Positions 1 to 64,000 of a stretch of 64,000 nt of DNA are shown here, piece by piece. The notes under the pieces were generated by a model. The model was not told the origin of the DNA and ran no database searches. It saw only the letters and a list, made by a program, of their open reading frames with translations. The position numbers were made by a program, and so were the translations under genes. How positions within the stretch are numbered: position 1 is the first letter of the stretch; every line of letters starts with the position of its first letter. The DNA comes from a virus (lineage: Duplodnaviria > Heunggongvirae > Uroviricota > Caudoviricetes): IMG/VR virus record IMGVR_UViG_3300035494_000066, one strand, 5' to 3'.

Positions 1-55
1 TGCATATTACGTAAAAGCGAATAGCGTCATTAAAAACACAACAACGGGTTAACAT

Positions 56-433
56 ATGGCAACATTTAAAGGTATGAGCACAGCGGGCTCGGTAAAAACA
101 TACTTAACTGATTATCAGTTAGTCAGACAAGACTTCTTAAATACATTAAACACTCGCCGCGGCCAGAGGTTGATGCGTCCAGAATTCGGCTGCTCAATAT
201 GGGACTATATATATGCTCCGTTTGACGAAGCAACTAAGGACGCAGTGTTTAGTGAAGTTAAACGAGTTGCAAGTCTAGATCCGCGGTTGCAACTTGTTGG
301 TATCGAAATGCAGGATATAGATGACGGGATACAGATATTTGTTGAACTTAAGTACATTGACACAGATATTATCGACAGGCTATTAATAGACTTTAATTCA
401 ACAACACCGGGTGTTCGGTACCAGACTATTTAA
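56..433 (+). CDS. Baseplate wedge subunit, gp25/GPW-like
   Basis: 125 aa; LNTRRGQRLMRPEFGCSIWDYIYAPF and DPRL match the gp25 family pattern; sits upstream of other baseplate genes. Confidence 0.85.
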   Translation: MATFKGMSTAGSVKTYLTDYQLVRQDFLNTLNTRRGQRLMRPEFGCSIWDYIYAPFDEATKDAVFSEVKRVASLDPRLQLVGIEMQDIDDGIQIFVELKYIDTDIIDRLLIDFNSTTPGVRYQTI

Positions 434-461
434 AATAGTTAAAATAGTGGTTTTAACTTAG

Positions 462-469
462 TATAAATA
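462..469 (+). promoter_or_regulatory. T4-like late promoter TATAAATA
   Basis: Exact TATAAATA 30 nt upstream of the ATG at 500; extended ATAAATATACTTAA recurs at 17258. Confidence 0.7.
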
Positions 470-499
470 TACTTAAGGATAAGAAGAGTAAAAACCACT

Positions 500-3400
500 A
501 TGGCAAAAACATCTCGTCAAACAAATTTATTTTCAGCAGAGTCATGGACTAAACTGTATCAGACTTACCGAGAAGCTGACTTTCAGAGCTACGACTTTGA
601 GACTATTCGAAAAACGATGATCGATTACCTCCGGACATATTATCCGGAGGATTTTAACGATTATATCGAAAGTTCGGAGTACATTGCGCTAATAGAACTG
701 ATTGCGTTCATCAGTCAGGCGATCAGCTTTAGATCAGATTTAAACGCCCGCGAAAACTTTTTAGAAACAGCTGAGCGCCGCGACAGTGTATTTAAATTAG
801 CTAAGATGCTTAGCTACACACCTAAGCGACACATTAATGCAAAAGGCCTATTAAAAGTAACTAGTATCCGGACATCCGAAGATGTGTTTGATAGTACCGG
901 TGAAAACTTAAGCGGATTGGATATAATCTGGAATGACAGAACTAACCCAGATTATATGGAACAGTTTGTTGCAATTCTTGACGCAGCGTTTCAGTCAACT
1001 CAAAGATTCGGAAAGCCGTTAATTAAACAGACACTATTAGGTACACGCACAGAAGTATACTCTCTTAACACGTTTACTAGTGGCTTAAATGTGCGCCCGT
1101 TTACAACAGTAATCGACGGGCAAGTAAGTCAGTTTGAAGTTGTAAACGGGACAACTGCTGGAAAAGAATACATTTACGAAACTAGTCCCGGTAGCACGTC
1201 GGGGTTTAATATATTGTACCAGAACGACGGCAAAGGTGCTGCTAGCGTTAACAGTGGATTCTTCTTTTATTTCAAGCAAGGTGTGTTAAACAGTTCCGAG
1301 TTTGTTGTCGACGAGAAACTTCCTAATCGGGTAATTAACGTTAACGTCCCTAATATCAACAACGACGATGTTTGGGTGTACTCTGTTAACACTGACGGAA
1401 CATTGGGTGACGAGTGGACGAAAGTTCCTGCAGTAGTAGGTAATAACATAGCATATAACAGTCTATCAAAAGATCAGCGCAAGCTTTTTTCGGTTAATAG
1501 TCTAGCAAATGACCAAATCCAATTGGTATTCGGTGACGGCGTGTTTTCGGATATGCCGTCGGGGTCTTATCGCTTATATTACAGAACTAGTAACGGTCTG
1601 AGTTATAAAATCAAGCCTAATAACATGCAAGGCATAGAAGTTCAGATTGGCTATCTAAGCCGAAACAATCGTCGTGAAACGCTAACTGTGACGCTAGGGC
1701 TACAGTATACAGTTAATAATGCAGCGACTCGCGAGTCGCTAGCTGACATCAAGACTAAAGCACCGCAGCAGTACTACACACAAAATCGAATGATTACCGG
1801 CGAAGACTATAATATATTTCCGTTTACTCAGTATCGGAATATTATAAAGTGTCGTGCAGTTAACAGATCGTCGAGCGGTGTTAGCCGCTATTTGGATATT
1901 AAAGATGTAACTGGAAAGTACAGTAGTACTAATATCTTTTCGACAGATGGGATATTTTATAAAGACTCAATAACTGATACATTCACATTTGAGTGGGTTA
2001 ACTTAAACGATATATCAAAAGTAGTTCGTGGTCCGGTATTACGAGCGGTTAGTACAAAAGAAATGGCTCATTTTTATTATGACGCTATCGGACGTGTTAG
2101 TATGGAATTAACACCGACTAAGTGGTACGTCTCTTCTATATCTACTAATACGTCGACTGGATATTTTACTAATATCTCAGGAGATAACATACCGCAAGGC
2201 GTTGGCAGTTATGTAGGTAACAACAGAAAATACATTAAACCGGGCACACTTATAAAGTTTAAAGCGCCGACTGGGTACTACTTTGATAAGAATAACACAA
2301 TGTCGATCGGAACACCGATATTGCCTGGCGACCGTACTGCAATATGGACGTCGGTAAAATCAGTCTTAGCAGACGGAACAAATCAAGGCCTCGGCGAGCT
2401 GCAAGACGGAACAGGCCCGGTTGTACTCAATGATAAAATTCCGCACGGCTCGATTGTTGACGAAGTAATTCCGCCATTCAATACAACAATGCTATCGATT
2501 GCCGACGACATTGTTAACAGTGTGCAGTTGTATAAAGACTTTGGAGTCCGGTTTGATGTCCAAACCCAAACATGGAAAATTATATCAGAAGAAAACTTAG
2601 ATAGTTCATTGAGCTTTTCGACTAGCCGAGCAGGTGATACTAGTGGATCAAACCAGGACAACAGTTGGTTAATTTTGTTTAAAACTGACGGAGAAGTCTA
2701 TACAGTAACGTACCGCGGCACATCATATGTGTTTGAAAGTAAGGAAGAAACTCAATTTCATTATGAAGAATCGTCACGTATATACGATAGTCGGACAGGA
2801 AAGGTAGTTAATGATGCAATTACTATATTAGGAATAAACACTATTCCAGGGCTGAGCAATCCAATTGGAGTTGACCATATGATGTTTATATCCGGTCCTA
2901 TAATCGAAGAAGATGGGTATGTTAACAGTCGACGTGTAAAACTTACTTTTCCGGATAGCGACTTCGACGGCGTAATCGACAATCCGGACATTTTCGATAG
3001 TATCGTTGGTGATGATATGTATGTATTCTTTAAGAAAACTTACAACGGGTACAATTCAGTTGAACCGGTTACTGGAAATGTTTACACAAACTACGAAACT
3101 ATATCTCAGTTGCTAGCCAATATAAACCTATTCGCACCTGGAAGTTTGTTCTATTTAACTAGCGACAACGAGTTTTATACCTTGCGGCTCAGTGGTGATA
3201 AATTAGTTGTTAATAAAGAAACTGATTATGTTGTTAAACAAGGTCGCGCAGAACTAAAATTCCATTATCGACATAATGCGCCGAACGATCGACGTATTGA
3301 CCCAAGTCCTACTAACTTAATTGACTTGTATGTATTGACGCGACAATATGAAGATAGTTACCGGCGGTATATTACTGATTCAACAGGCCGGAGTACTGAG

Positions 3401-3889
3401 CCAGCACTGCCTACTGTGCAAGAGCTTAAAAATGAATTTGCAGGCTTAGCTGATAAAAAAGCAACCAGTGATACTATTATTTTCAACCCTGCTAAATTTA
3501 AACCATTATTTGGAAGTACTGCTAGTAGTGAGTTGCGTGCATCATTTAAAGTTGTTAAGAATGAACGAGCATTGGTATCGGATTCAGAAGTGAAGAGCAA
3601 ATTAATTGATGCAATTAATGAATATTTTTCAATTACAAACTGGGACTTCGGTGATACATTTTATTTCAGCGAACTAAGTGCGTACTTGCATACTAAACTG
3701 TCGTCAATTGTTAGTAGTATTATGTTAGTACCGCTAAGCGGACAACTTCGATTTGGTAGCTTGTATGAGATCAAAAGCAGACCGGACGAAATATTCGTAA
3801 GTACAGCAACAGTTGACAACATAGAAGTAATTGACAGCATAACTGCATCTAAAATCAGAGCCATTGAAATTGATGTAAATAATGTATAA
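500..3889 (+). CDS. Baseplate wedge protein, gp6-like (large)
   Basis: 1129 aa; N-terminal DFETIRKTMIDYL...FNDYIESS...ENFLETAERRDSVFKLAKMLSYTP and QNRMITGEDY resemble gp6/baseplate J-like proteins. Confidence 0.8.
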   Translation: MAKTSRQTNLFSAESWTKLYQTYREADFQSYDFETIRKTMIDYLRTYYPEDFNDYIESSEYIALIELIAFISQAISFRSDLNARENFLETAERRDSVFKLAKMLSYTPKRHINAKGLLKVTSIRTSEDVFDSTGENLSGLDIIWNDRTNPDYMEQFVAILDAAFQSTQRFGKPLIKQTLLGTRTEVYSLNTFTSGLNVRPFTTVIDGQVSQFEVVNGTTAGKEYIYETSPGSTSGFNILYQNDGKGAASVNSGFFFYFKQGVLNSSEFVVDEKLPNRVINVNVPNINNDDVWVYSVNTDGTLGDEWTKVPAVVGNNIAYNSLSKDQRKLFSVNSLANDQIQLVFGDGVFSDMPSGSYRLYYRTSNGLSYKIKPNNMQGIEVQIGYLSRNNRRETLTVTLGLQYTVNNAATRESLADIKTKAPQQYYTQNRMITGEDYNIFPFTQYRNIIKCRAVNRSSSGVSRYLDIKDVTGKYSSTNIFSTDGIFYKDSITDTFTFEWVNLNDISKVVRGPVLRAVSTKEMAHFYYDAIGRVSMELTPTKWYVSSISTNTSTGYFTNISGDNIPQGVGSYVGNNRKYIKPGTLIKFKAPTGYYFDKNNTMSIGTPILPGDRTAIWTSVKSVLADGTNQGLGELQDGTGPVVLNDKIPHGSIVDEVIPPFNTTMLSIADDIVNSVQLYKDFGVRFDVQTQTWKIISEENLDSSLSFSTSRAGDTSGSNQDNSWLILFKTDGEVYTVTYRGTSYVFESKEETQFHYEESSRIYDSRTGKVVNDAITILGINTIPGLSNPIGVDHMMFISGPIIEEDGYVNSRRVKLTFPDSDFDGVIDNPDIFDSIVGDDMYVFFKKTYNGYNSVEPVTGNVYTNYETISQLLANINLFAPGSLFYLTSDNEFYTLRLSGDKLVVNKETDYVVKQGRAELKFHYRHNAPNDRRIDPSPTNLIDLYVLTRQYEDSYRRYITDSTGRSTEPALPTVQELKNEFAGLADKKATSDTIIFNPAKFKPLFGSTASSELRASFKVVKNERALVSDSEVKSKLIDAINEYFSITNWDFGDTFYFSELSAYLHTKLSSIVSSIMLVPLSGQLRFGSLYEIKSRPDEIFVSTATVDNIEVIDSITASKIRAIEIDVNNV

Positions 3890-3910
3890 TAAACGGAAAT
3901 AGTTATAAAG

Positions 3911-6900
3911 ATGGCATTATACAAATCAATTGGATTTCTACCAGAAGTTCATAACACAAAGTTTAATAAAAAGTTTTTAGCTGCAACTCTAGACCAATTA
4001 ATAAGTGAAAAGCGTCTACGGAAAGTTAACGGCTTAGTTGGCCGAAAGTTTGGTGCACAGTTTAATAATATCGATTCGTTTGTACAAAACAGTACAGCAG
4101 AACGCAATCAATACCAGCTTGAGCCTACAGTTGTTTTCAAAGATGCTAACAAAAATATTGTTAGTACAGTCACTTATCCCGATGTTCTTAATAAAGTTGC
4201 TGCTGCAGGCGGATTTAAAGATCGTGCTGATGCTATGTTTAGCCATCAGTCACAGACGTTTACTGGTTTAGTCGATCTAGACAAGTTTGTTAATTTTAGC
4301 CAGTATTACTGGTTACCAAACGGCCCAGACTCTGTTGATATTTTTAGCTCAGCTGTCCCGGTTACTAACACATTTCAGTTTACATATACTCCTGCAGGTT
4401 ATGTATTCGACGGGTCGTCTGAGACAAATCCGTATATAACTGTTGTACAAGGCGGTAATTACACACTGTCTGCAAATGGCCGCCGCTTGTATATACAGAC
4501 TGAACCCGGACTATCCGGGTACCGCGCAGCGTCTCCTAACGTTAGTACCCGCGATATTTTGGGTGTGACAGGTAATGGTTCACGTGAAGTGCTGTTTAAT
4601 GTACCAATTGACTCTGCACAAGACTCGTTTGTACAAATGCCATCTAAAAATGTTAACTTAGTTACGCAGTTGTCGTTCGAAGACATTAACAATAAAACAT
4701 TAACGCAGTTCGAGGACGAATTTGGCACCATCGACGGCGTTACTTTTTTAGACGGTAAGACTGTAGTATTTTTAAATCAAACGTCGGAAGAGTGGAATAT
4801 TGGCGATTTGTACGACTCTACTGTTTTTGACGCCAGCGGGTCTGCGTACGATATAACAGGGGTTGTAGGCGAAGCGTTCCGCGGCGGCATTTGGAAAATA
4901 TCAGTATCATCGACGGGTGTGCTATCGTTAACCTACCACGATGATTTTCCTGAAAACACAAAAATTATTGTAACAGAAGGGGTGTCTAACAGTAATGTAG
5001 AGTACTACAAAACTCCTGCAGGGGAAATTACTAAAGTTCCAGTGATCACAGCGCCTCTTCGAACACTGTACTACCAGGATGCAGAAAATAGCAATGTATA
5101 CGGAGAGATCCGTATTGTGCAAGAAAATTCAGTACCGTTTATAAACGTCAATGACATTATCGGGAAAAAAGAATATACTAGTCCGAATGGGGTTGTGTTT
5201 ACAACAGGCCTTAAAGTTAGGTTCGATACTGCAGTAATTCAGACTGAGTACGCAGATAAAGAGTATTACGTCGAAGGTGTTGGTAAAAGTATCAGCTTAA
5301 TACCTGTTAGTGAACTAGTTACTCCGGAAACCTGGACCGAAACGCTATCGGAAGGCTACGACACTTCTTTATACGACAGTCAACGGTTTGACGGAACGTT
5401 CAACAGTCCGGTTAATAAAGATTACATCGTAATAAACCGTGCTAGCAAAGACAGAAACCCATGGGCACGGCATAACCGCTGGTTCCACGTGGATGTTATT
5501 AATGCTACAGCACAGTATAATAATTACACACCGGTGCTAAATCAGACTAGTCGCGCTAAGCGTCCGATCATCGAATACGTCCCTAACTTACAACTAGTTA
5601 ATTTTGCATCTAGGCACATAGCAAATGTAACATTAATCGACACTGTTACAACTGACGCGTTTAGTCGAGTTGAAGGAACGCCAGGGTATTTTATCGACGG
5701 TGTGGAATTAGCACCAGGTCAGACTATTGTGTTTGCAGCTGACACTGAATATTCGGTTCGTCGACGCGTTTATCGAGTCGACTTTGTTGATGTTACTGGA
5801 ACAGGTTCAACAACAGTAAAATTAATCGATACTGGAGTACTTGCTAGTGACCTAGATGGTATTGTTGTTTCGGGCGGTATATCTAATCAAGGAAAAAGCT
5901 TTGTCTTTAAAGACCGCACTTGGGCAGAGTCTCAGTTTAAACAGTCAGCTAACACGCCAGTGATGTTCGATATTATTGATGCCGACGGTGTTTCGCTTGG
6001 TGATAACACAAGATACCCATCAACATCGTTTGCTGGAACAAGTATATTCGAGTACGCACCGGGTCGTGTTACCGACACCGAGTTAGGGTTTGGTATATCT
6101 TATAGTTCGTTTAGTAACATCGGCGACATACTGTTTAATCTAACGTTAGATACTGATACGTTTACGTATATCGACAACGGCACTGAGATAACGCAGAATA
6201 TTAACACAGGCAATGCATATTCGTATACAAGTGCGTTGCACGAAGTAACGCCTATGCATGCATGGGTCACGAATTATAAAAAAACTCCACAGTACCAGAT
6301 TCTTGAGTTTGTTTCTACTGGAGAACCTCTAGAGATTCGAGTGCCTAGGGTAGAAGAATTTGAGCTGTCCCGGTCTTTATATGTTTACATTGACAATAAA
6401 GAAACGTTTAACTACACTGCAACAAATGTAGACGAGAGTACCTACGTAGAATTTACATCTGACATTCCAGCTGGAAAGTATGTAGTTGTTAAATTTGCTA
6501 GTAATGTAAAAGATCCGAATTCGTACTACGAAATACCTGCTAACTTAGAATCGAACGGCAACAACTTGCCGGTTAGTAGTTTTACATTAGGGCAAATTAG
6601 AAATCATGTTAATTCGATTACAGAAACGCACAAGTTTTTTAATCGCGATGGTAATAGTAATCTGCGAGACCTCGGCGACTTTGCAGCTGTTGGAGGAACA
6701 ATAACTCGTCATTATGACAGCTTCTTAACAGCAGCAGCGCTATTAACTGATGACAACCTTGATGCACTTCGGAGTTTAGAATACGCTCAGCTTGAGTACT
6801 TTAAGTTTAAGAACAAATTTGTTGACTTAATTACGCGCACTGACTATACAAACATGACAGTCGAGGCGGCTGTATCAGATGCTATTAGCGTGCTGAATGA

Positions 6901-9900
6901 GTATAAAAGCGAATCCGAATTTCCGTTTTACAACTCTGATATGATCGGGTTCTCTAATAACAAGTCGTCGATCGAATATACCGTAATCGACGAGTCTCAG
7001 ACTGAGTGGGAATTAACTAGCCAGTTTAACCTCAACGAAATATCAACTCGTGCAGTTTACGTATACTATAACGGCGAACAGCTGCTGCACGGGCGTGATT
7101 ATGAATTTTCAGATAGCCGTGCTGCAATTATAACACGCATCCCGTTAAGTGCAGATTCGACGATCGTGATCAATGAGTATACGAACACAAAAGGTAGTTT
7201 CGTACCGCCAACACCGTCGAAGATGGGATTGTGGCCAGCTACTGTTCCTGAGAAGGTACTAGACACTTCGTATAGAACTCCGCAAGAAGTGATTGTAGGC
7301 CACGACGGTAGTACAATGCTAGCGTTTTCGGATATGCGCGATGACTTGATCCTTGAATTCGAAAAGCGCGTTTACAATAACATCAAAGTAAAACCGATCT
7401 TATTCGACTGGTATAAGCTAATTCCAGGAGCGTTCCGCGACACTGTATACAGTGTTGACGAGTTTAACACTGTATTAGGTGCAGAGTTCAACAAGTGGGC
7501 TAGTCGCACAAGTGTTAAAGTAACCGATGGGTCGTCGTTTAATACAAACGACCCGTATACGTGGAACTACGCCGAGTCGACATGTGCACTAGATGGTATT
7601 AGTATCAATGGTACATGGCGTTCAGTATACCGTTACTTATACGACACTGAAACACCGCATTTAACTCCATGGAAGATGCTAGGGTACTCTTCTGAACCAA
7701 ATTGGTGGGAAAGTCAATTTGGACCAGCGCCTTATACTGCGGGTAACATGGTATTGTGGGACCGACTTGCAAACGGAGAGAAATACAATCCAGTAACTGG
7801 CGAGTGGGAAGCCGATCCGCGTTTTGCCAGACCGGCACTGCAATCAATCATTCCTGTTGATGACTTTGGTCGACTGTTAAGCCCGGTTGAAGTTGTGGTC
7901 AAAACATACAATAGTTTCTCTATGGCCCGACCGCTTCAATTTGGCGATATTGGCCCAGCTGAATACTCGTGGAGACAGTCAAGTGAACTACCGTTTGCTA
8001 TGTGTGCAGTAGCAGCTCTGCTTATGCCTAGTGAGTTTTTAAGTAGTTCTATTCAGTCGAGCAACGTTAATACAATTAGAAAATTCACCGAGACACTAGT
8101 CCATAGCAACGAGAACTACGTTCCGGGCTTAATTCAGTATATTGTAGACTACAACACGTTTTTAGGTGTTAACCGAAATATTATTTCGGAAAAAATATCA
8201 AACGTTGCTGTTCAGTTAAGTCATCGCTTAGGCGGATACAGCGACTTGGCTCAGCTTAAAGTTGTTGCTACTCGAGCAACACCGGGTAGCCAGAACGACG
8301 GTGTGCTGATTCCTGATACTAATTTAGAGCTGTTCTTGCATAAAAGTCAACCGATTGGTGTTTATTCTTATAGCGCAGTAATAGTAGAGAAGACGCCGTC
8401 GGGGTATACAGTGTCGGGGTATGACACATCGGCTGCAGGCTTTGAAATAATACCTAGTGTTATAACTTCGAACAAAAGCACTATTAAAGCAGGCAACGCT
8501 ACTTCGACTGTATATAACGATTTTAACAACGTTGTAACTACGATCCCATACGGGACTGAGTTTGCAACAAGAGACCAGCTAGTTGATTTCCTAGTAAGTT
8601 ACCAACGCCGATTAAAGAGTTTAGGATTTGTATTCGATGAGGTATTAACCGACGGGCAATTGCGTGATTTTGTGCTGTCTGCTAAAGAGTTCCTTTTCTG
8701 GACAACACAACGATGGGCACCAGGAAGCATTATTGTATTAAACCCAATCGGATCTCTAATTAGATTCTCGCGCGATTTTGAAGTCGTCGACGATGTTCTT
8801 TCAACAGGCGTAGTACTCGACAACAACTTCAAACCGGTTCGTAGCTCTAGCATGCATGTCGTACGTGATGCTAATGCATTTGAATTAGAAGCAGACAACA
8901 ATATAGGATTGGTTAAATTCCGAACTGTCCAATACGAGCATATGTTAGTATTAGACAACGCTACGATATTTAAAGATGTAATTTACAAACCAGAACTAGG
9001 TAATAGACATCAATTTATTCGACTAAATGGTTACGTAACTCGCGAGTGGAACGGTACATTGTATGCCCCGGGATTTGTGTTAAGTCAAAGTACAAACAAA
9101 GAATGGCAGCCTGGTAAAAACTACGCCAAGGGCGAGTTCGTAGTTTATAAAGGTACGTTGTATGTTAGCTTGTTACATGTAGACGCGTCTGAGTCGTTTG
9201 ATTATAATGCATGGACTGTTGCAGACAAGCCTGTTACTGGGTTACTTCCGAACTGGAGTGCTAAAGCACAGCAGCCGGAGGATTTTTATAACATTGATGT
9301 TGCAAACCTAGAACAAGACGTCGATCGTTACGGTAAAGGTTTAATCGGTTATCAGAAGCGAAGTTACTTAGAACGCTTAGGTCTAGACGACGTAAGCCAG
9401 GTTAAATTTTATCAAGGGATGATCAAAGAGAAAGGAACTAACAGTAGCCTTAAGAGCTTGTTAAAAACCCAAGTTGACAACTTGACTGTCGACGTTGACC
9501 TATACGAAGAATGGGCTCTAAGAACAGGTAGCTACGGTTCAATTGACTCTGTTAAGACAACTGAGATAGTTCTTGATCCAGAAAAAGTAACAAGTACTAG
9601 GTCAATTATTGAGCTTGTTAACAACACGTCAGCAGCTCCGTATATGCAAGTTCGCGAGTCTGACTTGTGGAAAAAACCGGCTAACTTTGCTATAGAAAAC
9701 TGGCCAACTGTGCGATCGACTGAATCAGAAATGTCACTAACTGCTGCTGGATACGTTCGTCCACGAGACGTAAACAAAGCAATTGTAAACGTGTCGGACA
9801 TCAAGCGACTATCACCTCTGGTTAACGAAATGTACCCGGGTTACACAATATGGGTTGCAAAAAGTTATAAATCTGAGTGGGATGTGCTACGAGCTACTTC

Positions 9901-12900
9901 GTTAGATGTGCAAGTTGTTGCTGCGTCAGTGTCAAACAATGGGTACTTAAAACTCAAGTTTGCAAGATCAGTTAACTTAGATACTAACACGAGTTTTGCA
10001 ATTAAAAATTTCCACTCTAGAATAAACGGAGTGTATACTGTTTTAGCTAGCCCGAAACCTGACGAAGTTGTAGTTGATACAAAAGCTACAAATGTCGACT
10101 TTACTGGAGCAGGAATTGTGCTGTTGTTCGAATCTATACGAATTCGTCCAGAGTCGACATTAAGTGCAAAGCAAACGTTATCGTCATTTACTATTGGTGA
10201 AAAATTGTATGTTGATAGTAACTCAGACAGTAACTGGTCGGTGTATAACAAAACAGCGCCGTGGACTTTTAACTCAATTGCAACACTGCAAACGCCAACA
10301 GCTGATCAAATGGTTGGCCAGTCTATTGCAATACTAGAACACAACGTAGTTGCAGTTACTTCTAAGAACAACAGTGCAGTTAAACTGTTTCAAGTTGGTC
10401 CGACTGCAACAGATGAACTTTCAGAAGTCCAATTGATGTTGTCTAATATCGCCGGAGCAGCAACAGTGGTTAAGTCCTATGGTTCGACACTAGCTATCGG
10501 CTTGCCAGAGTCTGCTGCTGGCAAGGGCCTTGTTGCAATAGGTTCGCAGATTGGTGCAGACATAGCAATCCGGTATGTGCTAGCAGCGCCTGACACGTCT
10601 GCGATGTATGGTTCTGCAATTGCGTTTAGCAACACCGGCGAATGGCTTTTTGTCGGAGCGCCAGAATCCGGATCGATTTACGCATATAACTTAGTAAACG
10701 CCGAATCGCAAAGTCAGCTAGTAACAATAAATGCAACTGGTGTTTATACCTTAGACAATGCTCTAGATACCGAATCAGTAGTAGTTCAGGACAATGCTGG
10801 AGAGATTTTAACTCCGTATGTTGATTATAACATTAGTGGAAATAGCTTAACGGTTACTAAACCTTATCCAATTGGCACTGAGATTGTAGTACAAACACTA
10901 CCGAAATTTCAACTAGTTGATTCTTTAAGCAACGGACCTAGCTTTGGTAGCAGTGTATACAGTGACAGCCGCGGCGAAGTAATAATCGCAGGTGCACCGT
11001 ATTCAACTGTTGACGATAATAACGAAGCTGGGTCTGCATATGTGATTTCACGTAGTGTAGAAAACATTTACGGCGACGGTTCGACTGGCACGTTTTTATT
11101 ATCAGAAACTCCGAACACTCGGTTTAAAGTTACTATTAGTGGCGAAGATGTAACGCATACTGTAACAGTTTCGGGTAGGCAAATTACTTTCGCTAAGCCG
11201 TTAGGCTTAGGAGAAGTTGCAACAGTTGAATTAAATAACTTGTCTATTCAGCAAGAAATTAAAAACCCGGAACCTTCAGACCGCGACTGGTTTGGTTGGG
11301 CAGTTGTAATGTGCCCTACTGAATGTAGTGCGTATGTGTCGGCACCTGGTAGTGATAACGGACAGCCGAATAGTGGCATTGTGTATTCGTTGTCTAATAA
11401 GCCGCTACAAACCGGAGCAGCTATACTAAGTCCAACAAATACAGGTTCGTCGATCCGCATAAACAATTACGCAATTACGTATACTAACACCGAACAGTTC
11501 CTAAGTGACATTAACAACATCCCAGGCATTGCTGCTACTGATGTTTCTATAGACAGTACTACATTGCGTGTAGATGTTAGAAGTGCTGCTAAGCTAACTA
11601 TTACAGCACCAGCTGGAAATTCGCTAGCTGATTTTGGTATCAGTAAGCTAACTCTGAACTCGGTAATTAAACATCCAGACGAGTCGAGTAATGAAAAATT
11701 TGGCCATGCGCTTGACTTAACTAACAACGGCAAAACCTTGTTAATAGGGTCGCCGTATGCATCTACCTTTAAGGATGTAACGCTAGACGATTCAACAACT
11801 GTCCTGGATGCAAAAACTACAAGACTTCGCGATCGCGAACACAAGTCGGGCAGCGTCTATGTGTTTGAGTATGTAAGCACGAGTCCGGAATCCGGATCTT
11901 TTGTACCTGGTCAACAGCTTGTTGCTGGTACAGTGTCGCCGCTTGACGAATTTGGTTTTGCGTTAGCAGCAAAAGGAAATATGATTGTTGCGTCAGCACC
12001 GCGAGAAGATACTAGCAGTGCCCCTAACGCTGGGACTATATTAGTGTTTTCTAACAGCGATAATAAGCAGTGCTGGGACTCAGTTAGGTCACAAGAGGAC
12101 GTTGTTGACATTAGCTTAATCGACCGCTTAATGGCGTATAATAAAACAACAAATACAATTGTAACGTATATTGATGTTGTCGATCCACTGTCGGGACGTG
12201 TGTTAGGGCAAGCACAAGCTGAGCTCGATTATATAACAGAACACGACCCTGCAGTGTACACAAACGGTGATACTAACGTTAATAGTAGTTCTGCGTGGGC
12301 TGAAGAGCATGTTGGCGAATATTGGTGGGATACAAGCGCAGTTCGTTACGTTAATTATAAAATCGGTACGTTAGAAGAACGTGCTCAGTACTGGAATAAG
12401 AAGTTCCCAGGATCAGAAGTTGCAGTGTATGAGTGGATCCGCAGTAAACTGCCGCCAGCTGAATTTATCGAAAGCAACCCAGGTGCTGCACTTAAGTATT
12501 CGGCTGATACATACACAACGTTAACACGTTACAGCGAAACAGACAAGACTATTGGTACATATTACTACTTCTGGGTTCGCGGCTTAGAGAAAGTTGCAGA
12601 ATCTAAGAAGTTAAGTGCGTCAACAGTTGAACAGTATATCGACCAACCTGATTCAACAGGTATACCGTATGCAATGTTCTTGTCTAGTAGTGCTATAGCA
12701 CTTGGCAATATGCAAAACTTAGTGTCAGGCCGCGACACTGTGCTTAGTGTTTCGTTCAACGGTGCAGACGATAACAAGTTATGGCATAACGAATACCAGT
12801 TAATTAAGCAAGGAAGCAACAGTTCGACTATAACCGATCGCATGTATCTTAAGCTTAAGGATAGTTTAGCAGGCGCAACATTTACAGGAATGTCAGTGCC

Positions 12901-15900
12901 AGATAGGAACTTATTACCGAGTGAGAAGTATGGTATAGGGTTCCGTCCGAGACAGAGTATAGTTGTTAACAGAGAAGAAAGTTTGCGACAGCTAGTTGAA
13001 TACGTTAACAACGAACTTCGGGCAAAGCCGTATGCAAGTGCTATTCGATACAATAACTTACTTCGCAACGACCCTGCTCCGCGGAAGTCAGCTAAGCTAT
13101 GGGACGAGTCAGTTAAATTTGACGCAGACTTACGGTTTATCGATACTAACGAAAAACCAGCTGGGTACCGTGTGTTGGTAGAACAAGATCTGTCAGAAAG
13201 CACACTGTGGACTATTAGAACATTATCAAATAGTAAGCAATGGGTTAAAACCCGAGTGCAATCTTATAAGACTGAAAACTTCTGGTCTACGGTTGATTGG
13301 TATGCAGCTGGGTATTCGGCTGACACTGTAGTAACTCATAAAGTGCAGTCAATGGACAAGCTAGGTCAGCTATCAACGCAGCCTGGATCGGTTGTGTTAG
13401 TTGCTTCAAACAACGCTGGCCAATTTGAATTACATGCAGCTGATTCGGATAATAAGTTAGTGTTAGTCGGCTTACAAAACGGAACAATTCAGTTAAGTAG
13501 ATCGTTGTACGATCCTACAGTAGAGAACGTTGGTTTTGATGCCGAAGTATTTGATGCTACTCGATTCGATCTCAACCCAGTTGCTGAAATTCATGCAATA
13601 CTAGACGCAATTCGTGAGGACATTTTTATTAACGAAAACGTTAGTAAGTTTAACGAAATTGTGTTTAACTTGTTCGAGTTAATATTAGCAGAACAGCAAA
13701 ACGTCGACTGGTTGTTCAAAACTAGCTTTATTAGTGTCGAGCATAAGGTGAGAGGACTGGATCAGTTCACTACATATCAGCCCGATAACCAGACGTTCTT
13801 GCTTGATTATATTAACGAGGTTAAACCGTACAGAACTAAAGTTCGCGAGTACTTGTTAAAGTATGACAGGGTAGATACTGTTAATACTAGCGTAAGCGAC
13901 TTCGATATCGAGAGTGTATACGATGAAAACCTAGGTATATACAGAAAACTAGATATTAATGATCCGTACGATGTTAACGAATTTGCCGGAACATCGAGCG
14001 AAGCTTGGTCTAGAAATTACACTAGTTCAATCGGACGTGTGGATATTGTAACTAAAGGATCGGGTTATAGTGTAACACCGCAGATTGAAATTAGCGAACC
14101 GGACATCGGCACTAACAGAGCAACAGCTGAAGTTATTACCCGCGCCGGCGAAGTACATAAAGTTAATGTGATTAATCCGGGGTCGGGCTATATCACTACC
14201 CCGACTGTCCGTTTAATTGGCGGCAACGGTACTGGTGCTAGAGTTGTTGCTAGATTAGACAATTCTACTACACGAAAGATTAAAACTGCAATTAAATTCG
14301 ATCGAATCGATTATCGATCACAAGTTCAACCGTGGCAGCCGGGTAGTGTGTATGCAGTAGGGGATATTGTACGATACAATAACAAAGCATATCGAGTTAT
14401 CGTAGACCACACATCGGCTGATGCGTTTAATTTTAGCAACGTTGCCGAAGTGCATGCAGACGAGTTTATATCAGCTAACGACAGAATAGCAGCATTTTAT
14501 CAGCCTAAGGAAGGAATGCTAGATAATAATTTAGCACAGTTAGTATCTGGTGTCGACTATCCAGGATCTCGTGTCACAGGCCCGTCTTTTGACGTCGAAC
14601 CGGGCTTTGATGTTGCTGCGTTTGATGCTGAGGTATTTGATAACTACGAAGTAACAGCCGACGGGATTACTGTTTTAAGCAGTAATGTACTAGACACAAA
14701 CATTGTTAGTAAGTTCACAGACAGTAACCTAGGACTCCGCCCGGAAGATATTAGTGTCGATGGTGCTAGCTTTGTCGACGAATACAACTCGCATCACCCG
14801 GAAGAGTTTATTCCGGGCATGATGTTTGACACAGTTGATATAAAAGTTATGCAAGCACCTAGTAGCAACTTTACAAACAACGGCAATGGGTTGCGCATCC
14901 GGTTAAATTACTTTGTAGGCGACGGATTAACTACTGCGTTTACTGTTGATCGCAGCGACAAGGTGATTGTGTACTCGAAAGAAAGAGGTGCATTGTTTGC
15001 TAATATCGACTTTACTGTTGATTATATCAATAGTCGGATATTGTTTAACACTCCTCTACTAAACGATGAAACTGTTTATGTGTACTTGTTTGATGTTGCT
15101 GGCGAGGGCATTGTGTATAACAATGCATTTACTACAACTGAAGAGATAAGCACAATAAATGTGCCAACTAGTCGGGCTGTCTCGAAGAGTGTATTCTGCT
15201 TAGTAGATGGTGTTGAACACGAAGCGTCAATTACTGCTACAACTAGCGGAGTAGTAGTAACTTTGGCTACACCAATACCAGCTGGGCATTTTGTTAAATT
15301 GTGGGTGTTCAATTCGGAAAACACAATTCCGTATAGCAATGTAGTCGAAGATAGAATTGTAACTACTGCAAATGTGCGTAGCTACGAAATATCACAAAGC
15401 GTGTTGTATACCGGACCAAAATCAAGCCATATGATTGTCGAATTAGACGGCAATCGATTAACTCCGGCCAATGCTAAGTATTACACTGCTGACGGTGTTA
15501 ATAATAATTTCAGACTGCCCGATTCTGCAGACGATCAGTGGTACGGTATTAGCACTACTGACATTGAAGTGTATCGTAACGACACTAGACTGCAAGAGTA
15601 TGTAAACTACACAGTCACTGTCGACGACGGTATTACGCCGCGAGGTGTTATTTTGCACGAAACACCCGATCAGAACGAAGTTATTACCGTAGCACTTACA
15701 ACAAATGCACAATATCGGATTATAAATAACAATACTATTCAAATTTCGAATACTGTTGCAATTTCCGACGGTTCGGAACTTCGTGCAATATCGTTTACAA
15801 ATCACGACCACAGTGATGTGCAGACAAAAGTGTTTGTTGGCACAACAGAGTCGACTATAGTTGCAACTGTAGGCTTTGATGATGCGCCATATGATAGTAT

Positions 15901-16561
15901 TGGTTACGAGAGTCCGTCAGTGGCAGTTATTAATGAGCCGACATATGTTCTGGACAGAGATATCACTGATAGTAATTATCTTTGGGTTTCAGTTGACGGT
16001 GTTAAAATGTATCAAGGCATTGACTTCACAATTGACGATAACAAAGTTAAAATTAATCCAGCTGTTAACGTGTCGGCTACTAGCAAGGTTGTAATTACTA
16101 GCTTCACTGAGAATACTGCTGCACCAGCAATGTCGTGGCGTGTATTTAAAGACATGCTAGATGATGTTAAGTATTACGCTATGGCAGTTGAACACACAAC
16201 AGCACTAGATAACGACTTGCAAATTACAGATACAGAAATACACGTCACTGACGGATCGGTATTGTCTGAGCCTAGCATTAAAACAAACCGTCCTGGCGTA
16301 GTGTTTATCAACGGCGAGCGTATTACATACTGGGTTAAGAACGGGAATGTGCTATCGCAAATCCGCCGGGCTACAGCAGGCACTGGAGCAGTTGCTACTC
16401 ATGTTAAAGGTTCGCTGGTTATTGACGCATCGTACAAGTCGGAAATTAGCAACACAGGAACTAATAACCATATATGGTACAACACAGTTGGATCTAGTTT
16501 GCAGTTTAACACTAGCCCGCAAGCACAGTTCTTGCAGAGCAAAACAGGGCTTATTTTATAA
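3911..16561 (+). CDS. Giant virion structural protein (baseplate/tail-associated, multidomain)
   Basis: 4216-aa uninterrupted ORF among structural genes; FG-GAP-like repeats (LFVGAP, IIAGAP, LLIGSP, VASAP), two WQPG-x2-Y-x2-G carbohydrate-binding-like modules, recurrent (F/Y)D-x3 motifs. Confidence 0.75.
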   Translation: MALYKSIGFLPEVHNTKFNKKFLAATLDQLISEKRLRKVNGLVGRKFGAQFNNIDSFVQNSTAERNQYQLEPTVVFKDANKNIVSTVTYPDVLNKVAAAGGFKDRADAMFSHQSQTFTGLVDLDKFVNFSQYYWLPNGPDSVDIFSSAVPVTNTFQFTYTPAGYVFDGSSETNPYITVVQGGNYTLSANGRRLYIQTEPGLSGYRAASPNVSTRDILGVTGNGSREVLFNVPIDSAQDSFVQMPSKNVNLVTQLSFEDINNKTLTQFEDEFGTIDGVTFLDGKTVVFLNQTSEEWNIGDLYDSTVFDASGSAYDITGVVGEAFRGGIWKISVSSTGVLSLTYHDDFPENTKIIVTEGVSNSNVEYYKTPAGEITKVPVITAPLRTLYYQDAENSNVYGEIRIVQENSVPFINVNDIIGKKEYTSPNGVVFTTGLKVRFDTAVIQTEYADKEYYVEGVGKSISLIPVSELVTPETWTETLSEGYDTSLYDSQRFDGTFNSPVNKDYIVINRASKDRNPWARHNRWFHVDVINATAQYNNYTPVLNQTSRAKRPIIEYVPNLQLVNFASRHIANVTLIDTVTTDAFSRVEGTPGYFIDGVELAPGQTIVFAADTEYSVRRRVYRVDFVDVTGTGSTTVKLIDTGVLASDLDGIVVSGGISNQGKSFVFKDRTWAESQFKQSANTPVMFDIIDADGVSLGDNTRYPSTSFAGTSIFEYAPGRVTDTELGFGISYSSFSNIGDILFNLTLDTDTFTYIDNGTEITQNINTGNAYSYTSALHEVTPMHAWVTNYKKTPQYQILEFVSTGEPLEIRVPRVEEFELSRSLYVYIDNKETFNYTATNVDESTYVEFTSDIPAGKYVVVKFASNVKDPNSYYEIPANLESNGNNLPVSSFTLGQIRNHVNSITETHKFFNRDGNSNLRDLGDFAAVGGTITRHYDSFLTAAALLTDDNLDALRSLEYAQLEYFKFKNKFVDLITRTDYTNMTVEAAVSDAISVLNEYKSESEFPFYNSDMIGFSNNKSSIEYTVIDESQTEWELTSQFNLNEISTRAVYVYYNGEQLLHGRDYEFSDSRAAIITRIPLSADSTIVINEYTNTKGSFVPPTPSKMGLWPATVPEKVLDTSYRTPQEVIVGHDGSTMLAFSDMRDDLILEFEKRVYNNIKVKPILFDWYKLIPGAFRDTVYSVDEFNTVLGAEFNKWASRTSVKVTDGSSFNTNDPYTWNYAESTCALDGISINGTWRSVYRYLYDTETPHLTPWKMLGYSSEPNWWESQFGPAPYTAGNMVLWDRLANGEKYNPVTGEWEADPRFARPALQSIIPVDDFGRLLSPVEVVVKTYNSFSMARPLQFGDIGPAEYSWRQSSELPFAMCAVAALLMPSEFLSSSIQSSNVNTIRKFTETLVHSNENYVPGLIQYIVDYNTFLGVNRNIISEKISNVAVQLSHRLGGYSDLAQLKVVATRATPGSQNDGVLIPDTNLELFLHKSQPIGVYSYSAVIVEKTPSGYTVSGYDTSAAGFEIIPSVITSNKSTIKAGNATSTVYNDFNNVVTTIPYGTEFATRDQLVDFLVSYQRRLKSLGFVFDEVLTDGQLRDFVLSAKEFLFWTTQRWAPGSIIVLNPIGSLIRFSRDFEVVDDVLSTGVVLDNNFKPVRSSSMHVVRDANAFELEADNNIGLVKFRTVQYEHMLVLDNATIFKDVIYKPELGNRHQFIRLNGYVTREWNGTLYAPGFVLSQSTNKEWQPGKNYAKGEFVVYKGTLYVSLLHVDASESFDYNAWTVADKPVTGLLPNWSAKAQQPEDFYNIDVANLEQDVDRYGKGLIGYQKRSYLERLGLDDVSQVKFYQGMIKEKGTNSSLKSLLKTQVDNLTVDVDLYEEWALRTGSYGSIDSVKTTEIVLDPEKVTSTRSIIELVNNTSAAPYMQVRESDLWKKPANFAIENWPTVRSTESEMSLTAAGYVRPRDVNKAIVNVSDIKRLSPLVNEMYPGYTIWVAKSYKSEWDVLRATSLDVQVVAASVSNNGYLKLKFARSVNLDTNTSFAIKNFHSRINGVYTVLASPKPDEVVVDTKATNVDFTGAGIVLLFESIRIRPESTLSAKQTLSSFTIGEKLYVDSNSDSNWSVYNKTAPWTFNSIATLQTPTADQMVGQSIAILEHNVVAVTSKNNSAVKLFQVGPTATDELSEVQLMLSNIAGAATVVKSYGSTLAIGLPESAAGKGLVAIGSQIGADIAIRYVLAAPDTSAMYGSAIAFSNTGEWLFVGAPESGSIYAYNLVNAESQSQLVTINATGVYTLDNALDTESVVVQDNAGEILTPYVDYNISGNSLTVTKPYPIGTEIVVQTLPKFQLVDSLSNGPSFGSSVYSDSRGEVIIAGAPYSTVDDNNEAGSAYVISRSVENIYGDGSTGTFLLSETPNTRFKVTISGEDVTHTVTVSGRQITFAKPLGLGEVATVELNNLSIQQEIKNPEPSDRDWFGWAVVMCPTECSAYVSAPGSDNGQPNSGIVYSLSNKPLQTGAAILSPTNTGSSIRINNYAITYTNTEQFLSDINNIPGIAATDVSIDSTTLRVDVRSAAKLTITAPAGNSLADFGISKLTLNSVIKHPDESSNEKFGHALDLTNNGKTLLIGSPYASTFKDVTLDDSTTVLDAKTTRLRDREHKSGSVYVFEYVSTSPESGSFVPGQQLVAGTVSPLDEFGFALAAKGNMIVASAPREDTSSAPNAGTILVFSNSDNKQCWDSVRSQEDVVDISLIDRLMAYNKTTNTIVTYIDVVDPLSGRVLGQAQAELDYITEHDPAVYTNGDTNVNSSSAWAEEHVGEYWWDTSAVRYVNYKIGTLEERAQYWNKKFPGSEVAVYEWIRSKLPPAEFIESNPGAALKYSADTYTTLTRYSETDKTIGTYYYFWVRGLEKVAESKKLSASTVEQYIDQPDSTGIPYAMFLSSSAIALGNMQNLVSGRDTVLSVSFNGADDNKLWHNEYQLIKQGSNSSTITDRMYLKLKDSLAGATFTGMSVPDRNLLPSEKYGIGFRPRQSIVVNREESLRQLVEYVNNELRAKPYASAIRYNNLLRNDPAPRKSAKLWDESVKFDADLRFIDTNEKPAGYRVLVEQDLSESTLWTIRTLSNSKQWVKTRVQSYKTENFWSTVDWYAAGYSADTVVTHKVQSMDKLGQLSTQPGSVVLVASNNAGQFELHAADSDNKLVLVGLQNGTIQLSRSLYDPTVENVGFDAEVFDATRFDLNPVAEIHAILDAIREDIFINENVSKFNEIVFNLFELILAEQQNVDWLFKTSFISVEHKVRGLDQFTTYQPDNQTFLLDYINEVKPYRTKVREYLLKYDRVDTVNTSVSDFDIESVYDENLGIYRKLDINDPYDVNEFAGTSSEAWSRNYTSSIGRVDIVTKGSGYSVTPQIEISEPDIGTNRATAEVITRAGEVHKVNVINPGSGYITTPTVRLIGGNGTGARVVARLDNSTTRKIKTAIKFDRIDYRSQVQPWQPGSVYAVGDIVRYNNKAYRVIVDHTSADAFNFSNVAEVHADEFISANDRIAAFYQPKEGMLDNNLAQLVSGVDYPGSRVTGPSFDVEPGFDVAAFDAEVFDNYEVTADGITVLSSNVLDTNIVSKFTDSNLGLRPEDISVDGASFVDEYNSHHPEEFIPGMMFDTVDIKVMQAPSSNFTNNGNGLRIRLNYFVGDGLTTAFTVDRSDKVIVYSKERGALFANIDFTVDYINSRILFNTPLLNDETVYVYLFDVAGEGIVYNNAFTTTEEISTINVPTSRAVSKSVFCLVDGVEHEASITATTSGVVVTLATPIPAGHFVKLWVFNSENTIPYSNVVEDRIVTTANVRSYEISQSVLYTGPKSSHMIVELDGNRLTPANAKYYTADGVNNNFRLPDSADDQWYGISTTDIEVYRNDTRLQEYVNYTVTVDDGITPRGVILHETPDQNEVITVALTTNAQYRIINNNTIQISNTVAISDGSELRAISFTNHDHSDVQTKVFVGTTESTIVATVGFDDAPYDSIGYESPSVAVINEPTYVLDRDITDSNYLWVSVDGVKMYQGIDFTIDDNKVKINPAVNVSATSKVVITSFTENTAAPAMSWRVFKDMLDDVKYYAMAVEHTTALDNDLQITDTEIHVTDGSVLSEPSIKTNRPGVVFINGERITYWVKNGNVLSQIRRATAGTGAVATHVKGSLVIDASYKSEISNTGTNNHIWYNTVGSSLQFNTSPQAQFLQSKTGLIL

Positions 16562-16584
16562 GAGGGGAATTCCCCTCTTATAAA
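16555..16584. terminator. 30-bp perfect palindrome overlapping the stop codon and a late promoter
   Basis: tttataagaggggaa|ttcccctcttataaa; TATAAATA at 16579-16586 lies in its right arm. Confidence 0.55.
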
Positions 16585-16611
16585 TAAAGTCATATACAAA
16601 AGGTATTTGTA

Positions 16612-17253
16612 ATGACAGAAAATAACCTAGGCAATACAGATCCGAGCTTTCGTGAGCCAGGATCTGTATATATCGAAGGGCATATAAAAATTTTCGATCC
16701 CGAATCGGGCGAAGTCCTCGAGGATAAACGTAACGCAATCCATGCCGAGAATATGAGCGAAGCTCTTGCTAGTATGCTAGCAAACAAAGGATCGGGCTTT
16801 ATACACGAGATGCATTTTGGTAATGGCGGCACTAGCGTCGACCCAACTGGGTTGATTACATACTTACCAGCGTCAACTGGTGTAAATGCTGACTTATATA
16901 ACAAGACGTATTATAAAGTAGTCGACGACACTAGCAGTCTTAATACAGACCCGACTCGGAACAATATAACAATTCGACACACAACCGGTCAGCCGTATAC
17001 GGATATTTTTATTACGTGTCTACTAGACTACGGTGAGCCAGCTGGCCAAGAAGCGTTTGATAGTAGCACAAACCTCGAAGGAGAGTTTGTGTTCGACGAG
17101 CTTGGACTTAAATCATGGACAGGGGACGAAGGGACAGGAAAGTTACTAACTCATGTTGTTTTTCACCCTATTCAAAAATCACTGAACAGACTAATCCAGG
17201 TTGATTATACTGTTCGAATTATGACATTAACTAACTTAAGTACACTAACTTAA
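16612..17253 (+). CDS. Putative baseplate/tail structural protein
   Basis: 213 aa, in the late structural block downstream of TATAAATA; GHIKIFD...KRNAIH...FDELGL pattern typical of tail/baseplate proteins. Confidence 0.55.
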   Translation: MTENNLGNTDPSFREPGSVYIEGHIKIFDPESGEVLEDKRNAIHAENMSEALASMLANKGSGFIHEMHFGNGGTSVDPTGLITYLPASTGVNADLYNKTYYKVVDDTSSLNTDPTRNNITIRHTTGQPYTDIFITCLLDYGEPAGQEAFDSSTNLEGEFVFDELGLKSWTGDEGTGKLLTHVVFHPIQKSLNRLIQVDYTVRIMTLTNLSTLT

Positions 17254-17256
17254 ATG

Positions 17257-17264
17257 CATAAATA
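17257..17264 (+). promoter_or_regulatory. Late promoter variant CATAAATA
   Basis: Shares ATAAATATACTTAA with the promoter at 462; upstream of RBS GGAG and the ATG at 17293. Confidence 0.6.
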
Positions 17265-17292
17265 TACTTAACGTATAATCGGAGAATTTGGA

Positions 17293-18753
17293 ATGGCCTA
17301 TACTATTAATAGAACTGATGGATCGATACTAGCTACTGTAGCAGACGGTACAATCGACGCAAGCACAGACTTGACGTTAATTGGTAAGAACTACGGCGGT
17401 TACGGTGAGATCCTCAACGAAAACTATGTTAAGCTGTTAGAGAACTTTGCTAACAGCTCAGCTCCGAGTAACCCAATATCTGGCCAGATCTGGTGGGACT
17501 CGGCAAATAATTTACTTAAGGTGTATACAGGAAACACCTTTAAAACGGTATCGAGCTCTACAGCTAGTTCTACAGCACCGGCGAGTAACGTTACTGGTGA
17601 CTTGTGGTGGGATACAGCTAACAACCAGCTTAAAGTGTTTAACGGATCAAACTTTACACTAATTGGTCCAGCATTTACAGCCGGCTCAGGACAATCGGGA
17701 GCTTCGATCGAGACGATCACCGATAACCTAGGCATAGAGCATGTTGTAGTGAAAATGTTTGTGAGCGATGCGCTAGTTGCTATTATTAGCAAAGACGCAA
17801 CATTTACTCCACAGTCGTCGATTGTTGGCTTTGCTACAGTTAAGCAAGGATATAACTTAAACTCGTCATTAGCAGACGCTAAATTCCACGGCACTGCTGT
17901 AAACTCTGACTCCCTCGGCGGCGTCGCCGCATCCGGGTATATCCGCAGCAACGCTAACGACACAACTACTGGCACGCTTAGTATTTTAAACGATTCTGGT
18001 TTGCAAATTGGTCAGGATAACGACTTTAAAGTTAGTGTATCTGGATCAAACGTATTAATTAGTAATCAGACTACCGACGGCGACTTAATTTTCAGAGTCA
18101 ATGACAACGGGTCTACTGTTACGGCGTTGACAATCGACGGCGGAACCAATAGAATGTTAGTTGCAGGTGACCCGACTGCAGCGCTCGGTGTTGCAACAAA
18201 ACAATATGTTGATAGCAAAGTTAGCTCGTCGGGATCGCTGTTAACAACCGGCGGCACGATGTCGGGTAATATACTATCAGCTAACGGGACTCAGAACATC
18301 GGCTCTGCAACTGTTAAGTTTAATTCAATCTATGCAACTACGTTTAACGGTACGTCGACTAGCGCACAATACGCTGACTTAGCAGAACGCTTCGAAGCTG
18401 ACGCAGTATACGAACCTGGCACTGTTGTTGCTATTGGTGGTGAAAAAGAAATCACACGCCAAGATGCAGAATTAAGCGATACAGTCTTGGGAGTTGTTAG
18501 TACAGACCCGGCATACTTAATGAATAACCACACTACTAGCGAGTACTTCCCACCGATTGCAATGTCAGGTAGAGTACCAGTTAAAGTAATCGGGCCAGTT
18601 AGCAAAGGTGATCGATTAGTAAGTGCAGGCAACGGCTGCGCTCGAAAAGCAAATGCAGACGAGCTAACACCGTTTAATACAATCGGCCGAGCGCTACACG
18701 ATAAAACGAGCACTGAAGTTGGTCTAGTCGAAGCTGTAGTAACAATAAAATAA
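17293..18753 (+). CDS. Tail fibre-like protein with C-terminal intramolecular-chaperone (peptidase G2-like) domain
   Basis: 486 aa, Ser/Thr/Gly-rich; duplicated G(Q/D)(I/L)WWD-x-ANN-x-LKV motif; ATKQYVD fibre motif; C-terminal ADLAERF...GTVVAIGG...GVVSTDP...GRVPVKV. Confidence 0.7.
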   Translation: MAYTINRTDGSILATVADGTIDASTDLTLIGKNYGGYGEILNENYVKLLENFANSSAPSNPISGQIWWDSANNLLKVYTGNTFKTVSSSTASSTAPASNVTGDLWWDTANNQLKVFNGSNFTLIGPAFTAGSGQSGASIETITDNLGIEHVVVKMFVSDALVAIISKDATFTPQSSIVGFATVKQGYNLNSSLADAKFHGTAVNSDSLGGVAASGYIRSNANDTTTGTLSILNDSGLQIGQDNDFKVSVSGSNVLISNQTTDGDLIFRVNDNGSTVTALTIDGGTNRMLVAGDPTAALGVATKQYVDSKVSSSGSLLTTGGTMSGNILSANGTQNIGSATVKFNSIYATTFNGTSTSAQYADLAERFEADAVYEPGTVVAIGGEKEITRQDAELSDTVLGVVSTDPAYLMNNHTTSEYFPPIAMSGRVPVKVIGPVSKGDRLVSAGNGCARKANADELTPFNTIGRALHDKTSTEVGLVEAVVTIK

Positions 18754-18774
18754 TTTTTGGAGTAAAGAAAGAAC

Positions 18775-19689
18775 ATGGCATACCAATCAGGCGATATCAT
18801 CTTAGATGATCACTACAACGGCTTCCGTAATACGGTTAACAACGTATGGGGCACTGGTTCCGGAGACCGCGGTTACGGCCAGACTTCGGTAGTGGCTGCA
18901 GTTGCTGCTGGAGCTACTATTACAGCTACTCAGTGGTCAACATTGCTTAGCAGAATCTCAAGTGCAGCGAGTCACCAAGGCACGGCTTTAACGGCAATAA
19001 CTGCGCCAACAGCAGGAAGCACTATTTCGGCGTTTACTGCGCTATCAAACAATGTAAGTGCAATTAACAATAACCGATTAAACCGTGCTGCAGTAGGCGC
19101 AGATATTGCGTCAACAGTGTCGGGCACCGCATCATGGACAGTGCAAACTACGCACACATGCACATTTACATTTGCAGGCGGAAACGCAGCTCGACATTTC
19201 TTCAACGCCGGCGGTGAGATCCGCTTGAACTTCGCCCGGTCCGGCGGCACTTCTCATACGAAGAATTCCGAGTGGACTGACTTGTTAAACAAAGCTGGCA
19301 CAATTGTACTCAGAGCACACGGAACGTTAAAAGAAGGCGGTTCGGGTACAGTTTCTACTCTTGCTAGTAGCACTGGTTATTACGAACTAACAACAACAAA
19401 CACTGTGTTGTTTAAGCAGTTTGCTGACTCAAGCCCTTATACTACAAACTATGTACAAGTTTCAGCCCGGGTAAACGCAGCACACGCCGACGGATTAGGT
19501 AATAACGGAAACCAAATTATCTTTACTGTTGTTTTCCGCGACGACGCTGCTGACAACTCTATTCCAAGCTCAGTTGATGTAGTAAACGGCACTATTTCTA
19601 CTACAGCCCGCGGCCGTCAGCCTAGTACTACTGTTCTTAGTAACAGTTGGGGCACACCCGCGTGGACAACAGCAAACAGCCAGAGCTAA
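18775..19689 (+). CDS. Putative virion structural/fibre protein
   Basis: 304 aa, Thr/Ser/Ala/Gly-rich, MAY start like its neighbour, FFNAGGEIR motif. Confidence 0.6.
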   Translation: MAYQSGDIILDDHYNGFRNTVNNVWGTGSGDRGYGQTSVVAAVAAGATITATQWSTLLSRISSAASHQGTALTAITAPTAGSTISAFTALSNNVSAINNNRLNRAAVGADIASTVSGTASWTVQTTHTCTFTFAGGNAARHFFNAGGEIRLNFARSGGTSHTKNSEWTDLLNKAGTIVLRAHGTLKEGGSGTVSTLASSTGYYELTTTNTVLFKQFADSSPYTTNYVQVSARVNAAHADGLGNNGNQIIFTVVFRDDAADNSIPSSVDVVNGTISTTARGRQPSTTVLSNSWGTPAWTTANSQS

Positions 19690-19704
19690 TGATTTAATTA
19701 TTAG

Positions 19705-19732
19705 TTGACTGTTTTTAAAAAGGATGTACAAT
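19705..19732 (+). promoter_or_regulatory. Possible sigma70 promoter TTGACT-16-TACAAT
   Basis: -35 at 19705-19710 and -10 at 19727-19732, inside the palindrome; upstream of the modification cluster. Confidence 0.4.
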
Positions 19733-19748
19733 ATTGTACATCCTTTTT
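19717..19748. terminator. 32-bp perfect palindrome, probable intrinsic terminator
   Basis: aaaaaggatgtacaat|attgtacatccttttt followed by a T run, just after the structural genes. Confidence 0.7.
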
Positions 19749-19772
19749 TTTATGACTTTTAACGGAGGGCTT

Positions 19773-20075
19773 GTGTCAGAGATTATAAAAATGCGAATAA
19801 ATCGCGAAGCTACAAAAAAAGCAATGCGCGAGCATTATTTGTCGCGTCTAACTGTAGCATACAACGGAGGGTTATTTGTACTAAAACCTGAGCTGTTTGC
19901 GATGTTGCAACTGTTTAGTGATGAGAGCAGTGTTGTATTAGTTGATTCATTTGACAATCCTATACTCATCAGTGACTTGGGTGATTTTACTAAAAAATGT
20001 AAACAGCGATATACAGAAGTGTCGAACAAGTGGCATGCAGATTACGAGCAATCAAAACGTGACAGAAAGATCTAA
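19773..20075 (+). CDS. Hypothetical protein
   Basis: ORF 19734-20075; GTG at 19773 follows GGAGG (ATG 19791 is an alternative start). Confidence 0.6.
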   Translation: MSEIIKMRINREATKKAMREHYLSRLTVAYNGGLFVLKPELFAMLQLFSDESSVVLVDSFDNPILISDLGDFTKKCKQRYTEVSNKWHADYEQSKRDRKI

Positions 20076-20862
20076 AGGCTGTTTAATTTTTGCATACAAC
20101 TCCAGTGACGTCGATTACGTTAAGTTAGCAACAATTAACGCCAAGCTAATTAAAAAACACTTAAACTTACCAACATCTATTATTACGGATCAATTAATCG
20201 ATTCTAATGTATTTGACCATCAGATTATTGTTAGCAACAATAGTATTAACACACGGTCATTTAAAACCGAAACAGGCAACACAAAAACTATCAACTGGAA
20301 AAACATCGGTCGTGACCAAGCATTTAACTTAACGCCGTACGATATAACATTGTTGATTGATGCAGATTACATTGTTAACTCTGATTCGCTGTTAGGTTTA
20401 GTTGACATTGATGCTCCGATTGTTTCGTTTAAGTCTGCACACGATGTCATGGGAGCAAACCGCCTAGCAGCAGATCGACTTGTGTCGTTTAACAGTATCG
20501 AAATGTACTGGGCAACTGTTGTACGGTTTGACAAATCGGAACTTGCTAAGTCAGTGTTCGATACGATGACTCATATTAAAGACAATTGGGACTATGCCAG
20601 AACTGTTTACAACTTCCCAGCTGGGCCGTATCGTAACGATTTTAGCTTTTCAGTTGGGATGCATGCAGTTTCGGGATTATCCGAGTCTCGGAGCACAATT
20701 ATACCATGGAGCTTACCTACGCTGTCATCGGACTGTTACATAACTAGTTGCATACCAGGTACAATTGTAGCCACAGACGGTACTACAGCCGTAAAAGTAA
20801 TCGGTGACTTGCATATTATGAACAAGTGGTTAAATATTGATCTGTTAGAGGGGCTATTATGA
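20059..20862 (+). CDS. Glycosyltransferase-like protein (GT-A fold)
   Basis: LTPYDITLLIDADYIV with a DxD motif; start probably GTG 20059 rather than 19942. Confidence 0.6.
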   Translation: MTERSKGCLIFAYNSSDVDYVKLATINAKLIKKHLNLPTSIITDQLIDSNVFDHQIIVSNNSINTRSFKTETGNTKTINWKNIGRDQAFNLTPYDITLLIDADYIVNSDSLLGLVDIDAPIVSFKSAHDVMGANRLAADRLVSFNSIEMYWATVVRFDKSELAKSVFDTMTHIKDNWDYARTVYNFPAGPYRNDFSFSVGMHAVSGLSESRSTIIPWSLPTLSSDCYITSCIPGTIVATDGTTAVKVIGDLHIMNKWLNIDLLEGLL

Positions 20863-21734
20863 TACGCTGTAACGAGTTTAGCGAACAACAAGGCTTCTTA
20901 ACTGTTGTGCAGAATTCCGAAACGTGCGATTACTTACATATGGCTTATGTGCAAGCACTGAGCATCAAAGCAACCCAACGCACAACTAAATCGTATGCGG
21001 TACTGCTAGACAAGCCTACATACGATCAGCTGCGAGACGAGCATTTTGACGTGTTTGACTATGTGATTTTACTCGACGAAGATGCAGCTGAGCTCGACAA
21101 GTGGAAACTTGCTAACGAGTGGAAAGTGTGGCAATACACTCCGTTTAAGGAAACGATAAAGTTAGAATCGGATCTAATAGTACCAGCATCAATCGACCAC
21201 TGGTGGTCTATTTTACGACAGCATGATGTAGTAGTTACTACTAATGTTGTTGACTTTAGGGGCCAAGTCTCGGACAGCACCGCATACCGACGAACAGTGG
21301 TTGAAAATCACTTAGTGAACGCATACAATGGGGTATCATACTTCCGGTATAGTGCAGCAAGTAAATCGTTCTTCGAAACAGTTCGGTATGTGTTTGAAAA
21401 CTGGGAAGTAGTAAAAGCACAGCTAGCGTTATGTAACGATACACAACCTACAACTGATGTAGCATACAGTATTGCAGCGTTGTTTGCAGGTGAAGAATCA
21501 ACTACGCTCCCAACAAATACAGTGCCGTCGATGGTGCATATGAAACCGGCAATTAATAAATTCCCTGAGACGTACAAATGGCACGAGTGCTTACCGTATA
21601 CGATCGATAGTCGCGGCTTGATAGTGGGTGGCTATTTGCAAACACTACCGTTCCATTACTACGAAAAGCAGTTTGATCTGCAGAGAGTACACGACTACTA
21701 CAAAGAAGAGGTACTTCGTGCACGAGTTCAGTAA
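20859..21734 (+). CDS. Glycosyltransferase-like paralogue
   Basis: YTPFKETIKLESDLIV aligns with the upstream paralogue, with DxD degenerate to ESD; ATGA overlap. Confidence 0.55.
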   Translation: MIRCNEFSEQQGFLTVVQNSETCDYLHMAYVQALSIKATQRTTKSYAVLLDKPTYDQLRDEHFDVFDYVILLDEDAAELDKWKLANEWKVWQYTPFKETIKLESDLIVPASIDHWWSILRQHDVVVTTNVVDFRGQVSDSTAYRRTVVENHLVNAYNGVSYFRYSAASKSFFETVRYVFENWEVVKAQLALCNDTQPTTDVAYSIAALFAGEESTTLPTNTVPSMVHMKPAINKFPETYKWHECLPYTIDSRGLIVGGYLQTLPFHYYEKQFDLQRVHDYYKEEVLRARVQ

Positions 21735-21996
21735 AGCATTACAAGAGTTTATTCCGTCTACAGTAGAACAGCAAAGATACTTTATAGTATACGACCCAGA
21801 CACAAACAACCCGCTAGATTTTAGTTTAACTAAAACTGAACACTCGATCGAGATTAGTTACGACGAATACAACACTCTTAGGTTAGAGTATATTCGCGCA
21901 ATAGTTGACGGTAACATCGAAATGATAGACATTGATGCTGAGACTAGGTATATTCATCCGTTAGCAAACAAAGAGGTAAAATGGTATAATGAGTAA
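21718..21996 (+). CDS. Hypothetical protein
   Basis: In-frame GTG at 21718 after GAGG; fills the gap between coupled genes. Confidence 0.55.
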   Translation: MHEFSKALQEFIPSTVEQQRYFIVYDPDTNNPLDFSLTKTEHSIEISYDEYNTLRLEYIRAIVDGNIEMIDIDAETRYIHPLANKEVKWYNE

Positions 21997-22912
21997 CATT
22001 GAAATAGTTGATATTGCAGATTTAGACTGCGTATATTTGAGTTACGACGAGCCTTTAAAAGAAGAGTTCTGGGCTAAAATACAAAATATGGTACCATGGG
22101 CAGTTCGGGTTGATGGTGTTAAAGGTTCGGATGCAGCACATAAAGCCGCTGCTGATGCTAGTTCAACTGATCGCTTTATCTTAATCGACGGCGATAACAT
22201 GCCTGATCCGAGATTCTTCGACGAGCAGTTAGTATTAACCGATCTTAATAAAGATTGCGTGTTCCGGTGGCGAGCAGTAAATGACATCAATGGGCTAATG
22301 TATGGCAACGGCGGCATGAGTTGCTGGACGAAAGATTTTGTATATAACATGAAGACGCATGAAAACAGCAATGGGTCTGCAGAAACTGCTGTGGAGTTTT
22401 GCTTTGACCCTAAGTATATCGCAATGCATAATGTGTACAGTACAACACACCCCAACAGTAGTGCCTTTCATGCATGGCGCGCCGGATTCCGCGAAGGGGT
22501 TAAGATGTGCTTGGACCGCGGGAGCAAAATACCAATTGCTGATTTTAAAGAACGCGCAAACAAACAAAACCTAACAAACTTGCTAACTTGGCACAATGTA
22601 GGACGTGACGCGCAGTTCGGTGAGTATGCAATGTTCGGAGCCCGTTTAGGCACAAAATTAACAATGTTAACAGATTGGGACTACACCGAAGTTCAAGACT
22701 TTGACAAGCTTGCCGAACTTTGGGATAGTTTAGATATCCAAGATGTTTCTGCAGAAACAGTTGCCTTAGGTGACGAGTTGCGCACTAAGCTATCGCTGGA
22801 TATCGTTGAGTTAGATGCACGTCAGAGTTCGTTTGTTAAGCATTTAACTTATGCAACTCATCGCCAAAAAAATGTCATGCTCACCGAACAAGATTTTAAT
22901 AGTAGGAAGTAA
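21989..22912 (+). CDS. Glycosyltransferase-like protein (GT-A fold)
   Basis: DCVYLSYDE...AHKAAADASSTDRFILIDGDN (GT2-like, DGD motif); homologous to the C-terminal part of 34555-36522. Confidence 0.6.
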   Translation: MSNIEIVDIADLDCVYLSYDEPLKEEFWAKIQNMVPWAVRVDGVKGSDAAHKAAADASSTDRFILIDGDNMPDPRFFDEQLVLTDLNKDCVFRWRAVNDINGLMYGNGGMSCWTKDFVYNMKTHENSNGSAETAVEFCFDPKYIAMHNVYSTTHPNSSAFHAWRAGFREGVKMCLDRGSKIPIADFKERANKQNLTNLLTWHNVGRDAQFGEYAMFGARLGTKLTMLTDWDYTEVQDFDKLAELWDSLDIQDVSAETVALGDELRTKLSLDIVELDARQSSFVKHLTYATHRQKNVMLTEQDFNSRK

Positions 22913-24298
22913 ATGAGCGATTACTCAAATGCAGCAGATAATGCTAGGAAACAATTACAAACTGTCAGTGATACCTTTTGTCTTGCTAAATGGAAGCAAG
23001 TGAGCTTGCACTTACCGACTGGTTTTAACAACAGCTGTTACCACCCTCCGCTACATAAGATTCCTATCACCGAAATCGAAGCAGATCCTAGTGCATTGCA
23101 CAATACTTCGTTTAAAAAATTACGTCGAAAAGAAATGCTCGACGGTGTGCGTTGCGAAGAGTGCAAGTATTGCTGGGATATCGAAGACACTGGTAATATG
23201 TCAGATCGGCATTATCGATCTGGTGAGCCATGGGCAATGGAATCATTTGACCAAGTTGTGTCTGCAGACTGGGATGCTAATGTTAATCCTAGCTATGTAG
23301 AAGTGAATTTCAGTCACGGGTGCAACCTCGCGTGTAGCTACTGCAGTCCGCAATTCAGCACCACGTGGAAAAAAGAAATAGATCAGTACGGGGCATATCC
23401 TACTACAGTTCCGCACAATGCGCCCGAGTACTTTAACGGAGACAGACGTAACATACCAGTCCGCGAATATAATCCGTATGTTGATGCTTTTTGGAAATGG
23501 TGGCCCGAACTATATCCTGAGCTTAAACACTTTAGGATGACAGGCGGTGAGCCATTAATGGACAAAAACACGTATCGGGTGTTTGACTGGATTCTAGATA
23601 ACCCGAAGCCGGATTTACATTTGAATGTAACTAGTAACTTCAGCGTAGAACCTCAGCTCTTTGAGAAATACATCAGCTATGCTAAGCAGCTATGCAGCAT
23701 CGACGATATAAAACTAGAACACTTTATGCAGTTTGTTAGTATAGATTCGTGGGGATCTCAAGCCGAGTATATACGGGGCGGCTTAGACTTTGATCGACTA
23801 AAGAATAATGTGGAGCGCTTTCTTGACGAAGTCCCGTACCGCAGTAGCATCACGTTTATTGTTACTATGAATAACCTTAATGTGTTTGGATTGCCAAAAT
23901 TACTCGAGTGGATATACGAGTTGCGCGGCAAGTATAGTAAGACTTATCAGAGAATATGGATAGATTTCCCGCTGCTGAAGTTTCCGGCGTGGCAATCACT
24001 CGATTACATGCCAGACTCGGTTGCATGGTATTTGCAAAATACAATCGATACAGTAGTTAAACCTCGTCTCGAACAAGGAGATGAAGGGCATTTCCAGTTC
24101 TTTAAGGATTTCGAACTTGCTAAGCTACAACGAGATGTTGACTGGATGAAGTCTTCTGTGTTATCATTAAATGAAGTATCTCAGCGCAAACGTGATTTCT
24201 ATAAGTTCTTTAGCGAGTACGACAAACGCCGCGGCTATAACTTTGAAACAATGTTTCCTGAGCTGCAAACTTTTTGGGAGGATTGTAAGAAAAGTTGA
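22913..24298 (+). CDS. Radical SAM enzyme 1 with N-terminal SPASM/twitch-like domain
   Basis: CNLACSYC, TGGEPL; N-terminal FCLAKW...SCYH...CKYCW. Confidence 0.85.
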   Translation: MSDYSNAADNARKQLQTVSDTFCLAKWKQVSLHLPTGFNNSCYHPPLHKIPITEIEADPSALHNTSFKKLRRKEMLDGVRCEECKYCWDIEDTGNMSDRHYRSGEPWAMESFDQVVSADWDANVNPSYVEVNFSHGCNLACSYCSPQFSTTWKKEIDQYGAYPTTVPHNAPEYFNGDRRNIPVREYNPYVDAFWKWWPELYPELKHFRMTGGEPLMDKNTYRVFDWILDNPKPDLHLNVTSNFSVEPQLFEKYISYAKQLCSIDDIKLEHFMQFVSIDSWGSQAEYIRGGLDFDRLKNNVERFLDEVPYRSSITFIVTMNNLNVFGLPKLLEWIYELRGKYSKTYQRIWIDFPLLKFPAWQSLDYMPDSVAWYLQNTIDTVVKPRLEQGDEGHFQFFKDFELAKLQRDVDWMKSSVLSLNEVSQRKRDFYKFFSEYDKRRGYNFETMFPELQTFWEDCKKS

Positions 24299-25335
24299 AA
24301 AACATTCACAACTGGCCTTTGTGGCACTGGCATATAGAAGTAAGTAGTAAGTGCACACTTAAATGTCCATTATGTCCTCGTGTTGAATTAAAAGATAGTC
24401 TAGTCCAAACCGAGCTGTCGTTGGATTTTTTTACAGATAACTTTACCAACGAAGTGCTAGATAACGTACACCGTATTTCATTCTGCGGCGACGATGGCGA
24501 CCCGATATATGCTACTGATTTCCTAGATATCATAGCATACTTAAAGTTAGTTAAACCTGAGCTCTCGATACAAATTGTCACAAACGGTAGTTATAAAAAG
24601 CCAGACTGGTGGGCTAAGTTAGGACGCACACTCAATCATCATGATGAGATTCACTGGAGTATCGACGGGTACTCTCATGAATCGAACGAAATATATCGAG
24701 TAAATTCAAACTTTGAAAGTATATTAACAGGCATTAAGTCTTGCAATACCACTGCCCTTAAAACTTGGGCAGCTATCTATTTTAAGTTTAACGAATCTAA
24801 GATTGATCAAATTGTTAATATAGCAGCTAGCTCTGGCTTAGATCGAGTACAGTTAACTAAAAGTACTAAATTCGGGTATTTTTATCCGAATTTACAGAAC
24901 AGCTTAAACCAACAATTAGAACCAACTGATAAGAACTTAATTAGTACAACCGGTAGGTTTGAGCGAAACATAATTCATTTAACTCCGCGGTCAACATCGT
25001 TTAATGTAAATAACACACATGCAATATTAAAGTATCACGATGTTCTGAAATCTCGCTCTGGTGAGAATATAATCCCGTTATGTTTAATTGGTACTAAAGG
25101 TCTGTATATTAACAGTCAAGGGTATTTTGTGCCGTGCTGTTGGGTCGCAAATAGATACGAACCTAATTATCAAGATTTTTTAAAATCTGAATTTAACATT
25201 AAAGAACGTGGGATAGAAGCAGTTATAAACTCACCGCTTTGGGCAGAATTTTTTAATTCGATGTCAACAAATAAACAGTGTAACGAAAAATGTCACCGGC
25301 GGAATATTTCAGAGCGATACATAACTGATTGGTAA
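24295..25335 (+). CDS. Radical SAM enzyme 2 with C-terminal SPASM/twitch domain
   Basis: CTLKCPLC, GDDGDP, VTNGS, SIDG; C-terminal C...PCCW...CNEKC; TTG start. Confidence 0.85.
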   Translation: MKNIHNWPLWHWHIEVSSKCTLKCPLCPRVELKDSLVQTELSLDFFTDNFTNEVLDNVHRISFCGDDGDPIYATDFLDIIAYLKLVKPELSIQIVTNGSYKKPDWWAKLGRTLNHHDEIHWSIDGYSHESNEIYRVNSNFESILTGIKSCNTTALKTWAAIYFKFNESKIDQIVNIAASSGLDRVQLTKSTKFGYFYPNLQNSLNQQLEPTDKNLISTTGRFERNIIHLTPRSTSFNVNNTHAILKYHDVLKSRSGENIIPLCLIGTKGLYINSQGYFVPCCWVANRYEPNYQDFLKSEFNIKERGIEAVINSPLWAEFFNSMSTNKQCNEKCHRRNISERYITDW

Positions 25336-25339
25336 TTCA

Positions 25340-26671
25340 ATGAATAAAGATTTACACTATATACCAGATGATCAATTTTTAAACTATATTAAAGAAGAAA
25401 CAGGTAGCAATTCGTTTTGCTTAGCAAAATGGTATAACGCTACTATTTGGCTCGGGTCGGGCATGACAACCAGCTGTCACCACCCGCTTCCGCATTTTGT
25501 CCCGCCAGAGGACGCAATAAAAAACCCGAAAGCGATTCATAACACTGCACAGAAAAAGCAAGAACGTCTCATGATGCAGCGCGGCGAACGTCCGAGCGGC
25601 TGCGACTATTGCTGGAAGATCGAAGACATGCCGGGCGATAATGTCAGTGATCGTGTGTATAAAACAAAGATTTATAGCAAAGACGATTTGATTATTGCAA
25701 AAGATACTAATAGCCAACTCGATGTGGATCTCAGGACTCTAGAGATTGCGTTCGATCGGACATGCAACTTGGCTTGCAGCTATTGCAATCCGGCATTTAG
25801 TACATCTTGGGTCAAAGACATAAAAACAAACGGACCGTATACTAACTTAATCAGCGACGGTCGAAATCATTTTACGCACACACACGATTCTGCACAGAGG
25901 TATGCACGTGACGAAACTAACCCGTATGTAGAAGCGTTTTTTAAGTGGTGGGACAGTGACTTAAAAGATACTCTCAGCGAGTTGCGAATTACAGGAGGAG
26001 AACCACTTGCTAGTGACCATATATGGCGATTGTTAGACAACTGGGATAGCAATACACCGACACGACTAGCAATTAATAGCAACTTATGTGTTAAAGATAG
26101 TTTAATTAATAAATTGTTAGATGCTGCAAAAAACATTAGCAACCTCGAAGTGTATACTAGTTGCGAAGCACTAGCAGCTAGATCCGAGTATATCCGAGAC
26201 GGTTTTGTGTGGGAAGTCTGGTATTCAAATCTTATTAAGCTTCTCGAATCACCTGACGTTAAAGCTGTGCATATAATGTCAACTGTTAATGCACTGTGTA
26301 TTGTAGATTTACCTGATTTTATTGAATTTGTTTGTCTGCTTAAGCAAAAGTACAGTAAACTAAATTTCACACTTAATATTTTGCGATTCCCTAGTTTTCA
26401 GAGTGTAAACGTGCTGCCTGAAAAAATTCGACTTGAGTATGCTATTCGACTTGATGCTGTAGTTGAATCACTAGCAACAGCGCTTTCGGGCATGGAGAAG
26501 AACCAGATACAGAGGCTGTCTTCGTATTTGCGAAATGAATCTGGTTCCGGGCTTGAGTTAGGGAAAGAGCTACACGACTTTAAGAAGTTCTATGATCAAT
26601 ATGACATCCGGCGAAACAAAGATTTTAGTAAAACCTTTGTGCAGTTAGCAGAGTGGTATTCTACCTTATGA
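25340..26671 (+). CDS. Radical SAM enzyme 3 with N-terminal SPASM/twitch-like domain
   Basis: CNLACSYC, TGGEPL; FCLAKW...SCHH...CDYCW; close paralogue of enzyme 1. Confidence 0.85.
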   Translation: MNKDLHYIPDDQFLNYIKEETGSNSFCLAKWYNATIWLGSGMTTSCHHPLPHFVPPEDAIKNPKAIHNTAQKKQERLMMQRGERPSGCDYCWKIEDMPGDNVSDRVYKTKIYSKDDLIIAKDTNSQLDVDLRTLEIAFDRTCNLACSYCNPAFSTSWVKDIKTNGPYTNLISDGRNHFTHTHDSAQRYARDETNPYVEAFFKWWDSDLKDTLSELRITGGEPLASDHIWRLLDNWDSNTPTRLAINSNLCVKDSLINKLLDAAKNISNLEVYTSCEALAARSEYIRDGFVWEVWYSNLIKLLESPDVKAVHIMSTVNALCIVDLPDFIEFVCLLKQKYSKLNFTLNILRFPSFQSVNVLPEKIRLEYAIRLDAVVESLATALSGMEKNQIQRLSSYLRNESGSGLELGKELHDFKKFYDQYDIRRNKDFSKTFVQLAEWYSTL

Positions 26672-27981
26672 CTAAGAAAGCAGATCAGATGAAAAAATAC
26701 TATAGAACTTACGATTATAGTAGTAGGAAGCCGGTGTTTGTAGAGCCGGATGATTTAACCGAACAGCAACGCCATCGGTTAATCGAAAGTGATGTTTTTT
26801 GCATAATCCCATGGATTCATATCCACGGGTATCCTACAGGCGAAGCATACCCGTGTTGCTTATCTGATATGGACAAACCCATTGGAAATATGCGAGAGCA
26901 CACGCTAGAAGATATATGGAATGATGCTCCGCTCCGGAAAATGCGGACAAATATGCTAACTGAGAAACCATGCGGCGAGTGCACGAAGTGCTACGAACAA
27001 GAAGAAGCAGGGTTTTTTAGTATGCGCAACAGCAGTAACAAGCACTTTGGGCATCATATCGATATAGTCGACACTACCCACGACAACGGTAAGCTGCCGT
27101 CATTTGAACTAAAGTACTGGGACATTCGATTTAACAATTTGTGTAACTTCAGATGTCGAACGTGCGGCGATATCTTTAGTAGCAACTGGGGCAAAGAAAA
27201 GCAATCAATCGGTTGGCTAGATAAAAACATACCTATCATCCAATACGCAGGCCGGTCGAAATTAGACATCTGGGAGCAGATGGAAAAGCATCTTCCGTAT
27301 GTTGAGCAAATTTATTTTGCCGGTGGCGAACCGTTAATTATGGAAGAACATTATCGTGTGCTCAAATGGTTAGTTGCAAACGAACGATTTGATGTTAAGT
27401 TAATATACAATACAAACTTCAGTGAAACTAAGTATAAAGACTTAGACGTTTTTGAAATCTGGAAGCTGTTCGATAGTGTTAGTGTAGGTGCTAGCTTAGA
27501 CGCATCTGGAGATCGCGGCGAATACATGAGAAAAGGGCAAGACTGGACCCAGACTGAAAAAAACAGAGAGCGTATGCTGTCAGTTTGCCCTGATGTTGAT
27601 TTTTATGTAAGCCCGACACTCAGTATAATGAACAGTCTGCACTTGCCCGATTTCCACCGCGATTGGATTTCAAAAGGCTTTTTAAAGCCGAGCGACCTAA
27701 ATGTTAACATCTTGCAAAGCCCGGATTATTACAGAATTGACGTATTGCCTAAAACTGTTAAAGCAGAAGTTGAACAAAAGTACTTAGAGCATATAGAGTA
27801 TATAAAGCCGTTTGACAATCTAACCCGAGCAACTTCCGGTTTCTCTAGTGCTATAAACTTTATGACAAGTTCGGACAAGTCAGAATTATTACCGGCGTTT
27901 CATAAGAATATTGAAAAGTTAGACCAAATCCGGTCAGAGGACTTCCTGACAGTATTTCCAGAATTCAAAGGCAAGCTATGA
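26668..27981 (+). CDS. Radical SAM enzyme 4 with N-terminal SPASM/twitch-like domain
   Basis: CNFRCRTC, AGGEPL, YNTN; FCIIPW...PCC...IGN...CTKC; ATG 26668 overlaps the previous stop (ATGA). Confidence 0.85.
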   Translation: MTKKADQMKKYYRTYDYSSRKPVFVEPDDLTEQQRHRLIESDVFCIIPWIHIHGYPTGEAYPCCLSDMDKPIGNMREHTLEDIWNDAPLRKMRTNMLTEKPCGECTKCYEQEEAGFFSMRNSSNKHFGHHIDIVDTTHDNGKLPSFELKYWDIRFNNLCNFRCRTCGDIFSSNWGKEKQSIGWLDKNIPIIQYAGRSKLDIWEQMEKHLPYVEQIYFAGGEPLIMEEHYRVLKWLVANERFDVKLIYNTNFSETKYKDLDVFEIWKLFDSVSVGASLDASGDRGEYMRKGQDWTQTEKNRERMLSVCPDVDFYVSPTLSIMNSLHLPDFHRDWISKGFLKPSDLNVNILQSPDYYRIDVLPKTVKAEVEQKYLEHIEYIKPFDNLTRATSGFSSAINFMTSSDKSELLPAFHKNIEKLDQIRSEDFLTVFPEFKGKL

Positions 27982-29198
27982 AAGCCGACGACATATTAAA
28001 ATCAAATTTGTGCATTTTGCCATGGGTGTCTGTTGAAGCTACACCCGTTGGCTCATACAGGCCGTGTTGTTTAGCACTTGACGAAATTACCGACGAGCTC
28101 GGTAATGTCCTTAAGGTGTCTGAGTCTACTATATCAGATGCCGTTAATAGTGAATCGATGAACAGGCTGCGTCGTGAGTTTGCACAAAACAATCGTCCAG
28201 AAACATGTAATAGATGCTGGGCAGAAGAAGATGCGAACCGTACTAGTAAGCGCATCAATACGCTGAACAAGTTTAAGCATGAAATTGAGATGATTAATTT
28301 CGAAGCCGACGAAATACGTGATATATGGTTTTTGGATCTGAAGTTAGGTAATATCTGTAACTTAAAGTGCAGGATTTGTGGCAGCTGGTCGAGTAGCAAG
28401 TGGGCACAAGAAGAACTTAGCACAGTTGCATATAAAAATAAAAAGGATAACTTTTCGTATAAAATGCTTAAAGCAGGCAACTGGCCACGTGAATCTCAAA
28501 ATTTCTGGAATAATGTAATCGACGTGCTACCTGACGTTAAGTATATCGAGTTTACTGGAGGTGAACCGTTTCTAATTGAAGAGCATTTTAATATTCTAAG
28601 ATACGCTGCAGAGCACGGATATGCAAAAAACATAAGTGTTCATTATAACACAAATGCAACAGTGTATCCTGAAGACATTCTTAAAACTATATGGCCCGAG
28701 TTTAAAGAGATTGAAATTGCATTTAGTGTAGATAACGTCGAAAGTAGATTCGAATACGAGCGGTACGGAGCCACGTGGGCTAAATCGTGTGAGAATATCA
28801 GTAAGATCAATGAAGCAAAAAAAGTATATCCCAATATTAAAACACAATTGTGCTTTACGATAAACTTTTTTAATTGTGCAAACATTCCGGAATTACTAGA
28901 ATGGGCTGAAACTCAGTCATTTGATTATATCCACTGGAACATGTTACACGATCCGAGTATTTTCAACGTAAGTAAGCAGATTGATCCAGTTAAGGAGTAT
29001 TTTATTTCGGTACTAGCAAGCGCGAATATTGCAGAAAAATATCGTGCAGAAGTTGAGTCACTACAACAGTTTATTCGCAATGGTAAACCCATGCAAAGCA
29101 CACAAGAACTGTTAGAGAGGATCGATATGTCTGATAAGTATAGAAACCAGTCATTTAAAGACTTATACCCAGAGTTGTACAGTGCGTTAACTAAATGA
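27978..29198 (+). CDS. Radical SAM enzyme 5 with N-terminal SPASM/twitch-like domain
   Basis: CNLKCRIC, TGGEPF; CILPW...PCC...CNRCW. Confidence 0.85.
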   Translation: MKADDILKSNLCILPWVSVEATPVGSYRPCCLALDEITDELGNVLKVSESTISDAVNSESMNRLRREFAQNNRPETCNRCWAEEDANRTSKRINTLNKFKHEIEMINFEADEIRDIWFLDLKLGNICNLKCRICGSWSSSKWAQEELSTVAYKNKKDNFSYKMLKAGNWPRESQNFWNNVIDVLPDVKYIEFTGGEPFLIEEHFNILRYAAEHGYAKNISVHYNTNATVYPEDILKTIWPEFKEIEIAFSVDNVESRFEYERYGATWAKSCENISKINEAKKVYPNIKTQLCFTINFFNCANIPELLEWAETQSFDYIHWNMLHDPSIFNVSKQIDPVKEYFISVLASANIAEKYRAEVESLQQFIRNGKPMQSTQELLERIDMSDKYRNQSFKDLYPELYSALTK

Positions 29199-30541
29199 AA
29201 AAACCGATATCAAAACCTGAAGAAATGTGCTTAGCGCTGTGGGTGCATACTTACTTAAGTCCGCAAACTGAGCGTAGACTATGTTGTGCTAGCAGAGAAC
29301 CTGCGCAAAGTTTTAAGCAGTACATCGATACAGACGAAGGGTCTGGGACATATAGTCCTGCAAGCTTAGACGAATTTTGGAATAGCGAATACGTCCGAAA
29401 TATTCGTCTGGAAATGATGGCAGGAAAGCTGCCATCAGCATGCGAAGTGTGCGATAAAAAGCTTCTTAACACAGATGTATACCGAGACTATTTTTGGCAC
29501 TTGTTTAAACACAAGTACGACGAAGTGTGGGAGAGCACTGACGAAACTGGGTATACTTCGATGAAACCGGTTAGCTGGGATTACCGATTCTCTAATTTGT
29601 GCAATTTCAAGTGTCGTCAGTGCGGCGATATGCTAAGCTCAAGCTGGGAGGCTGAAAGCCGCAAGCATAACAGAATAAACTGGAAAAACCCGCAGAATTC
29701 GTGGTTAGAAAGCGATACTCGCGCAGCAATTAAGCAGTTCCAAGAAACCCAAGTTGAACAAGAGTTTTCTGCAGCAGTTGAAGAACATCGCGTTGAAGAA
29801 GTTTATTGGGTCGGTGGCGAACCTTTAATGTACGACCAGCACTGGCAGTACATGCAGCGTATAGTTGAATTAGGAGACGGCCCGCGAGTTTACGCCAGAT
29901 ATAATACAAACTTGAGCAAGATAGAATACCGCGGTGTTCATTTGTTTCGGGACATTCTGAGTAACATTCGCGACTGGCAAGTGTGTGCAAGCTTAGACGG
30001 TACAGGGAAGATCGGTGAATACATTAGGACTGGATTAAACTACAACGAGTGGCTTTTGAACTTTAAAGAAGGTATGCAGTACCAATCAGTACCGAATCAA
30101 ATGCGAATCGACTATACGATTACATTACCTGGTTTACTAGATGCGGTAAATATCTTTAACTTAAGCAAAGAATTAGATGTTCAGTTGTTAACAAAAGTTA
30201 CATTTACCTTTTCAGATGACGTTGCGATGAGTCCTTTACTCCTTCCGCGCGATGTATTATCTGCAGTAATTGACGACATTTTGCTACAGTGTAAAAACCC
30301 AACTTGGAAGCAACAGAGCTTAATTGACACGTTAGTATCTCTTAAAACGCGGCCGACCACTGAAGAGATGTTTCCGGATACGTTTAAACAGGGCCGCGAA
30401 CGCGCTAAGCTAAAAATACAACAACTCGAAACAATACGCGGCGACAAATTCACGTTTGCTGATATAATATCAGATAATCGATTAATTAAGGAGTGGTGGC
30501 ATGACATTGCCTCAAATAAAAGTTACATTGCGAAATGTTAA
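29195..30541 (+). CDS. Radical SAM enzyme 6 with N-terminal SPASM/twitch-like domain
   Basis: CNFKCRQC, VGGEPL; CLALW...LCC...CEVC. Confidence 0.85.
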   Translation: MKKPISKPEEMCLALWVHTYLSPQTERRLCCASREPAQSFKQYIDTDEGSGTYSPASLDEFWNSEYVRNIRLEMMAGKLPSACEVCDKKLLNTDVYRDYFWHLFKHKYDEVWESTDETGYTSMKPVSWDYRFSNLCNFKCRQCGDMLSSSWEAESRKHNRINWKNPQNSWLESDTRAAIKQFQETQVEQEFSAAVEEHRVEEVYWVGGEPLMYDQHWQYMQRIVELGDGPRVYARYNTNLSKIEYRGVHLFRDILSNIRDWQVCASLDGTGKIGEYIRTGLNYNEWLLNFKEGMQYQSVPNQMRIDYTITLPGLLDAVNIFNLSKELDVQLLTKVTFTFSDDVAMSPLLLPRDVLSAVIDDILLQCKNPTWKQQSLIDTLVSLKTRPTTEEMFPDTFKQGRERAKLKIQQLETIRGDKFTFADIISDNRLIKEWWHDIASNKSYIAKC

Positions 30542-31694
30542 AACATCGCAACTTCTAGATTATTATATTACTCCGGAAGATAACCAGCTAGCAGCAGATT
30601 GGATTAATGCCCTTAAAGGGCTATTACAATCTAAGAATCCGATTGAAAAGAATTACTGCTTTCTCGGCTTTCCTACTAGTACGCGCACAGTAGAATATTT
30701 GTGCAACGAACTCAACCATTATGTTCATGTGGTTAATATGTTTAACGAAACAAACACATGGCAAGATAATGGGCTAGAACCGTATATTATCGACGAGTAC
30801 TTTTGCGAAGACACTGTGCGGTTTAATGACACTTACCCAATTGGCCCAGGCGAATACAAGGACGGGATTAACTTAGGGCTGCGGATCAAGCATAGTACGT
30901 TGAATCGGTTACATTTGCACTTCGAGAGGTTGCAAGGAACAGTTTGGCGCATGAGCGAATACTATAAGCTAGCTGACGCTGAGACAAAGTTTGCAATCCG
31001 TCAACTTAACAATTTGTGTCATGAGCTCGAGGGCAAAATACTGTGCGATCGAAAATTTGCATACAATAAAGAATGGGTCAGACCTAGTCAGATTACTACA
31101 TTCTTACACGCGCCGCGCTACGAGCTAACAGACGAACACAGAGTAGGATTTATCGAAAACGGTTACGATCGCGAATTTGGAGCAGTGTACATGCACTGGA
31201 CTCAAATTGGTAAAACTCTTTTTGAAGTGTGGCGAGACGAAGGAGCCCCGGATTTAATCGTTGGCAACGATCCTACGGATATTTCAGCAAACGACGGAAC
31301 AACGTCAGAGGCAATTAATTCTCTGAAGTACTACAGTGGCGAGTTTGATGTCGAGTGGGCTAAGAGTGTTTGTTATAATGACCCAGACCAATTGTGGCAC
31401 AAAGAATACCTAGACGAGTATTACAGTTGGTTAACCAAACACGGCGTTGATATCAATGAACCTAAATTAGGGTTAGGTTACCTTAAGATCGGATCTGTTG
31501 ATCTTATTAAAAGTTTCGGAACTTCCGACATGTTTGAAATTTGGAATATGCTAGGCGATTACTTAGACATATACAAAATCAAAGTCGATGGTATATCAAG
31601 TGTATACGAATACAGTTGGGCTGACGCAGATCATGTACAAAATCAAATTGAGTTCTTAAGGCCGGGATATGACTATTCTAGTAACAAACGGTGA
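30501..31694 (+). CDS. Hypothetical protein
   Basis: 397-aa ORF overlapping both neighbours; LHLHFE and LCHELE His/Glu motifs may bind metal. Confidence 0.7.
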   Translation: MTLPQIKVTLRNVKTSQLLDYYITPEDNQLAADWINALKGLLQSKNPIEKNYCFLGFPTSTRTVEYLCNELNHYVHVVNMFNETNTWQDNGLEPYIIDEYFCEDTVRFNDTYPIGPGEYKDGINLGLRIKHSTLNRLHLHFERLQGTVWRMSEYYKLADAETKFAIRQLNNLCHELEGKILCDRKFAYNKEWVRPSQITTFLHAPRYELTDEHRVGFIENGYDREFGAVYMHWTQIGKTLFEVWRDEGAPDLIVGNDPTDISANDGTTSEAINSLKYYSGEFDVEWAKSVCYNDPDQLWHKEYLDEYYSWLTKHGVDINEPKLGLGYLKIGSVDLIKSFGTSDMFEIWNMLGDYLDIYKIKVDGISSVYEYSWADADHVQNQIEFLRPGYDYSSNKR

Positions 31695-32463
31695 CAGTTT
31701 TACATACGGTGCTGAGCTTAAAGACGATTTCCCGTCTCATAGTAGGTTTGCATGGCCTTCACTGGTTGCACACAAGATACACGCCGAGTTAATAAACGAT
31801 GCTATAAGCTCTTCGAGCAATAGTAGTATCACCCGGCGGACTATTAACAGAGTGACTAGTTTACTACGTAAAAATCCACCGTCGGACCTGCTAGTTGTTG
31901 TTATGTGGTCGTTTCCGCAGCGATACGAAGTTAGGCTCAATTATGATTCAAGGACTCCGCAAACTCCGTGGTATGATGTATCACCATGGGATTCGTATAC
32001 ATCAATTGATGAAGTTTTGGGAAATTTTCTAAACAAAACGTCCAATCGAGCTATCATTGATTCGCACAAAGACCATATTAAGTTCTTAAAAAGATCCGGA
32101 TTAGGTAGCTACATTAAAGAATTTAATATAAACATCGGATCGGAGTTTTGGGAGATTTATACATCCCTTAAAGAGATGCATTACTTACAAAGTTTTCTAG
32201 AAGCAAACAGTGTTGAATATGTTTTTACAGCATGTAGTTCGGATTTTTTAACAACAAGTGTCTTTAATTCTAGCGACGAGACTATCGAATCGTTAAAGTC
32301 AATGATTAAATTCGATCGGTGGTGTTTATTCGACAACCTCGGATTCGTAGAGTGGGCTAAGCACAATAATTTTCCGTTTGGAACTACTCATCCATTGGAA
32401 GATGCGCACATTGCTGCAGCTGATATACTTTGCAATTTTTTACAGGAGAACTATATTGATTAA
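31669..32463 (+). CDS. SGNH/GDSL-like hydrolase or acyltransferase
   Basis: N-terminal NGDSFTYG, SSN block, C-terminal THPLEDAH. Confidence 0.6.
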   Translation: MTILVTNGDSFTYGAELKDDFPSHSRFAWPSLVAHKIHAELINDAISSSSNSSITRRTINRVTSLLRKNPPSDLLVVVMWSFPQRYEVRLNYDSRTPQTPWYDVSPWDSYTSIDEVLGNFLNKTSNRAIIDSHKDHIKFLKRSGLGSYIKEFNINIGSEFWEIYTSLKEMHYLQSFLEANSVEYVFTACSSDFLTTSVFNSSDETIESLKSMIKFDRWCLFDNLGFVEWAKHNNFPFGTTHPLEDAHIAAADILCNFLQENYID

Positions 32464-32572
32464 GTCAATCGTTGAGTGGGTTACTGCTATTAAAGACCGA
32501 ATAAAGCTAGAAATACAATATCGAAAGCGTCTTAAAGAGATGCAAAAGAAGGACCCGCACATATACAAATGA
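32456..32572 (+). CDS. Small basic protein (38 aa)
   Basis: AGGAG RBS then in-frame TTG at 32456; stop overlaps the carbamoyltransferase ATG. Confidence 0.5.
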   Translation: MIKSIVEWVTAIKDRIKLEIQYRKRLKEMQKKDPHIYK

Positions 32573-34047
32573 ACATTCTAGGCATTAGTTGTGGCTATCA
32601 TGATGCTGCAATGACATTAATTAACCAACACGGCGATATACTCTTCGCTAGTCATAGCGAGCGGTTTAGCGGAGTTAAGCACGACCCAATGTTAGACTTA
32701 GGCTTAATCGACTCTGTATTAAAGTACGGATTAATAGATACAATCGCTTATTACGAAATTCCGTGGAAGCGCAAGATCCGAGAGCTGTACTCGGGCCAAA
32801 AGTCAACTACTCCATGGACGTTGCGGCAGCAACTTAAAGACAACGGTCTAATAGCATCATCTGCTAATACTATTTCGTTTCCGCACCATCTTAGTCACGC
32901 AGCAGCTGGGTTTCAGACAAGCCCTTTTTCTAGCGCCGCTTGTTTGGTTATAGATGCAGTAGGCGAGTGGGACACCGTGTCTATATTTGATGCGCATTAC
33001 AACAATAACGGCGAAGCGTGTTACAAAAAGGTATTTTCTAAAAAATACCCAAACAGTATAGGACTGTTTTACAGCGCAATTACCGAGTACATTGGCTTAA
33101 ACCCGATGAACGAAGAGTACATCACAATGGGGATGGCCGCATGGGGCGCGCCTATATACAAGCAGAAGATGCTAGATGAGATTTTCAATGGCACTAATGT
33201 AAAGCAGAATTTGCATATAGGCTTTCCTGAGAATTACTTTGGAACTGCTGACGATGTTGACATTGCTGCAAGCGCCCAGGCAATTGTCGAAGACGTAATT
33301 TACGATTACGCTAAGTTAGCACTAGAACTAACAGGGTCTGAGAACTTGGTGTATATGGGCGGTGTGGCGTTAAATTGTGTAGCGAACAGCAAGTTAACAT
33401 CTTTAACTGACTATATATGGATCATGCCAAATCCGGGCGACGCAGGATCTAGCTTAGGCGCTGCAGCACTAGCGTATAAGAAGAAACTTAATTGGAATAG
33501 CCCGTTTTTAGGGCACGACATCAAAGGAGACTACCCAGTCGATGACTTGATTAATGAGTTGTTATCGCGTAAAATAGTAGGTGTAGCTGCTGGCCCGGCA
33601 GAATTCGGGCCCCGAGCATTAGGTAATCGGAGTTTGCTAGCGGACCCGCGCGGCAGCGAGATAAAAGCTACAGTAAACAGCATTAAGCGTCGGCAGCAAT
33701 TCCGGCCGTTCGCTCCGGTTATACTCGAAGAACATGCCGCTGACTACTTTGACATGCCAGTTAACTGCAGTCCATATATGCAGTTTGTGGCAACATGCAA
33801 AGACTCGAAAAGTTTTCCAGCTATTTGTCATGTTGACGGGACTTCGCGAGTGCAAACTGTGCCGCGTGATTGCAGGTCGGGAATTAGGCAGTTACTCGAA
33901 GAGTGGTACAAAGTAACCGGTTGTCCGATGCTATTAAACACTAGTTTAAACATCCGAGGAAAGCCAATGGTTAATACTATTGCTGATGCAGCAGAATGGG
34001 AACGTACCTACGATATTAAAGTTTGCACGCCAAAAGGAAATCGATGA
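32569..34047 (+). CDS. O-carbamoyltransferase (NodU/CmcH/TobZ family)
   Basis: HDAA, ERFS, HHLSHAA, GGVALNCVAN, GDAG, EFGPRALGNRS, FRPFAP, VDGTSRVQTV, LLNTSLN. Confidence 0.92.
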   Translation: MNILGISCGYHDAAMTLINQHGDILFASHSERFSGVKHDPMLDLGLIDSVLKYGLIDTIAYYEIPWKRKIRELYSGQKSTTPWTLRQQLKDNGLIASSANTISFPHHLSHAAAGFQTSPFSSAACLVIDAVGEWDTVSIFDAHYNNNGEACYKKVFSKKYPNSIGLFYSAITEYIGLNPMNEEYITMGMAAWGAPIYKQKMLDEIFNGTNVKQNLHIGFPENYFGTADDVDIAASAQAIVEDVIYDYAKLALELTGSENLVYMGGVALNCVANSKLTSLTDYIWIMPNPGDAGSSLGAAALAYKKKLNWNSPFLGHDIKGDYPVDDLINELLSRKIVGVAAGPAEFGPRALGNRSLLADPRGSEIKATVNSIKRRQQFRPFAPVILEEHAADYFDMPVNCSPYMQFVATCKDSKSFPAICHVDGTSRVQTVPRDCRSGIRQLLEEWYKVTGCPMLLNTSLNIRGKPMVNTIADAAEWERTYDIKVCTPKGNR

Positions 34048-34562
34048 AATTAAGTAATAAGATGTTACGCGCTCATATGAGCGCAGCGGAGGTATACGCA
34101 CAATGCAGTACTGCGCGGCGAGCTCAAGTCGGGTGTATTTTAGTTAAAGATGACCGCATTATTAGTATAGGTTACAACGGCATGCCGTCGGGTGACACAA
34201 ATGTATGCGAAGACATCGTTTACGCACCCCCGCAGATCACCGAATGCAACAGTGAATGGCCATTAATGGACACAAGCGGAAAGCCATTTCAGTTAGTAAC
34301 TAAGCAAGAAGTATTGCATGCTGAATCTAATGCAGTTGCAAAGCTAGCAAAAAGCCACGAATCGGGCAATGGTGCAGTCGCGTTTGTGACACTTTCACCG
34401 TGTATCGATTGTGCAAAGTTGTTATACCAGGCAGGGATTGTTGCAGTGTTTTATAAGAACCGGTATAAAACAAATCACGGCATTGAGCTGCTACAAAAGT
34501 ACGGCATTAATGTGTATCAAATTGACGAATACTTGTTAACAAACGACAGATTTTATGTTTGA
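34044..34562 (+). CDS. dCMP deaminase
   Basis: VGCILVK...GYNGMP, HAESNA and SPCIDC zinc motifs; ATG 34044 overlaps the previous stop. Confidence 0.9.
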   Translation: MKLSNKMLRAHMSAAEVYAQCSTARRAQVGCILVKDDRIISIGYNGMPSGDTNVCEDIVYAPPQITECNSEWPLMDTSGKPFQLVTKQEVLHAESNAVAKLAKSHESGNGAVAFVTLSPCIDCAKLLYQAGIVAVFYKNRYKTNHGIELLQKYGINVYQIDEYLLTNDRFYV

Positions 34563-36522
34563 CGTATTTTATTTTGACACCAAACCGGACTTGAATTTCA
34601 AGTCAACATATGCAAAAACTATCAACGAAGCGCAGTCGCTTGCAAAAACTGAGCACTTCTGGTTCCTGTCGGGTCATAATAATTATAGCGAGTTTGACTT
34701 TAATTTTATCCCAGCACCATGGGAACAACACCACACATTTATTTGGCCTTCGTCCTGGCAGGAGTCTGGTAGAGTTATGCTAGTCCGAACAGATGCTGTT
34801 GGTCCAGATCATTATATGGACAACTGTGTTAGATCGCTAGCGACTGTTGATGTTTTTTTCATCGACACACATAATAAAAAATCCGAGGCTAGTTTAGAGT
34901 CTATCAAGACAGATGGCAATCTTATTAAGATGCGCAGCACTGGTGATACTGTTGCTGCGATAACACGAGCATGTAACCGGGCTACGACTGACTTTATTTG
35001 GGTTGTTTCGTCTGCATACGATTATTCGAAATTTGATTTTAGTTGGCACCCTGCTACATGGCAGGCTAATAACTTGCATGTATTTTCAAGCAACAAACAA
35101 CAATGGGCAAATGTATTTTACGTCAATGTGAGCGAGTTCTTGCGACTAGCACAATGGTATACTGAAATTCATAATTTCCCGTCGTTGAACTTTGTTAATG
35201 ATGTAACTGTTTCGTTATTCGACAATAACCACGAGGTGTGGTATGTGGATTTCGGAAACAACAAAGAACTTGAATCAACAGTTGATTACAATATTACTCG
35301 ATTTAATAACTCGTATCTCGAGACAATTAAACGAGTGTGTAATAAGACATCAGCTGAATATATATGGGTTACTAGTAGTACATGCGACTACTCGGGCTTT
35401 GAATTTGACTGGGAGCCAGAGCCATGGCAAAAGAACATGATTCACGTTTTTCGATCAAACGAGCAACCGTTTGGCGATACATTCTTTGTTCCAGTGCAAG
35501 AATTCTTAAGACAGTCTAGCAACATTGAGTTACTTGAGTGGTTCAAGGATGTTAACTACGTAGACTACTCAGTGCCGCGGCACCCGTTCCCAGTGGTGCA
35601 TTACACAGGGTCGCTAACTGACGCGATTAACAATGCCCCGTTAACGGGAATATATACCGACTTTGTCCATTCTGATGCTACTATAGAAGGCACACTACCT
35701 TCTCCGGTGCTGTGGAGGAAAGAGGATCGAGTATTGCTGTCTGTAAACTCGGGAATTGTGGCTAGAATTCCGCGTGATGCAGCACAACATATTAACACTC
35801 AGGTGTATGATTTTAGTAACATTGCATCTGTGCAGTCTAGTTCGATCACAGTCCCGCCATTGGACGTTATTTTCATCTCCAACGGCGAAGAATGTGCCGA
35901 GCGCAACTACGATGCTCTTTGTCGTGTTTGTTCAAGAGCGAAGCGTTCTGACGGGGTTAACGGTCGTTTAGCAGCGTACCAAGCAGCTGCTCGCCTTAGC
36001 ACTACAGAATGGTTTTTTGCAGTGTTTGCTAAATGCAAGGTTAATCCCGAATTCGACTTTAGCTGGCAGCCTGATCGCCTGCAGGCAAACAAGCATTATA
36101 TTTTTAATGCGCACAACCCCATTAATGGGTTAACATATGGACACATGGCTATTATAGCGTACCATCGCGATACTTTGCTAAGCTTAACCGATTCAGATTG
36201 GTACAGTGATGTGACCTTAAGTTCGTTGCACGAAACTGTTCAGCTGCTTAGTTGCGAAGCTGATTACGCAGAAAGTCCGTATGCAGTGTGGAAAACTGCG
36301 TTCAGGGAAGCACTGAAACTGGCTGCAGATACTGACGTCGAAAGTCAGTATAGACTAAACCAGTGGCTTACAGTCGGAAACGGCGAGTACGGAAAGTATA
36401 GTATTATGGGTGCAGAAGATGCTGTTGCGTACTATTGCGCAAATAGTGATAATCTAGATGCGTTACAAGCACCAGCAGAGTGGAAATGGTGTGAGGCGTA
36501 TTGGAAAAATAAGGGCTTATAA
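34555..36522 (+). CDS. Multi-repeat glycosyltransferase-like protein
   Basis: Four internal repeats ending in F(D/E)F-x-(W/F)-x-P; last unit homologous to 21989-22912 but lacks DxD. Confidence 0.55.
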   Translation: MFDVFYFDTKPDLNFKSTYAKTINEAQSLAKTEHFWFLSGHNNYSEFDFNFIPAPWEQHHTFIWPSSWQESGRVMLVRTDAVGPDHYMDNCVRSLATVDVFFIDTHNKKSEASLESIKTDGNLIKMRSTGDTVAAITRACNRATTDFIWVVSSAYDYSKFDFSWHPATWQANNLHVFSSNKQQWANVFYVNVSEFLRLAQWYTEIHNFPSLNFVNDVTVSLFDNNHEVWYVDFGNNKELESTVDYNITRFNNSYLETIKRVCNKTSAEYIWVTSSTCDYSGFEFDWEPEPWQKNMIHVFRSNEQPFGDTFFVPVQEFLRQSSNIELLEWFKDVNYVDYSVPRHPFPVVHYTGSLTDAINNAPLTGIYTDFVHSDATIEGTLPSPVLWRKEDRVLLSVNSGIVARIPRDAAQHINTQVYDFSNIASVQSSSITVPPLDVIFISNGEECAERNYDALCRVCSRAKRSDGVNGRLAAYQAAARLSTTEWFFAVFAKCKVNPEFDFSWQPDRLQANKHYIFNAHNPINGLTYGHMAIIAYHRDTLLSLTDSDWYSDVTLSSLHETVQLLSCEADYAESPYAVWKTAFREALKLAADTDVESQYRLNQWLTVGNGEYGKYSIMGAEDAVAYYCANSDNLDALQAPAEWKWCEAYWKNKGL

Positions 36523-36534
36523 GCCCTTATTTTT
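36505..36534. terminator. 30-bp perfect palindrome, bidirectional terminator at the strand switch
   Basis: aaaaataagggctta|taagcccttattttt between convergent stops at 36522 and 36527. Confidence 0.8.
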
Positions 36535-37606
36535 TTAGTTTAAACAACCGGATACAATTTGCTATAAACTCAACTTCGTTGTCGGCTAGTGAATGGTAAC
36601 ACGGTATACTCAAGGCATTGTTGCAGAATGCTTCTGTAGATGGCAAGTGGGTATTGTCTCTGATTTCGGTGTGTGTTGGCACCGGATACTGGATCTTTGT
36701 CTCAATACCCCAGCTGGCTAGATAGCGTCTAAGCTCGTCTCTGTGCGGTGTTAGGACTACATATGAATAGTATGTGTGTTTACCCCACGGCGCTGCACAC
36801 GGAGCTAAAACAGCGCTATTAGACCTGTTTATTTCGGACGTATAGAATCGGCAAATTGCTTGCTTGCGATCTATCCACCCATCTAATAGAGGAAGTTTGC
36901 AATTCAACACCGCTGCTTGGAGTTCGTCGCACTGCGAGTTAACGCCCAACGCCGATGTATGCCGACCGTGGTTTTTGAGCTGGTTAACTTTGTTTACTAC
37001 GTCAGCTGATCCGAAGACAGCGCCTGCAGAGCCCATGGCTCCGAAGTTCTTAACAGGGTTAAAGCTCACACAAGTAATGTCAACCAAACTACCAACTTTA
37101 GAGTAGTTGTATTCAGCACCGAAGCTATGTGCAGCGTCTTCGACGAGTAGAATTTCATGCTTGCTAGCAATGTCTCTTAGCTTGCTAATATCAGGAGTCT
37201 GGCCAAACGTGTCAACAAACAAGATTGCTTTAACTGCCGGATCTGAACATGCTTGGTCAATTTCATCAGTGCATCCGTGATAGTATATATCGATATCAAC
37301 AAACACCGGCACTGCACCAGTTCTTAGTATAGACTCGGTTGTTGCAATAAAAGTTAGAGACGGAGTTATTACTTTGTCTCCGTGGGTAATTCCTGCTGCT
37401 CTAAGAGCTAGGTACAATGCGTCTGACCCGCTATTGCATAATGCAACAGCATCAGCTGACGTGTATTTTAAGAGATTGTGTTCAAGCAATGACGACTCAG
37501 GGCCCCGAATATAGAGCCCTGAGTCGTGGATTTGTGCAAACTTGTCTGACAGTTCGCTTGAGATTTCAGCGAACTGGTCTTGTAATCTTACGTAAGGAAT
37601 ATTCAT
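36527..37606 (-). CDS. DegT/DnrJ/EryC1/StrS-family PLP sugar aminotransferase
   Basis: NSGSDALYLAL, TFIAT, EDAAHSFG, SFNPVKNFG (PLP lysine). Confidence 0.9.
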   Translation of the reverse strand: MNIPYVRLQDQFAEISSELSDKFAQIHDSGLYIRGPESSLLEHNLLKYTSADAVALCNSGSDALYLALRAAGITHGDKVITPSLTFIATTESILRTGAVPVFVDIDIYYHGCTDEIDQACSDPAVKAILFVDTFGQTPDISKLRDIASKHEILLVEDAAHSFGAEYNYSKVGSLVDITCVSFNPVKNFGAMGSAGAVFGSADVVNKVNQLKNHGRHTSALGVNSQCDELQAAVLNCKLPLLDGWIDRKQAICRFYTSEINRSNSAVLAPCAAPWGKHTYYSYVVLTPHRDELRRYLASWGIETKIQYPVPTHTEIRDNTHLPSTEAFCNNALSIPCYHSLADNEVEFIANCIRLFKLKK

Positions 37607-38543
37607 GACACAACTGCAACCCTAGTTCTAAATTGATCCTAGGCGAATAGCCTAGCTCGTCTTTTGCTTTCTGAATGGAAAGTGGATACGGTCTAAGAGG
37701 GAATCCACTTTCCGCATCATTGATTATAACATCGGAGCTAGATTTTGCAATTAATTTTGTCAAGGATGTTAAGTCGCCTAAAGTCCTAGTCGTGCCGTAC
37801 GACAAATTGTACACCGAAGACTTGTCTGTCTGGTTCTTTATTGCTTGGACAACTCCTGCTGTTAGGTCTGACACATATGTAAAGTCCATTGTTGTTGCTA
37901 TGTCGTTAACACGCATCGGTCCATTGGACATTGCAGCGTTCATGAACTTCGATACTACTCGACTAGTGTTGTCGCGAATGCCGTATACAGCGCTTGGTCG
38001 AATTATTGTTACTTTAGCTGACTTTTCACTGAAAAAGTTTGTAACAACGGCTTCTGACGCAAGTTTAAACTTTCCGTAATTTGTTTCAGGGGAACAAGGT
38101 CCAGTTTCGGGCTGGGGGTTAACAGTAAAATCGCCATAAACTAAGCTGCTACTAAAGTATATAAAGTGTTTACAATCTCTACTTAGATCAAGAACATTTT
38201 GAGTTCCGACACCAAAGCCGCGTTGTGCTTCTTTGTAGTACAGGTTAGTTAGCCTATTATTTGGCATGTTTGCTAAATGTAGTACAACATCTGCAGATAA
38301 GTTCTGTAGTTCTGTAACTGCACTAGTTGACATTATGTCTTCGGTTCTTGCTTTAATAATCTTGTAACAAGATGACACTTCGTTAATAGCTGCTAAACGA
38401 TCGCAGTAACACTCGTCGGAGGTATAATTAAACTCAGCGTCTACAATGTAGACAAAGTAGTTACTTTTTAATAGTTGGATAGCAATATGGTGTCCGATAA
38501 ACCCTAAACCACCATATATAACAGCTACTGGTTTATTAGTCAT
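37566..38543 (-). CDS. NAD-dependent nucleotide-sugar epimerase/dehydratase
   Basis: GGLGFIG, SSSLVYG, YGKFK, RPSAVYG, DFTYVSD; start taken at the second Met. Confidence 0.9.
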   Translation of the reverse strand: MTNKPVAVIYGGLGFIGHHIAIQLLKSNYFVYIVDAEFNYTSDECYCDRLAAINEVSSCYKIIKARTEDIMSTSAVTELQNLSADVVLHLANMPNNRLTNLYYKEAQRGFGVGTQNVLDLSRDCKHFIYFSSSLVYGDFTVNPQPETGPCSPETNYGKFKLASEAVVTNFFSEKSAKVTIIRPSAVYGIRDNTSRVVSKFMNAAMSNGPMRVNDIATTMDFTYVSDLTAGVVQAIKNQTDKSSVYNLSYGTTRTLGDLTSLTKLIAKSSSDVIINDAESGFPLRPYPLSIQKAKDELGYSPRINLELGLQLCHEYSLRKITRPVR

Positions 38544-38991
38544 TGCGTCTATAGACATAAATTGAGCACTTACTTGTAGTAGAAATGTGGGTTCCGGTCC
38601 AATTCGACGAATACAAGTCGTCGATAATAGTTTGGTTTATCTTGCAGTCAGAAACAAACGAGCCATGGATTAGTGTTAGGTACACGGTAGTTATCTCTGA
38701 CCAAGAAGACTCTATTAATTTCGCACCACCGATAATAAAGCAGTCAGCGGGTAAGCTGCTAACATTGCTAACTGTCTCAACATCAGGAGCAGCAGAAGAT
38801 GTAACAACTATATTACGACGGTTTGGTAACGGGGTTGGCATCGAACTTTGCCACGTGCCCCGACCCATAGCAACTGTTTGGTTTTTAGTTGTTTGTACAA
38901 AATGCCGCATATCTTCTTTAATAAACGGCCACGGCAGTGAGTCACGAAAGCCTAGGCCTAGGCTTTCGTCGATTGCGAAAATTGCGTTCAT
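38536..38991 (-). CDS. folA: Dihydrofolate reductase
   Basis: LPWP..EDMRHF..TT, MGRGTWQS, PLPNRRNIVVT, IIGGA. Confidence 0.92.
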   Translation of the reverse strand: MNAIFAIDESLGLGFRDSLPWPFIKEDMRHFVQTTKNQTVAMGRGTWQSSMPTPLPNRRNIVVTSSAAPDVETVSNVSSLPADCFIIGGAKLIESSWSEITTVYLTLIHGSFVSDCKINQTIIDDLYSSNWTGTHISTTSKCSIYVYRRND

Positions 38992-39323
38992 TCTAAAATT
39001 TCTAGTGCTGTTTTAGTTGCTTCGATTGCTTTATTTGCCACCGCTTCGATGTTAACGCGATAATCGATCGAGTCGATGATATCGCCTAACTTGTCGAGTT
39101 GCTGACTAATTGCTGCACTAAGATCGTCGGATGAAGTATATTGCGGCCGCATTGCCTTGACGTTGATCTCAACGTCACTTCCGGCTTTAGTGTGGACTAA
39201 AATACGGTCGACGAATTCAGCAGGCAAGTCGAGCATCTCGACTTGGTATAACAGATTTGCCCAACTAGATAAAAAATCAACATCAATTGGTTCTACTTGT
39301 TCGAGTTGCTCGCTTGCTTTCAT
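38988..39323 (-). CDS. Hypothetical protein
   Basis: 111-aa acidic ORF with AAGGA RBS; ATGA overlap with DHFR. Confidence 0.65.
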   Translation of the reverse strand: MKASEQLEQVEPIDVDFLSSWANLLYQVEMLDLPAEFVDRILVHTKAGSDVEINVKAMRPQYTSSDDLSAAISQQLDKLGDIIDSIDYRVNIEAVANKAIEATKTALEILE

Positions 39324-39335
39324 AATACTAATTCC

Positions 39336-40043
39336 TTATTCGGCTGAAGTACTGCTAGTGTCTTCTTTGTTTGTTGTTTTAGTATTTACTTCTTTTTCTT
39401 TAGAAGCTGTAGTTTTTCGAGCAGGCGCCTTAGACGCGGTGCTTTTCTTTGCAGCAATGGGCGCTTTTTCGGGAGTGCTGTCTTTTGGTTTAAGACTAGG
39501 GTTAAGCAAGTATGCTTCTTCTTGCAATCGCTTAGCTTCGGCCAAGTACTGCTCTGCTTGCTCGAGGTACTGCTTAGACAGCGCTTCGTCGTCTAGTGCA
39601 CCGTCGACTGCTGCAATAGCTTCAACTGCTTCTTTGTTAATGTTCTGATAACCTGCATTGTCGTCAAGGTCTTTTAGCTTTGCAGCACTCTCTCCGCCTG
39701 CTTGAATTTGGTCAATCAGCACGTTAAGTTCGTCTAGACGAAGTTGGCTCTTCGCATTAGGAACCATGATAACCTGGCTTGTTGGGAGCTTCTTAATGTA
39801 ACCTTCGCTGTGCAGTTTTTGTAGCAGCTGAGACCCGTCGCTTCCTACGCTGCGTCCTAGAACGTCACCTAGAATTTCTGCACTTTGACCTTCAGCACTC
39901 TCGACGACTTTCATCACGTCATTGTGAATTTGGCTAGGAATACTATCACTATATGCTACTAGGCACATGTGGTCTTCCCCGGGCACTTTACGGAAAAGTA
40001 CAATTACTTTTTGATTGTTGTATCGACCTACGTGTTTAATCAT
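39336..40043 (-). CDS. Hypothetical protein with coiled coil and Lys/Ala/Thr-rich tail
   Basis: 235 aa, GAGG RBS; tail PIAAKKSTASKAPARKTTASKEK. Confidence 0.7.
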   Translation of the reverse strand: MIKHVGRYNNQKVIVLFRKVPGEDHMCLVAYSDSIPSQIHNDVMKVVESAEGQSAEILGDVLGRSVGSDGSQLLQKLHSEGYIKKLPTSQVIMVPNAKSQLRLDELNVLIDQIQAGGESAAKLKDLDDNAGYQNINKEAVEAIAAVDGALDDEALSKQYLEQAEQYLAEAKRLQEEAYLLNPSLKPKDSTPEKAPIAAKKSTASKAPARKTTASKEKEVNTKTTNKEDTSSTSAE

Positions 40044-40051
40044 ACTACCTC

Positions 40052-40306
40052 TTATTGATCTTCTTTTGTTTCTTCAGCTGCTGTACCAGCCTCATTGCTA
40101 GTAGCAGTAATAGCGCCCGATTCTTGCAAGAATTTCACAAGATCGTTATAAAGGCCACCGACGTGCTCGAGCTCGTTTGCATTAAATGCACCGCGCTTAG
40201 AACACACGTTAATTAGCTTAGCAACTTCGATTAGTGTTTTAAAGCTCAGGTTAGCTGATGTAGCATTTGCTGGCTCAGTTGCGTCAATTGATGTATCTTC
40301 TGGCAT
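40052..40306 (-). CDS. Hypothetical protein
   Basis: 84 aa with strong RBS AGGAGAGG. Confidence 0.65.
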   Translation of the reverse strand: MPEDTSIDATEPANATSANLSFKTLIEVAKLINVCSKRGAFNANELEHVGGLYNDLVKFLQESGAITATSNEAGTAAEETKEDQ

Positions 40307-40345
40307 TTTTCCTCTCCTTAATATTGTGTTGTTATTTACCGCTGT

Positions 40346-40654
40346 TTAATGCATGGTTAATTTAAACAGCATAGCCTCTTCGGGACTTTCGAATGCTACG
40401 TAATGGGAAGTCAAGGCCGCCCGGTAGATTTTGTTAGCGTACATAAAATATTTTAAATTAGCTCGATCGGCAGCACGGGACTGCTGACTTGGGTTTTTTA
40501 TTTTAATAAAATGCGGTGGGATGTGGTTTAGTATATCAAACAAAGCAGTGTTGATTGCGGATTCTACAGCATCTTCGCCGATCTGCTCCTGAAGATTTGA
40601 AAGGACTGCAGCTCTTTCAGCTGCAGTCATACTGAAGTGTTTGCTAATATTCAT
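40346..40654 (-). CDS. Hypothetical protein
   Basis: ORF following the vWA gene; start uncertain (ORF extends to 40735); C-terminal FESPEEAMLFKL. Confidence 0.5.
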   Translation of the reverse strand: MNISKHFSMTAAERAAVLSNLQEQIGEDAVESAINTALFDILNHIPPHFIKIKNPSQQSRAADRANLKYFMYANKIYRAALTSHYVAFESPEEAMLFKLTMH

Positions 40655-41801
40655 AATGAGCATATGACCCAAACGGCGGCTCGATTGTTTTGCTACTATG
40701 GATAACAAACAATGTGTCGCAGTAGTTGGGATCACCCCAAGAACTTCTTGGGTACCCGTCGGTGAACATAACGAGCAGCTTAGGTTCGATGTTGTGCTCT
40801 TTCATAAACTCCCAGTTAGCTGTGAACTCAGTGCCGCCAAATCCTTTAAGTTCGTAATCAGTAATCTCGTCACTGTTGTACGAACAGAACTTTCTGTGAT
40901 TGTGTACTTTAGTGTCAAAACACCAGATATTTAGGTTGTAGTCAGCATACGAATCCATAATGCCTTTAATTTCTGACACAAAGTCACGGAGCATTGTTGT
41001 ATTAATCGACCCCGACGTATCGATTGCAACACATACGTCAATAGCCTCTTCTGGAATCATGCCTGCAGGCATGACCGCGTCCATGTGTTGGCCTTTGCGG
41101 CTAGGACGCATCCACGAAAAGTTACTGCGAATAGTACTTTCGATGCTCTGTGCAAGTAGCTCACGCCAGTTAATCTTAGGTTCAACTAGGTCCTTAACGA
41201 AGCGATCAACACTGCTAGGAACGTTACCTGATCCTGCTGCAGATTTCGCTGCTTCAATGACTGCAGCTTGCATCGCCTGCCCGGCTTCTATTTGCTCTTC
41301 TTCAGATAAGCCGTCCTCGCTAGCGCCATCGACATGTTCGTCGAGAAGTTTACCAGCAAGCTCTTTGCGCAGTTCCGACAGTTGTTGCATGTTCGGATCG
41401 CTCATGAGATCGTCGTACACTTCTTCGAAGGTCCATCCTTTGTACTTCGGATCGTATAAGCCCGATTTAATAAAGTCGCCGATACCGTGTGTGATTAGAT
41501 CTGCGTTTACCACAAAGTCCTGCGCAATATTAGCAATCATCTGGTCACGTTCACCAGTCCGCGGAATATGGTCGTATACCGCATGAAGCAACTCATGCCC
41601 GATTAAGAATTGTAGTTCGCTGTCTGTAAGGCTTTCTACAAAACTAGGATTATAAAAGATGTCGCGACCGTTTGTTGCAGCAGTTTTATATTTCTCTGAT
41701 TCGACCAGCTTCATCCGGGTTGCTAGCGGTCCGAAGAACGGATGTTTTAGTAGCATTTGGACTCGAGCTGTAATAAGCCGGTCTTTAATTTCTGCGTTCA
41801 T
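40644..41801 (-). CDS. HExxH metallopeptidase-like + vWA domain protein (DUF2201 type)
   Basis: TAATNG, GHELLH, MIDAS DTSGS, GGT and FTDGY. Confidence 0.85.
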   Translation of the reverse strand: MNAEIKDRLITARVQMLLKHPFFGPLATRMKLVESEKYKTAATNGRDIFYNPSFVESLTDSELQFLIGHELLHAVYDHIPRTGERDQMIANIAQDFVVNADLITHGIGDFIKSGLYDPKYKGWTFEEVYDDLMSDPNMQQLSELRKELAGKLLDEHVDGASEDGLSEEEQIEAGQAMQAAVIEAAKSAAGSGNVPSSVDRFVKDLVEPKINWRELLAQSIESTIRSNFSWMRPSRKGQHMDAVMPAGMIPEEAIDVCVAIDTSGSINTTMLRDFVSEIKGIMDSYADYNLNIWCFDTKVHNHRKFCSYNSDEITDYELKGFGGTEFTANWEFMKEHNIEPKLLVMFTDGYPRSSWGDPNYCDTLFVIHSSKTIEPPFGSYAHYEY

Positions 41802-41835
41802 TGAAAGAAGCTCCCACTAGGATCAATATTAATTA

Positions 41836-41864
41836 TTGTATTATAAAATAAGGGGTTGATCAAC
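41836..41864 (-). promoter_or_regulatory. Possible sigma70 promoter TTGATC-17-TACAAT for the vWA gene
   Basis: Minus strand TTGATC-aaccccttattttataa-TACAAT; the -35 lies inside the palindrome. Confidence 0.4.
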
Positions 41865-41875
41865 CCCTTATTTTA
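41844..41875. terminator. 32-bp perfect palindrome after the MoxR gene
   Basis: taaaataaggggttga|tcaaccccttatttta. Confidence 0.7.
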
Positions 41876-41888
41876 ACTACTGCAATCG

Positions 41889-42971
41889 TTATCGCAGAAT
41901 GTGCTTGCCGAATCGAGTGTGGAACTCTTTGAATGACTTGTTCTTGCCCGGAGATAGCGGTAGCTTAAAGTTAACTAGGGCAATTCGACCAGCCATTACT
42001 GCAATTTCTGGCTCAAAATTGTCCATTGCAAACTTTAGGAATCTGTCTGACATTTCGTACCATTCGTCGGTTGCGCCAATTGAGTTCAGTCTCTCTTTGA
42101 GGTCATAACACAGACTGATGTTCAGCGACACCATTGCCGAAACATCAATGTTGTCAGCTTTAACAACACGACCATCGAGGATGTCATCTGGCTTCGGCAT
42201 AGTACCAGCAACACGCTGGAACGCCATGAATTTAATTGCAGTTCCGTCGCCTACTGTGCCCGACAGAAGATTGAGCGCAGTCTGGTCATCAAGGTCGTCG
42301 GCAATAATATCACTAACAAACGACCAAGCACGTGGTGTAGCAAATGCGCGTGATGCAGTGCTCGGATCAAACTGGAACAGCTCAGACTTGTTATTTTGCA
42401 GGTAACCAATTACGCGAGCATCAACATTAGAGTCAACGGCCCAATCGAACCAGCTTGCAAAGTCGACTTTCATTTCAAGGTGGACAAAACGGTTAGCTAG
42501 CGGACTCGGCATCCGATAAGTTACACCCTTGTCGCCTTCGCGGTTACCAGCAGCAACAATTACGACATTGTCTGGCAGCGTGTACTTGCCGACCTTGCGG
42601 TTCAGAATTAGCTGGTAGCCCGATGCCTGGACAGCAGGGGCAGCAGCATTCATTTCGTCTAGAAACAGAATAATAGTATCGTACTGAGCTGCGTCTGCTG
42701 CAGAAGGAAGATCAACAGGCGGAGCCCAATCCATCATACTGATTTCTTTATTGTAGTACGGAATGCCACGCAAGTCAGTTGGCTCGAGCAAAGGCATTCG
42801 AAGGTCGATGAGATGGGTTTTACCGAACTCGCCAGACTTAGCAATAGACTCTACTAGTTCTGACTTACCAATACCCGGAGGTCCCCACAGGAATACAGGA
42901 CGCTTAACTTCAAAGCATCGACGAATTGCTGCTTTAGCGGCGGTACTGGTAATAGTATGTGCATCGGACAT
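41889..42971 (-). CDS. MoxR-like AAA+ ATPase
   Basis: GPPGIGKS (Walker A), LFLDEMN (Walker B), AAGN, LANRF; adjacent to a vWA gene. Confidence 0.9.
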   Translation of the reverse strand: MSDAHTITSTAAKAAIRRCFEVKRPVFLWGPPGIGKSELVESIAKSGEFGKTHLIDLRMPLLEPTDLRGIPYYNKEISMMDWAPPVDLPSAADAAQYDTIILFLDEMNAAAPAVQASGYQLILNRKVGKYTLPDNVVIVAAGNREGDKGVTYRMPSPLANRFVHLEMKVDFASWFDWAVDSNVDARVIGYLQNNKSELFQFDPSTASRAFATPRAWSFVSDIIADDLDDQTALNLLSGTVGDGTAIKFMAFQRVAGTMPKPDDILDGRVVKADNIDVSAMVSLNISLCYDLKERLNSIGATDEWYEMSDRFLKFAMDNFEPEIAVMAGRIALVNFKLPLSPGKNKSFKEFHTRFGKHILR

Positions 42972-43024
42972 TATGTCTTCCTTTCTTTATGGCTTAAAGT
43001 AATGTTGTTTAATGTTATGTGTGT

Positions 43025-43052
43025 ATTATAGCAGCTTAGCACTTGCTGTCAA
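43025..43052 (-). promoter_or_regulatory. Consensus sigma70 promoter TTGACA-16-TATAAT
   Basis: Minus strand TTGACA gcaagtgctaagctgc TATAAT, about 55 nt upstream of the MoxR ATG. Confidence 0.8.
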
Positions 43053-43055
43053 CGG

Positions 43056-43589
43056 TTAACTGAACAATATGTTCAAATTTCCGTCGTACATGTTGAGGTA
43101 TAGTGCAGTCTCTTCGTCAAACACCACGATTCGTGAGTGTGTAATAACGTACGGTACTTTAATTACTTTATCAATGGCAATAATAGTTTTTGACGTTAAG
43201 TCGGTGATCTCGTTGGCGTACTTTTTAGTAGAAGTAATTTTAGATCCACTGTTACTCGGTTGAACGTGACTAGCTTTAATGTTAGACGCTGAGGCCGAAG
43301 CATATTCTATGTTATATGTGTCTTTAATAAATGGTGTTTTAAAAAGCTCGTTGATAAACATGTATGCCGTTGTTGTAAATCTCATACTCGCAGAACCAGT
43401 CCGATTGTTGCGCCACACTAGCTGCTGATTAGATACAATCTTCTCAGCCAAAAACACGAGGTCAGAGTTGTGCTCGGAGTCTGATTCTAATATTTCTTTT
43501 GCCCGATTGAGTATACAACGATGTATTTCGTCCTTAAGAACTTTAGGATCACTCCGGAATTCTTGGATTAAGCTGTGAATAGTAGTCAC
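43056..43589 (-). CDS. Hypothetical protein
   Basis: 177-aa ORF, GTGA overlap with the upstream gene. Confidence 0.6.
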   Translation of the reverse strand: MTTIHSLIQEFRSDPKVLKDEIHRCILNRAKEILESDSEHNSDLVFLAEKIVSNQQLVWRNNRTGSASMRFTTTAYMFINELFKTPFIKDTYNIEYASASASNIKASHVQPSNSGSKITSTKKYANEITDLTSKTIIAIDKVIKVPYVITHSRIVVFDEETALYLNMYDGNLNILFS

Positions 43590-43798
43590 CAGTGGCCACC
43601 GTCGGATATCGATATTGATGCAGGCTTAGCAGGGCTGCTATCCTGCTGAACGTTACTATTGGTCGAAACTCGATCAGCAAGCAGTAGAGCAATGTCATCA
43701 GCTAGCTGCCGCGCTTCGGCTAAGGTTAGTGTAACATTCCGAGACCTACTAGACTCTGCATGCTTAACTTTGTGGATAAAGTTTTTGATATGTATCAC
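43586..43798 (-). CDS. Hypothetical protein
   Basis: 70 aa, coupled to both neighbours. Confidence 0.6.
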   Translation of the reverse strand: MIHIKNFIHKVKHAESSRSRNVTLTLAEARQLADDIALLLADRVSTNSNVQQDSSPAKPASISISDGGHW

Positions 43799-44271
43799 TT
43801 AGATTTCCTCGCAAGTCGCAACTGTTCCTTCATTTCTAATTCAGTTTTAAACGGCCCTAAGAATTCATTTTTACTCAATGTGTCTACTTTTGGACAAAAA
43901 CTATGAACCCAGCCGTGTTTAAATTTAACAATGTAGTATCCTGCACACAGAACTGCCTTAGATGTCGCAGTCTTAGTAAACGTGCATACATTCGGCCATT
44001 CAGTTACTGTTACGTTAAACGGTTTAGCATTTACCGGAAAACCGTTAACTTCGAACTCTTCATCTGAGTTAGTGCTAGTAGTTGCGTCGGTATCTTTGCT
44101 TAGCTGAATGTTATTTTTCTTCAAGGCCGCACTAGCGGTTGGGTATGTAGTTTTAACTCCGTTGAGAGTTAATGCAAACATGTCGTTTTCTGTCGGTTGC
44201 AGTAAGCCGACTCGGGTACCGCAATCAACAATGACCCAAAACTTTCCTTTAAGAATTTCTACTGCGTTCAT
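43795..44271 (-). CDS. Hypothetical protein
   Basis: 158 aa, AAGGA RBS; CAGYYIVKF...FCPK...GPFKTE. Confidence 0.7.
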   Translation of the reverse strand: MNAVEILKGKFWVIVDCGTRVGLLQPTENDMFALTLNGVKTTYPTASAALKKNNIQLSKDTDATTSTNSDEEFEVNGFPVNAKPFNVTVTEWPNVCTFTKTATSKAVLCAGYYIVKFKHGWVHSFCPKVDTLSKNEFLGPFKTELEMKEQLRLARKSK

Positions 44272-44281
44272 CTGATATCCT

Positions 44282-45271
44282 TTATTGTTTGTACGGAGCT
44301 GTTAGCCACTGAACATATGCATTTGCAGACTCAGACATCCGTACTAGTTCGTACTTACCACAGAATTTCATGAAATGTGCACCGATCATCGGCACTGCTT
44401 TTTCAACGCACTGCTCATTGATAACTTTGTCTAACATTGCAACAACATTACTCGGCTGCGCAGTTAAGTCAATTAGCGTTCGATTCCGTTGGTAGTCGTC
44501 ATTGACTAAGTGCTCATCGCCGTTATGGTCAGTCCACCGTTGCAGCATCAAGTTGTTCCAATTGAAACCTTTTGTATCTTTGTCTGCAAATGCATCAATC
44601 ATACCGGTTTTGTTTTTTGTCCCCTTTTTGCGAACGCCTGGGTACGCACTAAAGACGTTGTCTGTTGAGTCACCACGAATACATTTTTCAAATAGCAGCC
44701 ACTGCGGGTCTTCTAACTTTTTGTGCAGCTTGGTTTTCTTGTCAATGACTTCTTTACCGTTTGCTTTGTAAAAACCATTGATAGTAATTAGCTCTTCGGT
44801 AACACCGTTGTACTGAGACACATTCTCAGCTATTAGCTGGTAAAAGTCTGAGTCAGTACTAACAATAATATGCTCGTCGTTTGGGTGTGTTTGAATAAAC
44901 CTTGCAATAATGTCGTCTGCTTCGGCATTAGGACATCGGACAACACTACAATTAGTCTTTTCGCGAAGATACGTAGTCATGTCATTGAGCGCTTCCATAA
45001 ACAGCTGATCTTCTTCTTGTTCGGCTTCGGTCTTAGCCATAGCTGCTACTTTGCGGTTGGCTTTGTACGGAGCATACACGTCTTTCCGCCAGCTCCGGCC
45101 CTCGAGTGCAAAAACAACATGATCTGCATTGTACAAGTTAAACGCTTTGTTTACTGCGCCGAGTGTGATATGCAAGCTAAGGCCTATTTTTGCCCACGCG
45201 TCGGTATTACGGTGCGCAACGTGTTTGCCGCGAAAAAAAGTGTTTGCTGTGTCTACAAGTAAGTATTTCAT
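44282..45271 (-). CDS. rnh: RNase H / 5'-3' exonuclease (T4 rnh, FEN-like)
   Basis: LLVD..N, SWRK..Y..YKANR, EADDIIA, STDSDFYQL, GDSTDNV; ATG 45271 overlaps the previous stop. Confidence 0.88.
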   Translation of the reverse strand: MKYLLVDTANTFFRGKHVAHRNTDAWAKIGLSLHITLGAVNKAFNLYNADHVVFALEGRSWRKDVYAPYKANRKVAAMAKTEAEQEEDQLFMEALNDMTTYLREKTNCSVVRCPNAEADDIIARFIQTHPNDEHIIVSTDSDFYQLIAENVSQYNGVTEELITINGFYKANGKEVIDKKTKLHKKLEDPQWLLFEKCIRGDSTDNVFSAYPGVRKKGTKNKTGMIDAFADKDTKGFNWNNLMLQRWTDHNGDEHLVNDDYQRNRTLIDLTAQPSNVVAMLDKVINEQCVEKAVPMIGAHFMKFCGKYELVRMSESANAYVQWLTAPYKQ

Positions 45272-45963
45272 ATAATCTTCTGAATGTATGGAATTAAAAA
45301 TCGGGCCCACGCATTGTGACCGTCGGGTCCGTAGTGGTAGCTAAATGCACTAACTGGGGTTATGTTCACTGACGCAAGATAGTCGGAATACGTCATACCG
45401 TACGGATCGACATAATTGTCGCCCCAGTTGACCTCGCCGGTGATACGTTTATCAAATTGGTGAAATGCGTTAAAGAACAGATGTTTAATCCCTTGTTCTT
45501 TAAGTTCACAGTGAAACCGGTATATTGTGTCGTGCCACTGTTTCATACACTTATGATAGTGGTTTTCGTCGCAACTCGCAACCCATTTCTTGTATTCTTG
45601 TTTATAGTGTTCAGGTACCGAATCTGTGCCACTGGCTGTTAATTGAAGCATTTTACCGTCAACATCAACTTCTTTCCGCTCCCAAGAAGTCCACCCTATT
45701 AGGACAAACGGTTTTGACTTGTTGTTGTTAATAAAATCGCGAGTTGTTCGAAGAATCCTGTCGTTACTGCTAGCACCTTCTGCATCTGTAGCAAATCCAG
45801 TATTAAACACTCGTGCTAGTAATTTACCGTACGACACTTCTAAGTTGTCAGGGTGCGGCCTACGTTGCATGTGAACATACATAGGGTCGTCTTCGGCAAA
45901 TACATAAGGATTAACAGCTTCTGCTGCAGCAGCGTGACTATCGCCGTTTGAATATAAGATCAT
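45268..45963 (-). CDS. SGNH/GDSL-like protein
   Basis: NGDSH, SSNDRILRTT, C-terminal HYGPDGH; paralogue of 31669-32463. Confidence 0.6.
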   Translation of the reverse strand: MILYSNGDSHAAAAEAVNPYVFAEDDPMYVHMQRRPHPDNLEVSYGKLLARVFNTGFATDAEGASSNDRILRTTRDFINNNKSKPFVLIGWTSWERKEVDVDGKMLQLTASGTDSVPEHYKQEYKKWVASCDENHYHKCMKQWHDTIYRFHCELKEQGIKHLFFNAFHQFDKRITGEVNWGDNYVDPYGMTYSDYLASVNITPVSAFSYHYGPDGHNAWARFLIPYIQKII

Positions 45964-46292
45964 CGAACTTCAGTCCTACCATCTGCTCGAGTTTTTCTTT
46001 CTACAAACGAAGTTTGGGCACTTTCTTGTTCAAATGTTTCTAATACAATATGGCGGCACACGTCTTGAAACCATTGCTCTACAATCTGTTCGTCGCTCTT
46101 GCCTTGGTAGCCTATATTACGTAACGATGTAATAAAATAAGAGTTCCAGTCTAGCTCAAATGCACCAGCACGCATATTTGTTTCGTCTAGTTCAACAGAT
46201 AGCACTTCTACATACGGCTCTTGATTTTTTGTTGCTTGTTCTTTTTTTGATCGCGGTTTTCGCGACAACAGTTGTTTTATTCTTGCAAACAT
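45960..46292 (-). CDS. Hypothetical protein
   Basis: 110 aa; GAFELDWN motif; ATGA overlap. Confidence 0.65.
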   Translation of the reverse strand: MFARIKQLLSRKPRSKKEQATKNQEPYVEVLSVELDETNMRAGAFELDWNSYFITSLRNIGYQGKSDEQIVEQWFQDVCRHIVLETFEQESAQTSFVERKTRADGRTEVR

Positions 46293-46305
46293 AGTATAAC
46301 CTTAA

Positions 46306-46539
46306 TTAAGTAATTACTGATTCACTCGGTATCACTAAGCAATAAATGCTATAGTGATTTCCTTTGATCTTTTCGATTAGCTGTGCCTGCTGTGCTTCTT
46401 CGAGACTAGGAAAAGCATTATAGAAGTGCTCAGTTGTTGCAGATGTTGCATCGTAGCATAGCTCGATGCTTTTAACCCCTAGGTTAGCGCGAGCTAGTAC
46501 ATAAACAGTTAACATCTCTACATTTTGCTCAGGTAGCAC
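46306..46539 (-). CDS. Hypothetical protein
   Basis: 77-aa ORF filling the gap after queE. Confidence 0.45.
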   Translation of the reverse strand: MLPEQNVEMLTVYVLARANLGVKSIELCYDATSATTEHFYNAFPSLEEAQQAQLIEKIKGNHYSIYCLVIPSESVIT

Positions 46540-46541
46540 AG

Positions 46542-47420
46542 TTAAGTCCCCCAGCTGTTACCGTACAGCGAGATGTGGAGTCGCGGACTAAAACGCCAGC
46601 CTTTCTGCAGACTAATTTCAGCAACTGCAGATTCGTTAAGTTTGTATTCTTCTGACCTTCCACCAACTGGCATTACATACACAGGAACCTTAACCCCGCG
46701 CTGGGAATATTCCTGCACTGCAGATTCGACTTCATCAACATCGTCGTTATTTGCAATAACGAATTTAAAATACAAATTAGAGTTTGGTATTTGGAAATAC
46801 TGCATCGCAACGTCTGGCTTGATAGCATCTTCCCAAGCCTCGCCAGATACTGATAGCTTTGGCGAGCAACTCCATGTAACGTGTAAATCATCGCGCCGAT
46901 TTTGGAGATATGTTACAAATTCAGGCCTTAGCAGTTGTGTTGTATTAGTCTCAAACGTTAAGTTCTTGAGCTCAGCCATACGCGGATGAGACAGCAACTC
47001 AGCATAAAATCTCTGCCAACCGAGTAACGGTTCGCCACCAGTAATAACTAAGTGAATGTCTTGGCCGTTTTCTAAAGTCCATTCTCCATTTGGTGTAGCT
47101 GCTAACAAACTTTCAACAAGCTCGTCGACTGTATCGTTTTGCATGAAGCGTTTAAATTCTGGGTATATGCTAGCATATGTATCACACCCAGTGTGCACAA
47201 TGGGCAATTCGTCAAAATGTTTGTATGTATCGAGTGCATCGATGATCGGAATTACTTCCGGATTGTACTTCCCAACATCTTCGTCTTTGTCTCTGCCGAA
47301 CTTTTTGCATCTAAAATTACAGCCAAACGTGCGAAGGAATACACTAGGAACACCAACAAATTTACCTTCGCCTTGGTGACTGTAAAAAATTTCTGAATAT
47401 CGTAACGTCTTTTCCTTCAT
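46542..47420 (-). CDS. queE: 7-carboxy-7-deazaguanine synthase (QueE-like radical SAM)
   Basis: EIFYSHQGEG...VFLRTFGCNFRC...CDT, TGGEPL, ETN, SPKL, FKFVI, SPRLH; adjacent to queD. Confidence 0.85.
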   Translation of the reverse strand: MKEKTLRYSEIFYSHQGEGKFVGVPSVFLRTFGCNFRCKKFGRDKDEDVGKYNPEVIPIIDALDTYKHFDELPIVHTGCDTYASIYPEFKRFMQNDTVDELVESLLAATPNGEWTLENGQDIHLVITGGEPLLGWQRFYAELLSHPRMAELKNLTFETNTTQLLRPEFVTYLQNRRDDLHVTWSCSPKLSVSGEAWEDAIKPDVAMQYFQIPNSNLYFKFVIANNDDVDEVESAVQEYSQRGVKVPVYVMPVGGRSEEYKLNESAVAEISLQKGWRFSPRLHISLYGNSWGT

Positions 47421-47436
47421 TGCTGTTCCTATTGTG

Positions 47437-47931
47437 TTAACCTTCGTAAATTGCAGAATTTGCCCCGTGTTCGAAGACTTCTACACTTTTAACTCGCACA
47501 GTATTGTTTAGTGCTTTACCTGCTGCTCGATCCTCGTCTAGCATGTTACTTAGCGTGTCGTATGCCAGCTGGGCAAATCTTTCGCAACCTACTGCTGGAA
47601 CGATTCGCAAATCAAGAAGTGCAGTATTTGCACCATCACGGATTGCTCCGATTTCTTGTAGCTTCATAAACGAATCTAAGTGAGGGTCGTCTTCTGCAAT
47701 TAGTACAGTGTGGTCGAACATATGTTCGAGCCATTCTTTGAATCGTTTAAGACTACCGAAGTCTTGGACCCAATTTCGCTCGTCGAGTGAATCGCATTCA
47801 AAAATGACTTTAACACCGATGCTATATCCGTGCAGTAGAGAACAGTGACTATGATGACTTCTCCACTGTCTAAAGCAACAACTCAAGCCGCGATCGTTGC
47901 CCCATGTTTTTGTACTGTAAAACTTGCCCAT
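47437..47931 (-). CDS. queD: QueD/PTPS-like T-fold protein (divergent, CxxxHGY)
   Basis: HCSLLHGY, DFG, FDH, GCERFA, VEVFEHGANSA. Confidence 0.75.
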   Translation of the reverse strand: MGKFYSTKTWGNDRGLSCCFRQWRSHHSHCSLLHGYSIGVKVIFECDSLDERNWVQDFGSLKRFKEWLEHMFDHTVLIAEDDPHLDSFMKLQEIGAIRDGANTALLDLRIVPAVGCERFAQLAYDTLSNMLDEDRAAGKALNNTVRVKSVEVFEHGANSAIYEG

Positions 47932-47940
47932 CGGATCTCC

Positions 47941-48366
47941 TTAAGAATATTTAAATTTCAGCATATATGCTAGTGCTTGGTCGTTTGTGCCAAAGTGCAC
48001 ATGTGATAATTTGCTGAATGTCTGATTTACATTATAATACAAGAATGCTCGGTTGTCTACTGGCAATTCTGACAACGATGAGAAATATTCTGAGAGGCTA
48101 GGATCTATATTTGCGATCCAGCCCGGGTAACGGGGGAATTCTCGACTACACAATTTATCGATTGATACTTCGCCATTAAACTGAAATTTTGAAGTAATTG
48201 AGCCGTCGGTAACTGTTAAGTATTCTTCCATAAGTGTAGTCATCTCGCTAATACAACCAGCTAGCTGGTCTTTGTATTTCAGCAACTCACCAAGTTGCTG
48301 AACTGGAAATATAAACCAGAATGTATCTTCTACGATTGCTCGGACGCCTGTACTGTTACTGAACAT
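47941..48366 (-). CDS. Hypothetical protein
   Basis: 141-aa ORF between the two queD genes. Confidence 0.5.
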   Translation of the reverse strand: MFSNSTGVRAIVEDTFWFIFPVQQLGELLKYKDQLAGCISEMTTLMEEYLTVTDGSITSKFQFNGEVSIDKLCSREFPRYPGWIANIDPSLSEYFSSLSELPVDNRAFLYYNVNQTFSKLSHVHFGTNDQALAYMLKFKYS

Positions 48367-48767
48367 TTGCGCGTTTCTTCTATATCAACTTTAGTAATAA
48401 TTGCATCCGTGCTCTGCAGCAGAGCTGGGCATACTACTTCTACTAGGTATTGACCCATGTTTTCTGCAGTAGGGTTAAACGATGTTACAACAGTACCGGG
48501 CGGATCTAGATCAACGAGCGAATCAGCAAACGGGTCTTCGGCCCATACTAGAAACTTATGATCCCAGTTATGCTCTAACCATTCGCACAGTAAGTCTTTA
48601 ATTACCGAAAAATCTAGAACACGTCCTACTTGATCTAGTCCAGTCTTGCTTGTGACAGTAAAGTGTACTCTATAATTGTGACCGTGTAAGTGGCTACATT
48701 TAGACTCGTGGCCGTATACACGGTGGCCGGCCGAAAAATCATGATATCGTGTTGCAGTTGTTGTCAT
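48330..48767 (-). CDS. queD: 6-carboxytetrahydropterin synthase (canonical QueD)
   Basis: FSAGH, CSHLHGHNY (CxxxHGH), LDF, DH, NPTAEN, EET. Confidence 0.88.
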   Translation of the reverse strand: MTTTATRYHDFSAGHRVYGHESKCSHLHGHNYRVHFTVTSKTGLDQVGRVLDFSVIKDLLCEWLEHNWDHKFLVWAEDPFADSLVDLDPPGTVVTSFNPTAENMGQYLVEVVCPALLQSTDAIITKVDIEETRKCSVTVQASEQS

Positions 48768-48820
48768 AGACGATTACCTTAAAATTTACAAGTTATCTTT
48801 GTAGTAGTCAGAACTTGAAC

Positions 48821-49360
48821 TTATTCCTCCCACGGAAACACAATCCAACTTGGGTCTTTATTCTTATCAATCGAAACGCTATAGTAGTCAACATCCTTAA
48901 AACTACTAGGTACATTATTAAATAATGTTGCAAATTTAACATTATTATGCCATGGGTTGTGTTCTTTTGCTAGCCAGCCTGCATTTGATGTCCAGTCTGA
49001 TACTAACCAGTTAAACGTTGCACCAGTGTCGTTGATATCGTCGACGACAAGTATGTTTGCAGTGTTAATTTGGTTTTGGCGAACAGTGTTATTATCGCTC
49101 TCTTCACTTTGGTAGCCAAACGCATCTTCAGCCATCCAGCAGTTTGACTCGCACTCCTCGCCGCCGGCTGCATCTCGTAACTTTATCTTAACCATCTCAC
49201 ATCGAACATCTAACATATGAGACAAAATAACAGCTGGAATGCACCCACCGCGAGTAATTCCAACAATATAGTCTGGAACAAATCCAGACTCTCGTACTTG
49301 ATTGGCTATTTCTTCACATGCAAGTGTGATATCAGACCAAGAAATGTGTGTTTTATTCAT
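48821..49360 (-). CDS. Type I purine phosphoribosyltransferase (Gpt-like)
   Basis: IVGITRGG, ILVVDDINDTGAT (PRPP-binding), WIVFPWE. Confidence 0.88.
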   Translation of the reverse strand: MNKTHISWSDITLACEEIANQVRESGFVPDYIVGITRGGCIPAVILSHMLDVRCEMVKIKLRDAAGGEECESNCWMAEDAFGYQSEESDNNTVRQNQINTANILVVDDINDTGATFNWLVSDWTSNAGWLAKEHNPWHNNVKFATLFNNVPSSFKDVDYYSVSIDKNKDPSWIVFPWEE

Positions 49361-49667
49361 TATAACTCTCTGCTAATGCTACCATGGTATCTAACTGAGA
49401 TTTAAGTTCAGCAATACCCGGGTACTGTTCTGCTAATTTTAGTATTCGAGCTTCGCGCTCTTTAAATGCATTTACTTCAGTACGAAGTAGTTCGATATCT
49501 GCTTCGAGTGTGCTAGTTGTAACAGAAAGATCAACATGACACCAGTTCGAGCCATCGTATGCATATAATTGAGTATCGTTACCTAATACAACTGAGCCCA
49601 CTGCAGCAGTTCCGTCGAGTGGGTTACTTGCATTATTCCGATAACTAGTGACGTTAACTCTGCTCAT
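49353..49667 (-). CDS. Hypothetical protein
   Basis: 104 aa with C-terminal coiled coil; overlaps both neighbours. Confidence 0.55.
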   Translation of the reverse strand: MSRVNVTSYRNNASNPLDGTAAVGSVVLGNDTQLYAYDGSNWCHVDLSVTTSTLEADIELLRTEVNAFKEREARILKLAEQYPGIAELKSQLDTMVALAESYNE

Positions 49668-50005
49668 TGACTATCCTGTTGAATTGCTAGTAACATTCTG
49701 TACTGGTCGATAATTTCCTGGACAGCTACATCACTTTTTGTTGCCAGCATCAGATCCAATATATCATATGCTTCGCGTAATTTTTTATATTCTACATCAT
49801 TGATGATCACTGTAGAGTCAGCGTCGTCGATCTGAATTGCAGTTATCTGCGACTGTTTAGATACCTTAATAGTGCTACACACAGATGCTGCAATCGAAAA
49901 TGAATCGTTGATGCTTAGGCCCGAAATGCTAGTTGTTGTGTACTCCGCCGCTCCGTCTACTAGCCCAGAAAATCTGTTTACTGGCTCAGTGCAGTTATTA
50001 GTCAT
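49664..50005 (-). CDS. Hypothetical protein
   Basis: 113 aa with AAGGA RBS. Confidence 0.55.
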   Translation of the reverse strand: MTNNCTEPVNRFSGLVDGAAEYTTTSISGLSINDSFSIAASVCSTIKVSKQSQITAIQIDDADSTVIINDVEYKKLREAYDILDLMLATKSDVAVQEIIDQYRMLLAIQQDSQ

Positions 50006-50017
50006 AGTTAAATTCCT

Positions 50018-53000
50018 TTAAAAGTTTAGCTCGTAGTTAACGCGAACCTCAGTTCCGTTTGTATCTGATCCGTACTGGTTAAATCTATGTTCTAGGTACG
50101 CACTGAACTTAGAATTATTTTTCCGGTACTTAGCAACGACCCCGACGTCGAATTCGGTATTACCTTTGCTCAAGTCCATAGTACGATCTTCGAACAGAAC
50201 TCGTCCGTCAAGTGTGCGAGCAACCGGTACAGTTAGTCCCATGCTACCGTCTAGTATTTTACGAGGCATGCTAGCAGTAGCGCCAGCAACCCAGTAGTCG
50301 CCTAGTGGGCGGGTAACTGCACCATGAAGCGCTACGCTTGTGATACCACTAGTACTAGTGATCAAGCTATTATCAGTTGTAGAGCTAGTAGTATAACCAA
50401 TTTCCGCTTTGGTGTCAACGTTAAATCCTGCTAGAATGTCTGATCGGGTGTACGCAGCGTATACTGTTTCTGAAGTTTGTCCTACACCGAACATACCTGC
50501 AAATTCGTTGTTAAGTACAGTCTCGTCTTCACTGACATACCCGATCTCGAAATTGCCATACTGCTTACCGACAGCAAAGCTTTTTTCGCCGAGTGCAAAA
50601 ATCATGTCGTTTACTTGGTATACAGCGCCTGCTAGGCTAGCAAAACTATTAGTGATAGTATCATTCGCTAGAGACTCAGTGAAACTTACAGTTCGAGTGT
50701 CTTTGTCGATTTTCGCTTGCCCTAAGTCGACGTAAAAATCACGCTCAAAGCTGTCAAGCACCATTACGTTACTAGCAACTTCTCCCAATTCAACTGAACC
50801 TGCAATTCCGCCGGACAATTCAGTAACACCGCCGCTAGTCCGGCCGGTTTTTGGAATACCGGTTGCGCCAACGGGCTGAGTAGCACGGTCCATGTCAAGA
50901 AGACCTTGACCGTGTATGTTTTCGTCATATCCAGCAAAGGATTTATCGCCTGTTACTAACAGTAATTGTACAAGATTGCGCCCGGTCATATGCGGCCACA
51001 TTTGATGGATAATAGCAACTGCTCCAGTAATGTGCGGCGCAGCCATACTAGTACCGCTCATATGATTATATGAACCGTTTGGCATAGTGCTGTAAACAGT
51101 GCTGCCTGGAGCCATGAGATAAAAGTCTTTAATTTTGTACAGATCATCGCATGACTGAGTTCCTTCATTCCATGCTAAGCACACATGCCCTGCTTTGTTG
51201 GAATAGTTTGCAATCTTTTGATTTGCAGTGTCCCATGCACCAGCAATAATCATCCGACCGTCTAGAATTAAGTTACCGTTATCGTCAACTGCGGTGGCCA
51301 TTAGTCCGGGGAATGCAGCATAGTCTAACCCGTCGTTGCCAGCAGCAACAACCATGACAATCTCGTTGCCGATATAAGGTTTCCAAGTGCCGGCTTCGGA
51401 TACATACCCGTTGTACCCGTTAGTTCCGTAATACCAGTGATTGCTACTGAACATCCCAGTGGAGTGCTTAGTAAGGCTTAGTTTAAAACTGTTATCAAAC
51501 ATGCTACTAGCGCTCATGTTGATAGCAACTGCGCCTGCATCACTAGCCCATTTAGTAGCTTGCTTTGCTAGCGAAAAACTGTAACCAGTGTTATCGGTTA
51601 CCTTTGCTATCATTAACTTAGCGTCGGGTGCAACACCTACCATCCCTTGGTTGTTCATTTCTGCTGCAATTGTTCCAGCAACGTGAGTTCCATGACCTAC
51701 GTTATCGGTTACATCAGTGAGTCCTGTGATAAAGTTCTTTGTTGCAGTAATCTGCGCATCTAAATCACTATGGGTTACCATTGCGCCAGAGTCTGCAACT
51801 GCAACTACGCTTCCTTTGCCAGTCCACCCCCGACTCCATGCCGCATCGACCTTAATCTCTGCTAAGTGGTCGTCTGTAGCTGCAGCAGTTGCCCAAAACT
51901 CACTACTAGCGCGGTATTCAGCCGGAGTCTTAACGTCTGGCGTTGGCGTTCCTAGATTAGGATCAGAGTACTCAACAGACGCGTACTCGACAATTTCAGG
52001 CGAAGTCGGTACCTCAATCGGAGTTTCGGTTTCTTTGTAATAACGATCCGTTTCAACGCTGTGATATGTTACAACCGGATCTGCTGGGACTAATTGGTCT
52101 TCGCTATATTGAGTAGTGTGTGTTTCGGTACTGCCGTCGTTGTACTCAATCGTTGTTGTGGTTTCGTATACTGTTGTTACAATATCACTGTAGTTAATCT
52201 GAGTGCGGTATGTAGTAGTTTCTACTACAATAATATCACCATTATCGTCAGCGAATTCAGTTGTTGTAACTTTGTTTACACTTGTATATCTACTAGTCTC
52301 GACTTGACCTGAAATGTATCGATCTAGCTGTACTGTAACAGTTTCACGCAACTCTTCAACGACTGGATCAGTTGGCTCTTCAACGACCGGATCAGTTGGC
52401 TCTTCAACGACTGGATATGTAATAGTGTACCCGGTGTCAGTGAATTCGATAGTAACACCTAGTTGACTAGCAATATCAACTGCTAACTCTTTATCAGAAT
52501 CTGATGGTTTTTTGTGTGTAATTATTTCTACTGTTTTGTTGCTTGATTCGATAAACAAGTCAGCATGCTGTTTGTTGATCGCTTTATCTTCTGCAATCAA
52601 ATTAATAATAGTCAACGCGTTTGACGAAGGGTTGTTCGATCCAAACAGAAACGCCGCTGCTGCGTTTGCTGCAGCATATTGGCCGGACGCAATGTACTCT
52701 AGGCGGAACTCTGCAGGCATGCTGCTAAATTTCGCCTCAAACTGGTGCCATTGGTTTTTTAGTTCAATTAACGTATTACGCAAACTAGCCGCATTATTAA
52801 TATCAGTGTCGCTATAGTTAACACCGGCTAGCGCTGCAGCAAGGGTACTAATTGCGCCACTTTCTGCAATTTGTGAAACGCTAGCAGTTATTGTATGAAC
52901 ACAACTACTATCACACGTTGCTGGTGTACTATTACTAGGCTTACTAGGCTCGACTAGTTCGGGATTGCTACCAACGGGCTTCACGTTACTAGTGCTACCG

Positions 53001-53071
53001 CCTCCGCCTCCGCATGCAGTTAGTGACAAGCCGATCGCAATAGACAGGGCTGCTTTTTCGATGTGTCGCAT
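50018..53071 (-). CDS. Lipoprotein subtilisin-like (S8) serine protease with probable C-terminal beta-barrel
   Basis: Lipobox LTA-C followed by GGGGGS; triad VAVADSG / GHGTHVAG / GTSMAAPH; oxyanion AAGN; C-terminus VRVNYELNF. Confidence 0.88.
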   Translation of the reverse strand: MRHIEKAALSIAIGLSLTACGGGGGSTSNVKPVGSNPELVEPSKPSNSTPATCDSSCVHTITASVSQIAESGAISTLAAALAGVNYSDTDINNAASLRNTLIELKNQWHQFEAKFSSMPAEFRLEYIASGQYAAANAAAAFLFGSNNPSSNALTIINLIAEDKAINKQHADLFIESSNKTVEIITHKKPSDSDKELAVDIASQLGVTIEFTDTGYTITYPVVEEPTDPVVEEPTDPVVEELRETVTVQLDRYISGQVETSRYTSVNKVTTTEFADDNGDIIVVETTTYRTQINYSDIVTTVYETTTTIEYNDGSTETHTTQYSEDQLVPADPVVTYHSVETDRYYKETETPIEVPTSPEIVEYASVEYSDPNLGTPTPDVKTPAEYRASSEFWATAAATDDHLAEIKVDAAWSRGWTGKGSVVAVADSGAMVTHSDLDAQITATKNFITGLTDVTDNVGHGTHVAGTIAAEMNNQGMVGVAPDAKLMIAKVTDNTGYSFSLAKQATKWASDAGAVAINMSASSMFDNSFKLSLTKHSTGMFSSNHWYYGTNGYNGYVSEAGTWKPYIGNEIVMVVAAGNDGLDYAAFPGLMATAVDDNGNLILDGRMIIAGAWDTANQKIANYSNKAGHVCLAWNEGTQSCDDLYKIKDFYLMAPGSTVYSTMPNGSYNHMSGTSMAAPHITGAVAIIHQMWPHMTGRNLVQLLLVTGDKSFAGYDENIHGQGLLDMDRATQPVGATGIPKTGRTSGGVTELSGGIAGSVELGEVASNVMVLDSFERDFYVDLGQAKIDKDTRTVSFTESLANDTITNSFASLAGAVYQVNDMIFALGEKSFAVGKQYGNFEIGYVSEDETVLNNEFAGMFGVGQTSETVYAAYTRSDILAGFNVDTKAEIGYTTSSTTDNSLITSTSGITSVALHGAVTRPLGDYWVAGATASMPRKILDGSMGLTVPVARTLDGRVLFEDRTMDLSKGNTEFDVGVVAKYRKNNSKFSAYLEHRFNQYGSDTNGTEVRVNYELNF
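52352..52416. repeat. 24-bp tandem repeat (about 2.7 copies) encoding PVVEEPTD
   Basis: ctcttcaacgac(t/c)ggatcagttgg x2 plus a partial third copy. Confidence 0.9.
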
Positions 53072-53108
53072 GATTGCAAAATCTCACTAACGTTAATTTG
53101 ATAACTAC

Positions 53109-53137
53109 ATAATAGTACCAGCAGCTACTGCTGTCAA
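53109..53137 (-). promoter_or_regulatory. sigma70 promoter TTGACA-17-TATTAT for the protease gene
   Basis: Minus strand TTGACA gcagtagctgctggtac TATTAT; contains the inverted repeat CAGCAG-N3-CTGCTG. Confidence 0.7.
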
Positions 53138-53155
53138 TCAAATATTAGGAAATTT

Positions 53156-54694
53156 ATGAAAAACGGCTACGACATTATTTTATTCACCGAATACGCAAAC
53201 GAGCATATATCATGCAAGCTACTAGGACCTTACCAGTTATCTAGTTTTTTACGGAGCAAAGGGTTTTCTGTACTAGTCGTCGACCATGTTTCTCGCTACT
53301 CAAAGGCAGAGATGTACATGATTGCAAAACTAGCATGCGGCGACAACACCTTGTTTGTTGGGATTAGCAACACTATGTCTTTACCGAAAGATGAAATTAG
53401 TTTCACCCACTGTGGTTTAGAGTTTGATAAAATTTTCGTCGAAGCATTTAAGGCAGTAAACCCGAATGTAAAAATAGTAGTAGGCGGCGCTCATGCTAGG
53501 TCTAACACAAGCAACCCGTTTCTAGACTATTCGGTGCTTGGATATGCCGAAATGAGTGCTTGGAGATTAGCCAAGCACTTGCGAGATCCGTTAGAACCGC
53601 TTGGACCTCATTTTGTTAACGAACACGGAGTTAAAATCTTAACTGACAGAAAAGCAGATGGTTATGACTTTACACAAACAGTTAACATGTGGTGCGATGA
53701 TGACATTATGATGCCAGGAGAAGTCTTACCGATCGAGTCTGCTAGAGGCTGCATCTTTAAGTGTAAGTTCTGCGCATATCCCATGAACGGCAAGAAAAAA
53801 TTAGATTACTTGCGAGATCAAAAGCAAGTAAAATACGAGTTAGAACGCAACTACGAGCTATACGGAATTACCGATTACTTCATCGTCGACGATACGTTTA
53901 ACGAATCAGACGAAAAATTAAGAATGTTTGCAGAAGTGTCTGCAAGCTTACCGTTTGAGTTAAACTTTAGGTGTTACCTCCGGTTAGATCTACTAGCAAA
54001 CAATTATGACCAAGTCAAACTATTAGCAGATGCTGGACTGCGTGGAACATTTTTCGGCATTGAGACGCTTAGTAATGCTGCTGGTAAAATTATCGGTAAG
54101 AGCACTAATTCAGAGAAGTTAATCGAAACGTTACAACGTATTAGATCCGATTACGGTGATACTATAATGACGTCATCTGGATTTATTATAGGCTTACCTG
54201 AAGAAACTCTCGACGAATGTTGGAATTCGTATCAACGAATTGTATCAGGCGAAGTTCCGTTGCACAATATAGGATTTCAGCCGCTTCGTATTACTAGGCC
54301 AGACTCGTTTGCATGGAATAGCGAATTTGGTGTTAATTTTAAATCATACGGATACGAAGAAATGCAATTAAGTGATGTAACATCAGAAGAAGATAAAAAG
54401 ATGTTTTCGAGCATGTTTCTAGAGCATGTGCCGTGGAAGAATAATTTAACAAACGTGTTCGAAGCTAACAAGCTGTCCGAAAAAATAATGGCCGATTTCG
54501 CCACACACGAGAACTTAGTACCGTCGAGTAATCAGGTATTTTTTGCCCGAAATTACAATATTTCTGAATTGTTAACGAATAAAACTATTAAGAACTATGA
54601 CTTCTTAGATCTTAAAGATAAGAACGTAAAACAATACAAACTTAAGCTAATGAAATACCTAACAGTTAAAAGCAAAGAACTTAACGTTCGATAG
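53156..54694 (+). CDS. B12-binding radical SAM enzyme (class B methyltransferase-like)
   Basis: N-terminal cobalamin-binding-like region (VVGGAHA, GYAE), SARGCIFKCKFC, VDDTF, FFGIET, FIIGLPEET. Confidence 0.85.
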   Translation: MKNGYDIILFTEYANEHISCKLLGPYQLSSFLRSKGFSVLVVDHVSRYSKAEMYMIAKLACGDNTLFVGISNTMSLPKDEISFTHCGLEFDKIFVEAFKAVNPNVKIVVGGAHARSNTSNPFLDYSVLGYAEMSAWRLAKHLRDPLEPLGPHFVNEHGVKILTDRKADGYDFTQTVNMWCDDDIMMPGEVLPIESARGCIFKCKFCAYPMNGKKKLDYLRDQKQVKYELERNYELYGITDYFIVDDTFNESDEKLRMFAEVSASLPFELNFRCYLRLDLLANNYDQVKLLADAGLRGTFFGIETLSNAAGKIIGKSTNSEKLIETLQRIRSDYGDTIMTSSGFIIGLPEETLDECWNSYQRIVSGEVPLHNIGFQPLRITRPDSFAWNSEFGVNFKSYGYEEMQLSDVTSEEDKKMFSSMFLEHVPWKNNLTNVFEANKLSEKIMADFATHENLVPSSNQVFFARNYNISELLTNKTIKNYDFLDLKDKNVKQYKLKLMKYLTVKSKELNVR

Positions 54695-55295
54695 TTATCG
54701 AACGTAAGTCTGGGTATTCGAACGACTGTGTTTCGTGAACTTCGTTACGTAACAGCTTGTTAATACCAACTACACACTCTTCGGGTTTCATTGCGTAGTG
54801 GAATCCGAGCTTAAATTTACGCTGATCACACCATGGCGAAATGTTTAGGTCGCGGCCGTCGTAGCGGAGTAACCTAAGCGTATTTGCTAAACTCTCATTA
54901 TCAGTTAAAATAGCACCACCGCGGCCGATTTCTAACGGTTTAGAATAACCGAAACTTAAGCACTGAATTTGCCCTGTACGGTACATATTTTTTTGAAATT
55001 TTCTAGCACTGTCCCAAATATTCGACCCGCGAAAGTTGTACTCTAATTCACTGTACCAGTCATCAGTGATGTATTCGTGGTGCACATTCAAGTTCATAAG
55101 AGTCATCGGAACACTGATATAAGTGTTCGCCGGCAGCTGAACACTTAGTATACTAGTTGCACGAAATGCTAATTCTATAGCATGTGTGCAACTATCAACT
55201 GATACAGCATAAGGTGCGCCGGTGTACTTACACACCTCTGATTCGAACTTTGTTATTGCATCAAACGGGTTGTTAAAGTCTGCTAGCTTAATCAT
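54681..55295 (-). CDS. Short DegT-like PLP-dependent protein
   Basis: AVSVDSCTHAIELA, PANTYISVP, DSA, SFGYSKPL..GRGGAILTD; only 204 aa. Confidence 0.7.
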   Translation of the reverse strand: MIKLADFNNPFDAITKFESEVCKYTGAPYAVSVDSCTHAIELAFRATSILSVQLPANTYISVPMTLMNLNVHHEYITDDWYSELEYNFRGSNIWDSARKFQKNMYRTGQIQCLSFGYSKPLEIGRGGAILTDNESLANTLRLLRYDGRDLNISPWCDQRKFKLGFHYAMKPEECVVGINKLLRNEVHETQSFEYPDLRSITIER

Positions 55296-55860
55296 TTAAT
55301 GTAACGAATGTTAATTGGATAGTGTATCGATTAGTTAAACCGATATTTGCAGCAAGGTGCGGAGTGTCTTCGGTCCAAACATATACATCACCAGCTTGCC
55401 AGTCAACGAACGTGCCTGCGATTTCTAGAATATGTCCAGGCTCTCTGTCGTCGACTGTTACCAGCGCCCGGTGCACGGTATACTGATCTGTTTCTGTTAT
55501 CCCAGCTGACTCCACATACCGACGGTATGCGATGTACGTATCAGAATGATACGGAATTATATCCCCTGGTACCATTTTATAAAAACACCAAGACAAGTGA
55601 TAGAAATCAACACCAGTCTCAGTTAGCATAGTTGCAACTTCTTCTACTATTTTGTTAGCAATACTAGGAGTACTCCGAGTGTGGTCGTACATAGTGCCGT
55701 TTGAAAACGGCACTCCTTGTTCTCTCCAGTAAGAAATAGCATGTATATCATTGAACGGTTTTGAGAAATACGGCAACGACTTAATCGCTAATCGGTCTTC
55801 AGCTGAAAGATCTATCGTTCCTAGTGGAGTATTACTGAATTGATGCTTGGATTGTTTCAT
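55288..55860 (-). CDS. 2OG-Fe(II) oxygenase-like (cupin) protein
   Basis: PYHSD (HxD)...PHLAAN...RYTIQ; start uncertain (ORF extends to 55911). Confidence 0.65.
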   Translation of the reverse strand: MKQSKHQFSNTPLGTIDLSAEDRLAIKSLPYFSKPFNDIHAISYWREQGVPFSNGTMYDHTRSTPSIANKIVEEVATMLTETGVDFYHLSWCFYKMVPGDIIPYHSDTYIAYRRYVESAGITETDQYTVHRALVTVDDREPGHILEIAGTFVDWQAGDVYVWTEDTPHLAANIGLTNRYTIQLTFVTLND

Positions 55861-56914
55861 ACAGTTTTCCACCGTTAAAGAATCGTTTGAGAGTTGCAAG
55901 CTCAGTATCAACTACCTCTTTAGCATTATCTGGGTATAGAGATAGTGTTTGCTCTACTAATTGTGCTAGTGCATCAACATCCGGAGTACTAGGTTCTGAC
56001 AGTGCAGAACTGTACTTAATGTTGTCAGAATACATTTCTGCATAACTCAAGCGGTCTGGAACAACTGGAACTGTGCCTGCTAGCAGCGCTTCGTATGCAC
56101 TAATGCCTAGTGTCTCTTGCAGATTTGCGCTAAACACAACCTTTGCACGTTTTAGCAGGCGGTGGTATTCTTGTTTTGTTAAGTTTTGTTCTTGACACAT
56201 AACAAATTCAACATCTGGCAACTTCTCAGCAATCTGTTTAAAGAGTTCGGGTTGTTTTTCCGGAGCAACGCGGTGCGGAAACAGCACAATGTCTTCTTTA
56301 GAAGAATAATCAGTATCTGTTAATGCAGACGTTTCTAAGTATTCCATCGGCCAGCCTACAACCTTAATCTGGTTGTTTGCATATGCAATTTTAAGTGCAT
56401 CCCCGGTCAAGAAAGTCTGTGCAAACAAGTTAACATGGAACGTTGTAGCAAAGAAGTTATGAGTGTAACACTGAAACATACTAGCTTCAGCAAACCGGAC
56501 CCACGGCTTGCCTCCGATAATGCGGCCTAAGAAGTCAGCAGGGTCGTAACTACCTGCGTGCCACATGCCACCAATGTTAATGTCAACGCCGTTGAGCTCA
56601 GCCATATACCGAAGTTGGATAACAGTTGGGTTCCAAGCATCAGTGAACAAAAAGTAATCACCGTTGTTGATTTTTTGTGCAGCAAATAGTTCAGCAATTT
56701 TAATTAGTTGAGAACTTTTGTAGATGTTAGTTGCAGAAAAGTCTAAAAATGCTCCAGGTGATGTAGTTGTGCTCGAAATTTCGCCCGAAATAGGAATTAC
56801 GTTAGTATCAGGTCCTAAAAATTCTGATAGTTGTTTCGGCAAAAATTCTTGCCACTCACACGTATATCGAGTTTCTACTGGCTCGATATCAACAATGTAT
56901 ACAGTTTTTGTCAT
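55832..56914 (-). CDS. GT-B glycosyltransferase (GT4-like)
   Basis: PHRVAPEKQ, QETLGISAYEA (E-x7-E), PVVPDRLSYAE. Confidence 0.8.
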   Translation of the reverse strand: MTKTVYIVDIEPVETRYTCEWQEFLPKQLSEFLGPDTNVIPISGEISSTTTSPGAFLDFSATNIYKSSQLIKIAELFAAQKINNGDYFLFTDAWNPTVIQLRYMAELNGVDINIGGMWHAGSYDPADFLGRIIGGKPWVRFAEASMFQCYTHNFFATTFHVNLFAQTFLTGDALKIAYANNQIKVVGWPMEYLETSALTDTDYSSKEDIVLFPHRVAPEKQPELFKQIAEKLPDVEFVMCQEQNLTKQEYHRLLKRAKVVFSANLQETLGISAYEALLAGTVPVVPDRLSYAEMYSDNIKYSSALSEPSTPDVDALAQLVEQTLSLYPDNAKEVVDTELATLKRFFNGGKLYETIQASIQ

Positions 56915-56932
56915 AATTGTCTCTTAAGAAGG

Positions 56933-57226
56933 AAAGCAGTGCAAATAAGCTATTTGATGTTAATTAACGGCGGAAATTACGGGCATCACGGCCCCATTGG
57001 TTAGTAACACGCTTACCTTCTTTAAACCGCAGGTAAGCCTTGTATACGTATGAACGCATATTATAAAGATCGGCTTCGTTGTAACGATAACCAAAATGGA
57101 CACAGAATTTCTTGAGTTGGTCTAGATCTGCGAAAATTTGAGATACGACTGGTTTCATAATTACTTCCTTTAATGAATACTACGTTGTGTATGTTGTTGT
57201 TTTGTTTGCTTACTTTGCACTGCTTT
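56933..57226. repeat. Long-range inverted repeat flanking a small gene
   Basis: aaagcagtgcaaa-taagc (56933-56950) versus gctta-c-tttgcactgcttt (57208-57226): 13 perfect bp plus 5 bp beyond a 1-nt bulge. Confidence 0.8.
56964..57158 (-). CDS. Small basic/aromatic protein (64 aa)
   Basis: AAGGAAG RBS; Arg/Lys/Tyr/Phe-rich. Confidence 0.7.
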   Translation of the reverse strand: MKPVVSQIFADLDQLKKFCVHFGYRYNEADLYNMRSYVYKAYLRFKEGKRVTNQWGRDARNFRR

Positions 57227-57230
57227 AAAC

Positions 57231-57626
57231 TTATTTTACTAGTTTGTACTCGATTTCGCAACCGTTTTCGTTGTCTTCGGCTACTGAAATTTTTACATAT
57301 CGGTTGGGGTATTTATGTGAAATTTCGTTGTACAAATCGTCGGCGATCATTTCGCACGATTTGTAGTCTAATGCTAGCACAGTGTCAGAATATAAAGATT
57401 CACACCAACGTTTAAACTGAATGAATTCAATGTCCCGGTCATCATGGAATACTTCGATCCACACTTTGAAATGAAAGATGTGTCTATGGGGGTATCCTAG
57501 GAAACTTACATCGTCATCGCCGCCGGTCGCCAGCGCCGGGTTGTCGAGAGCTGCTGGGTATTTGTGAATACCTTCTCGCGAGAATGTAACCCAGATTGTT
57601 TTGCTAGTTTTTACAATTTGCTGCAC
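57231..57626 (-). CDS. QueD-paralogous T-fold protein, DpdL-like putative CDG decarboxylase
   Basis: LGYPHRHIF (LxxxHRHxF), EGIH, SCEMIA, VAEDNENG; lacks CxxxHGH; the DpdL signature is recalled from the literature, not searched. Confidence 0.65.
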   Translation of the reverse strand: MQQIVKTSKTIWVTFSREGIHKYPAALDNPALATGGDDDVSFLGYPHRHIFHFKVWIEVFHDDRDIEFIQFKRWCESLYSDTVLALDYKSCEMIADDLYNEISHKYPNRYVKISVAEDNENGCEIEYKLVK

Positions 57627-57861
57627 TATGCTTCACCATTGCTTGTACTTCGTTTACTGTTATTTTAACATCATTGCTAGCGATTGCACTAGCCCGCACA
57701 CCAATCCGAGATGTAATATTAGGATTGTCGACATGCTCACCGTCGAGTAAGTTCACTGTAGCAGCAATCCCGTGCTCTTCTAGCGCTTGGTTAATAATTG
57801 CACAGATAGTTGTTTTACCCGACGCAGTTGTTCCTACAACATTAATGTCGATATGTTTCAT
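57604..57861 (-). CDS. Very small P-loop-containing protein
   Basis: 85 aa, INVVGTTASGKTT Walker A. Confidence 0.55.
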   Translation of the reverse strand: MKHIDINVVGTTASGKTTICAIINQALEEHGIAATVNLLDGEHVDNPNITSRIGVRASAIASNDVKITVNEVQAMVKHSAANCKN

Positions 57862-58424
57862 TTGTCGTTGCCTATGTTATTAACAATTGTGTCTGAATTG
57901 TATTTTGCCCATGGGGTGAATTTATCAACATCCATTAGTTCGCGTACACGATGTACCCATACGCCATAGTTTGTTGCATTAAAATCCTTGTCGTCGATCT
58001 TGATACACGCATTGTACCCGAGCTGATCTAAGTACGGCAGTTTTACTGATACCATCGGAATAAACATCGGGTGTTCAGTGCATCCAAGTTCTAAGAATAC
58101 TTCGTGCAACGACATGTCGTAGTCGAGGGTGACCCACAAGTTCTTTTCTAGCAACCCGTCGATCAAGTCACTGAGTGCATCAATTAAGTCATGATTGTAG
58201 CTACCGTCAGAGTGTAACACTGAGTCTCGCGACTTAAATGTATGGTTTGCTCCTAAGTATACATGATTAATGTTCAAGTCGTCGACTGCTTCAAGGATGG
58301 TGTTTAGTGGGGGAACTCCTGTAACAAAAAATGTAGGCATACCTTTAGCTGGAGTGTTCTCCACTTCGACCCCAATGAAGTACTTTGCAGTCGCAGATGT
58401 GGTACCGTTGTAATTGCGTTTCAT
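57858..58424 (-). CDS. Hypothetical protein in the deazaguanine module
   Basis: 188 aa; FIGVEVE, HVYLGANH, KIDDKDFNATNYGVW. Confidence 0.7.
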   Translation of the reverse strand: MKRNYNGTTSATAKYFIGVEVENTPAKGMPTFFVTGVPPLNTILEAVDDLNINHVYLGANHTFKSRDSVLHSDGSYNHDLIDALSDLIDGLLEKNLWVTLDYDMSLHEVFLELGCTEHPMFIPMVSVKLPYLDQLGYNACIKIDDKDFNATNYGVWVHRVRELMDVDKFTPWAKYNSDTIVNNIGNDK

Positions 58425-58487
58425 TGTTTACCTAATTATTAGTGTGTGGTATGTATTAATAGTAGCACAGTATCGAAAATGAGCAAG

Positions 58488-60017
58488 TTATTCTTGCTCA
58501 CTTTCAAGTTTATCGAGAACTTCGACTTCGGCTTCGTTGAACTCTTCGCTGTGCTCGCTCGGCTCTTCAACGATGTCAAACAGTGCACTAAACTGAGACG
58601 ATGCGTTTACAGTCTTCTTGCCAACTGCGCCTCGGGTTCCGACAACAGCCATCCATAGTGTACTGTGATCTTCAATTGTACGCAGCGCAACTTCGCGGTC
58701 GTCGATACTTAAAATGTAGTCAATGATTTCGCGAACAGCTCGTCTGTCAAACTTTTCTTCGACTAGCATAGCAGGGTAAGACCCTGAGTCGTACTGCCGA
58801 TTGGCTTCTTGTACAGCGTTAATGTGAGTCCACACGTTATGACCCATTTGCAATGCATACGAGAAACTATCCCATGACGTGCGGCCTTCTTTGCCTATCT
58901 TATTAAGATCGCCCGGTTTGTATATACAGATATCTCTAGCAAGCAGACCGTCTGTAATTGGACTATCTTGCCACAGCTTAAAATGCTTCGATGCAGCACT
59001 AGTCCACGTCTCGGTGCTTGTTGCTAGCGCCTTGTTATCAATGCTCGGCACCATTCGGTAAACCCACTTACCTCGGTGTGGAGTTTCGACGCTTGTATAG
59101 ATTTGCCCGTTTGCAGTAGCAAGGAACGGACTTGCACAGTCGAATGTAATAGTAAAACTAGGGTTGTGGTGTTTTCGGACAGCACGTTGAATGTCAGTTA
59201 AGATACATGCCCACTCGAGCTTAGATGTTCCTAGAAAGTGCATAACATCGTGTACACCTTCTTCCAAAAGACCGTCGAATTTGAGAGTAACAATTCGCTT
59301 AAGTGCTAAGTGGATGTCGCACATGTTTTGCCCACCCATTGCCCACCCATTGAAATGTTTCCCGGGATACTGCACTGGGTCGCAGTACTTCTTCATTCGC
59401 TCGTACCAGTCGTCTGCTTCTGCGTGGTTCTCGCCTTGCAAAACATTCAGGAATTTACATGCACCGGTTCGATTGTTGATAAAATAATCGTTATTAATGT
59501 AGGTGCCTTGTACAGCTTCTTCGTACGAATTAATTCCGGTTGCTTCGCGACCGCGCGGAGAGCGGCACACCCAGGCTGGGATATCTAAAATCATCCCGTA
59601 GTCCATATACGCATCCATCCAGCGCAGCACATCTTCGCGCTTCTTTTGTGCCTTAGGACAATTAGGATTCTTCCAATCACCTTCCCACACACCCTTACCG
59701 ATCTGGAACCCTCCGGAATCGCCGAGCACCCAGCTCGACGATCGGTCGCGATTTCGAATCATGTCTTCCTTAGGAGAATCTTTGTTAACATCTAACTCAG
59801 CGTGGCCTGCAGAATACAAACACCATTTGTAATAAAAGTTAGCGTTCGGGTCTAAGTAGTTAAGACTTTCAACACCGTCGGGCAAATTTGATGGAATTCG
59901 CGCTTTTTCGACGTACTCACCGAATCGTTGTTTACCGATAAACGTTGCATAGAATCCCGACAATGCCGGTAAGAACCTTGCATAGTCGAGTTGTGTTTCT
60001 GTCAAATTTTTATTCAT
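58488..60017 (-). CDS. Guanine transglycosylase, TGT/DpdA-like
   Basis: Ordered TGT motifs DSGGFQ, MILD, VLQG, GWAMGG, HFLG, TFDCASP, HN; no CxCxxC zinc site. Confidence 0.8.
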   Translation of the reverse strand: MNKNLTETQLDYARFLPALSGFYATFIGKQRFGEYVEKARIPSNLPDGVESLNYLDPNANFYYKWCLYSAGHAELDVNKDSPKEDMIRNRDRSSSWVLGDSGGFQIGKGVWEGDWKNPNCPKAQKKREDVLRWMDAYMDYGMILDIPAWVCRSPRGREATGINSYEEAVQGTYINNDYFINNRTGACKFLNVLQGENHAEADDWYERMKKYCDPVQYPGKHFNGWAMGGQNMCDIHLALKRIVTLKFDGLLEEGVHDVMHFLGTSKLEWACILTDIQRAVRKHHNPSFTITFDCASPFLATANGQIYTSVETPHRGKWVYRMVPSIDNKALATSTETWTSAASKHFKLWQDSPITDGLLARDICIYKPGDLNKIGKEGRTSWDSFSYALQMGHNVWTHINAVQEANRQYDSGSYPAMLVEEKFDRRAVREIIDYILSIDDREVALRTIEDHSTLWMAVVGTRGAVGKKTVNASSQFSALFDIVEEPSEHSEEFNEAEVEVLDKLESEQE

Positions 60018-60019
60018 AA

Positions 60020-60751
60020 TTACTTAGTTTGTGCTGGTAGAATGTATTCGTATGTTGCGTAAGCCGACTCAACAACGATCATTGCAGCGCCTTCGTCTGA
60101 AAACTTCATTGTAATTTTGCCCAGAAGGCTTAGGATTGAAAGGACTTGCTGGATAGGCCATGACCAGCTTCGAGTAAGTGTACCTGCTACATCATGTTGG
60201 AATACAAAGTTACCGGCGTGTGTCGAGTGGTCGCCGAAGTAAAACACAAGGTTGTTGTTTTCAACTCGTGCTACAAACGTTAGTTCTTCCGAGTTAGCCT
60301 GAGCCTGGAACTTGAGACGCTGAATACTAGCTTGGCTTGGTTCTAGTTCAACACCCCAGCGCACACCTTTAAACTTAACAGTTTTGAGTTTTTCTTCAAC
60401 AATTTGCTGACTCATGAAGCGATAGTCGTTTTTAAAGTCACCTTCTTTGTTTTCAAAGTGTAACCCAACCGGAACAGTAGTTCCTTCGCGATTCTGTGTA
60501 GCAGTAGTGATCTTTGCGCCTTCTCGGTATACCGGAAGATCGAGCAGAATGTTAAGTTTTTGTAAGTTCGGCATGCCGAACGTAGCATCAAACTCCGGAA
60601 TTTTGTTATTGAAATTAGCTTGCACAATAACACTCCGATCATCGGACATAGCCGAGACGTTCGGTTCACCGTCTTTATTGCTAACCTTAATAAGGTCAAT
60701 GAAACCGAGTTTGTGGGTGTGTTGTACAATGTCTAGTAGGTAATCGCGCAT
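60020..60751 (-). CDS. Putative DNA polymerase sliding clamp
   Basis: 243 aa, clamp-sized alpha/beta protein; AMSDDRSVIV resembles the PCNA N-terminal strand and YEYILPA resembles clamp C-termini; near the polymerase. Confidence 0.6.
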   Translation of the reverse strand: MRDYLLDIVQHTHKLGFIDLIKVSNKDGEPNVSAMSDDRSVIVQANFNNKIPEFDATFGMPNLQKLNILLDLPVYREGAKITTATQNREGTTVPVGLHFENKEGDFKNDYRFMSQQIVEEKLKTVKFKGVRWGVELEPSQASIQRLKFQAQANSEELTFVARVENNNLVFYFGDHSTHAGNFVFQHDVAGTLTRSWSWPIQQVLSILSLLGKITMKFSDEGAAMIVVESAYATYEYILPAQTK

Positions 60752-60754
60752 TAA

Positions 60755-61618
60755 TTAGTCTTCTCCATGGTTTATGTGGCCCAAAGTTTGGGCAGCTCTA
60801 TTCGTTTTTAAGACACCTTGCTTTTTAACAATAGCGTAGCTTAAATTCGGATTATGATCTGTTAGTTCTATTATATCTAATTTAGACTCCGCTGTCAACT
60901 GTTTAATCATGTCATCGGTACAAAAACTTCGCATTGTGTGTTCTGCTAAAACGCAGCTTTCGTATACATTACAGTTATTGTATGTAAAAATAAATGTTCC
61001 CCCGGGTTTTAATAGCGATTCTATTTTAAATAACGTATTTCTAATCTGATTTATATCACAGAACTCAAAGTAACCGATCGAAACAGCTGTACCAAACTGT
61101 CCGACGGGTAGATCATTTAAGTTATTATACAGCCTAATACGCCTTTTGTACACAGGATTAAACTGATCCCGTATACGAGTGAGTGTTAATTTAAACTTCG
61201 AAACCATATATAGCGGGTCAGCAGCTAGCATTTTATTAGTATAAGTACCGAGTACTGGCTCGTAATACAACGCAGGGTGCTGCCAAGAGCAATTTATGTT
61301 TATTTTTTCTGCTAGAATCTGATGAATTGTAGTTGCATAGTCGACATAGTCGAGCTGCTTGTATACTGTAGTCGGATTGTTAAGATCGGAAGAGAATCCG
61401 GTTAGTGTTATAGAGTCCCGGAGTGCAGCAAGTCTTTTCTGTTCGGCACAAATTTCTAAATCAACATCCGCAATTGCTGCCGAGAGCTTACTCAGACTAT
61501 TTGTGTCAGGTATAATACCTGTCACTGCTGCAGTTAACGCGTTAACTGCAGCAGTGACTTCTGTGGTATTAATTGCGTTTATCGAATTTAGTTTTAAAAC
61601 GTAGTCGCTTCGTTTCAT
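60755..61618 (-). CDS. Class I SAM methyltransferase-like protein with N-terminal coiled coil
   Basis: LPVGQFGTAVS...LLKPGGTFIFTY; motif I degenerate; start taken at ATG 61618. Confidence 0.5.
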   Translation of the reverse strand: MKRSDYVLKLNSINAINTTEVTAAVNALTAAVTGIIPDTNSLSKLSAAIADVDLEICAEQKRLAALRDSITLTGFSSDLNNPTTVYKQLDYVDYATTIHQILAEKININCSWQHPALYYEPVLGTYTNKMLAADPLYMVSKFKLTLTRIRDQFNPVYKRRIRLYNNLNDLPVGQFGTAVSIGYFEFCDINQIRNTLFKIESLLKPGGTFIFTYNNCNVYESCVLAEHTMRSFCTDDMIKQLTAESKLDIIELTDHNPNLSYAIVKKQGVLKTNRAAQTLGHINHGED

Positions 61619-61631
61619 ATGCACTACTCTA

Positions 61632-62618
61632 TTAGAAGTCGAACAAAGAATCGAAGGTTGATGCAGTATCAGTGAGTTCTCGTAAACCCCAATTAAGCAC
61701 ACCGAGTAAGTTGTCTACTTTTTGGTCAACAATTGCAGTTAGCATAGCAGCATCGTCGAACGGAAGTTCTTTAAACCATGATGGCAAATGCGGTTCGTCA
61801 ATTGGATATGCAATTGACGTCAGACCAATTGGATTTGGTTTTAGTTTGCACACGATAGTCTTTTGCCCGTCCATAATCGGCATACTGTAATTATCTGCAT
61901 TCATCCGGCGCAACATGTTCCAATTAATTGCTGCTCGCACATGTCCAGGTACTGTTCCTTTTTTACCAGAATTCACCTGATTTGTGAATTTTGTTAAGTT
62001 GTTAACCCGCTTTGGTGTGCCTTTGTGCCACGACGGCTTACTTTTAAAGTTGACTTTAAAGTCACGGATTTTTTCAGCAATAGACTCAGGATCTTTACCG
62101 ACCAAACAGTCCTCGAGGATTTCTTTAAGAAACTCTTGCATGTAGTCCGGAGTGTCACTGCGCTTAAGATCAAGCCCCATTGCTTTAATTTTACCCGGCT
62201 TGCCGCCGACGTCGACACGTTTCCCTTCGTCGTCAATTACAAGCAATGCATATCGTTTCTTCTTTATAAAAATGCCGGACTCAGCTACAACTTCGCGCCC
62301 GCACTTTACAATTTCACCAAACGATTTTGGACAGTTAAATGCTCGTTTCATGAAGCTCGGGAAACTATCACTTACTTGGTCGCCGATTTGATCATACAAT
62401 GCAATTGCAGTGTCTTTGTTCCATTCCATATCACCTGCAGCTACAGCAGCTTTTACTGCGGGCCAGGCACTGAAGTAACAAGAGTCGGTGTTATGAACAA
62501 GGATACCGTTTGCAAAAAAATACGGGTCTTGTTCCTTCATACTTATGTCGTATACATACTCTTCGGTTTCGCCGATGCACTCGACACTAGTTACTTGTTG
62601 TCTTTCGGTTTGAGCCAT
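61632..62618 (-). CDS. Family B DNA polymerase C-terminal part fused to a split-intein C fragment
   Basis: 43-aa IntC, then TDSCYF (DTDS motif), KKKRYA, KAMGLDLKRSD, HVRAA, terminal FDSLFDF; own RBS AGAGGA. Confidence 0.92.
   Translation of the reverse strand: MAQTERQQVTSVECIGETEEYVYDISMKEQDPYFFANGILVHNTDSCYFSAWPAVKAAVAAGDMEWNKDTAIALYDQIGDQVSDSFPSFMKRAFNCPKSFGEIVKCGREVVAESGIFIKKKRYALLVIDDEGKRVDVGGKPGKIKAMGLDLKRSDTPDYMQEFLKEILEDCLVGKDPESIAEKIRDFKVNFKSKPSWHKGTPKRVNNLTKFTNQVNSGKKGTVPGHVRAAINWNMLRRMNADNYSMPIMDGQKTIVCKLKPNPIGLTSIAYPIDEPHLPSWFKELPFDDAAMLTAIVDQKVDNLLGVLNWGLRELTDTASTFDSLFDF
62490..62618 (-). mobile_element. Split intein C fragment (IntC, 43 aa)
   Basis: Block F YVYDISM, block G FFANGILVHN, followed by Thr+1. 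Confidence 0.92.
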
Positions 62619-63553
62619 TCTTTACATTCCTCTAATACAGCAGTAGGGTCATCGATATAATCCTGTTCCCATACTACTAATGTTTCTATATTGCGCTCTT
62701 CTAGTAGCGCATCTATTTTAGCTGTGTCTTGCATCCACTTGTCGCGAGCAATAGTATCAGTGCACCTGTTGTAGTAGTTCTCTTCATATATAGCAGGGTT
62801 ACTGTGCCAATAGTCGCCGTTAAATTCGATTGCCCGGTTGTTATGAACTACATCGTAAAAGTACGGTCGGTTGTTAGTCGATGACCAGATACAATACTGC
62901 TTAGTCCTGCATGAAAAGTCTAAGCTAGTTTTTAGCATCTCTTCGAGCCGTAAGCAAAAACTTTCCTCTAGCGCACTAATTGAATGTCTATTAGTATGCA
63001 TTGCTTGCGATATAGCCAACGCGTCGTCGATGCTGCAATTATTCCGCTTCATTATAGTCTCAATACTGTGACCTTTTGCGCGGTTTAATTCCTTGTACTT
63101 GTCTTCTCCCATTTCGCCGTACTTTTCGACAAAATATGTTAGAGTATTTGTATATGCTTGTCTAGCCTTGTACTCATTCCATCTTCGTAAGCCGTCGGTT
63201 TCTCCGTGCTTGTTAATCATGGATTCTAGTGTTACAGCTCTGCTTTTGTTAAACTTGTTAAATTGCTCCTCAGTCCACCTGTGCTTTTTGCGTTTGTATT
63301 CTAAGGAATTAGATTCTGCTTGCTTAGCTTTATACTCGTTCCAGCGTTGTGTCCCTTCTTCTTCGCCGTACTTAGCAATCATATTAGCTTTAGTGACGCC
63401 TGTTCGCTTAGCGAGATCAGCGTCAACTAAAATTGCTCCCGGGTATGCAGCTTTGTACTCTGTGCCATTGTTAAATCGACCAGAGCAGTTGTATTTAAAG
63501 TGTGTCCATTGTAAGCGGCTTGCTTCGTAGCCGCACTCCTTACATTTTGGCAT
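62591..63553 (-). CDS. Free-standing Vsr-like (PD-(D/E)XK) putative homing endonuclease
   Basis: C-terminal S..E...YD...IEFNGDYWH...D..K...VVWE; N-terminal CxxC and three K(Y/H)GE...G repeats; different frame from both polymerase halves. Confidence 0.8.
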   Translation of the reverse strand: MPKCKECGYEASRLQWTHFKYNCSGRFNNGTEYKAAYPGAILVDADLAKRTGVTKANMIAKYGEEEGTQRWNEYKAKQAESNSLEYKRKKHRWTEEQFNKFNKSRAVTLESMINKHGETDGLRRWNEYKARQAYTNTLTYFVEKYGEMGEDKYKELNRAKGHSIETIMKRNNCSIDDALAISQAMHTNRHSISALEESFCLRLEEMLKTSLDFSCRTKQYCIWSSTNNRPYFYDVVHNNRAIEFNGDYWHSNPAIYEENYYNRCTDTIARDKWMQDTAKIDALLEERNIETLVVWEQDYIDDPTAVLEECKEWLKPKDNK

Positions 63554-63579
63554 ATGGTGCTATCTCCTGTCTCCATAAA

Positions 63580-63586
63580 TATTTAT
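63580..63586 (-). promoter_or_regulatory. Possible late promoter ATAAATA for the endonuclease
   Basis: Minus strand aATAAATAtttat upstream of RBS GGAGACAGGAG and the ATG at 63553. Confidence 0.5.
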
Positions 63587-63744
63587 TATATCAAAAAACA
63601 ACTAAATATTGATATGAAACAAGATGAAATTGCTGATATCATAAAACGTTACGACATAGCTATGTAGGAGACTGCTAATGCACGGAGCATTTGCGGAAAT
63701 AGTAGCACGTATCTAAACGTGCAGAAGCAGTCGAAACGGTAAGA

Positions 63745-64000
63745 TCAATTGATCCCCGAAACCGTAATAAGTAAATCCCCTGCTACTAGTTCAGCTGGTT
63801 TGACTTCTAGTGTAAAACCATCTCGGTCAACAATGACGCTATGATCTTCTGTTACAGTAACAGTTGACCCGTCTTGACTCGTCACTTTGTACAGTTTCTT
63901 CTTAGCTTTGTGTCGCATTACATACGCCATTTCGCCATAAACCGAAGTATCTTCAAACGCATTATACCCTAGTGCTTTAATCGGTTGACCGTCTGTGCCA
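63745..64000 (-). CDS. 3' end of the presumed polymerase N-terminal gene, encoding the split intein N fragment (runs off the window)
   Basis: Frame open to the window edge: GTDGQPIKALGYNAFEDTSVYGEMAYVMRHKAKKKLYKVTSQDGSTVTVTEDHSVIVDRDG...KPAELVAGDLLITVSGIN-stop; block B TxxH. Confidence 0.85.
   Translation of the reverse strand, partial: GTDGQPIKALGYNAFEDTSVYGEMAYVMRHKAKKKLYKVTSQDGSTVTVTEDHSVIVDRDGFTLEVKPAELVAGDLLITVSGIN

Follow-up and report, generated by a model that had tools for sequence, protein, structure and literature searches.

A 300-kb uncultured T4-like phage bears a widely conserved 17-kb gene block that probably forms a self-contained cytoplasmic pathway for making and editing a glycan, run from its own sigma-70-type promoter. 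Within the window (the whole 64,000-nucleotide stretch of viral DNA that we analysed) the block is an unbroken run of plus-strand reading frames from position 19773 to 36522. It holds six radical SAM genes, four genes for GT-A-type glycosyltransferase-like proteins, and genes for a NodU/TobZ-type carbamoyltransferase and an SGNH-like DUF6071 protein. The reading-frame listing bore out an initial sequence-only reading of about 17 same-strand genes that mostly overlap or abut, with overlaps of 4–40 nt between most neighbours. No protein of the block contains a membrane segment, and we found no experimental study of the block in the literature. The features of the block and its flanks are as follows.

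17293–18753, plus strand: T2, tail-fibre-like protein whose C-terminus is an autocleaving chaperone domain, flanking gene outside the block (PHROG tail-fibre families, Pfam Peptidase_G2)
18775–19689, plus strand: T3, Ser/Thr/Ala/Gly-rich flanking protein, family not recognised (composition, position)
19705–19732, plus strand: sigma-70-like promoter (TTGACT-16-TACAAT) heading the block, kept in related loci
19717–19748, no strand assigned: left palindrome behind T3, perfect 16+16 nt arms flanked by A5 and T8, terminator-like
19773–20075, plus strand: S0, conserved soluble protein of ~100 aa, no cysteine (tblastn)
20035–20862, plus strand: U1, GT8-like (glycogenin/LgtC-type) GT-A glycosyltransferase-like protein (hhalign to U2)
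20859–21734, plus strand: U2, GT8-like glycosyltransferase-like protein (glycogenin profile matches)
21628–21996, plus strand: small, doubtful reading frame between U2 and U3
21989–22912, plus strand: U3, N-terminal GT-A-type nucleotide-sugar transferase domain with DxD, then a helical domain (AF2, Foldseek)
22913–24298, plus strand: R1, N-terminal-twitch radical SAM protein (NF033640, 333.7 bits)
24295–25335, plus strand: SP, conventional radical SAM protein with a C-terminal SPASM domain, accessory (Pfam Radical_SAM, SPASM)
25340–26671, plus strand: R2, N-terminal-twitch radical SAM protein (300.1 bits)
26653–27981, plus strand: R3, N-terminal-twitch radical SAM protein (399.8 bits)
27978–29198, plus strand: R4, N-terminal-twitch radical SAM protein (326.1 bits)
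29195–30541, plus strand: R5, N-terminal-twitch radical SAM protein (273.6 bits)
30501–31694, plus strand: U4, conserved soluble protein, predicted cyclophilin-like beta-barrel with a helical insert (AF2 pLDDT 81)
31669–32463, plus strand: DUF6071 protein, SGNH-hydrolase-like (PF19547, 51.5 bits)
32456–32572, plus strand: micro-ORF of 38 codons, TTG start, AGGAG Shine-Dalgarno, ending in KKDPHIYK
32569–34047, plus strand: CT, O-carbamoyltransferase of NodU/CmcH/TobZ type with Kae1-like and YrdC-like domains (Pfam)
34023–34562, plus strand: dCMP deaminase, accessory insertion in the block (PF00383, E 1.1e-19)
34555–36522, plus strand: U5, N-terminal repeats of a virus-only module (FDF-W-P-W-H motif), C-terminal U3-like GT-A domain
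36505–36534, no strand assigned: right palindrome, perfect 15+15 nt, spanning two converging stop codons
36527–37606, minus strand: DegT/PseC/LegC-type NDP-4-keto-sugar aminotransferase, converging on the block (PF01041, E 1.7e-77)
37566–38558, minus strand: SDR of NDP-sugar 4,6-dehydratase/epimerase type, converging on the block (PF01370, PF16363)

Of 80 related viral contigs, most keep the order T2-T3-S0-U1-U2-U3-R1..R5-U4-(DUF6071)-CT-U5. Genes for UDP-glucose dehydrogenase, extra SGNH-like proteins, a B12 radical SAM protein and a kinase-like protein occur as variable inserts in the relatives' blocks, as would be expected of a glycan locus that is diversifying. At the equivalent place, 22 of 38 related loci have a promoter with a score of 10/12 or higher (perfect in five), as compared with 3.75% of random windows, while the T4 late motif TATAAATA is found at the block head in only 3 of the 38. 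The block therefore has a conserved sigma-70-type promoter of its own, not a T4 late one, and is no mere extension of the tail operon; given that the late promoter is mostly absent, co-expression of the block with virion genes is unsupported. The two palindromes first read as bounding terminators are both perfect, and the right one looks like a candidate two-way terminator, but the left one overlaps the −10 hexamer of the conserved promoter, which the initial reading had missed. Also missed were the conserved 100-aa gene S0 (at the equivalent position in 43 related loci, with tblastn E-values down to 4e-20) and the conserved micro-ORF, and the dCMP deaminase had gone unrecognised.

All six radical SAM proteins noted from the sequence carry CxxxCxxC and match Pfam Radical_SAM and/or SPASM, and R1–R5 score 273–400 bits against NCBIfam NF033640 (N_Twi_rSAM; cut-off 170 bits). 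They have the architecture of that family, in which an N-terminal four-Cys auxiliary-cluster (twitch) domain precedes the CxxxCxxC core (CNLACSYC at residue 137 of R1), and the four cysteines are invariant across the five paralogues. Whereas NF033640 is a catalogue entry only (we found no paper with its accession or name, and no characterised reaction), in this phage it forms five fixed orthogroups inside one operon, which a tree resolved as old and separate (support 100% for the R1 and R5 groups). The R2 orthogroup takes in a protein of a cultured phage (gp202 of Ralstonia phage RsoM2USA, 48% identical), R3 has over 7400 relatives among the collected metagenome proteins, and R3-R4 fusions occur in other phages, in ~50 protein clusters. 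The sixth protein, SP, is present in only 5 of the 80 related loci. The initial remark that such paralogues in a virus have no assigned function was correct, but the family is catalogued, and an earlier study (Nishimura et al. 2017, PMC5332604) described environmental phages of T4-like type that carry as many as 12 radical SAM genes. Like the marine T4-like genome with 12 such genes in that study, the genome of this phage contains 12 or more (eight NF033640-like places along with SP, QueE, one of B12 type and others); the study treats radical SAMs solely as Fe-S cluster clients and gives no operon, family or function.

In profile searches, the nearest solved relatives of the NF033640 proteins were viperin, BtrN, MoaA and BlsE, which act on small nucleotide or sugar substrates and not on peptides, and thus count in favour of a glycan. 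The analogy to BtrN and NeoN drawn earlier is weakly supported, by a marginal BtrN match (E 0.001) confined to the twitch region. BtrN is likewise a twitch-domain radical SAM enzyme and acts on an amino-sugar-like ring, although its twitch domain is C-terminal and that of the phage proteins N-terminal. Two further parallels to aminoglycoside systems are TobZ, an ATP- and carbamoyl-phosphate-dependent O-carbamoyltransferase of the same type as the block enzyme, and a DegT-type aminotransferase; the phage differs in having no 2-deoxystreptamine genes.

Bacterial contexts for NF033640 came from two genomes out of ~560 searched. One of them (G102) has a chromosomal locus that runs dnaE, accA, rmlC, rmlD, wzm, a wzt::radical SAM fusion and three more radical SAM genes, followed by genes for a TylF-like O-methyltransferase, another methyltransferase and a WbsX glycosyltransferase. 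The second copy adjoins GT2 and dehydratase-type SDR genes. The location of NF033640 inside an O-polysaccharide locus, and its fusion there to the exporter ATPase Wzt, tie the family to glycans; the R4 group is the nearest branch to these copies in the tree, and bacterial and phage proteins are only ~21–26% identical. As in the phage, this ABC-transporter-dependent locus (Wzm/Wzt, with the carbohydrate-binding Wzt C-domain) has a tandem NF033640 array, set among sugar-nucleotide, methyltransferase and glycosyltransferase genes, and its enzymes are soluble. The phage block, in contrast, is without transporter and rml genes and adds the GT8-like and phage-only GT-A proteins, the carbamoyltransferase, DUF6071 and U4.

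The four GT-A-type proteins are predicted glycosyltransferases by fold and motif only, in agreement with the initial reading. The U2 profile matches glycogenin-1 and -2 over its N-terminal 105 positions (E 1.6e-6 to 2e-4). U1 aligns to U2 in hhalign with 99.7% probability, matches glycogenin weakly itself (E 0.1) and has an invariant D140-A-D142; its longest reading frame starts at 19942, and the conserved part begins near the ATG at 20035. U3, the most conserved protein of the block outside the radical SAMs, gave a model with pLDDT 89.4 and has invariant D67 and D69 (D67-G-D69). Its top Foldseek match was the PBCV-1 capsid glycosyltransferase A64R (E 2.6e-4), and its VIA Z-scores of 7–8.5 over about 135–145 residues are middling for a GT-A-type fold that nucleotidyltransferases also have. 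U3 aligns to residues 431–621 of U5 (BLASTP E 3e-12), whose Atlas neighbours are all viral and none with a family.

Both Pfam domains expected of the carbamoyltransferase were found (Carbam_trans_C, E 3.6e-52; Carbam_trans_N, E 2.8e-37); it is present in 46 of the 80 related loci and is 45% identical to RsoM2USA gp199. The micro-ORF stop overlaps its start, and the micro-ORF ending, [KR][KR]DP[FH][IV]Y[KR]-stop, recurs in 50 loci, with 11320 synonymous versus 5866 non-synonymous codon differences. The assignment of an SGNH protein stood in that G-D-S, N and H blocks appear in the Pfam DUF6071 alignment (G8, S10, N51 and H241 invariant), but no match to PDB profiles was significant; the protein is probably an esterase or acyl-handling enzyme. 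The same phage has a DUF6071 paralogue at 45268–45963. Pfam also backs the epimerase and aminotransferase genes seen converging from the other strand, for which the best NCBIfam models (LegB and dTDP-glucose 4,6-dehydratase for the SDR, PseC for the aminotransferase) scored below cut-off.

One enzyme family serves the block and also occurs joined to the exporter of a bacterial O-antigen, which makes it most likely that the block assembles a sugar chain and modifies it chemically; the glycan pathway proposed initially is further upheld by the four GT-A-type proteins and the NDP-sugar genes. In the scheme that we infer, the converging dehydratase and aminotransferase would supply an amino-deoxy NDP-sugar, and the four transferases, one pair GT8-like and the other from a phage-only family, would link sugars into a short chain on an acceptor. 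The five non-redundant N-terminal-twitch enzymes, R3 and R4 possibly as a pair, would cleave SAM at the CxxxCxxC cluster and take hydrogen from a sugar carbon, with the fully Cys-ligated auxiliary cluster as electron sink or source; oxidation, epimerisation, deoxygenation and C-C or C-methyl chemistry are possible outcomes. Last, acyl and carbamoyl groups would be taken off or put on by the SGNH-like protein and by the carbamoyltransferase, acting with the micro-protein as its partner.

The leading candidate for the acceptor, at less than even odds, is a phage protein such as the adjoining Ser/Thr-rich fibre proteins, by analogy with chlorovirus and mycobacteriophage capsid glycosylation. As first noted, the block follows Ser/Thr-rich genes (T2, 22% Ser+Thr; T3, 26%, with no Pfam or PHROG match), and this adjacency is kept across genomes: T2 lies upstream in 39 of the 80 related loci, and T3, always between T2 and the block, keeps its position in 45. 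Soluble virus-encoded GT-A enzymes beside structural genes are likewise a feature of PBCV-1 (A64R and its partners) and of the glycosylation of virions in mycobacteriophages (Freeman et al. 2023, as cited in PMC12619734). Those systems, however, are without the radical SAM and carbamoyltransferase genes of this block, and the U3-A64R likeness is at the fold level only (12% identity); protein glycosylation by this block is a prediction. While the pathway part of the proposal of a glycan on virion proteins is supported, the separate promoter and mostly absent late motif leave virion protein as just one of several possible targets.

The receptor-binding gene adjacency suits host-surface modification equally well. 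O-antigen-modifying genes of temperate phages often adjoin tailspike genes, and GT8 enzymes are frequent in LPS core synthesis. It is conceivable, if rather unlikely, that the same chemistry acts on a glycan of the host envelope, be it O-antigen, capsule or an intermediate linked to Und-PP. Soon after infection the phage would thus alter the cell surface so as to exclude superinfecting phages or stop progeny from sticking to debris, with export by host machinery. The sole cellular context found for NF033640, with its Wzt fusion, agrees with this, as do the early-type promoter and the use of soluble or peripheral enzymes at the cytoplasmic face in ABC-type O-polysaccharide pathways. Against it, the block is without genes for an initiating phosphoglycosyl transferase, a flippase, a polymerase, a ligase or indeed any membrane protein, and for a phage of T4-like lytic type 17 kb is a large cost for exclusion.

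Less probable still is hypermodification of phage DNA or nucleotides, modelled on thymidine or cytosine hypermodification clusters, in which a modified base would receive sugars and a carbamoyl group, with the radical SAMs remodelling what had been attached. A phage-borne carbamoyltransferase of the same superfamily, likened here by description, carbamoylates 5-hydroxymethylcytosine (MetaGPA, PMC8670742) and accompanies dCMP deaminase and thymidylate-synthase homologues on modified contigs; in this phage a dCMP deaminase gene overlaps the carbamoyltransferase gene. Phage GT-A-fold enzymes are known to glycosylate DNA (bioRxiv 10.1101/2023.12.21.572611), the block promoter is of early type, the sole ThyA homologue of the phage is atypical (W at E. 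coli position 147, A at 177), and a 7-deazaguanine system is also present. However, in the related phages L005 and L041 the block adjoins a thymidylate synthase of the canonical H147/N177 type, a point against hydroxymethyl-pyrimidine DNA being the target. The deaminase is at the block in only 4–5 of the 80 loci and, with DHFR and the thymidylate synthase homologue, forms the usual T4 dTMP set; we saw no D177-type hydroxymethylase, 5-HMUDK or TET-like gene in the block, and the bacterial context of NF033640 is polysaccharide, not DNA.

TPR-fused NF033640 members and the kinship to SPASM/twitch enzymes, best known as peptide maturases (PMC11002830), make it possible that the radical SAMs act on a protein or peptide, but a role in cross-linking or epimerising residues (RiPP-like or on a virion protein), with the glycosyltransferases separate and the two conserved small genes S0 and the micro-ORF as candidates, is very improbable, given that S0 has neither cysteine nor a variable core, the micro-ORF travels with the carbamoyltransferase, the block has no RRE-like domain, protease or exporter that we could find, the nearest solved relatives are small-molecule enzymes, and the bacterial locus holds sugar enzymes only, with no peptide gene candidate.

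U4 gave no Foldseek or Pfam match; its VIA Z-score against cyclophilins is ~9 over ~140 residues. The small reading frame between U2 and U3 has no sequence relative in related loci, and a different family of ~117 aa fills the same gap in 26 of them.

The window spans bases 200413–264412 on the minus strand of one virus contig, 302.5 kb in length, from an uncultured T4-like jumbo phage. Inspection of the ORF listing indicated that the plus-strand gene series from 19773 to 36522 ('the block') is unbroken, with neighboring genes overlapping or separated by only a few bases, in agreement with the same-strand operon proposed in a prior sequence-only reading; the palindromes said to bound it are both perfect. 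The gene between the carbamoyltransferase and the last gene of the block (U5), left unnamed in that reading, encodes a dCMP deaminase. The two sugar genes described as converging on the block from the minus strand were recovered: the aminotransferase is of the DegT/PseC type, and the other is an SDR of the 4,6-dehydratase/epimerase type. Individual features of the upstream region and the block referred to below, of which S0 and the micro-ORF had been overlooked in the prior reading, are as follows.

500–3889, plus strand: 1129-aa ORF, located behind a T4-type late motif (TATAAATA) at 462 and preceding the 4216-aa ORF
3911–16561, plus strand: 4216-aa fiber-like giant ORF with CBM5/12 and FG-GAP matches, directly upstream of the fiber genes
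19773–20075, plus strand: S0, ∼100 aa, conserved in 43 loci as the first gene of the block
24295–25335, plus strand: SP, an ordinary radical SAM protein with a C-terminal SPASM domain
32456–32572, plus strand: micro-ORF with a TTG start and an AGGAG site, ending in a nearly invariant ...RKRDPFIYK

The three genes that follow the 4216-aa ORF (T1 through T3, the latter two tail-fiber-like or rich in Ser and Thr) are headed by the same late motif at 16579, and no copy of it is found between 16587 and 64000 in the window. Among related loci the motif lies upstream of S0 in only three of 38, a pattern that does not correspond to a T4-type late operon. A TTGACT-16-TACAAT sequence is instead present at 19705–19732, immediately behind T3 and overlapping the hairpin. 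In 22 of 38 loci, a sigma-70-type promoter with a score of 10/12 or higher is present in the 130 nt preceding S0 (a perfect one in five of these loci); among random windows the score is attained by only 3.75%, with no perfect match. The block is thus predicted to be its own transcription unit, and would probably be read by the unmodified host polymerase; the presence of its own conserved sigma-70-type promoter makes it less likely that the block is no more than the last part of the fiber operon.

All six of the proposed radical SAM genes were borne out by Pfam, NCBIfam and motif scans. Five of them (R1 through R5) are assigned by sequence to NF033640 (N_Twi_rSAM), displaying every feature of that family that could be tested, with scores of 333.7, 300.1, 399.8, 326.1 and 273.6 bits, respectively, versus a curated cutoff of 170 bits; SP, at 39.9 bits versus that cutoff, was ruled out as a member. 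Each of the five contains a CxxxCxxC motif, and residues G224, G225, E226 and P227 (the GGEP SAM-binding motif) as well as four cysteines (C50, C68, C110 and C113) are invariant across them. Residues 12–113 of R3, R4 and R5 match the Pfam SPASM model, corresponding to a predicted N-terminal auxiliary-cluster domain, and positions 17–92 of the paralog profile align to the twitch region of BtrN (E 0.001); when the R3 twitch region was compared with the PDB as a single sequence, no match was returned. The nearest solved relatives, all of them weak matches, are viperin, BtrN (in its twitch region), MoaA and cytosylglucuronate decarboxylase, each of which is a small-molecule enzyme. A literature search found no paper naming the family, which forms the core of the block and has no known reaction.

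In a tree of the family (calculated with FastTree, with SH-like support only and a long-branch caveat for outliers), R1 through R5 fall into five old orthogroups within two superclades, which argues that the five copies are non-redundant. Natural fusions of R3 and R4 (815–852 aa) are present in about 50 metagenome protein clusters, arguing that these two proteins work together, and members of the same family are also fused to TPR repeats (790–1106 aa); the two kinds of fusion are represented by P0274–P0322 and P0293, P0334–P0342 in the metagenome collection. The source genome contains eight NF033640-type places and several additional radical SAM genes. A previous paper mentions a marine T4-like genome in which 12 radical SAM genes are present (PMC5332604).

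Within a sample of one bacterial phylum, three of 401 genomes carry the family above its cutoff, and one of those three is a bin full of phage-like contigs. Since the family was not found in 80 genomes related to G102 or in 80 related to G173, the two true carriers, it appears to be rare and patchy in bacteria; the bacterial context described here covers those two genomes. In G102 the family is found on a chromosomal contig (GC 54%) within an O-polysaccharide locus, in the order dnaE, accA, rmlC, rmlD, wzm, wzt, four tandem family members, a TylF-like sugar O-methyltransferase, a second methyltransferase and a WbsX glycosyltransferase. The first of the four members forms one 854-aa frame with Wzt, uninterrupted by a stop codon (L098:8579-11143 (-), contig 19), in which a Walker A motif at residue 81 is followed by the Wzt carbohydrate-binding C-terminal domain (283–413), the twitch region (432–500) and CNLKCRMC at 557. 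Fusion to the ATPase that recognizes and exports the finished O-polysaccharide would be hard to explain unless the radical SAM enzyme acts on that polysaccharide or on its terminal residue, and leads to a concrete hypothesis that enzymes of this family act on a polysaccharide or its cap. In G173 the neighbors of the family member include a GT2 gene and a dehydratase-type SDR, with prophage recombination genes adjacent.

Bacterial homologs were also found among Paragemmobacter and Zetaproteobacteria proteins. When R3 alone was used to search contigs, the sole match was a 2.5-kb contig belonging to a 'Polynucleobacter' MAG. In that 2.1-Mb assembly (G001, labeled as an uncultured Polynucleobacter; L086), N_Twi radical SAM genes of the phage type occur on at least six contigs, one of the genes being 53% identical to R3, and because of these many contigs we regard it as a bin that holds phage contigs. 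They may have been binned with the genome of their host or the bin may be contaminated, so that the association is only a hint of a host.

Four proteins of the block (U1, U2, U3 and U5) had been described as glycosyltransferase-like. None of them matches Pfam at E 0.01, nor is there a Pfam GT8 match at that level or better, and alignments were therefore built from the related loci. The resulting U2 profile matches glycogenin-1 and -2, which are GT8 enzymes, over its N-terminal half only (E 1.6e-6 to 2e-4). U1, for which the corresponding match reaches only E 0.1, is homologous to U2 (hhalign 99.7%); it contains an invariant D140-x-D142, and U2 has E-A-D at the matching place, in which only D105 is invariant. 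We therefore describe the pair as having sequence-profile similarity to GT8 retaining glycosyltransferases of the glycogenin/LgtC type. The model of U3 (pLDDT 89) comprises a GT-A-type domain and a helical domain; its top Foldseek match is A64R, the capsid glycosyltransferase of chlorovirus PBCV-1 (E 2.6e-4, probability 1.0), with RmlT, WrtF and BcsA among the further matches. With a second aligner (VIA) the matches have Z values of 7–8.5, with glycosyltransferases tied with nucleotidyltransferases such as IspD, so that the modeled fold supports the GT-A class and a transferase activity is putative. D67 and D69 of U3 are invariant (DxD), and the C-terminal third of U5 is a homolog of U3; the N-terminal part of U5 is found in the ESM Atlas only in virus-only clusters. 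U4 folds well (pLDDT 81) and resembles only a cyclophilin-like barrel with a helical insert; Foldseek gave no match and the ESM Atlas no lead, and since the resemblance is at the level of fold only, a cyclophilin-like function was not adopted. PDB profile searches with U3 and U4 gave no matches.

The carbamoyltransferase proposed earlier is clear-cut by its Pfam domains, with Carbam_trans_N (129.4 bits) and Carbam_trans_C (176.8 bits) both above their cutoffs, and is a predicted O-carbamoyltransferase of the NodU/CmcH/TobZ type; NodU itself was ruled out (163 bits versus a cutoff of 1000). The start of its gene is overlapped by the stop codon of the micro-ORF, the motif of which is found in 50 loci (with synonymous codon differences twice as numerous as non-synonymous ones) and accompanies the carbamoyltransferase rather than the radical SAM genes. 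The protein proposed as an SGNH enzyme corresponds to Pfam DUF6071. The positions expected in an SGNH protein are invariant (G8, S10, N51 and H241, corresponding to GDS of block I, N of block III and H of block V); no significant structural-sequence match was obtained, with PDB profiles for GDSL lipase and acetyl-xylan esterase reaching an E of only 0.4–0.8. A second DUF6071 paralog (window 45268–45963, minus strand) adjoins genes for a QueE-like radical SAM protein, a QueD-type PTPS and a phosphoribosyltransferase (46542–49360, minus strand), which indicates that this SGNH-like family is not restricted to the glycan block.

Matches to the paralog alignment were confirmed on at least 590 viral contigs, and for one paralog alone the metagenome protein clusters that were scored include more than 7400 relatives; this costly block is kept by thousands of large aquatic phages. 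When gene order was compared across 80 related loci that were fetched, the series T2, T3, S0, U1, U2, U3, R1, R2, R3, R4, R5, U4, (DUF6071), carbamoyltransferase, U5 recurred with few changes, and SP, the dCMP deaminase, the aminotransferase and the SDR were occasional members. The recurrence of T2 and T3 ahead of the block in these loci bears out its co-occurrence with fiber genes, which had been suggested as a check. Elsewhere, tailoring genes are inserted at the same joints, including B12 and other radical SAM genes, extra DUF6071 copies, a P-loop kinase-like gene, UDP-glucose dehydrogenase and an adenylate-forming enzyme motif. Inserts at the joints of one related phage (L022:2491-6186, L022:7558-8670 and 12449-13468) include a protein with a signal-peptide-like N-terminus, an adenylate-forming enzyme motif (TSGTTG), SGNH-like proteins and an unnamed, widespread family of ∼370 aa (127 ORFs in 56 loci).

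When the whole block was searched against the phage collection, no match was obtained at the nucleotide level; at the protein level the only matches were to Vibrio phages K566/K567 (three to four family members), to Ralstonia phage RsoM2USA and to a single marine single-cell virus. RsoM2USA, a cultured jumbo phage, has a reduced block (L002:11126-16951; gp203–gp198, all annotated as hypothetical) composed of a DUF6071-like gene, an R2 ortholog (48% identical), two unknown genes of ∼280 aa, a carbamoyltransferase (45% identical) and a small ORF. With the DUF6071-like gene (gp203), the R2 ortholog (gp202) and the carbamoyltransferase (gp199), it amounts to a three-gene version of the block that provides a usable experimental model; together with the Wzt fusion in G102, it makes the question of what the block does testable at the bench.

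The nearest working analogs of the block are viral glycosylation machineries and bacterial O-polysaccharide loci. We tentatively favor a phage protein as the acceptor of its product. In a more specific and still more doubtful proposal, the block would decorate the phage's own fiber or other virion proteins with an oligosaccharide, the sugars of which would be rewritten by the five radical SAM enzymes and which would be capped with a carbamate. Modification of a host envelope glycan is a less likely alternative. The conserved link to fiber genes fits both self-glycosylation and modification of a receptor glycan. No membrane segment is found in any protein of the block, nor does the block contain an initiating transferase, flippase or polymerase.

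Modification of DNA or nucleotides is held as a minority explanation, and appears improbable. Co-occurrence with dCMP deaminase and ThyA homologs has been described for a phage carbamoyltransferase acting on 5hmC (PMC8670742), and the block likewise contains a carbamoyltransferase and a dCMP deaminase; GT-A phage enzymes can also glycosylate DNA (bioRxiv 10.1101/2023.12.21.572611). However, very few loci have the deaminase within the block, and two related phages with the same block (L005 and L041) have a canonical H147/N177 ThyA enzyme beside it. The sole ThyA homolog of the source phage is remote and atypical: it lies ∼95 kb away, outside the window (G000:C1:139987-140913; L083:288-1214), and has W and A at E. 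coli positions 147 and 177, where the canonical residues are H and N and dCMP-specific enzymes have D at 177. This protein passes the thymidylate synthase model, with 55 C-terminal residues that do not align to solved thymidylate synthases, and may have an altered pyrimidine-modifying activity. A MetaGPA-type pairing with a D177-type ThyA homolog was not seen, the phage's own protein having A177 and those of its relatives N177. On these grounds a DNA-modification operon built on dCMP deaminase, DHFR and the ThyA homolog was rejected as the main reading. Maturation of a peptide or protein by the radical SAM enzymes is very improbable, since neither small ORF resembles a RiPP-type precursor beside its maturase: S0 is evenly conserved and lacks Cys, and the micro-ORF is nearly invariant and coupled to the carbamoyltransferase. 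What remains of our expectation falls to other or unknown acceptors.

If the product is a glycan of the virion or cell surface, it would have implications for host recognition, phage decoys and defense evasion, and would reveal new radical sugar chemistry. Should decoration of virion proteins in particular prove true, protein glycans edited by radical chemistry would constitute a new class, and a radical SAM family far more common in phages than in bacteria would have its first assigned reaction.

Two further features of the window were observed. A B12-binding radical SAM gene (53156–54694, plus strand), for which the best match is to PhpK-type P-methyltransferases at a score below the cutoff, is a lone plus-strand gene among minus-strand genes. 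At 40644–42971 (minus strand), a gene pair encodes a DUF2201 metallopeptidase/VWA-like protein and an AAA (MoxR-like) ATPase.

Follow-up and report, generated by a model that had tools for sequence, protein, structure and literature searches.

The window analysed here is a 64,000-nucleotide stretch of a Caudoviricetes virus genome (IMG/VR record IMGVR_UViG_3300035494_000066). Part of it carries, on one strand, the following genes:

61632-62618 (-), C-terminal piece of a split family-B DNA polymerase (PolB), from its translation and family matches
60755-61702 (-), ORF of unknown function separating the polymerase from the clamp gene, from its translation
60020-60751 (-), predicted phage sliding clamp, 243 aa, from AlphaFold2 and Foldseek
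58488-60017 (-), putative DpdA-like base-exchange enzyme (509 aa, TGT superfamily), from its fold and catalytic residues

The PolB piece starts with the C-terminal segment of an intein. Pfam finds Intein_splicing and DNA_pol_B in it, each weakly, and PHROGs returns phrog_1918 and phrog_262 DNA polymerase (E 2e-50 and 3e-47). The ORF that comes next would encode 315 aa from a GTG start or 287 aa from an ATG at 61618, the latter being the more likely start. Its product matched no family in Pfam, PHROGs or other curated profiles; Methyltransf_11/12, under the cut-off at E 0.14, gives only a faint hint of a methyltransferase. In the gene order of phage PA5oct, this ORF has no counterpart at that position.

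The AlphaFold2 model of the 60020-60751 product (pLDDT 81.6, pTM 0.82) gave at least 500 Foldseek matches in the PDB; each of the matches listed is a PCNA chain, the best with E 1.6e-9 and TM 0.70. According to this model, the product is a PCNA-type two-domain sliding clamp, in agreement with the clamp fold assumed in an earlier sequence-only reading, with its interdomain connector loop at about residues 122-131. In PHROGs it falls in phrog_12062, annotated as unknown function, and it has more than 7,800 homologues. The clamp gene is found in 79 of 80 related IMG/VR loci, and a clamp-loader gene lies elsewhere in the genome (phrog_168, E 4.8e-79). The clamp gene is immediately upstream of the enzyme gene, which indeed starts 2 nt past the clamp stop (junction AAG TAA TT ATG).

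A TGT fold in the 58488-60017 product

The name "TGT-like", first given from the sequence, is borne out by the fold and the catalytic residues, but curated family profiles miss the protein: it is not detected by Pfam TGT, NCBIfam, PHROGs or PADLOC DpdA, and a sequence search of the PDB gave no match. Its AlphaFold2 model (pLDDT 92.4, pTM 0.91) comprises a catalytic body (residues ~10-420), a helical region (to ~457), a disordered linker, the motif described below and an acidic tail. The best Foldseek matches are Z. mobilis TGT (E 6e-7), and VIA-align superimposes 309 residues on T. maritima TGT 2ash (Z 18.9, rmsd 4.6). More generally, the enzyme shares the TIM-barrel fold of bacterial and archaeal Tgt/ArcTGT (PDB 2ash, 1q2r, 1iq8) over ~300 residues with Z about 18-19, but with only ~13-16% identity. 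Alignment with E. coli Tgt by hhalign (probability 87%, E 4e-6) pairs DSGGFQ (D100), LDIP (D145) and FDCASPF (D293) with TDSGGFQ, FDEC and FDCVMPT, so that stretches DSGGFQ, LDxx and FDC are common to both and the aspartates align. These three key TGT aspartates are invariant across 93 homologues (26-74% identity); D100-S-G-G103, D145, H260, G263 and D293 are invariant in the family. Unlike Tgt/ArcTGT, the enzyme has added insertions, the C-terminal helical region, the linker and the motif, and the canonical zinc site CxCxxC is missing in all 93 family members. From the model, we are confident that the protein is a TGT-fold enzyme. Because profile matches and zinc site are absent, its activity and substrate are proposed from the fold, the three aspartates and the gene neighbourhood.

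A peptide shared with the polymerase

The polymerase translation ends in ...DTASTFDSLFDF and that of the enzyme in ...KKTVNASSQFSALFDIVEEPSEHSEEFNEAEVEVLDKLESEQE, each followed by the stop codon. Within these tails, we distinguish:

61635-61664 (-), ASTFDSLFDF, polymerase C-terminal motif directly before the stop, from translation
58572-58601 (-), SSQFSALFDI, residues 473-482, candidate clamp-interaction peptide, from translation, conservation and a complex model
58578-58592 (-), motif core F476, L479, F480, from translation
58557-58628 (-), predicted disordered linker, residues 464-487, with the motif inside, from pLDDT <50
58491-58577 (-), acidic C-terminal tail, residues 481-509, from composition

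Translation bears out the polymerase ending that had been reported and places SSQFSALFDI exactly where it had been located. The description of a disordered acidic tail stands for its acidity, with 13 D/E and 1 K/R among 29 residues, and not for complete disorder, since AlphaFold2 predicts a helix at residues 495-508 (pLDDT ~75-80). The linker, the one part of the model that has low confidence, holds a conserved basic segment, GTRGAxGKK; in close homologues, G460-T-R-G463, G466-K-K-T469, F476, L479 and F480 are nearly invariant. The acidic tail is dispensable in a 486-aa subclass of homologues, which stops directly past the motif (...FNNLFEEV, then stop).

Only six stop-to-stop ORFs of at least 50 aa in the whole 302.5-kb genome of this jumbo phage contain F-x-[SA]-L-F. 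They include the polymerase, the TGT-like gene and one ORF just upstream of the polymerase. Sharing of the motif by polymerase and enzyme exceeds chance. In the 80 IMG/VR loci there are 79 complete enzyme tails, of which 74 contain [FY]xx[LF]F, and 72 complete polymerase tails, of which 71 contain FxxLF; these loci are close relatives (61-74% identity), so that the counts are not independent events, and independent support is provided by about six lineages.

The motif is also present in the PA5oct homologue (37% identity), and many relatives at 30-45% identity have F..LF or terminal LF-x-[FWY] tails. For the distant set, we scanned the last 60 or last 8 residues of 104 full-length representatives of 50% clusters. 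Of these, 18 have F..LF within the last 60 residues (mean 1.5, maximum 6 in 1000 shuffles of the tails), as compared to 0.7% per 60-aa window in the protein bodies, and 34 have [LMF]F within the last 8 (shuffled mean 6.4, maximum 16). The tails of distant relatives are strongly enriched for the motif. By these simple patterns, 58 of the 104 have no tail motif; several of the 58 show looser LF-x-[FW] variants, others clearly none. PA5oct, Vibrio phage 2.275.O and Phosso each have both this clamp and an LF tail. The genome of phage GR7B gave no match to the clamp profile, and its distant enzyme homologue has a lysine-rich tail in place of the motif. The motif is also missing from the homologue in a 731-kb cellular contig. 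It is thus kept in close and many distant phage relatives and absent from a cellular homologue.

Polymerase and enzyme tails compare as follows ("end" marks a tail running to the stop codon):

Phage of this study: polymerase TFDSLFDF (end), enzyme QFSALFDI
PA5oct: polymerase HFDSLFGW (end), enzyme SFNSLFDV
Vibrio phage 2.275.O: polymerase NNTDLFDW (end), enzyme NNNDLFGW (end)
Metagenome L005: polymerase TFFEF (end), enzyme SLFEF (end)
Metagenome L006: polymerase KLFNY (end), enzyme SLFEF (end)
Phosso: polymerase FNDLFTF (end), enzyme EGLF (end), with only loose resemblance

Judged from these sequences, enzyme and polymerase tails co-vary across six divergent phage lineages. This speaks against a motif that serves the enzyme itself, in autoinhibition, oligomerisation or turnover, and resembles the polymerase tail by convergence on a common hydrophobic pattern. 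Short F/L-rich motifs do arise easily, and the acidic helix 495-508 could fold back onto the DNA-binding face of the enzyme. However, one relative (L093) that has lost the motif at its usual site re-creates it as FTNLFDE at the very C-terminal end, the 486-aa subclass ends directly past its motif as T4-type clamp ligands do, and the motif region is predicted to be disordered and unpacked from the body. We therefore give such a self-serving motif little credit.

Predicted docking on the clamp

In the modelled complex, enzyme residues 468-485 occupy the interdomain-loop pocket of the clamp, the canonical peptide site. Runs 1 and 2 each score 0.68 and run 3 scores 0.67; the best of 3 controls is 0.00. 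Among solved complexes, 58 of 80 attain this mark, as do 2 of 110 mismatched pairs. The runs share at least 67% of contacts, with a partner pLDDT of at least 53. The interface involves enzyme residues 468-476 and 478-485 and clamp residues 38-42, 119, 123-130, 155-158, 197, 199, 220-222 and 237-243, which are mostly invariant or nearly so. Error is lowest for the contacts that join L479 and F480 to clamp residues 125-130, 220-222 and 237-239. Because PCNA-peptide complexes are abundant among solved structures, the model may pass by likeness; it makes the peptide look like a clamp ligand, which does not in itself establish binding.

Co-variation of the tails points to one common partner without naming it. 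This could be the clamp loader, a single-strand-binding protein, a helicase or the subunit interface of the open clamp; for the T4 gp43 tail, the preferred site in solution is reported to be the open gp45 subunit interface and not the face pocket of the RB69 crystal (PMC2988020). On the other hand, the hydrophobic-acidic C-terminus of the polymerase is a clamp ligand in every T4-type system studied (PMC2988020, PMC6212786), the clamp gene abuts the enzyme gene, a clamp gene is part of the locus in 79 of the 80 related loci, and the complex model places the contacts on the canonical pocket, which is conserved. Hence, a partner or site other than this pocket seems unlikely.

The best reading, which we hold to be probable, is that of a clamp-tethered, replication-coupled DpdA-like DNA base exchanger. 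The sequence-only reading had already proposed that the enzyme rides the sliding clamp, and clamp fold, motif conservation and complex model support it; as far as computation goes, none of the refuting outcomes named with that proposal turned up. The enzyme would be a DNA guanine transglycosylase that replaces guanine of the phage DNA with a 7-deazaguanine base supplied by the phage FolE-QueD-QueE route. Its disordered C-terminal linker would display [ST]-x-F-x-x-L-F-[DE], followed by acidic residues. The family-B polymerase bears the same peptide at its C-terminal end, and both peptides would dock in the hydrophobic pocket beneath the clamp interdomain loop. Clamps loaded during replication would recruit the enzyme to new duplex DNA and retain it there; base exchange would therefore be coupled to replication in space and time. 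In this scheme, we infer physical binding, replication coupling, DNA rather than tRNA as substrate, the inserted base and any gain in modification efficiency.

Substrate and known systems

Genes for the base precursor lie in the same window:

46542-48767 (-), 7-deazaguanine precursor genes, 10 kb downstream of the enzyme gene on the same strand, from profile and homologue matches
46542-47420 (-), QueE, from a match to PA5oct QueE (E 2.7e-24)
47437-47931 and 48330-48767 (-), two QueD/PTPS (PF01242, E 3.4e-27 and 4.4e-18, above cut-off)
48821-49360 (-), phosphoribosyltransferase gene adjoining the QueD genes (PF00156, E 3.5e-14)

FolE is encoded elsewhere in the genome. Unlike FolE, the two QueD and QueE, QueC and QueF are not encoded, so that the inserted base is probably 7-carboxy-7-deazaguanine or a derivative; the phosphoribosyltransferase beside QueD may leave room for a nucleotide-level route to the modified base. 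The enzyme homologue lies beside QueF, QueC, FolE and a YhhQ-type transporter in 2.275.O, adjoins FolE and a QueE-like gene at locus L007, and is near QueE in PA5oct. PA5oct DNA withstands digestion by several restriction enzymes, and the pattern of resistance has been interpreted as modified G (PMC12191111).

These data bear on whether the enzyme is instead a tRNA-guanine transglycosylase reprogramming host or phage tRNA, the clamp-like motif being irrelevant to its substrate. All of the nearest solved folds belong to tRNA enzymes, and tRNA genes as well as genes of the queuosine pathway are found in many jumbo phages. However, the enzyme gene has a replication and DNA-modification context and not a tRNA one; four divergent phage lineages have it inside the replication module, with the clamp on one side and primase/helicase or deazaguanine-synthesis genes on the other. 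In addition, the zinc motif of tRNA TGTs is lacking, PA5oct provides the modified G, and every phage known to have 7-deazaguanine DNA has a DpdA-type transglycosylase (PMC10516641). A tRNA substrate is thus highly improbable.

Like DpdA (bDpdA; phage/viral DpdA1-DpdA4; PMC10516641), the enzyme belongs to the TGT superfamily and is a phage gene near 7-deazaguanine synthesis and replication genes. With DpdA3 it shares a great distance from Pfam TGT, a position close to the polymerase gene and a QueC-less (CDG-level) pathway. Unlike known DpdA, it is missed by PADLOC models and Pfam TGT. In Campylobacter phage CP220, a DpdA3 carrier, the enzyme-family profile has no match and neither does Pfam TGT. 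DpdA modifications are called post-replicative, with no coupling mechanism named (PMC10516641). We found no literature linking DpdA to a clamp, and a tail that binds a clamp has not been described for any DpdA.

The same logic applies to eukaryotic PCNA-tethered enzymes (DNMT1, UNG2, MUTYH), in which a clamp peptide recruits an enzyme acting on bases of duplex DNA to fresh DNA. DNMT1 and UNG2 are tethered to PCNA through PIP boxes. MUTYH also binds PCNA through a PIP box (PMC9690074). These proteins are unrelated to the phage enzyme and use another motif, Qxx[ILM]xx[FY][FY]; an evolutionary link is not implied.

Further parallels are the clients of T4/RB69 gp45, namely gp43, gp55 and gp33 with their C-terminal hydrophobic-acidic epitopes, and T4 DNA ligase, which binds gp45 via an internal LDFLF loop (PMC6212786). 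The enzyme likewise has an LF core with acidic neighbours on a flexible, sequence-variable linker, the peptide being C-terminal or internal; the same peptide is found on the cognate family-B polymerase, and the modelled site is a hydrophobic pocket on the clamp face. Since gp33/gp55 tails of this kind make the T4 clamp a transcription activator (PMC2988020), the tail could be mainly regulatory, the enzyme competing for clamp sites with the polymerase or further clients, for instance in timing a late-infection switch, instead of delivering catalysis. The invariant catalytic aspartates and retained pathway genes indicate that enzymatic function is under selection, and the tail is more simply explained as a tether, which makes a mainly regulatory role extremely unlikely. 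Unlike the gp45 clients, the proposed client exchanges (modifies) DNA bases, and we found no report of an enzyme of this class as a clamp client in the literature. By fold search the clamp is nearer to PCNA than to gp45, and the motif in this clade carries an extra upstream Phe (F-x-x-L-F).

A divergent transglycosylase beside the polymerase and clamp genes

The window corresponds to the minus strand of positions 200413–264412 of a viral contig of 302.5 kb, whose completeness is estimated by CheckV at 85%. The following genes are considered here; the locus has no megablast match among GenBank phages.

61632–62618, minus strand: C-terminal piece of a split family-B DNA polymerase, ending in ASTFDSLFDF
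60755–61702, minus strand: ORF of unknown function, 287/315 aa
60020–60751, minus strand: sliding clamp ORF, 243 aa
58488–60017, minus strand: enzyme ORF, 509 aa, TGT/DpdA-like

The junction between the clamp and enzyme genes reads AAG TAA TT ATG, so that the enzyme gene begins 2 nt downstream, and the enzyme carries the peptide SSQFSALFDI at residues 473–482 (window 58572–58601). The polymerase tail, this peptide and the 2-nt spacing had been the observations of the sequence-only reading, and all are exact.

The family-B polymerase itself is split into at least three pieces (window 61632–64000 and genome positions 196631–200668, locus L002). A 245-aa polymerase piece has an intein-N-like sequence at its end, and the C-terminal piece has an intein C-segment at its start. 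An interruption of like kind is also observed in Pseudomonas phage PA5oct and in contig L006. Other features of this region are:

Genome 196631–198247: N-terminal part of the polymerase
Genome 198244–199941: HNH/homing endonuclease gene, within the split polymerase region
Window 62591–63553: Vsr-like endonuclease gene, 320 aa

The AlphaFold2 model of the 509-aa enzyme (pLDDT 92.4, pTM 0.91) has as its top Foldseek matches only tRNA-guanine transglycosylases (TGT), with E about 6e-7. Using VIA-align, the enzyme superimposes on T. maritima TGT (2ash) with a Z of 18.9 and an rmsd of 4.6 over 309 aligned residues, and the archaeal, mouse and human TGT all score within 1 Z unit of this value. In a profile-profile alignment with E. 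coli Tgt (hhalign, probability 87%, E 4e-6), the enzyme's segments DSGGFQ, LDIP and FDCASPF fall opposite TDSGGFQ, FDEC and FDCVMPT of Tgt. These segments hold residues D100, D145 and D293, which are invariant across 93 homologues of 26–74% identity. From the Z. mobilis and E. coli enzymes, we take D100 to be the general acid/base, D145 the substrate-binding aspartate and D293 the nucleophile. The three key aspartates are thus common to the enzyme and canonical TGT, whereas the CxCxxC zinc site of the latter is absent from the enzyme and from all 93 family members.

No usable match to the enzyme was found in Pfam, PHROGs, NCBIfam or PADLOC, including the DpdA models of PADLOC. At its curated cut-off, Pfam PF01702 matched neither the enzyme nor any of the 93 homologues, and sequence searches of the PDB, with the single enzyme or with the 93-sequence profile, returned chance matches only. 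Because these searches gave no usable match, the TGT assignment rests on the fold and on the profile-profile alignment. The enzyme belongs to a remote TGT-superfamily branch that escapes curated profiles. This branch is large: an exhaustive search collected 952 representatives of 50%-identity clusters (E up to 0.001), and a word-filtered search of 90%-identity clusters, limited to 8,000 candidates, gave at least 7,735 matches. In Campylobacter phage CP220, which carries DpdA3, neither the enzyme-family profile nor a back-translated DSGG[FY] pattern found a match; the Pfam TGT profile found none there either, so sensitivity is too low for this result to speak against kinship with DpdA3. One homologue without the motif, P0363 (L105:10001-11407), lies on a 731-kb cellular contig, near the gene of ribosomal protein S9. 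It is flanked by two integrase genes, so the family is also found on cellular genomic islands.

An LF motif shared by the enzyme and polymerase tails

Residues 464–487 of the enzyme, which hold the motif, form the sole low-confidence stretch of the AlphaFold2 model (pLDDT <50). The motif is followed by a 29-residue tail containing 13 acidic residues, with a helix predicted at residues 495–508. The LF peptide lies in a region predicted to be disordered, with acidic neighbours, as in clamp clients. T4 gp43, gp55 and gp33 bind the gp45 clamp via interchangeable hydrophobic-acidic C-termini carried on variable linkers (PMC2988020), T4 ligase binds through an LDFLF loop in its interior with a Kd of about 10 uM (PMC6212786), and many repair enzymes bind bacterial or eukaryotic clamps via QL[SD]LF or PIP motifs (PMC9690074). 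In a 486-aa subclass of the enzyme, the protein stops right after the motif (FNNLFEEV at the C-terminus), like the T4-type clamp ligands.

Conservation of the motif among enzyme homologues is borne out at two distances. The consensus GTRGAxGKKTVNASTxFxxLF[DE] is found in nearly all of 120 close homologues. Across 80 IMG/VR loci, which are close relatives so that counts are not independent events, the motif is present in 74/79 complete enzyme tails, FxxLF in 71/72 polymerase tails, and the clamp gene in 79 of the 80. The distant set consists of full-length representatives, 104 in number, of 50%-identity clusters. In 18 of them, F..LF falls within the final 60 residues, as compared to a mean of 1.5 and a maximum of 6 in 1000 shuffles of the tails; its rate in the bodies of these proteins is 0.7% per 60-aa window. 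Likewise, 34 of the 104 have [LMF]F among their final 8 residues (shuffled mean 6.4, maximum 16).

At the level of sequence, the co-variation of the enzyme and polymerase tails is the strongest argument.

C-terminal motifs of polymerase and enzyme in six genomes or contigs; (end) marks the C-terminus
Window: polymerase TFDSLFDF(end); enzyme QFSALFDI followed by an acidic tail
PA5oct: polymerase HFDSLFGW(end); enzyme SFNSLFDV followed by an acidic tail
Vibrio phage 2.275.O: polymerase NNTDLFDW(end); enzyme NNNDLFGW(end)
Contig L005: polymerase TFFEF(end); enzyme SLFEF(end)
Contig L006: polymerase KLFNY(end); enzyme SLFEF(end)
Phosso: polymerase FNDLFTF(end); enzyme EGLF(end), a loose likeness

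In addition, the motif is gone from its usual place in IMG/VR locus L093, and a new one, FTNLFDE, is found at the very C-terminus. A distant relative in Vibrio phage vB_VcorM_GR7B (L010:5791-7407), annotated "TGT domain-containing protein" and scoring below threshold against PF01702 (24.1 bits for a cut-off of 26.3), has a lysine-rich tail of about 45 residues in place of the LF motif; a profile search of the GR7B genome gave no match to the window's clamp. This tail may offer the protein an alternative means of staying attached to DNA. A motif arising as chance similarity is ruled out by the enrichment in tails together with the co-variation.

Some further observations concern the tails and other proteins with related peptides. 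The acidic segment at residues 490–509 of the enzyme (window 58491–58550) is itself conserved, its consensus including F[TS]EEEEHKLEELEDEQL. A helix is predicted for this segment, which is missing from the 486-aa subclass and might mimic DNA or provide a second site for a partner. In IMG/VR locus L083, the usual motif is degraded to FQNHY, and the tail ends in DNSLWEI. Upstream of the polymerase and just outside the window, a 327-aa ORF (genome 195066–196049; L002:11067-12050) has NSFSSLFDS in its interior, which brings the clear copies of the motif in the genome to three. This ORF has no family match, nor a homologue in the phage collection or the loci compared, and may be another clamp client. 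A 182-aa ORF (genome 95937–96485; L106:1938-2486) ends in KFDNFFGI, resembling the PA5oct polymerase tail FDSLFGW; it was dropped as a gp55-like positive control, its homologues being hypothetical proteins of KVP40-like Vibrio phages. Finally, the 2.275.O gene directly downstream of the enzyme, NVP2275O_469 (L004:9723-10835), starts with MFNELFDF, which may be the same peptide placed at the N-terminus, and has a weak amidoligase-like Pfam match (E 1.8e-4).

The sliding clamp and its modelled complex with the enzyme tail

The 243-aa protein matches one unannotated PHROG only. Its AlphaFold2 model, built with 38 homologues (pLDDT 81.6, pTM 0.82), gave at least 500 Foldseek matches in the PDB; among the matches listed, PCNA chains are found throughout, and the best is yeast PCNA (E 1.6e-9, TM 0.70). 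The roughly 240 residues of the protein form two domains joined by an interdomain connector loop at about residues 122–131, and a clamp-loader homologue is encoded in the same genome at positions 174749–175666. The clamp fold that the sequence-only reading had assigned to 60020–60751 is thereby confirmed by prediction, since the PCNA-type matches and the genome-encoded loader contradict the view that this ORF lacks such a fold.

A homologue of this clamp is encoded in each of PA5oct, 2.275.O and Phosso, so that the cognate clamp accompanies a cognate polymerase bearing the same peptide. In PA5oct, the homologue is EST35_0314 (L001:4915-5661; profile E 1.5e-54), whose annotation as "structural protein (ESI-MS/MS)" is probably misleading. 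In Phosso, the "virion structural protein" gene upstream of the enzyme was considered as the clamp and rejected, the true homologue being located elsewhere, after the polymerase.

The proposal that the enzyme rides the clamp was followed up by modelling three clamp copies with enzyme residues 455–509. The peptide was placed in the modelled pocket with a score of 0.68 in each of the first two runs and of 0.67 in the third, against 0.00 for the best of three controls. Of 80 solved complexes, 58 attain this mark, as do 2 of 110 mismatched pairs; because many PCNA-peptide complexes have been solved, the pass may rest on likeness to these, and it shows that the peptide resembles a clamp ligand rather than that it binds. 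Between runs, at least 67% of the contacts agree, with a pLDDT of at least 53 for the partner and of 88–89 for the three-copy clamp. On the enzyme side, the modelled interface involves residues 468–476 and 478–485, L479 and F480 making the best-defined contacts. On the clamp side, it involves residues 38–42, 119, 123–130 (interdomain loop), 155–158, 197, 199, 220–222 and 237–243 (C-terminus), which are mostly invariant or nearly so. The modelled site is the pocket in which PCNA-type clamps canonically hold peptides.

7-deazaguanine genes and a probable coupling to replication

Every phage known to have 7-deazaguanine DNA encodes a DpdA-type transglycosylase (PMC10516641). The enzyme is encoded together with 7-deazaguanine precursor genes in the window, in the genome and at homologue loci. 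QueE and two QueD share its strand and lie about 10 kb downstream of it, whereas FolE is located elsewhere in the genome; QueC and QueF were not found in the genome. In Vibrio phage 2.275.O, the neighbours of the homologue are the genes of QueF, QueC and FolE together with those of an amidotransferase and a YhhQ-type transporter. The homologue of metagenome contig L007 adjoins FolE and a QueE-like gene, and in PA5oct a QueE gene is nearby. The DNA of PA5oct resists several restriction enzymes, a pattern that its authors read as modified G, naming only QueE- and QueD-like genes (PMC12191111). For insertion of the modified base, an obvious candidate is the PA5oct homologue of the enzyme, EST35_0316, and the finding thus supplies a candidate enzyme for the modified G of PA5oct-like therapeutic Pseudomonas phages.

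Overall, as far as computation goes, the evidence supports a locus encoding a DpdA-like DNA base exchanger with a candidate clamp-interaction peptide matched to the polymerase tail. That docking on the clamp couples deazaguanine insertion to replication is, in our view, fairly probable. Phage 7-deazaguanine modifications are described as post-replicative DpdA insertions, and how some phages replace much or all of their guanine within one infection cycle is unexplained; DpdA3, the most distant subfamily, is encoded near a polymerase gene and gives complete replacement (PMC10516641). In the published literature on DpdA and clamps or PCNA, we found no report tying a DNA transglycosylase to a clamp. 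A clamp-docking peptide on such an enzyme would provide a concrete, testable mechanism of coupling and add a new functional class to clamp clients. Moreover, the tail motif could flag phage-encoded enzymes that modify DNA in step with its replication, and the finding points to a large TGT-superfamily branch unseen by curated profiles.

A wider and rather doubtful extension would make clamp tethering the general device with which jumbo phages of a very large group, most of them uncultured, replace a high share or all of their guanine with a hypermodified 7-deazaguanine. The enzyme would then ride clamps left behind the fork, and the conserved acidic helix might act as a DNA mimic keeping it off DNA until the clamp engages its tail. 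If so, the clamp would be a platform for epigenetic-like hypermodification of viral DNA, parallel to DNMT1-PCNA in eukaryotes.

Downstream of the enzyme, the genes span window 53156–58424:

Within 53156–58424: unknown ORF, 188 aa
Within 53156–58424: P-loop protein, 85 aa
Within 53156–58424: phrog_17812 protein, 131 aa
55832–56914: GT1 glycosyltransferase
55288–55911: Asp/Arg-hydroxylase-like protein, weak
54681–55295: DegT-type aminotransferase-like ORF, short
53156–54694: B12-binding radical SAM enzyme, on the strand opposite to its neighbours

After its insertion, the base may undergo further modification, perhaps glycosylation. In PA5oct too, a GT1-like gene directly follows the enzyme homologue.

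Follow-up and report, generated by a model that had tools for sequence, protein, structure and literature searches.

The replicative DNA polymerase of the source phage, a family-B (PolB) enzyme resembling T4 gp43, is very probably encoded as a fractured gene in three pieces that are rejoined in part by a split intein; the intein most likely rejoins the catalytic motif. The phage is uncultured and, with a genome of about 300 kb, of jumbo-phage size; it is represented by a 302-kb record from a metagenome assembly rated 85% complete. A fractured nrdA gene is also carried by the same genome. The window, i.e., the whole analysed stretch of 64,000 nucleotides, covers part of the polymerase locus, and the rest was read from flanking DNA of the same contig (L002).

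PolB is encoded by three separate, co-oriented genes with two nuclease genes in the gaps, in the order piece A (538 aa), HEG1 (565 aa), piece B fused to the N-terminal intein half (IntN), HEG2 (320 aa), and the C-terminal intein half (IntC) fused to piece C. Piece A contains the exonuclease domain, motif A, and the first fingers helix. The piece B ORF of 245 aa comprises 117 aa of extein, with the second fingers helix and motif B and reaching to ..YGD, followed by the 128-aa IntN, while piece C consists of the 43-aa IntC and 285 aa of C-extein, including TDS.., the rest of the palm, and the thumb. On the profile of PHROG 262 (full-length PolB, 856 positions), pieces A, B, and C cover positions 12–489, 498–579, and 577–849, respectively, and Pfam detected the exonuclease and PolB domains in piece A and PolB in piece B. 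None of the three pieces is truncated, and no PolB motif is disrupted. The ORFs of pieces B and C are colinear with uninterrupted homologues, and relatives with about 60% identity read YGDTDSVYF in a single frame. A preliminary description of this DNA had proposed a fractured PolB with a split intein at region I; every point of it that could be computed was supported, except that the polymerase is broken into three pieces, not two halves, and that a second endonuclease gene is present. The coordinates of the features are given in Table 1.

Table 1. Features of the split-intein part of the polymerase locus (window positions; L002 is flanking DNA of the same contig).
Feature	Position	Strand	Description
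PolB piece B, 3' end	63745..64000	-	last 84 aa of the 128-aa IntN (NX motif RH, block B TEDH) and TGA
Piece B ORF start	L002 9519, window-equivalent 64482, outside the window	-	
Ser1 codon	L002 9870, window-equivalent 64131, 131 nt past the window edge	-	
Piece B TGA	63747-63745	-	ORF tail ..VTVTEDHSV..ELVAGDLLITVSGIN
Spacer from IntN stop to endonuclease start, 191 nt	63554..63744	-	stops in all three frames
Predicted RNA hairpin	63563..63627	-	-18.6 kcal/mol, z -2.45
HEG2, 320 aa, free-standing homing-endonuclease-like gene	62591..63553	-	N-terminal helical region; nuclease domain residues 188-320, motif IEFNGDYWH
C-intein, 43 aa (M1..H42-N43)	62490..62618	-	block F VYDIS, block G ILVHN
C-extein, PolB piece C, 285 aa and stop	61632..62489	-	from Thr+1 of TDSCYF to ..FDSLFDF
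IntC and piece C ORF, 328 aa	62618-61632	-	first 43 aa end ..GILVHN, then TDSCYF
Thr+1 codon	62489-62487	-	
HEG2/IntC ORF overlap, 28 nt	62618-62591	-	IntC start codon inside the HEG2 3' end

The elements from which the split intein had originally been proposed are all present on the minus strand, namely an upstream ORF ending with intein N-terminal motifs and a TGA at 63745, a separate ORF starting with a 43-aa IntC followed by TDSCYF and preceded by its own ribosome-binding site (GAGGA, 9 nt 5' of the ATG), and between them a 320-aa nuclease ORF (63553-62591) that overlaps IntC by 28 nt, with the three ORFs in different frames. The upstream frame, which had been expected to encode PolB, does so in the flanking DNA of the same contig: it carries motif B (KKINLNSLYG) and then ..ESVIYGD, followed by SVTGDSMIYL, the intein block A with Ser1. 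The N-terminal junction is ..VIYGD/SVTGDS.. and the C-terminal one ..ILVHN/TDSCYF (slashes mark the junctions), and splicing would therefore restore the PolB motif YGDTDS.

The intein residues Ser1, the (R)H of the NX motif, TxxH, the block F Asp, the His-Asn pair, and Thr+1 are present. Among 22 relatives of piece B and 6 of piece C (42–62% identity), S118 (Ser1), H191, T211, H214, the IntC sequence YVYDI, and N43 are invariant. H191 is preceded by R190, which completes the NX motif; this motif, (K/R)-His, was reported to be specific to Ser1/Ser(Thr)+1 inteins (PMC10189870). S118, T44 of piece C, T211/H214, H42-N43, and R190-H191 place the intein in the class 1 cysteine-independent Ser1/Ser(Thr)+1 subgroup; these residues are invariant or nearly so among the relatives and fit the motif definition given in the same paper. 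IntN contains no Cys, and IntC has one, which is not at the junction.

The Pfam intein profile (155 positions) was matched in complementary parts, 2–94 by the upstream and 120–155 by the downstream ORF, each half by itself scoring under the curated cut-off. Similarity of IntN to the Aes123 PolB1 intein, noted in the preliminary description, was borne out by a tblastn identity of 33% and by a match to the solved Aes123-derived intein 9hth (E 1.2e-9), other inteins being matched more weakly. The predicted IntN–IntC complex scored 0.78 versus 0.02 for the best control, a mark reached by 58 of 80 solved complexes and by 2 of 110 mismatched pairs. Its interface spans IntC residues 1–43, and the runs agree in at least 90% of contacts, with a pLDDT of 66–70 for the partners. 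Since split-intein complexes have already been solved, this result may reflect only likeness to them.

The gene between the intein halves, HEG2, was 32% identical to the "putative VSR endonuclease" of Aes123 (E 2e-40), and its earlier description as Vsr-like agrees with the results of structural comparison. Pfam produced only chance-level matches for HEG2, and in a comparison of its profile with the PDB the top three matches were all Vsr, although weak (E 0.35). A Foldseek search of the PDB with the whole HEG2 model (pLDDT 87.8) found nothing at E 0.001, Vsr being at rank 2 with a probability of 0.66; the fold became evident only in an exhaustive VIA-align search. In this search residues 188–320 were aligned with Vsr 1cw0 (Z 10.6, rmsd 3.6, 116 aligned residues) and with the homing endonuclease I-Bth0305I 3r3p (Z 9.4, rmsd 2.8, 96 aligned residues). 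E243, Y248, W249, and H250 align with F62, F67, W68, and H69 of Vsr, and these four HEG2 residues, as well as D234, are invariant. The nuclease domain, as modelled, has the Vsr/I-Bth0305I-type fold and the core motif of that family; the N-terminal helical region is probably DNA-binding. Uninterrupted alleles, possible targets for homing by HEG2, exist in relatives.

The spacer upstream of HEG2 folds better than shuffled sequence (z -4.1), with a weak terminator-like hairpin after the piece B stop. In the hairpin listed in Table 1, the 3' arm (AUGGAGACAGGAGA) is predicted to bury the Shine-Dalgarno sequence of the endonuclease gene, and the loop side carries a late-promoter-like element, AATAAATA; the statistics are modest, with a z of -2.45 for an 88-nt piece and a late-promoter match of 7/8, made by eye. 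By analogy, this predicted hairpin corresponds to the translational-control hairpin described for the endonucleases of fractured genes by Dassa, London, Stoddard, Schueler-Furman and Pietrokovski (2009; PMC2677866). A layout of the type described there, with the endonuclease ORF between the halves, the 3' overlap of 28 nt, and a predicted hairpin over the Shine-Dalgarno sequence, is found at this locus.

The other break in PolB lies at the tip of the fingers, is devoid of an intein, and holds HEG1, a Hef-like endonuclease gene. The stop codon of piece A and the start codon of HEG1 share the sequence ATGA, and the HEG1 and piece B ORFs have 11 nt in common. The tail of piece A and the head of piece B are conserved among the split forms; KP13-7 and PA5oct have a contiguous insertion at the corresponding place. 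HEG1 is 39% identical (E 6e-130) to the 560-aa "Hef-like" endonuclease of PA5oct/MIJ3, and hhalign of the HEG1 and HEG2 profiles, which matched in the nuclease core only (probability 31%, E 5e-4), suggests that this core is common to both. The fingers-tip position and the absence of intein motifs fit the split gp43A/gp43B type of break, and the pieces fall into PHROG 2062 and 1918, the families to which the known split halves belong.

The following scheme probably accounts for the formation of an active polymerase. The intein halves would associate, with the basic patch RHKAKKKLYK of IntN lying opposite IntC, whose net charge is -6. Ser1 would then undergo an N-O acyl shift, the ester would move to Thr+1, and cyclisation of Asn43 followed by an O-N shift would yield a 402-aa B-C chain in which motif C is back as YGDTDS. 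Piece A would stay unspliced and, on the model of the split gp43A/gp43B polymerases of T4-like Aeromonas phages, would most likely join the B-C chain non-covalently at the fingers tip, probably aided by the conserved tail of piece A (..IKIPSRLLQ) and head of piece B. Both endonuclease genes are probably selfish passengers, which would propagate by cleaving the uninterrupted alleles of co-infecting relatives; the overlap of start and stop codons would render them harmless, together, in the case of HEG2, with the hairpin sequestering its ribosome-binding site.

There is only a slim chance that the intein halves no longer splice and serve solely to dimerise the pieces non-covalently, the polymerase acting as a three-chain complex that retains the intein. 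The A/B break of the same enzyme must already function unspliced, and natural Ser1 split inteins can be inefficient, some splicing poorly in vitro, as exemplified by the Aes intein with an efficiency of about 30%. However, an intein of about 170 aa would then remain at the catalytic centre, between the YGD and TDS halves of the Asp-bearing motif C, and all splicing residues (Ser1, RH, TxxH, block F Asp, HN, and Thr+1) are kept down to 42% identity, which counts against this possibility since their conservation is not needed for mere docking. It is highly improbable that the polymerase gene is a decaying pseudogene inactivated by the invasion of mobile elements, with another polymerase replicating the genome. 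Two endonuclease genes do interrupt it, and a second polymerase could be located on the sequence missing from the record, which is about 85% complete, but no second PolB or PolA was found in the 302 kb, the pieces retain their full length and motifs, and the recurrence of the three-piece layout in many independent contigs at 42–62% identity indicates purifying selection rather than decay.

That the pieces are joined at the level of nucleic acids, by a group I intron, frameshift, or read-through, or that the layout is an assembly artefact, is scarcely credible. RNA splicing had been named in the preliminary description as a competing explanation; group I introns do occur in phage polymerase genes, and Vsr-like endonucleases are found inside introns too. 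Nevertheless, an Rfam scan of L002 6000-12600 revealed only spurious miRNA-family matches on a palindrome downstream of the polymerase and, at E values of up to 1, none to an intron family, and the overlap of ORFs at three of the four boundaries leaves no room for an intron core, so that a group I intron was rejected at either break. A read-through or frameshift fusion of IntN, HEG2, and IntC was likewise rejected, in view of the stops in all three frames of the sole spacer and the three different frames of the ORFs, and the intein blocks are located exactly at the breaks. Local misassembly is conceivable in a metagenome assembly, but the identical architecture occurs in isolate genomes.

The arrangement is neither rare nor new, having been published for Aes123-type phages and for the jumbo phage MIJ3, and the same architecture occurs in independent records, including Aes123, PA5oct/MIJ3, KP13-7, IMG/VR contigs, and three-piece metagenome contigs. 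Dassa et al. (2009) described "fractured genes", in which, as here, an IntN ORF is followed by a free-standing GIY-YIG or Vsr-like endonuclease ORF and an IntC ORF. Common to both are the ORF overlap (6–69 bp between the endonuclease and the downstream ORF in that paper), a hairpin that precedes the endonuclease start and carries a late-promoter-like element, and the invasion by endonucleases of genes that lack an intein. In the sections of that paper examined, neither a PolB host nor a Ser1/Thr+1 intein was seen, and, unlike the fractured genes presented there, the polymerase gene of this phage combines an intein-bearing and an intein-less fracture. Fingers-tip breaks without an intein, one with a homing-endonuclease gene, are known from the split gp43A/gp43B of T4-like Aeromonas phages (Petrov, Karam and co-workers; as cited in PMC2677866). 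Compared with that account, in our phage the C-terminal half is broken again by the split intein, and the A/B endonuclease is Hef-like, not GIY-YIG.

The Aes123 locus (GenBank JN377899) consists of gp43A, gp43B1 with the N-intein, a putative VSR endonuclease, and gp43B2 with the C-intein. In this locus and in the one studied here, the same host enzyme is encoded as three polypeptides, with the A/B break at the tip of the fingers; the two inteins are homologous, start with Ser1, and carry the NX histidine, and homologous Vsr-like endonucleases lie between their halves. However, the Aes123 intein is inserted two residues later (DTD/S, Ser+1) than the intein found here (YGD/TDS, Thr+1), so that the insertion point is not shared; this difference had already been pointed out in the preliminary description. 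The A/B break of Aes123 has no endonuclease gene, and Aes123 is a T4-like phage, while the source phage is nearest to PA5oct/RaK2-type groups (at most 51% identity). In MIJ3/PA5oct (Imam et al. 2019, PMC6892783), a jumbo-phage PolB is also split in motif C with a free-standing endonuclease gene between the intein halves, but in PA5oct this gene is Hef-like, A and B form one chain, and the register is DTD/S with Ser+1, whereas the source phage has its Hef-like gene in the A/B break, which lacks an intein, and its Vsr-like gene in the intein. Klebsiella phage KP13-7 and Salicola phage SCTP-2 have the register and catalytic residues found here (YGD/SVT.D..., ...N/TDS), although in each of these phages A and B form one chain. 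The split halves in KP13-7 flank a homologous Vsr-like endonuclease, and the annotation of KP13-7 gives hypothetical proteins only; SCTP-2 has a contiguous mini-intein, unsplit and without an endonuclease. The YGD/TDS register with Thr+1 was found in 97 of the 120 nearest metagenomic proteins and is the majority form. The two registers are separated on a tree of IntN sequences, with 2 changes versus 18.6 in shuffles, and a single clade was not rejected (p-AU 0.88).

The YGD/TDS intein could tentatively be regarded as a distinct allele of naturally split, mesophilic, almost cysteine-free Ser1/Thr+1 inteins. No members of it were found in the intein-engineering literature examined, in which all four characterised phage PolB split inteins have Ser+1, and the junction residues of the Nanoarchaeum Neq Pol split intein, sought for comparison of Thr+1, were not stated in the literature examined. 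If the allele is indeed distinct, its splicing could be efficient, and it could be orthogonal to the LCGC14 inteins and to the Aes/CL inteins, the Aes123 intein being the parent of the engineered cysteine-less CL/CLm inteins. Cysteine-independent split inteins were called very rare tools in the literature, and the Thr+1 family, with more than 100 natural variants in public data, is a pool of candidates that may be orthogonal to existing inteins. Each proposed stage of gene breaking is seen in the YGD/TDS allele, from a contiguous mini-intein (SCTP-2) and a split intein with an endonuclease (the source phage, KP13-7) to a split one from which the endonuclease was lost (L006, L023), and, should the allele be distinct, the gene-breaking pathway would be testable by comparison. 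The known workings of fractured genes are unchanged by these findings. An essential enzyme of replication appears to tolerate two independent invasions by selfish endonucleases, one of which would be repaired by protein splicing at the catalytic motif and the other accommodated by re-association of subunits, and the fractured state is common, not exceptional, in this phage lineage.

The polymerase locus lies on the minus strand at the high end of the window, and its upstream part therefore falls outside. The window corresponds to positions 200,413–264,412, minus strand, of one linear viral contig (C1) of 302,518 bp, estimated by CheckV to be 85% complete. The upstream part was read from stretch L002 (C1:190,413–204,412), where the genes are on the plus strand (window position = 74,001 − L002 position). 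All sequence features listed in the preliminary description were found, namely the three ORFs, each in a different frame, the 28-nt overlap between the ORF of the Vsr-like endonuclease (HEG2) and that starting with the C-terminal intein half (IntC), the IntC motifs, and TDSCYF. A GAGGA sequence is located 9 nt upstream of the IntC ATG.

Features of the fractured polymerase and nrdA loci (window coordinates unless L002, L030, the nrdA stretch, or C1 is named)
Feature	Position	Strand	Content or basis
Edge-open ORF	TGA 63747-63745	minus	ends ..VTVTEDHSV..ELVAGDLLITVSGIN; ORF check
HEG2 ORF, 320 aa	63553-62591	minus	ORF check
IntC + piece C ORF, 328 aa	62618-61632	minus	first 43 residues end ..GILVHN, then TDSCYF
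Piece A ORF, 538 aa	L002 6219-7835	plus in L002	PolB exonuclease domain + motif A
HEG1 ORF (Hef-like endonuclease), 565 aa	L002 7832-9529	plus in L002	between pieces A and B
Piece B ORF, 245 aa	L002 9519-10256	plus in L002	PolB motif B KKINLNSLYG, then N-terminal intein half (IntN)
Polymerase 3' end and the two ORFs that follow	60020-61700		
First of these, 287 aa	ATG at 61618		no family match
Second of these, 243 aa			PHROG 12062 (unknown function)
Perfect 38-nt palindrome	61521-61558		19-nt arms, no spacer
HEG1 paralogue	C1:5125-5970	minus	outside window; 33% identity over 297 aa
Second fractured gene, nrdA	C1:47019-50789 (L030 2020-5790)		outside window; three ORFs
NrdA N-part (class I ribonucleotide reductase), 548 aa			ends ..RQSNL/CVTADT (IntN, Cys1)
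HNH endonuclease ORF, 328 aa			between NrdA parts
IntC + NrdA C-part, 378 aa			..DVLVHN/CAEIDLP
Next large ORF 3' of nrdA locus, 373 aa	L030 6261-7382		

The family-B DNA polymerase (PolB, T4 gp43-like) had been described as two halves. The split at the intein stands, but the polymerase is encoded in three pieces, with an extra break between A and B that holds HEG1. Pieces A, B, and C cover positions 12–489, 498–579, and 577–849, respectively, of the 856-position full-length polymerase family PHROG 262. The stop codon of piece A shares the sequence ATGA with the HEG1 start codon, and the 3' end of HEG1 extends 11 nt into piece B. No intein motifs were found flanking the A/B break, and no Rfam intron family matched across the polymerase locus. 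Matches to miRNA families in the Rfam scan were spurious, being caused by the palindrome located 74 nt 3' of the polymerase stop codon, within the next ORF; it occurs once in the window and in none of 100 shuffles.

The A/B break is at the fingers tip, which is also where gp43A and gp43B1 of phage Aes123 are separated, and passages of Dassa et al. (PMC2677866) place the break in the gp43 of T4-like Aeromonas phages with a split polymerase there too. Split forms share a conserved tail of A (..IKIPSRLLQ) and head of B; the counterpart of this tail and head in KP13-7 and PA5oct is a contiguous insertion, while the tip is short in the remaining contiguous relatives. From these sequences we infer that the module may help piece A to re-associate with B–C. 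Other layouts among relatives comprise fused A and B with HEG2 (L007, L008, and L022), fused A and B with the split intein and no endonuclease (L006), loss of both endonuclease genes (L023), and an ORF on the opposite strand at the A/B break (L024 and L025). The C-terminal end of the polymerase, ..TFDSLFDF, could be a putative clamp-binding tail. No second PolB or PolA was found in the 302-kb record, which, since the record is incomplete, is only suggestive of the fractured PolB being the working polymerase of the phage.

Beyond the window edge, the upstream frame is indeed PolB, as the preliminary description had anticipated: motif B is followed by ..ESVIYGD and then by SVTGDSMIYL.., an intein block A that starts with Ser1. 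The 128-aa IntN has its first codon 131 nt past the edge, and the Pfam intein profile is divided between the upstream ORF (positions 2–94) and the downstream ORF (120–155). Joining the N-extein ..YGD to the C-extein TDS.. gives YGDTDS, and insertion-free relatives (~60% identity) read ..IIYGDTDSVYF.. in one frame. Ser1, His74 (which follows an Arg), Thr94, and His97 (intein numbering) are invariant in IntN across 22 piece-B relatives, as are YVYDI and Asn43 of IntC across six piece-C relatives (42–62% identity in both sets). The Arg-His pair matches the NX motif, specific to Ser1/Ser(Thr)+1 inteins according to Pasch et al. (PMC10189870). IntN has no cysteines, and IntC has one, away from the junction. 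The best solved relative of IntN is the Aes123-derived intein 9hth (E 1.2e-9), with other inteins ranking behind.

IntN carries a basic patch, RHKAKKKLYK (+6), versus an IntC net charge of −6. Complex prediction for the two halves gave a score of 0.78 (best control, 0.02); this level was attained by 58 of the 80 solved complexes compared and by 2 of the 110 mismatched pairs; contacts agreed in at least 90% between runs, partner pLDDT was 66–70, and the interface comprised IntC residues 1–43. The predictor thus supports an IntN–IntC interface, which, since split-intein complexes have already been solved, shows likeness only and not binding by this copy.

HEG1 is 39% identical to the 'Hef-like homing endonuclease' of PA5oct (E 6e-130) and matches homing-endonuclease PHROGs. 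HEG2 has more than 500 metagenomic homologues, many on contigs >100 kb, and is 32% identical to the 'putative VSR endonuclease' of Aes123 and 33% to an ORF of KP13-7. A profile of HEG2 relatives placed three Vsr entries on top in PDB, weakly (E 0.35), pairing IEFNGDYWH of HEG2 with IFTHGCFWH of Vsr. Foldseek with the HEG2 AlphaFold model (pLDDT 87.8) gave no clear match. An exhaustive aligner matched residues 188–320 with Vsr 1cw0 (Z 10.6, rmsd 3.6, 116 aligned), a DUF559-type protein (Z 9.7), and the homing endonuclease I-Bth0305I (Z 9.4, rmsd 2.8, 96 aligned). Overall, the junctions, the PHROG 262 coverage, and the Vsr-fold match support the earlier reading of a fractured PolB with a split intein and a Vsr-like endonuclease.

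The 191-nt spacer upstream of HEG2 has a more stable predicted fold than shuffled sequences (z −4.1); in a hairpin predicted within it, AUGGAGACAGGAGA, holding the Shine-Dalgarno sequence, pairs with sequence upstream, and AATAAATA is also contained in it. According to passages of Dassa et al. (PMC2677866), 15 of 16 endonuclease leaders have such hairpins, which often include the late-promoter element TATAAATA, and the endonuclease ORF overlaps the downstream ORF by 6–69 bp.

In the second fractured gene of this genome, the HNH endonuclease ORF and the IntC ORF have 55 nt in common. The +1 Cys of the nrdA intein appears to be the active-site cysteine conserved in the NxCxE motif.

Several loci of the same kind are already in the databases or the literature. 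The annotation of Aes123 lists gp43A, gp43B1 with an N-intein, a VSR endonuclease, and gp43B2 with a C-intein; the intein of this phage, which lacks cysteines, is a tool already characterised, and the general class is that of fractured genes, as described in passages of Dassa et al. (PMC2677866). However, Aes123, PA5oct, CP21, LCGC14, and GOM-OPS-1 use Ser+1, with the DTD/S junction visible in sequences or construct flanks of the first four, while this phage uses Thr+1. The arrangement YGD/S...N/TDS with Thr+1 is shared by this phage, KP13-7, four IMG/VR contigs, and two metagenome contigs; SCTP-2 has this register too, but as a contiguous mini-intein. Among the nearest 120 piece-B-like cluster representatives, mostly stand-alone piece B proteins of 230–250 aa, the Thr+1 register occurs in 97 and the Ser+1 register in 18. 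On the IntN tree the registers require two changes, compared with 18.6 after shuffling, and the test does not reject a clade uniting the Ser+1 forms (p-AU 0.88); they therefore appear to be sister alleles within a single intein lineage. Some piece-B relatives (P0137, P0168, P0170, and P0238) are ~395 aa long and have the junction at about residue 112, so that longer inserts follow Ser1. P0238 pairs a DTD/S junction with SVTGDT, the start that typifies the Thr+1 allele, and may represent a recent register shift.

No biochemically characterised member of the Thr+1 register was found in the literature consulted on phage PolB inteins. Trans-splicing to YGDTDS is the most likely interpretation. This locus adds a more heavily fragmented example to the published kind, and the Thr+1 register it uses represents a natural variant with abundant examples in public data.
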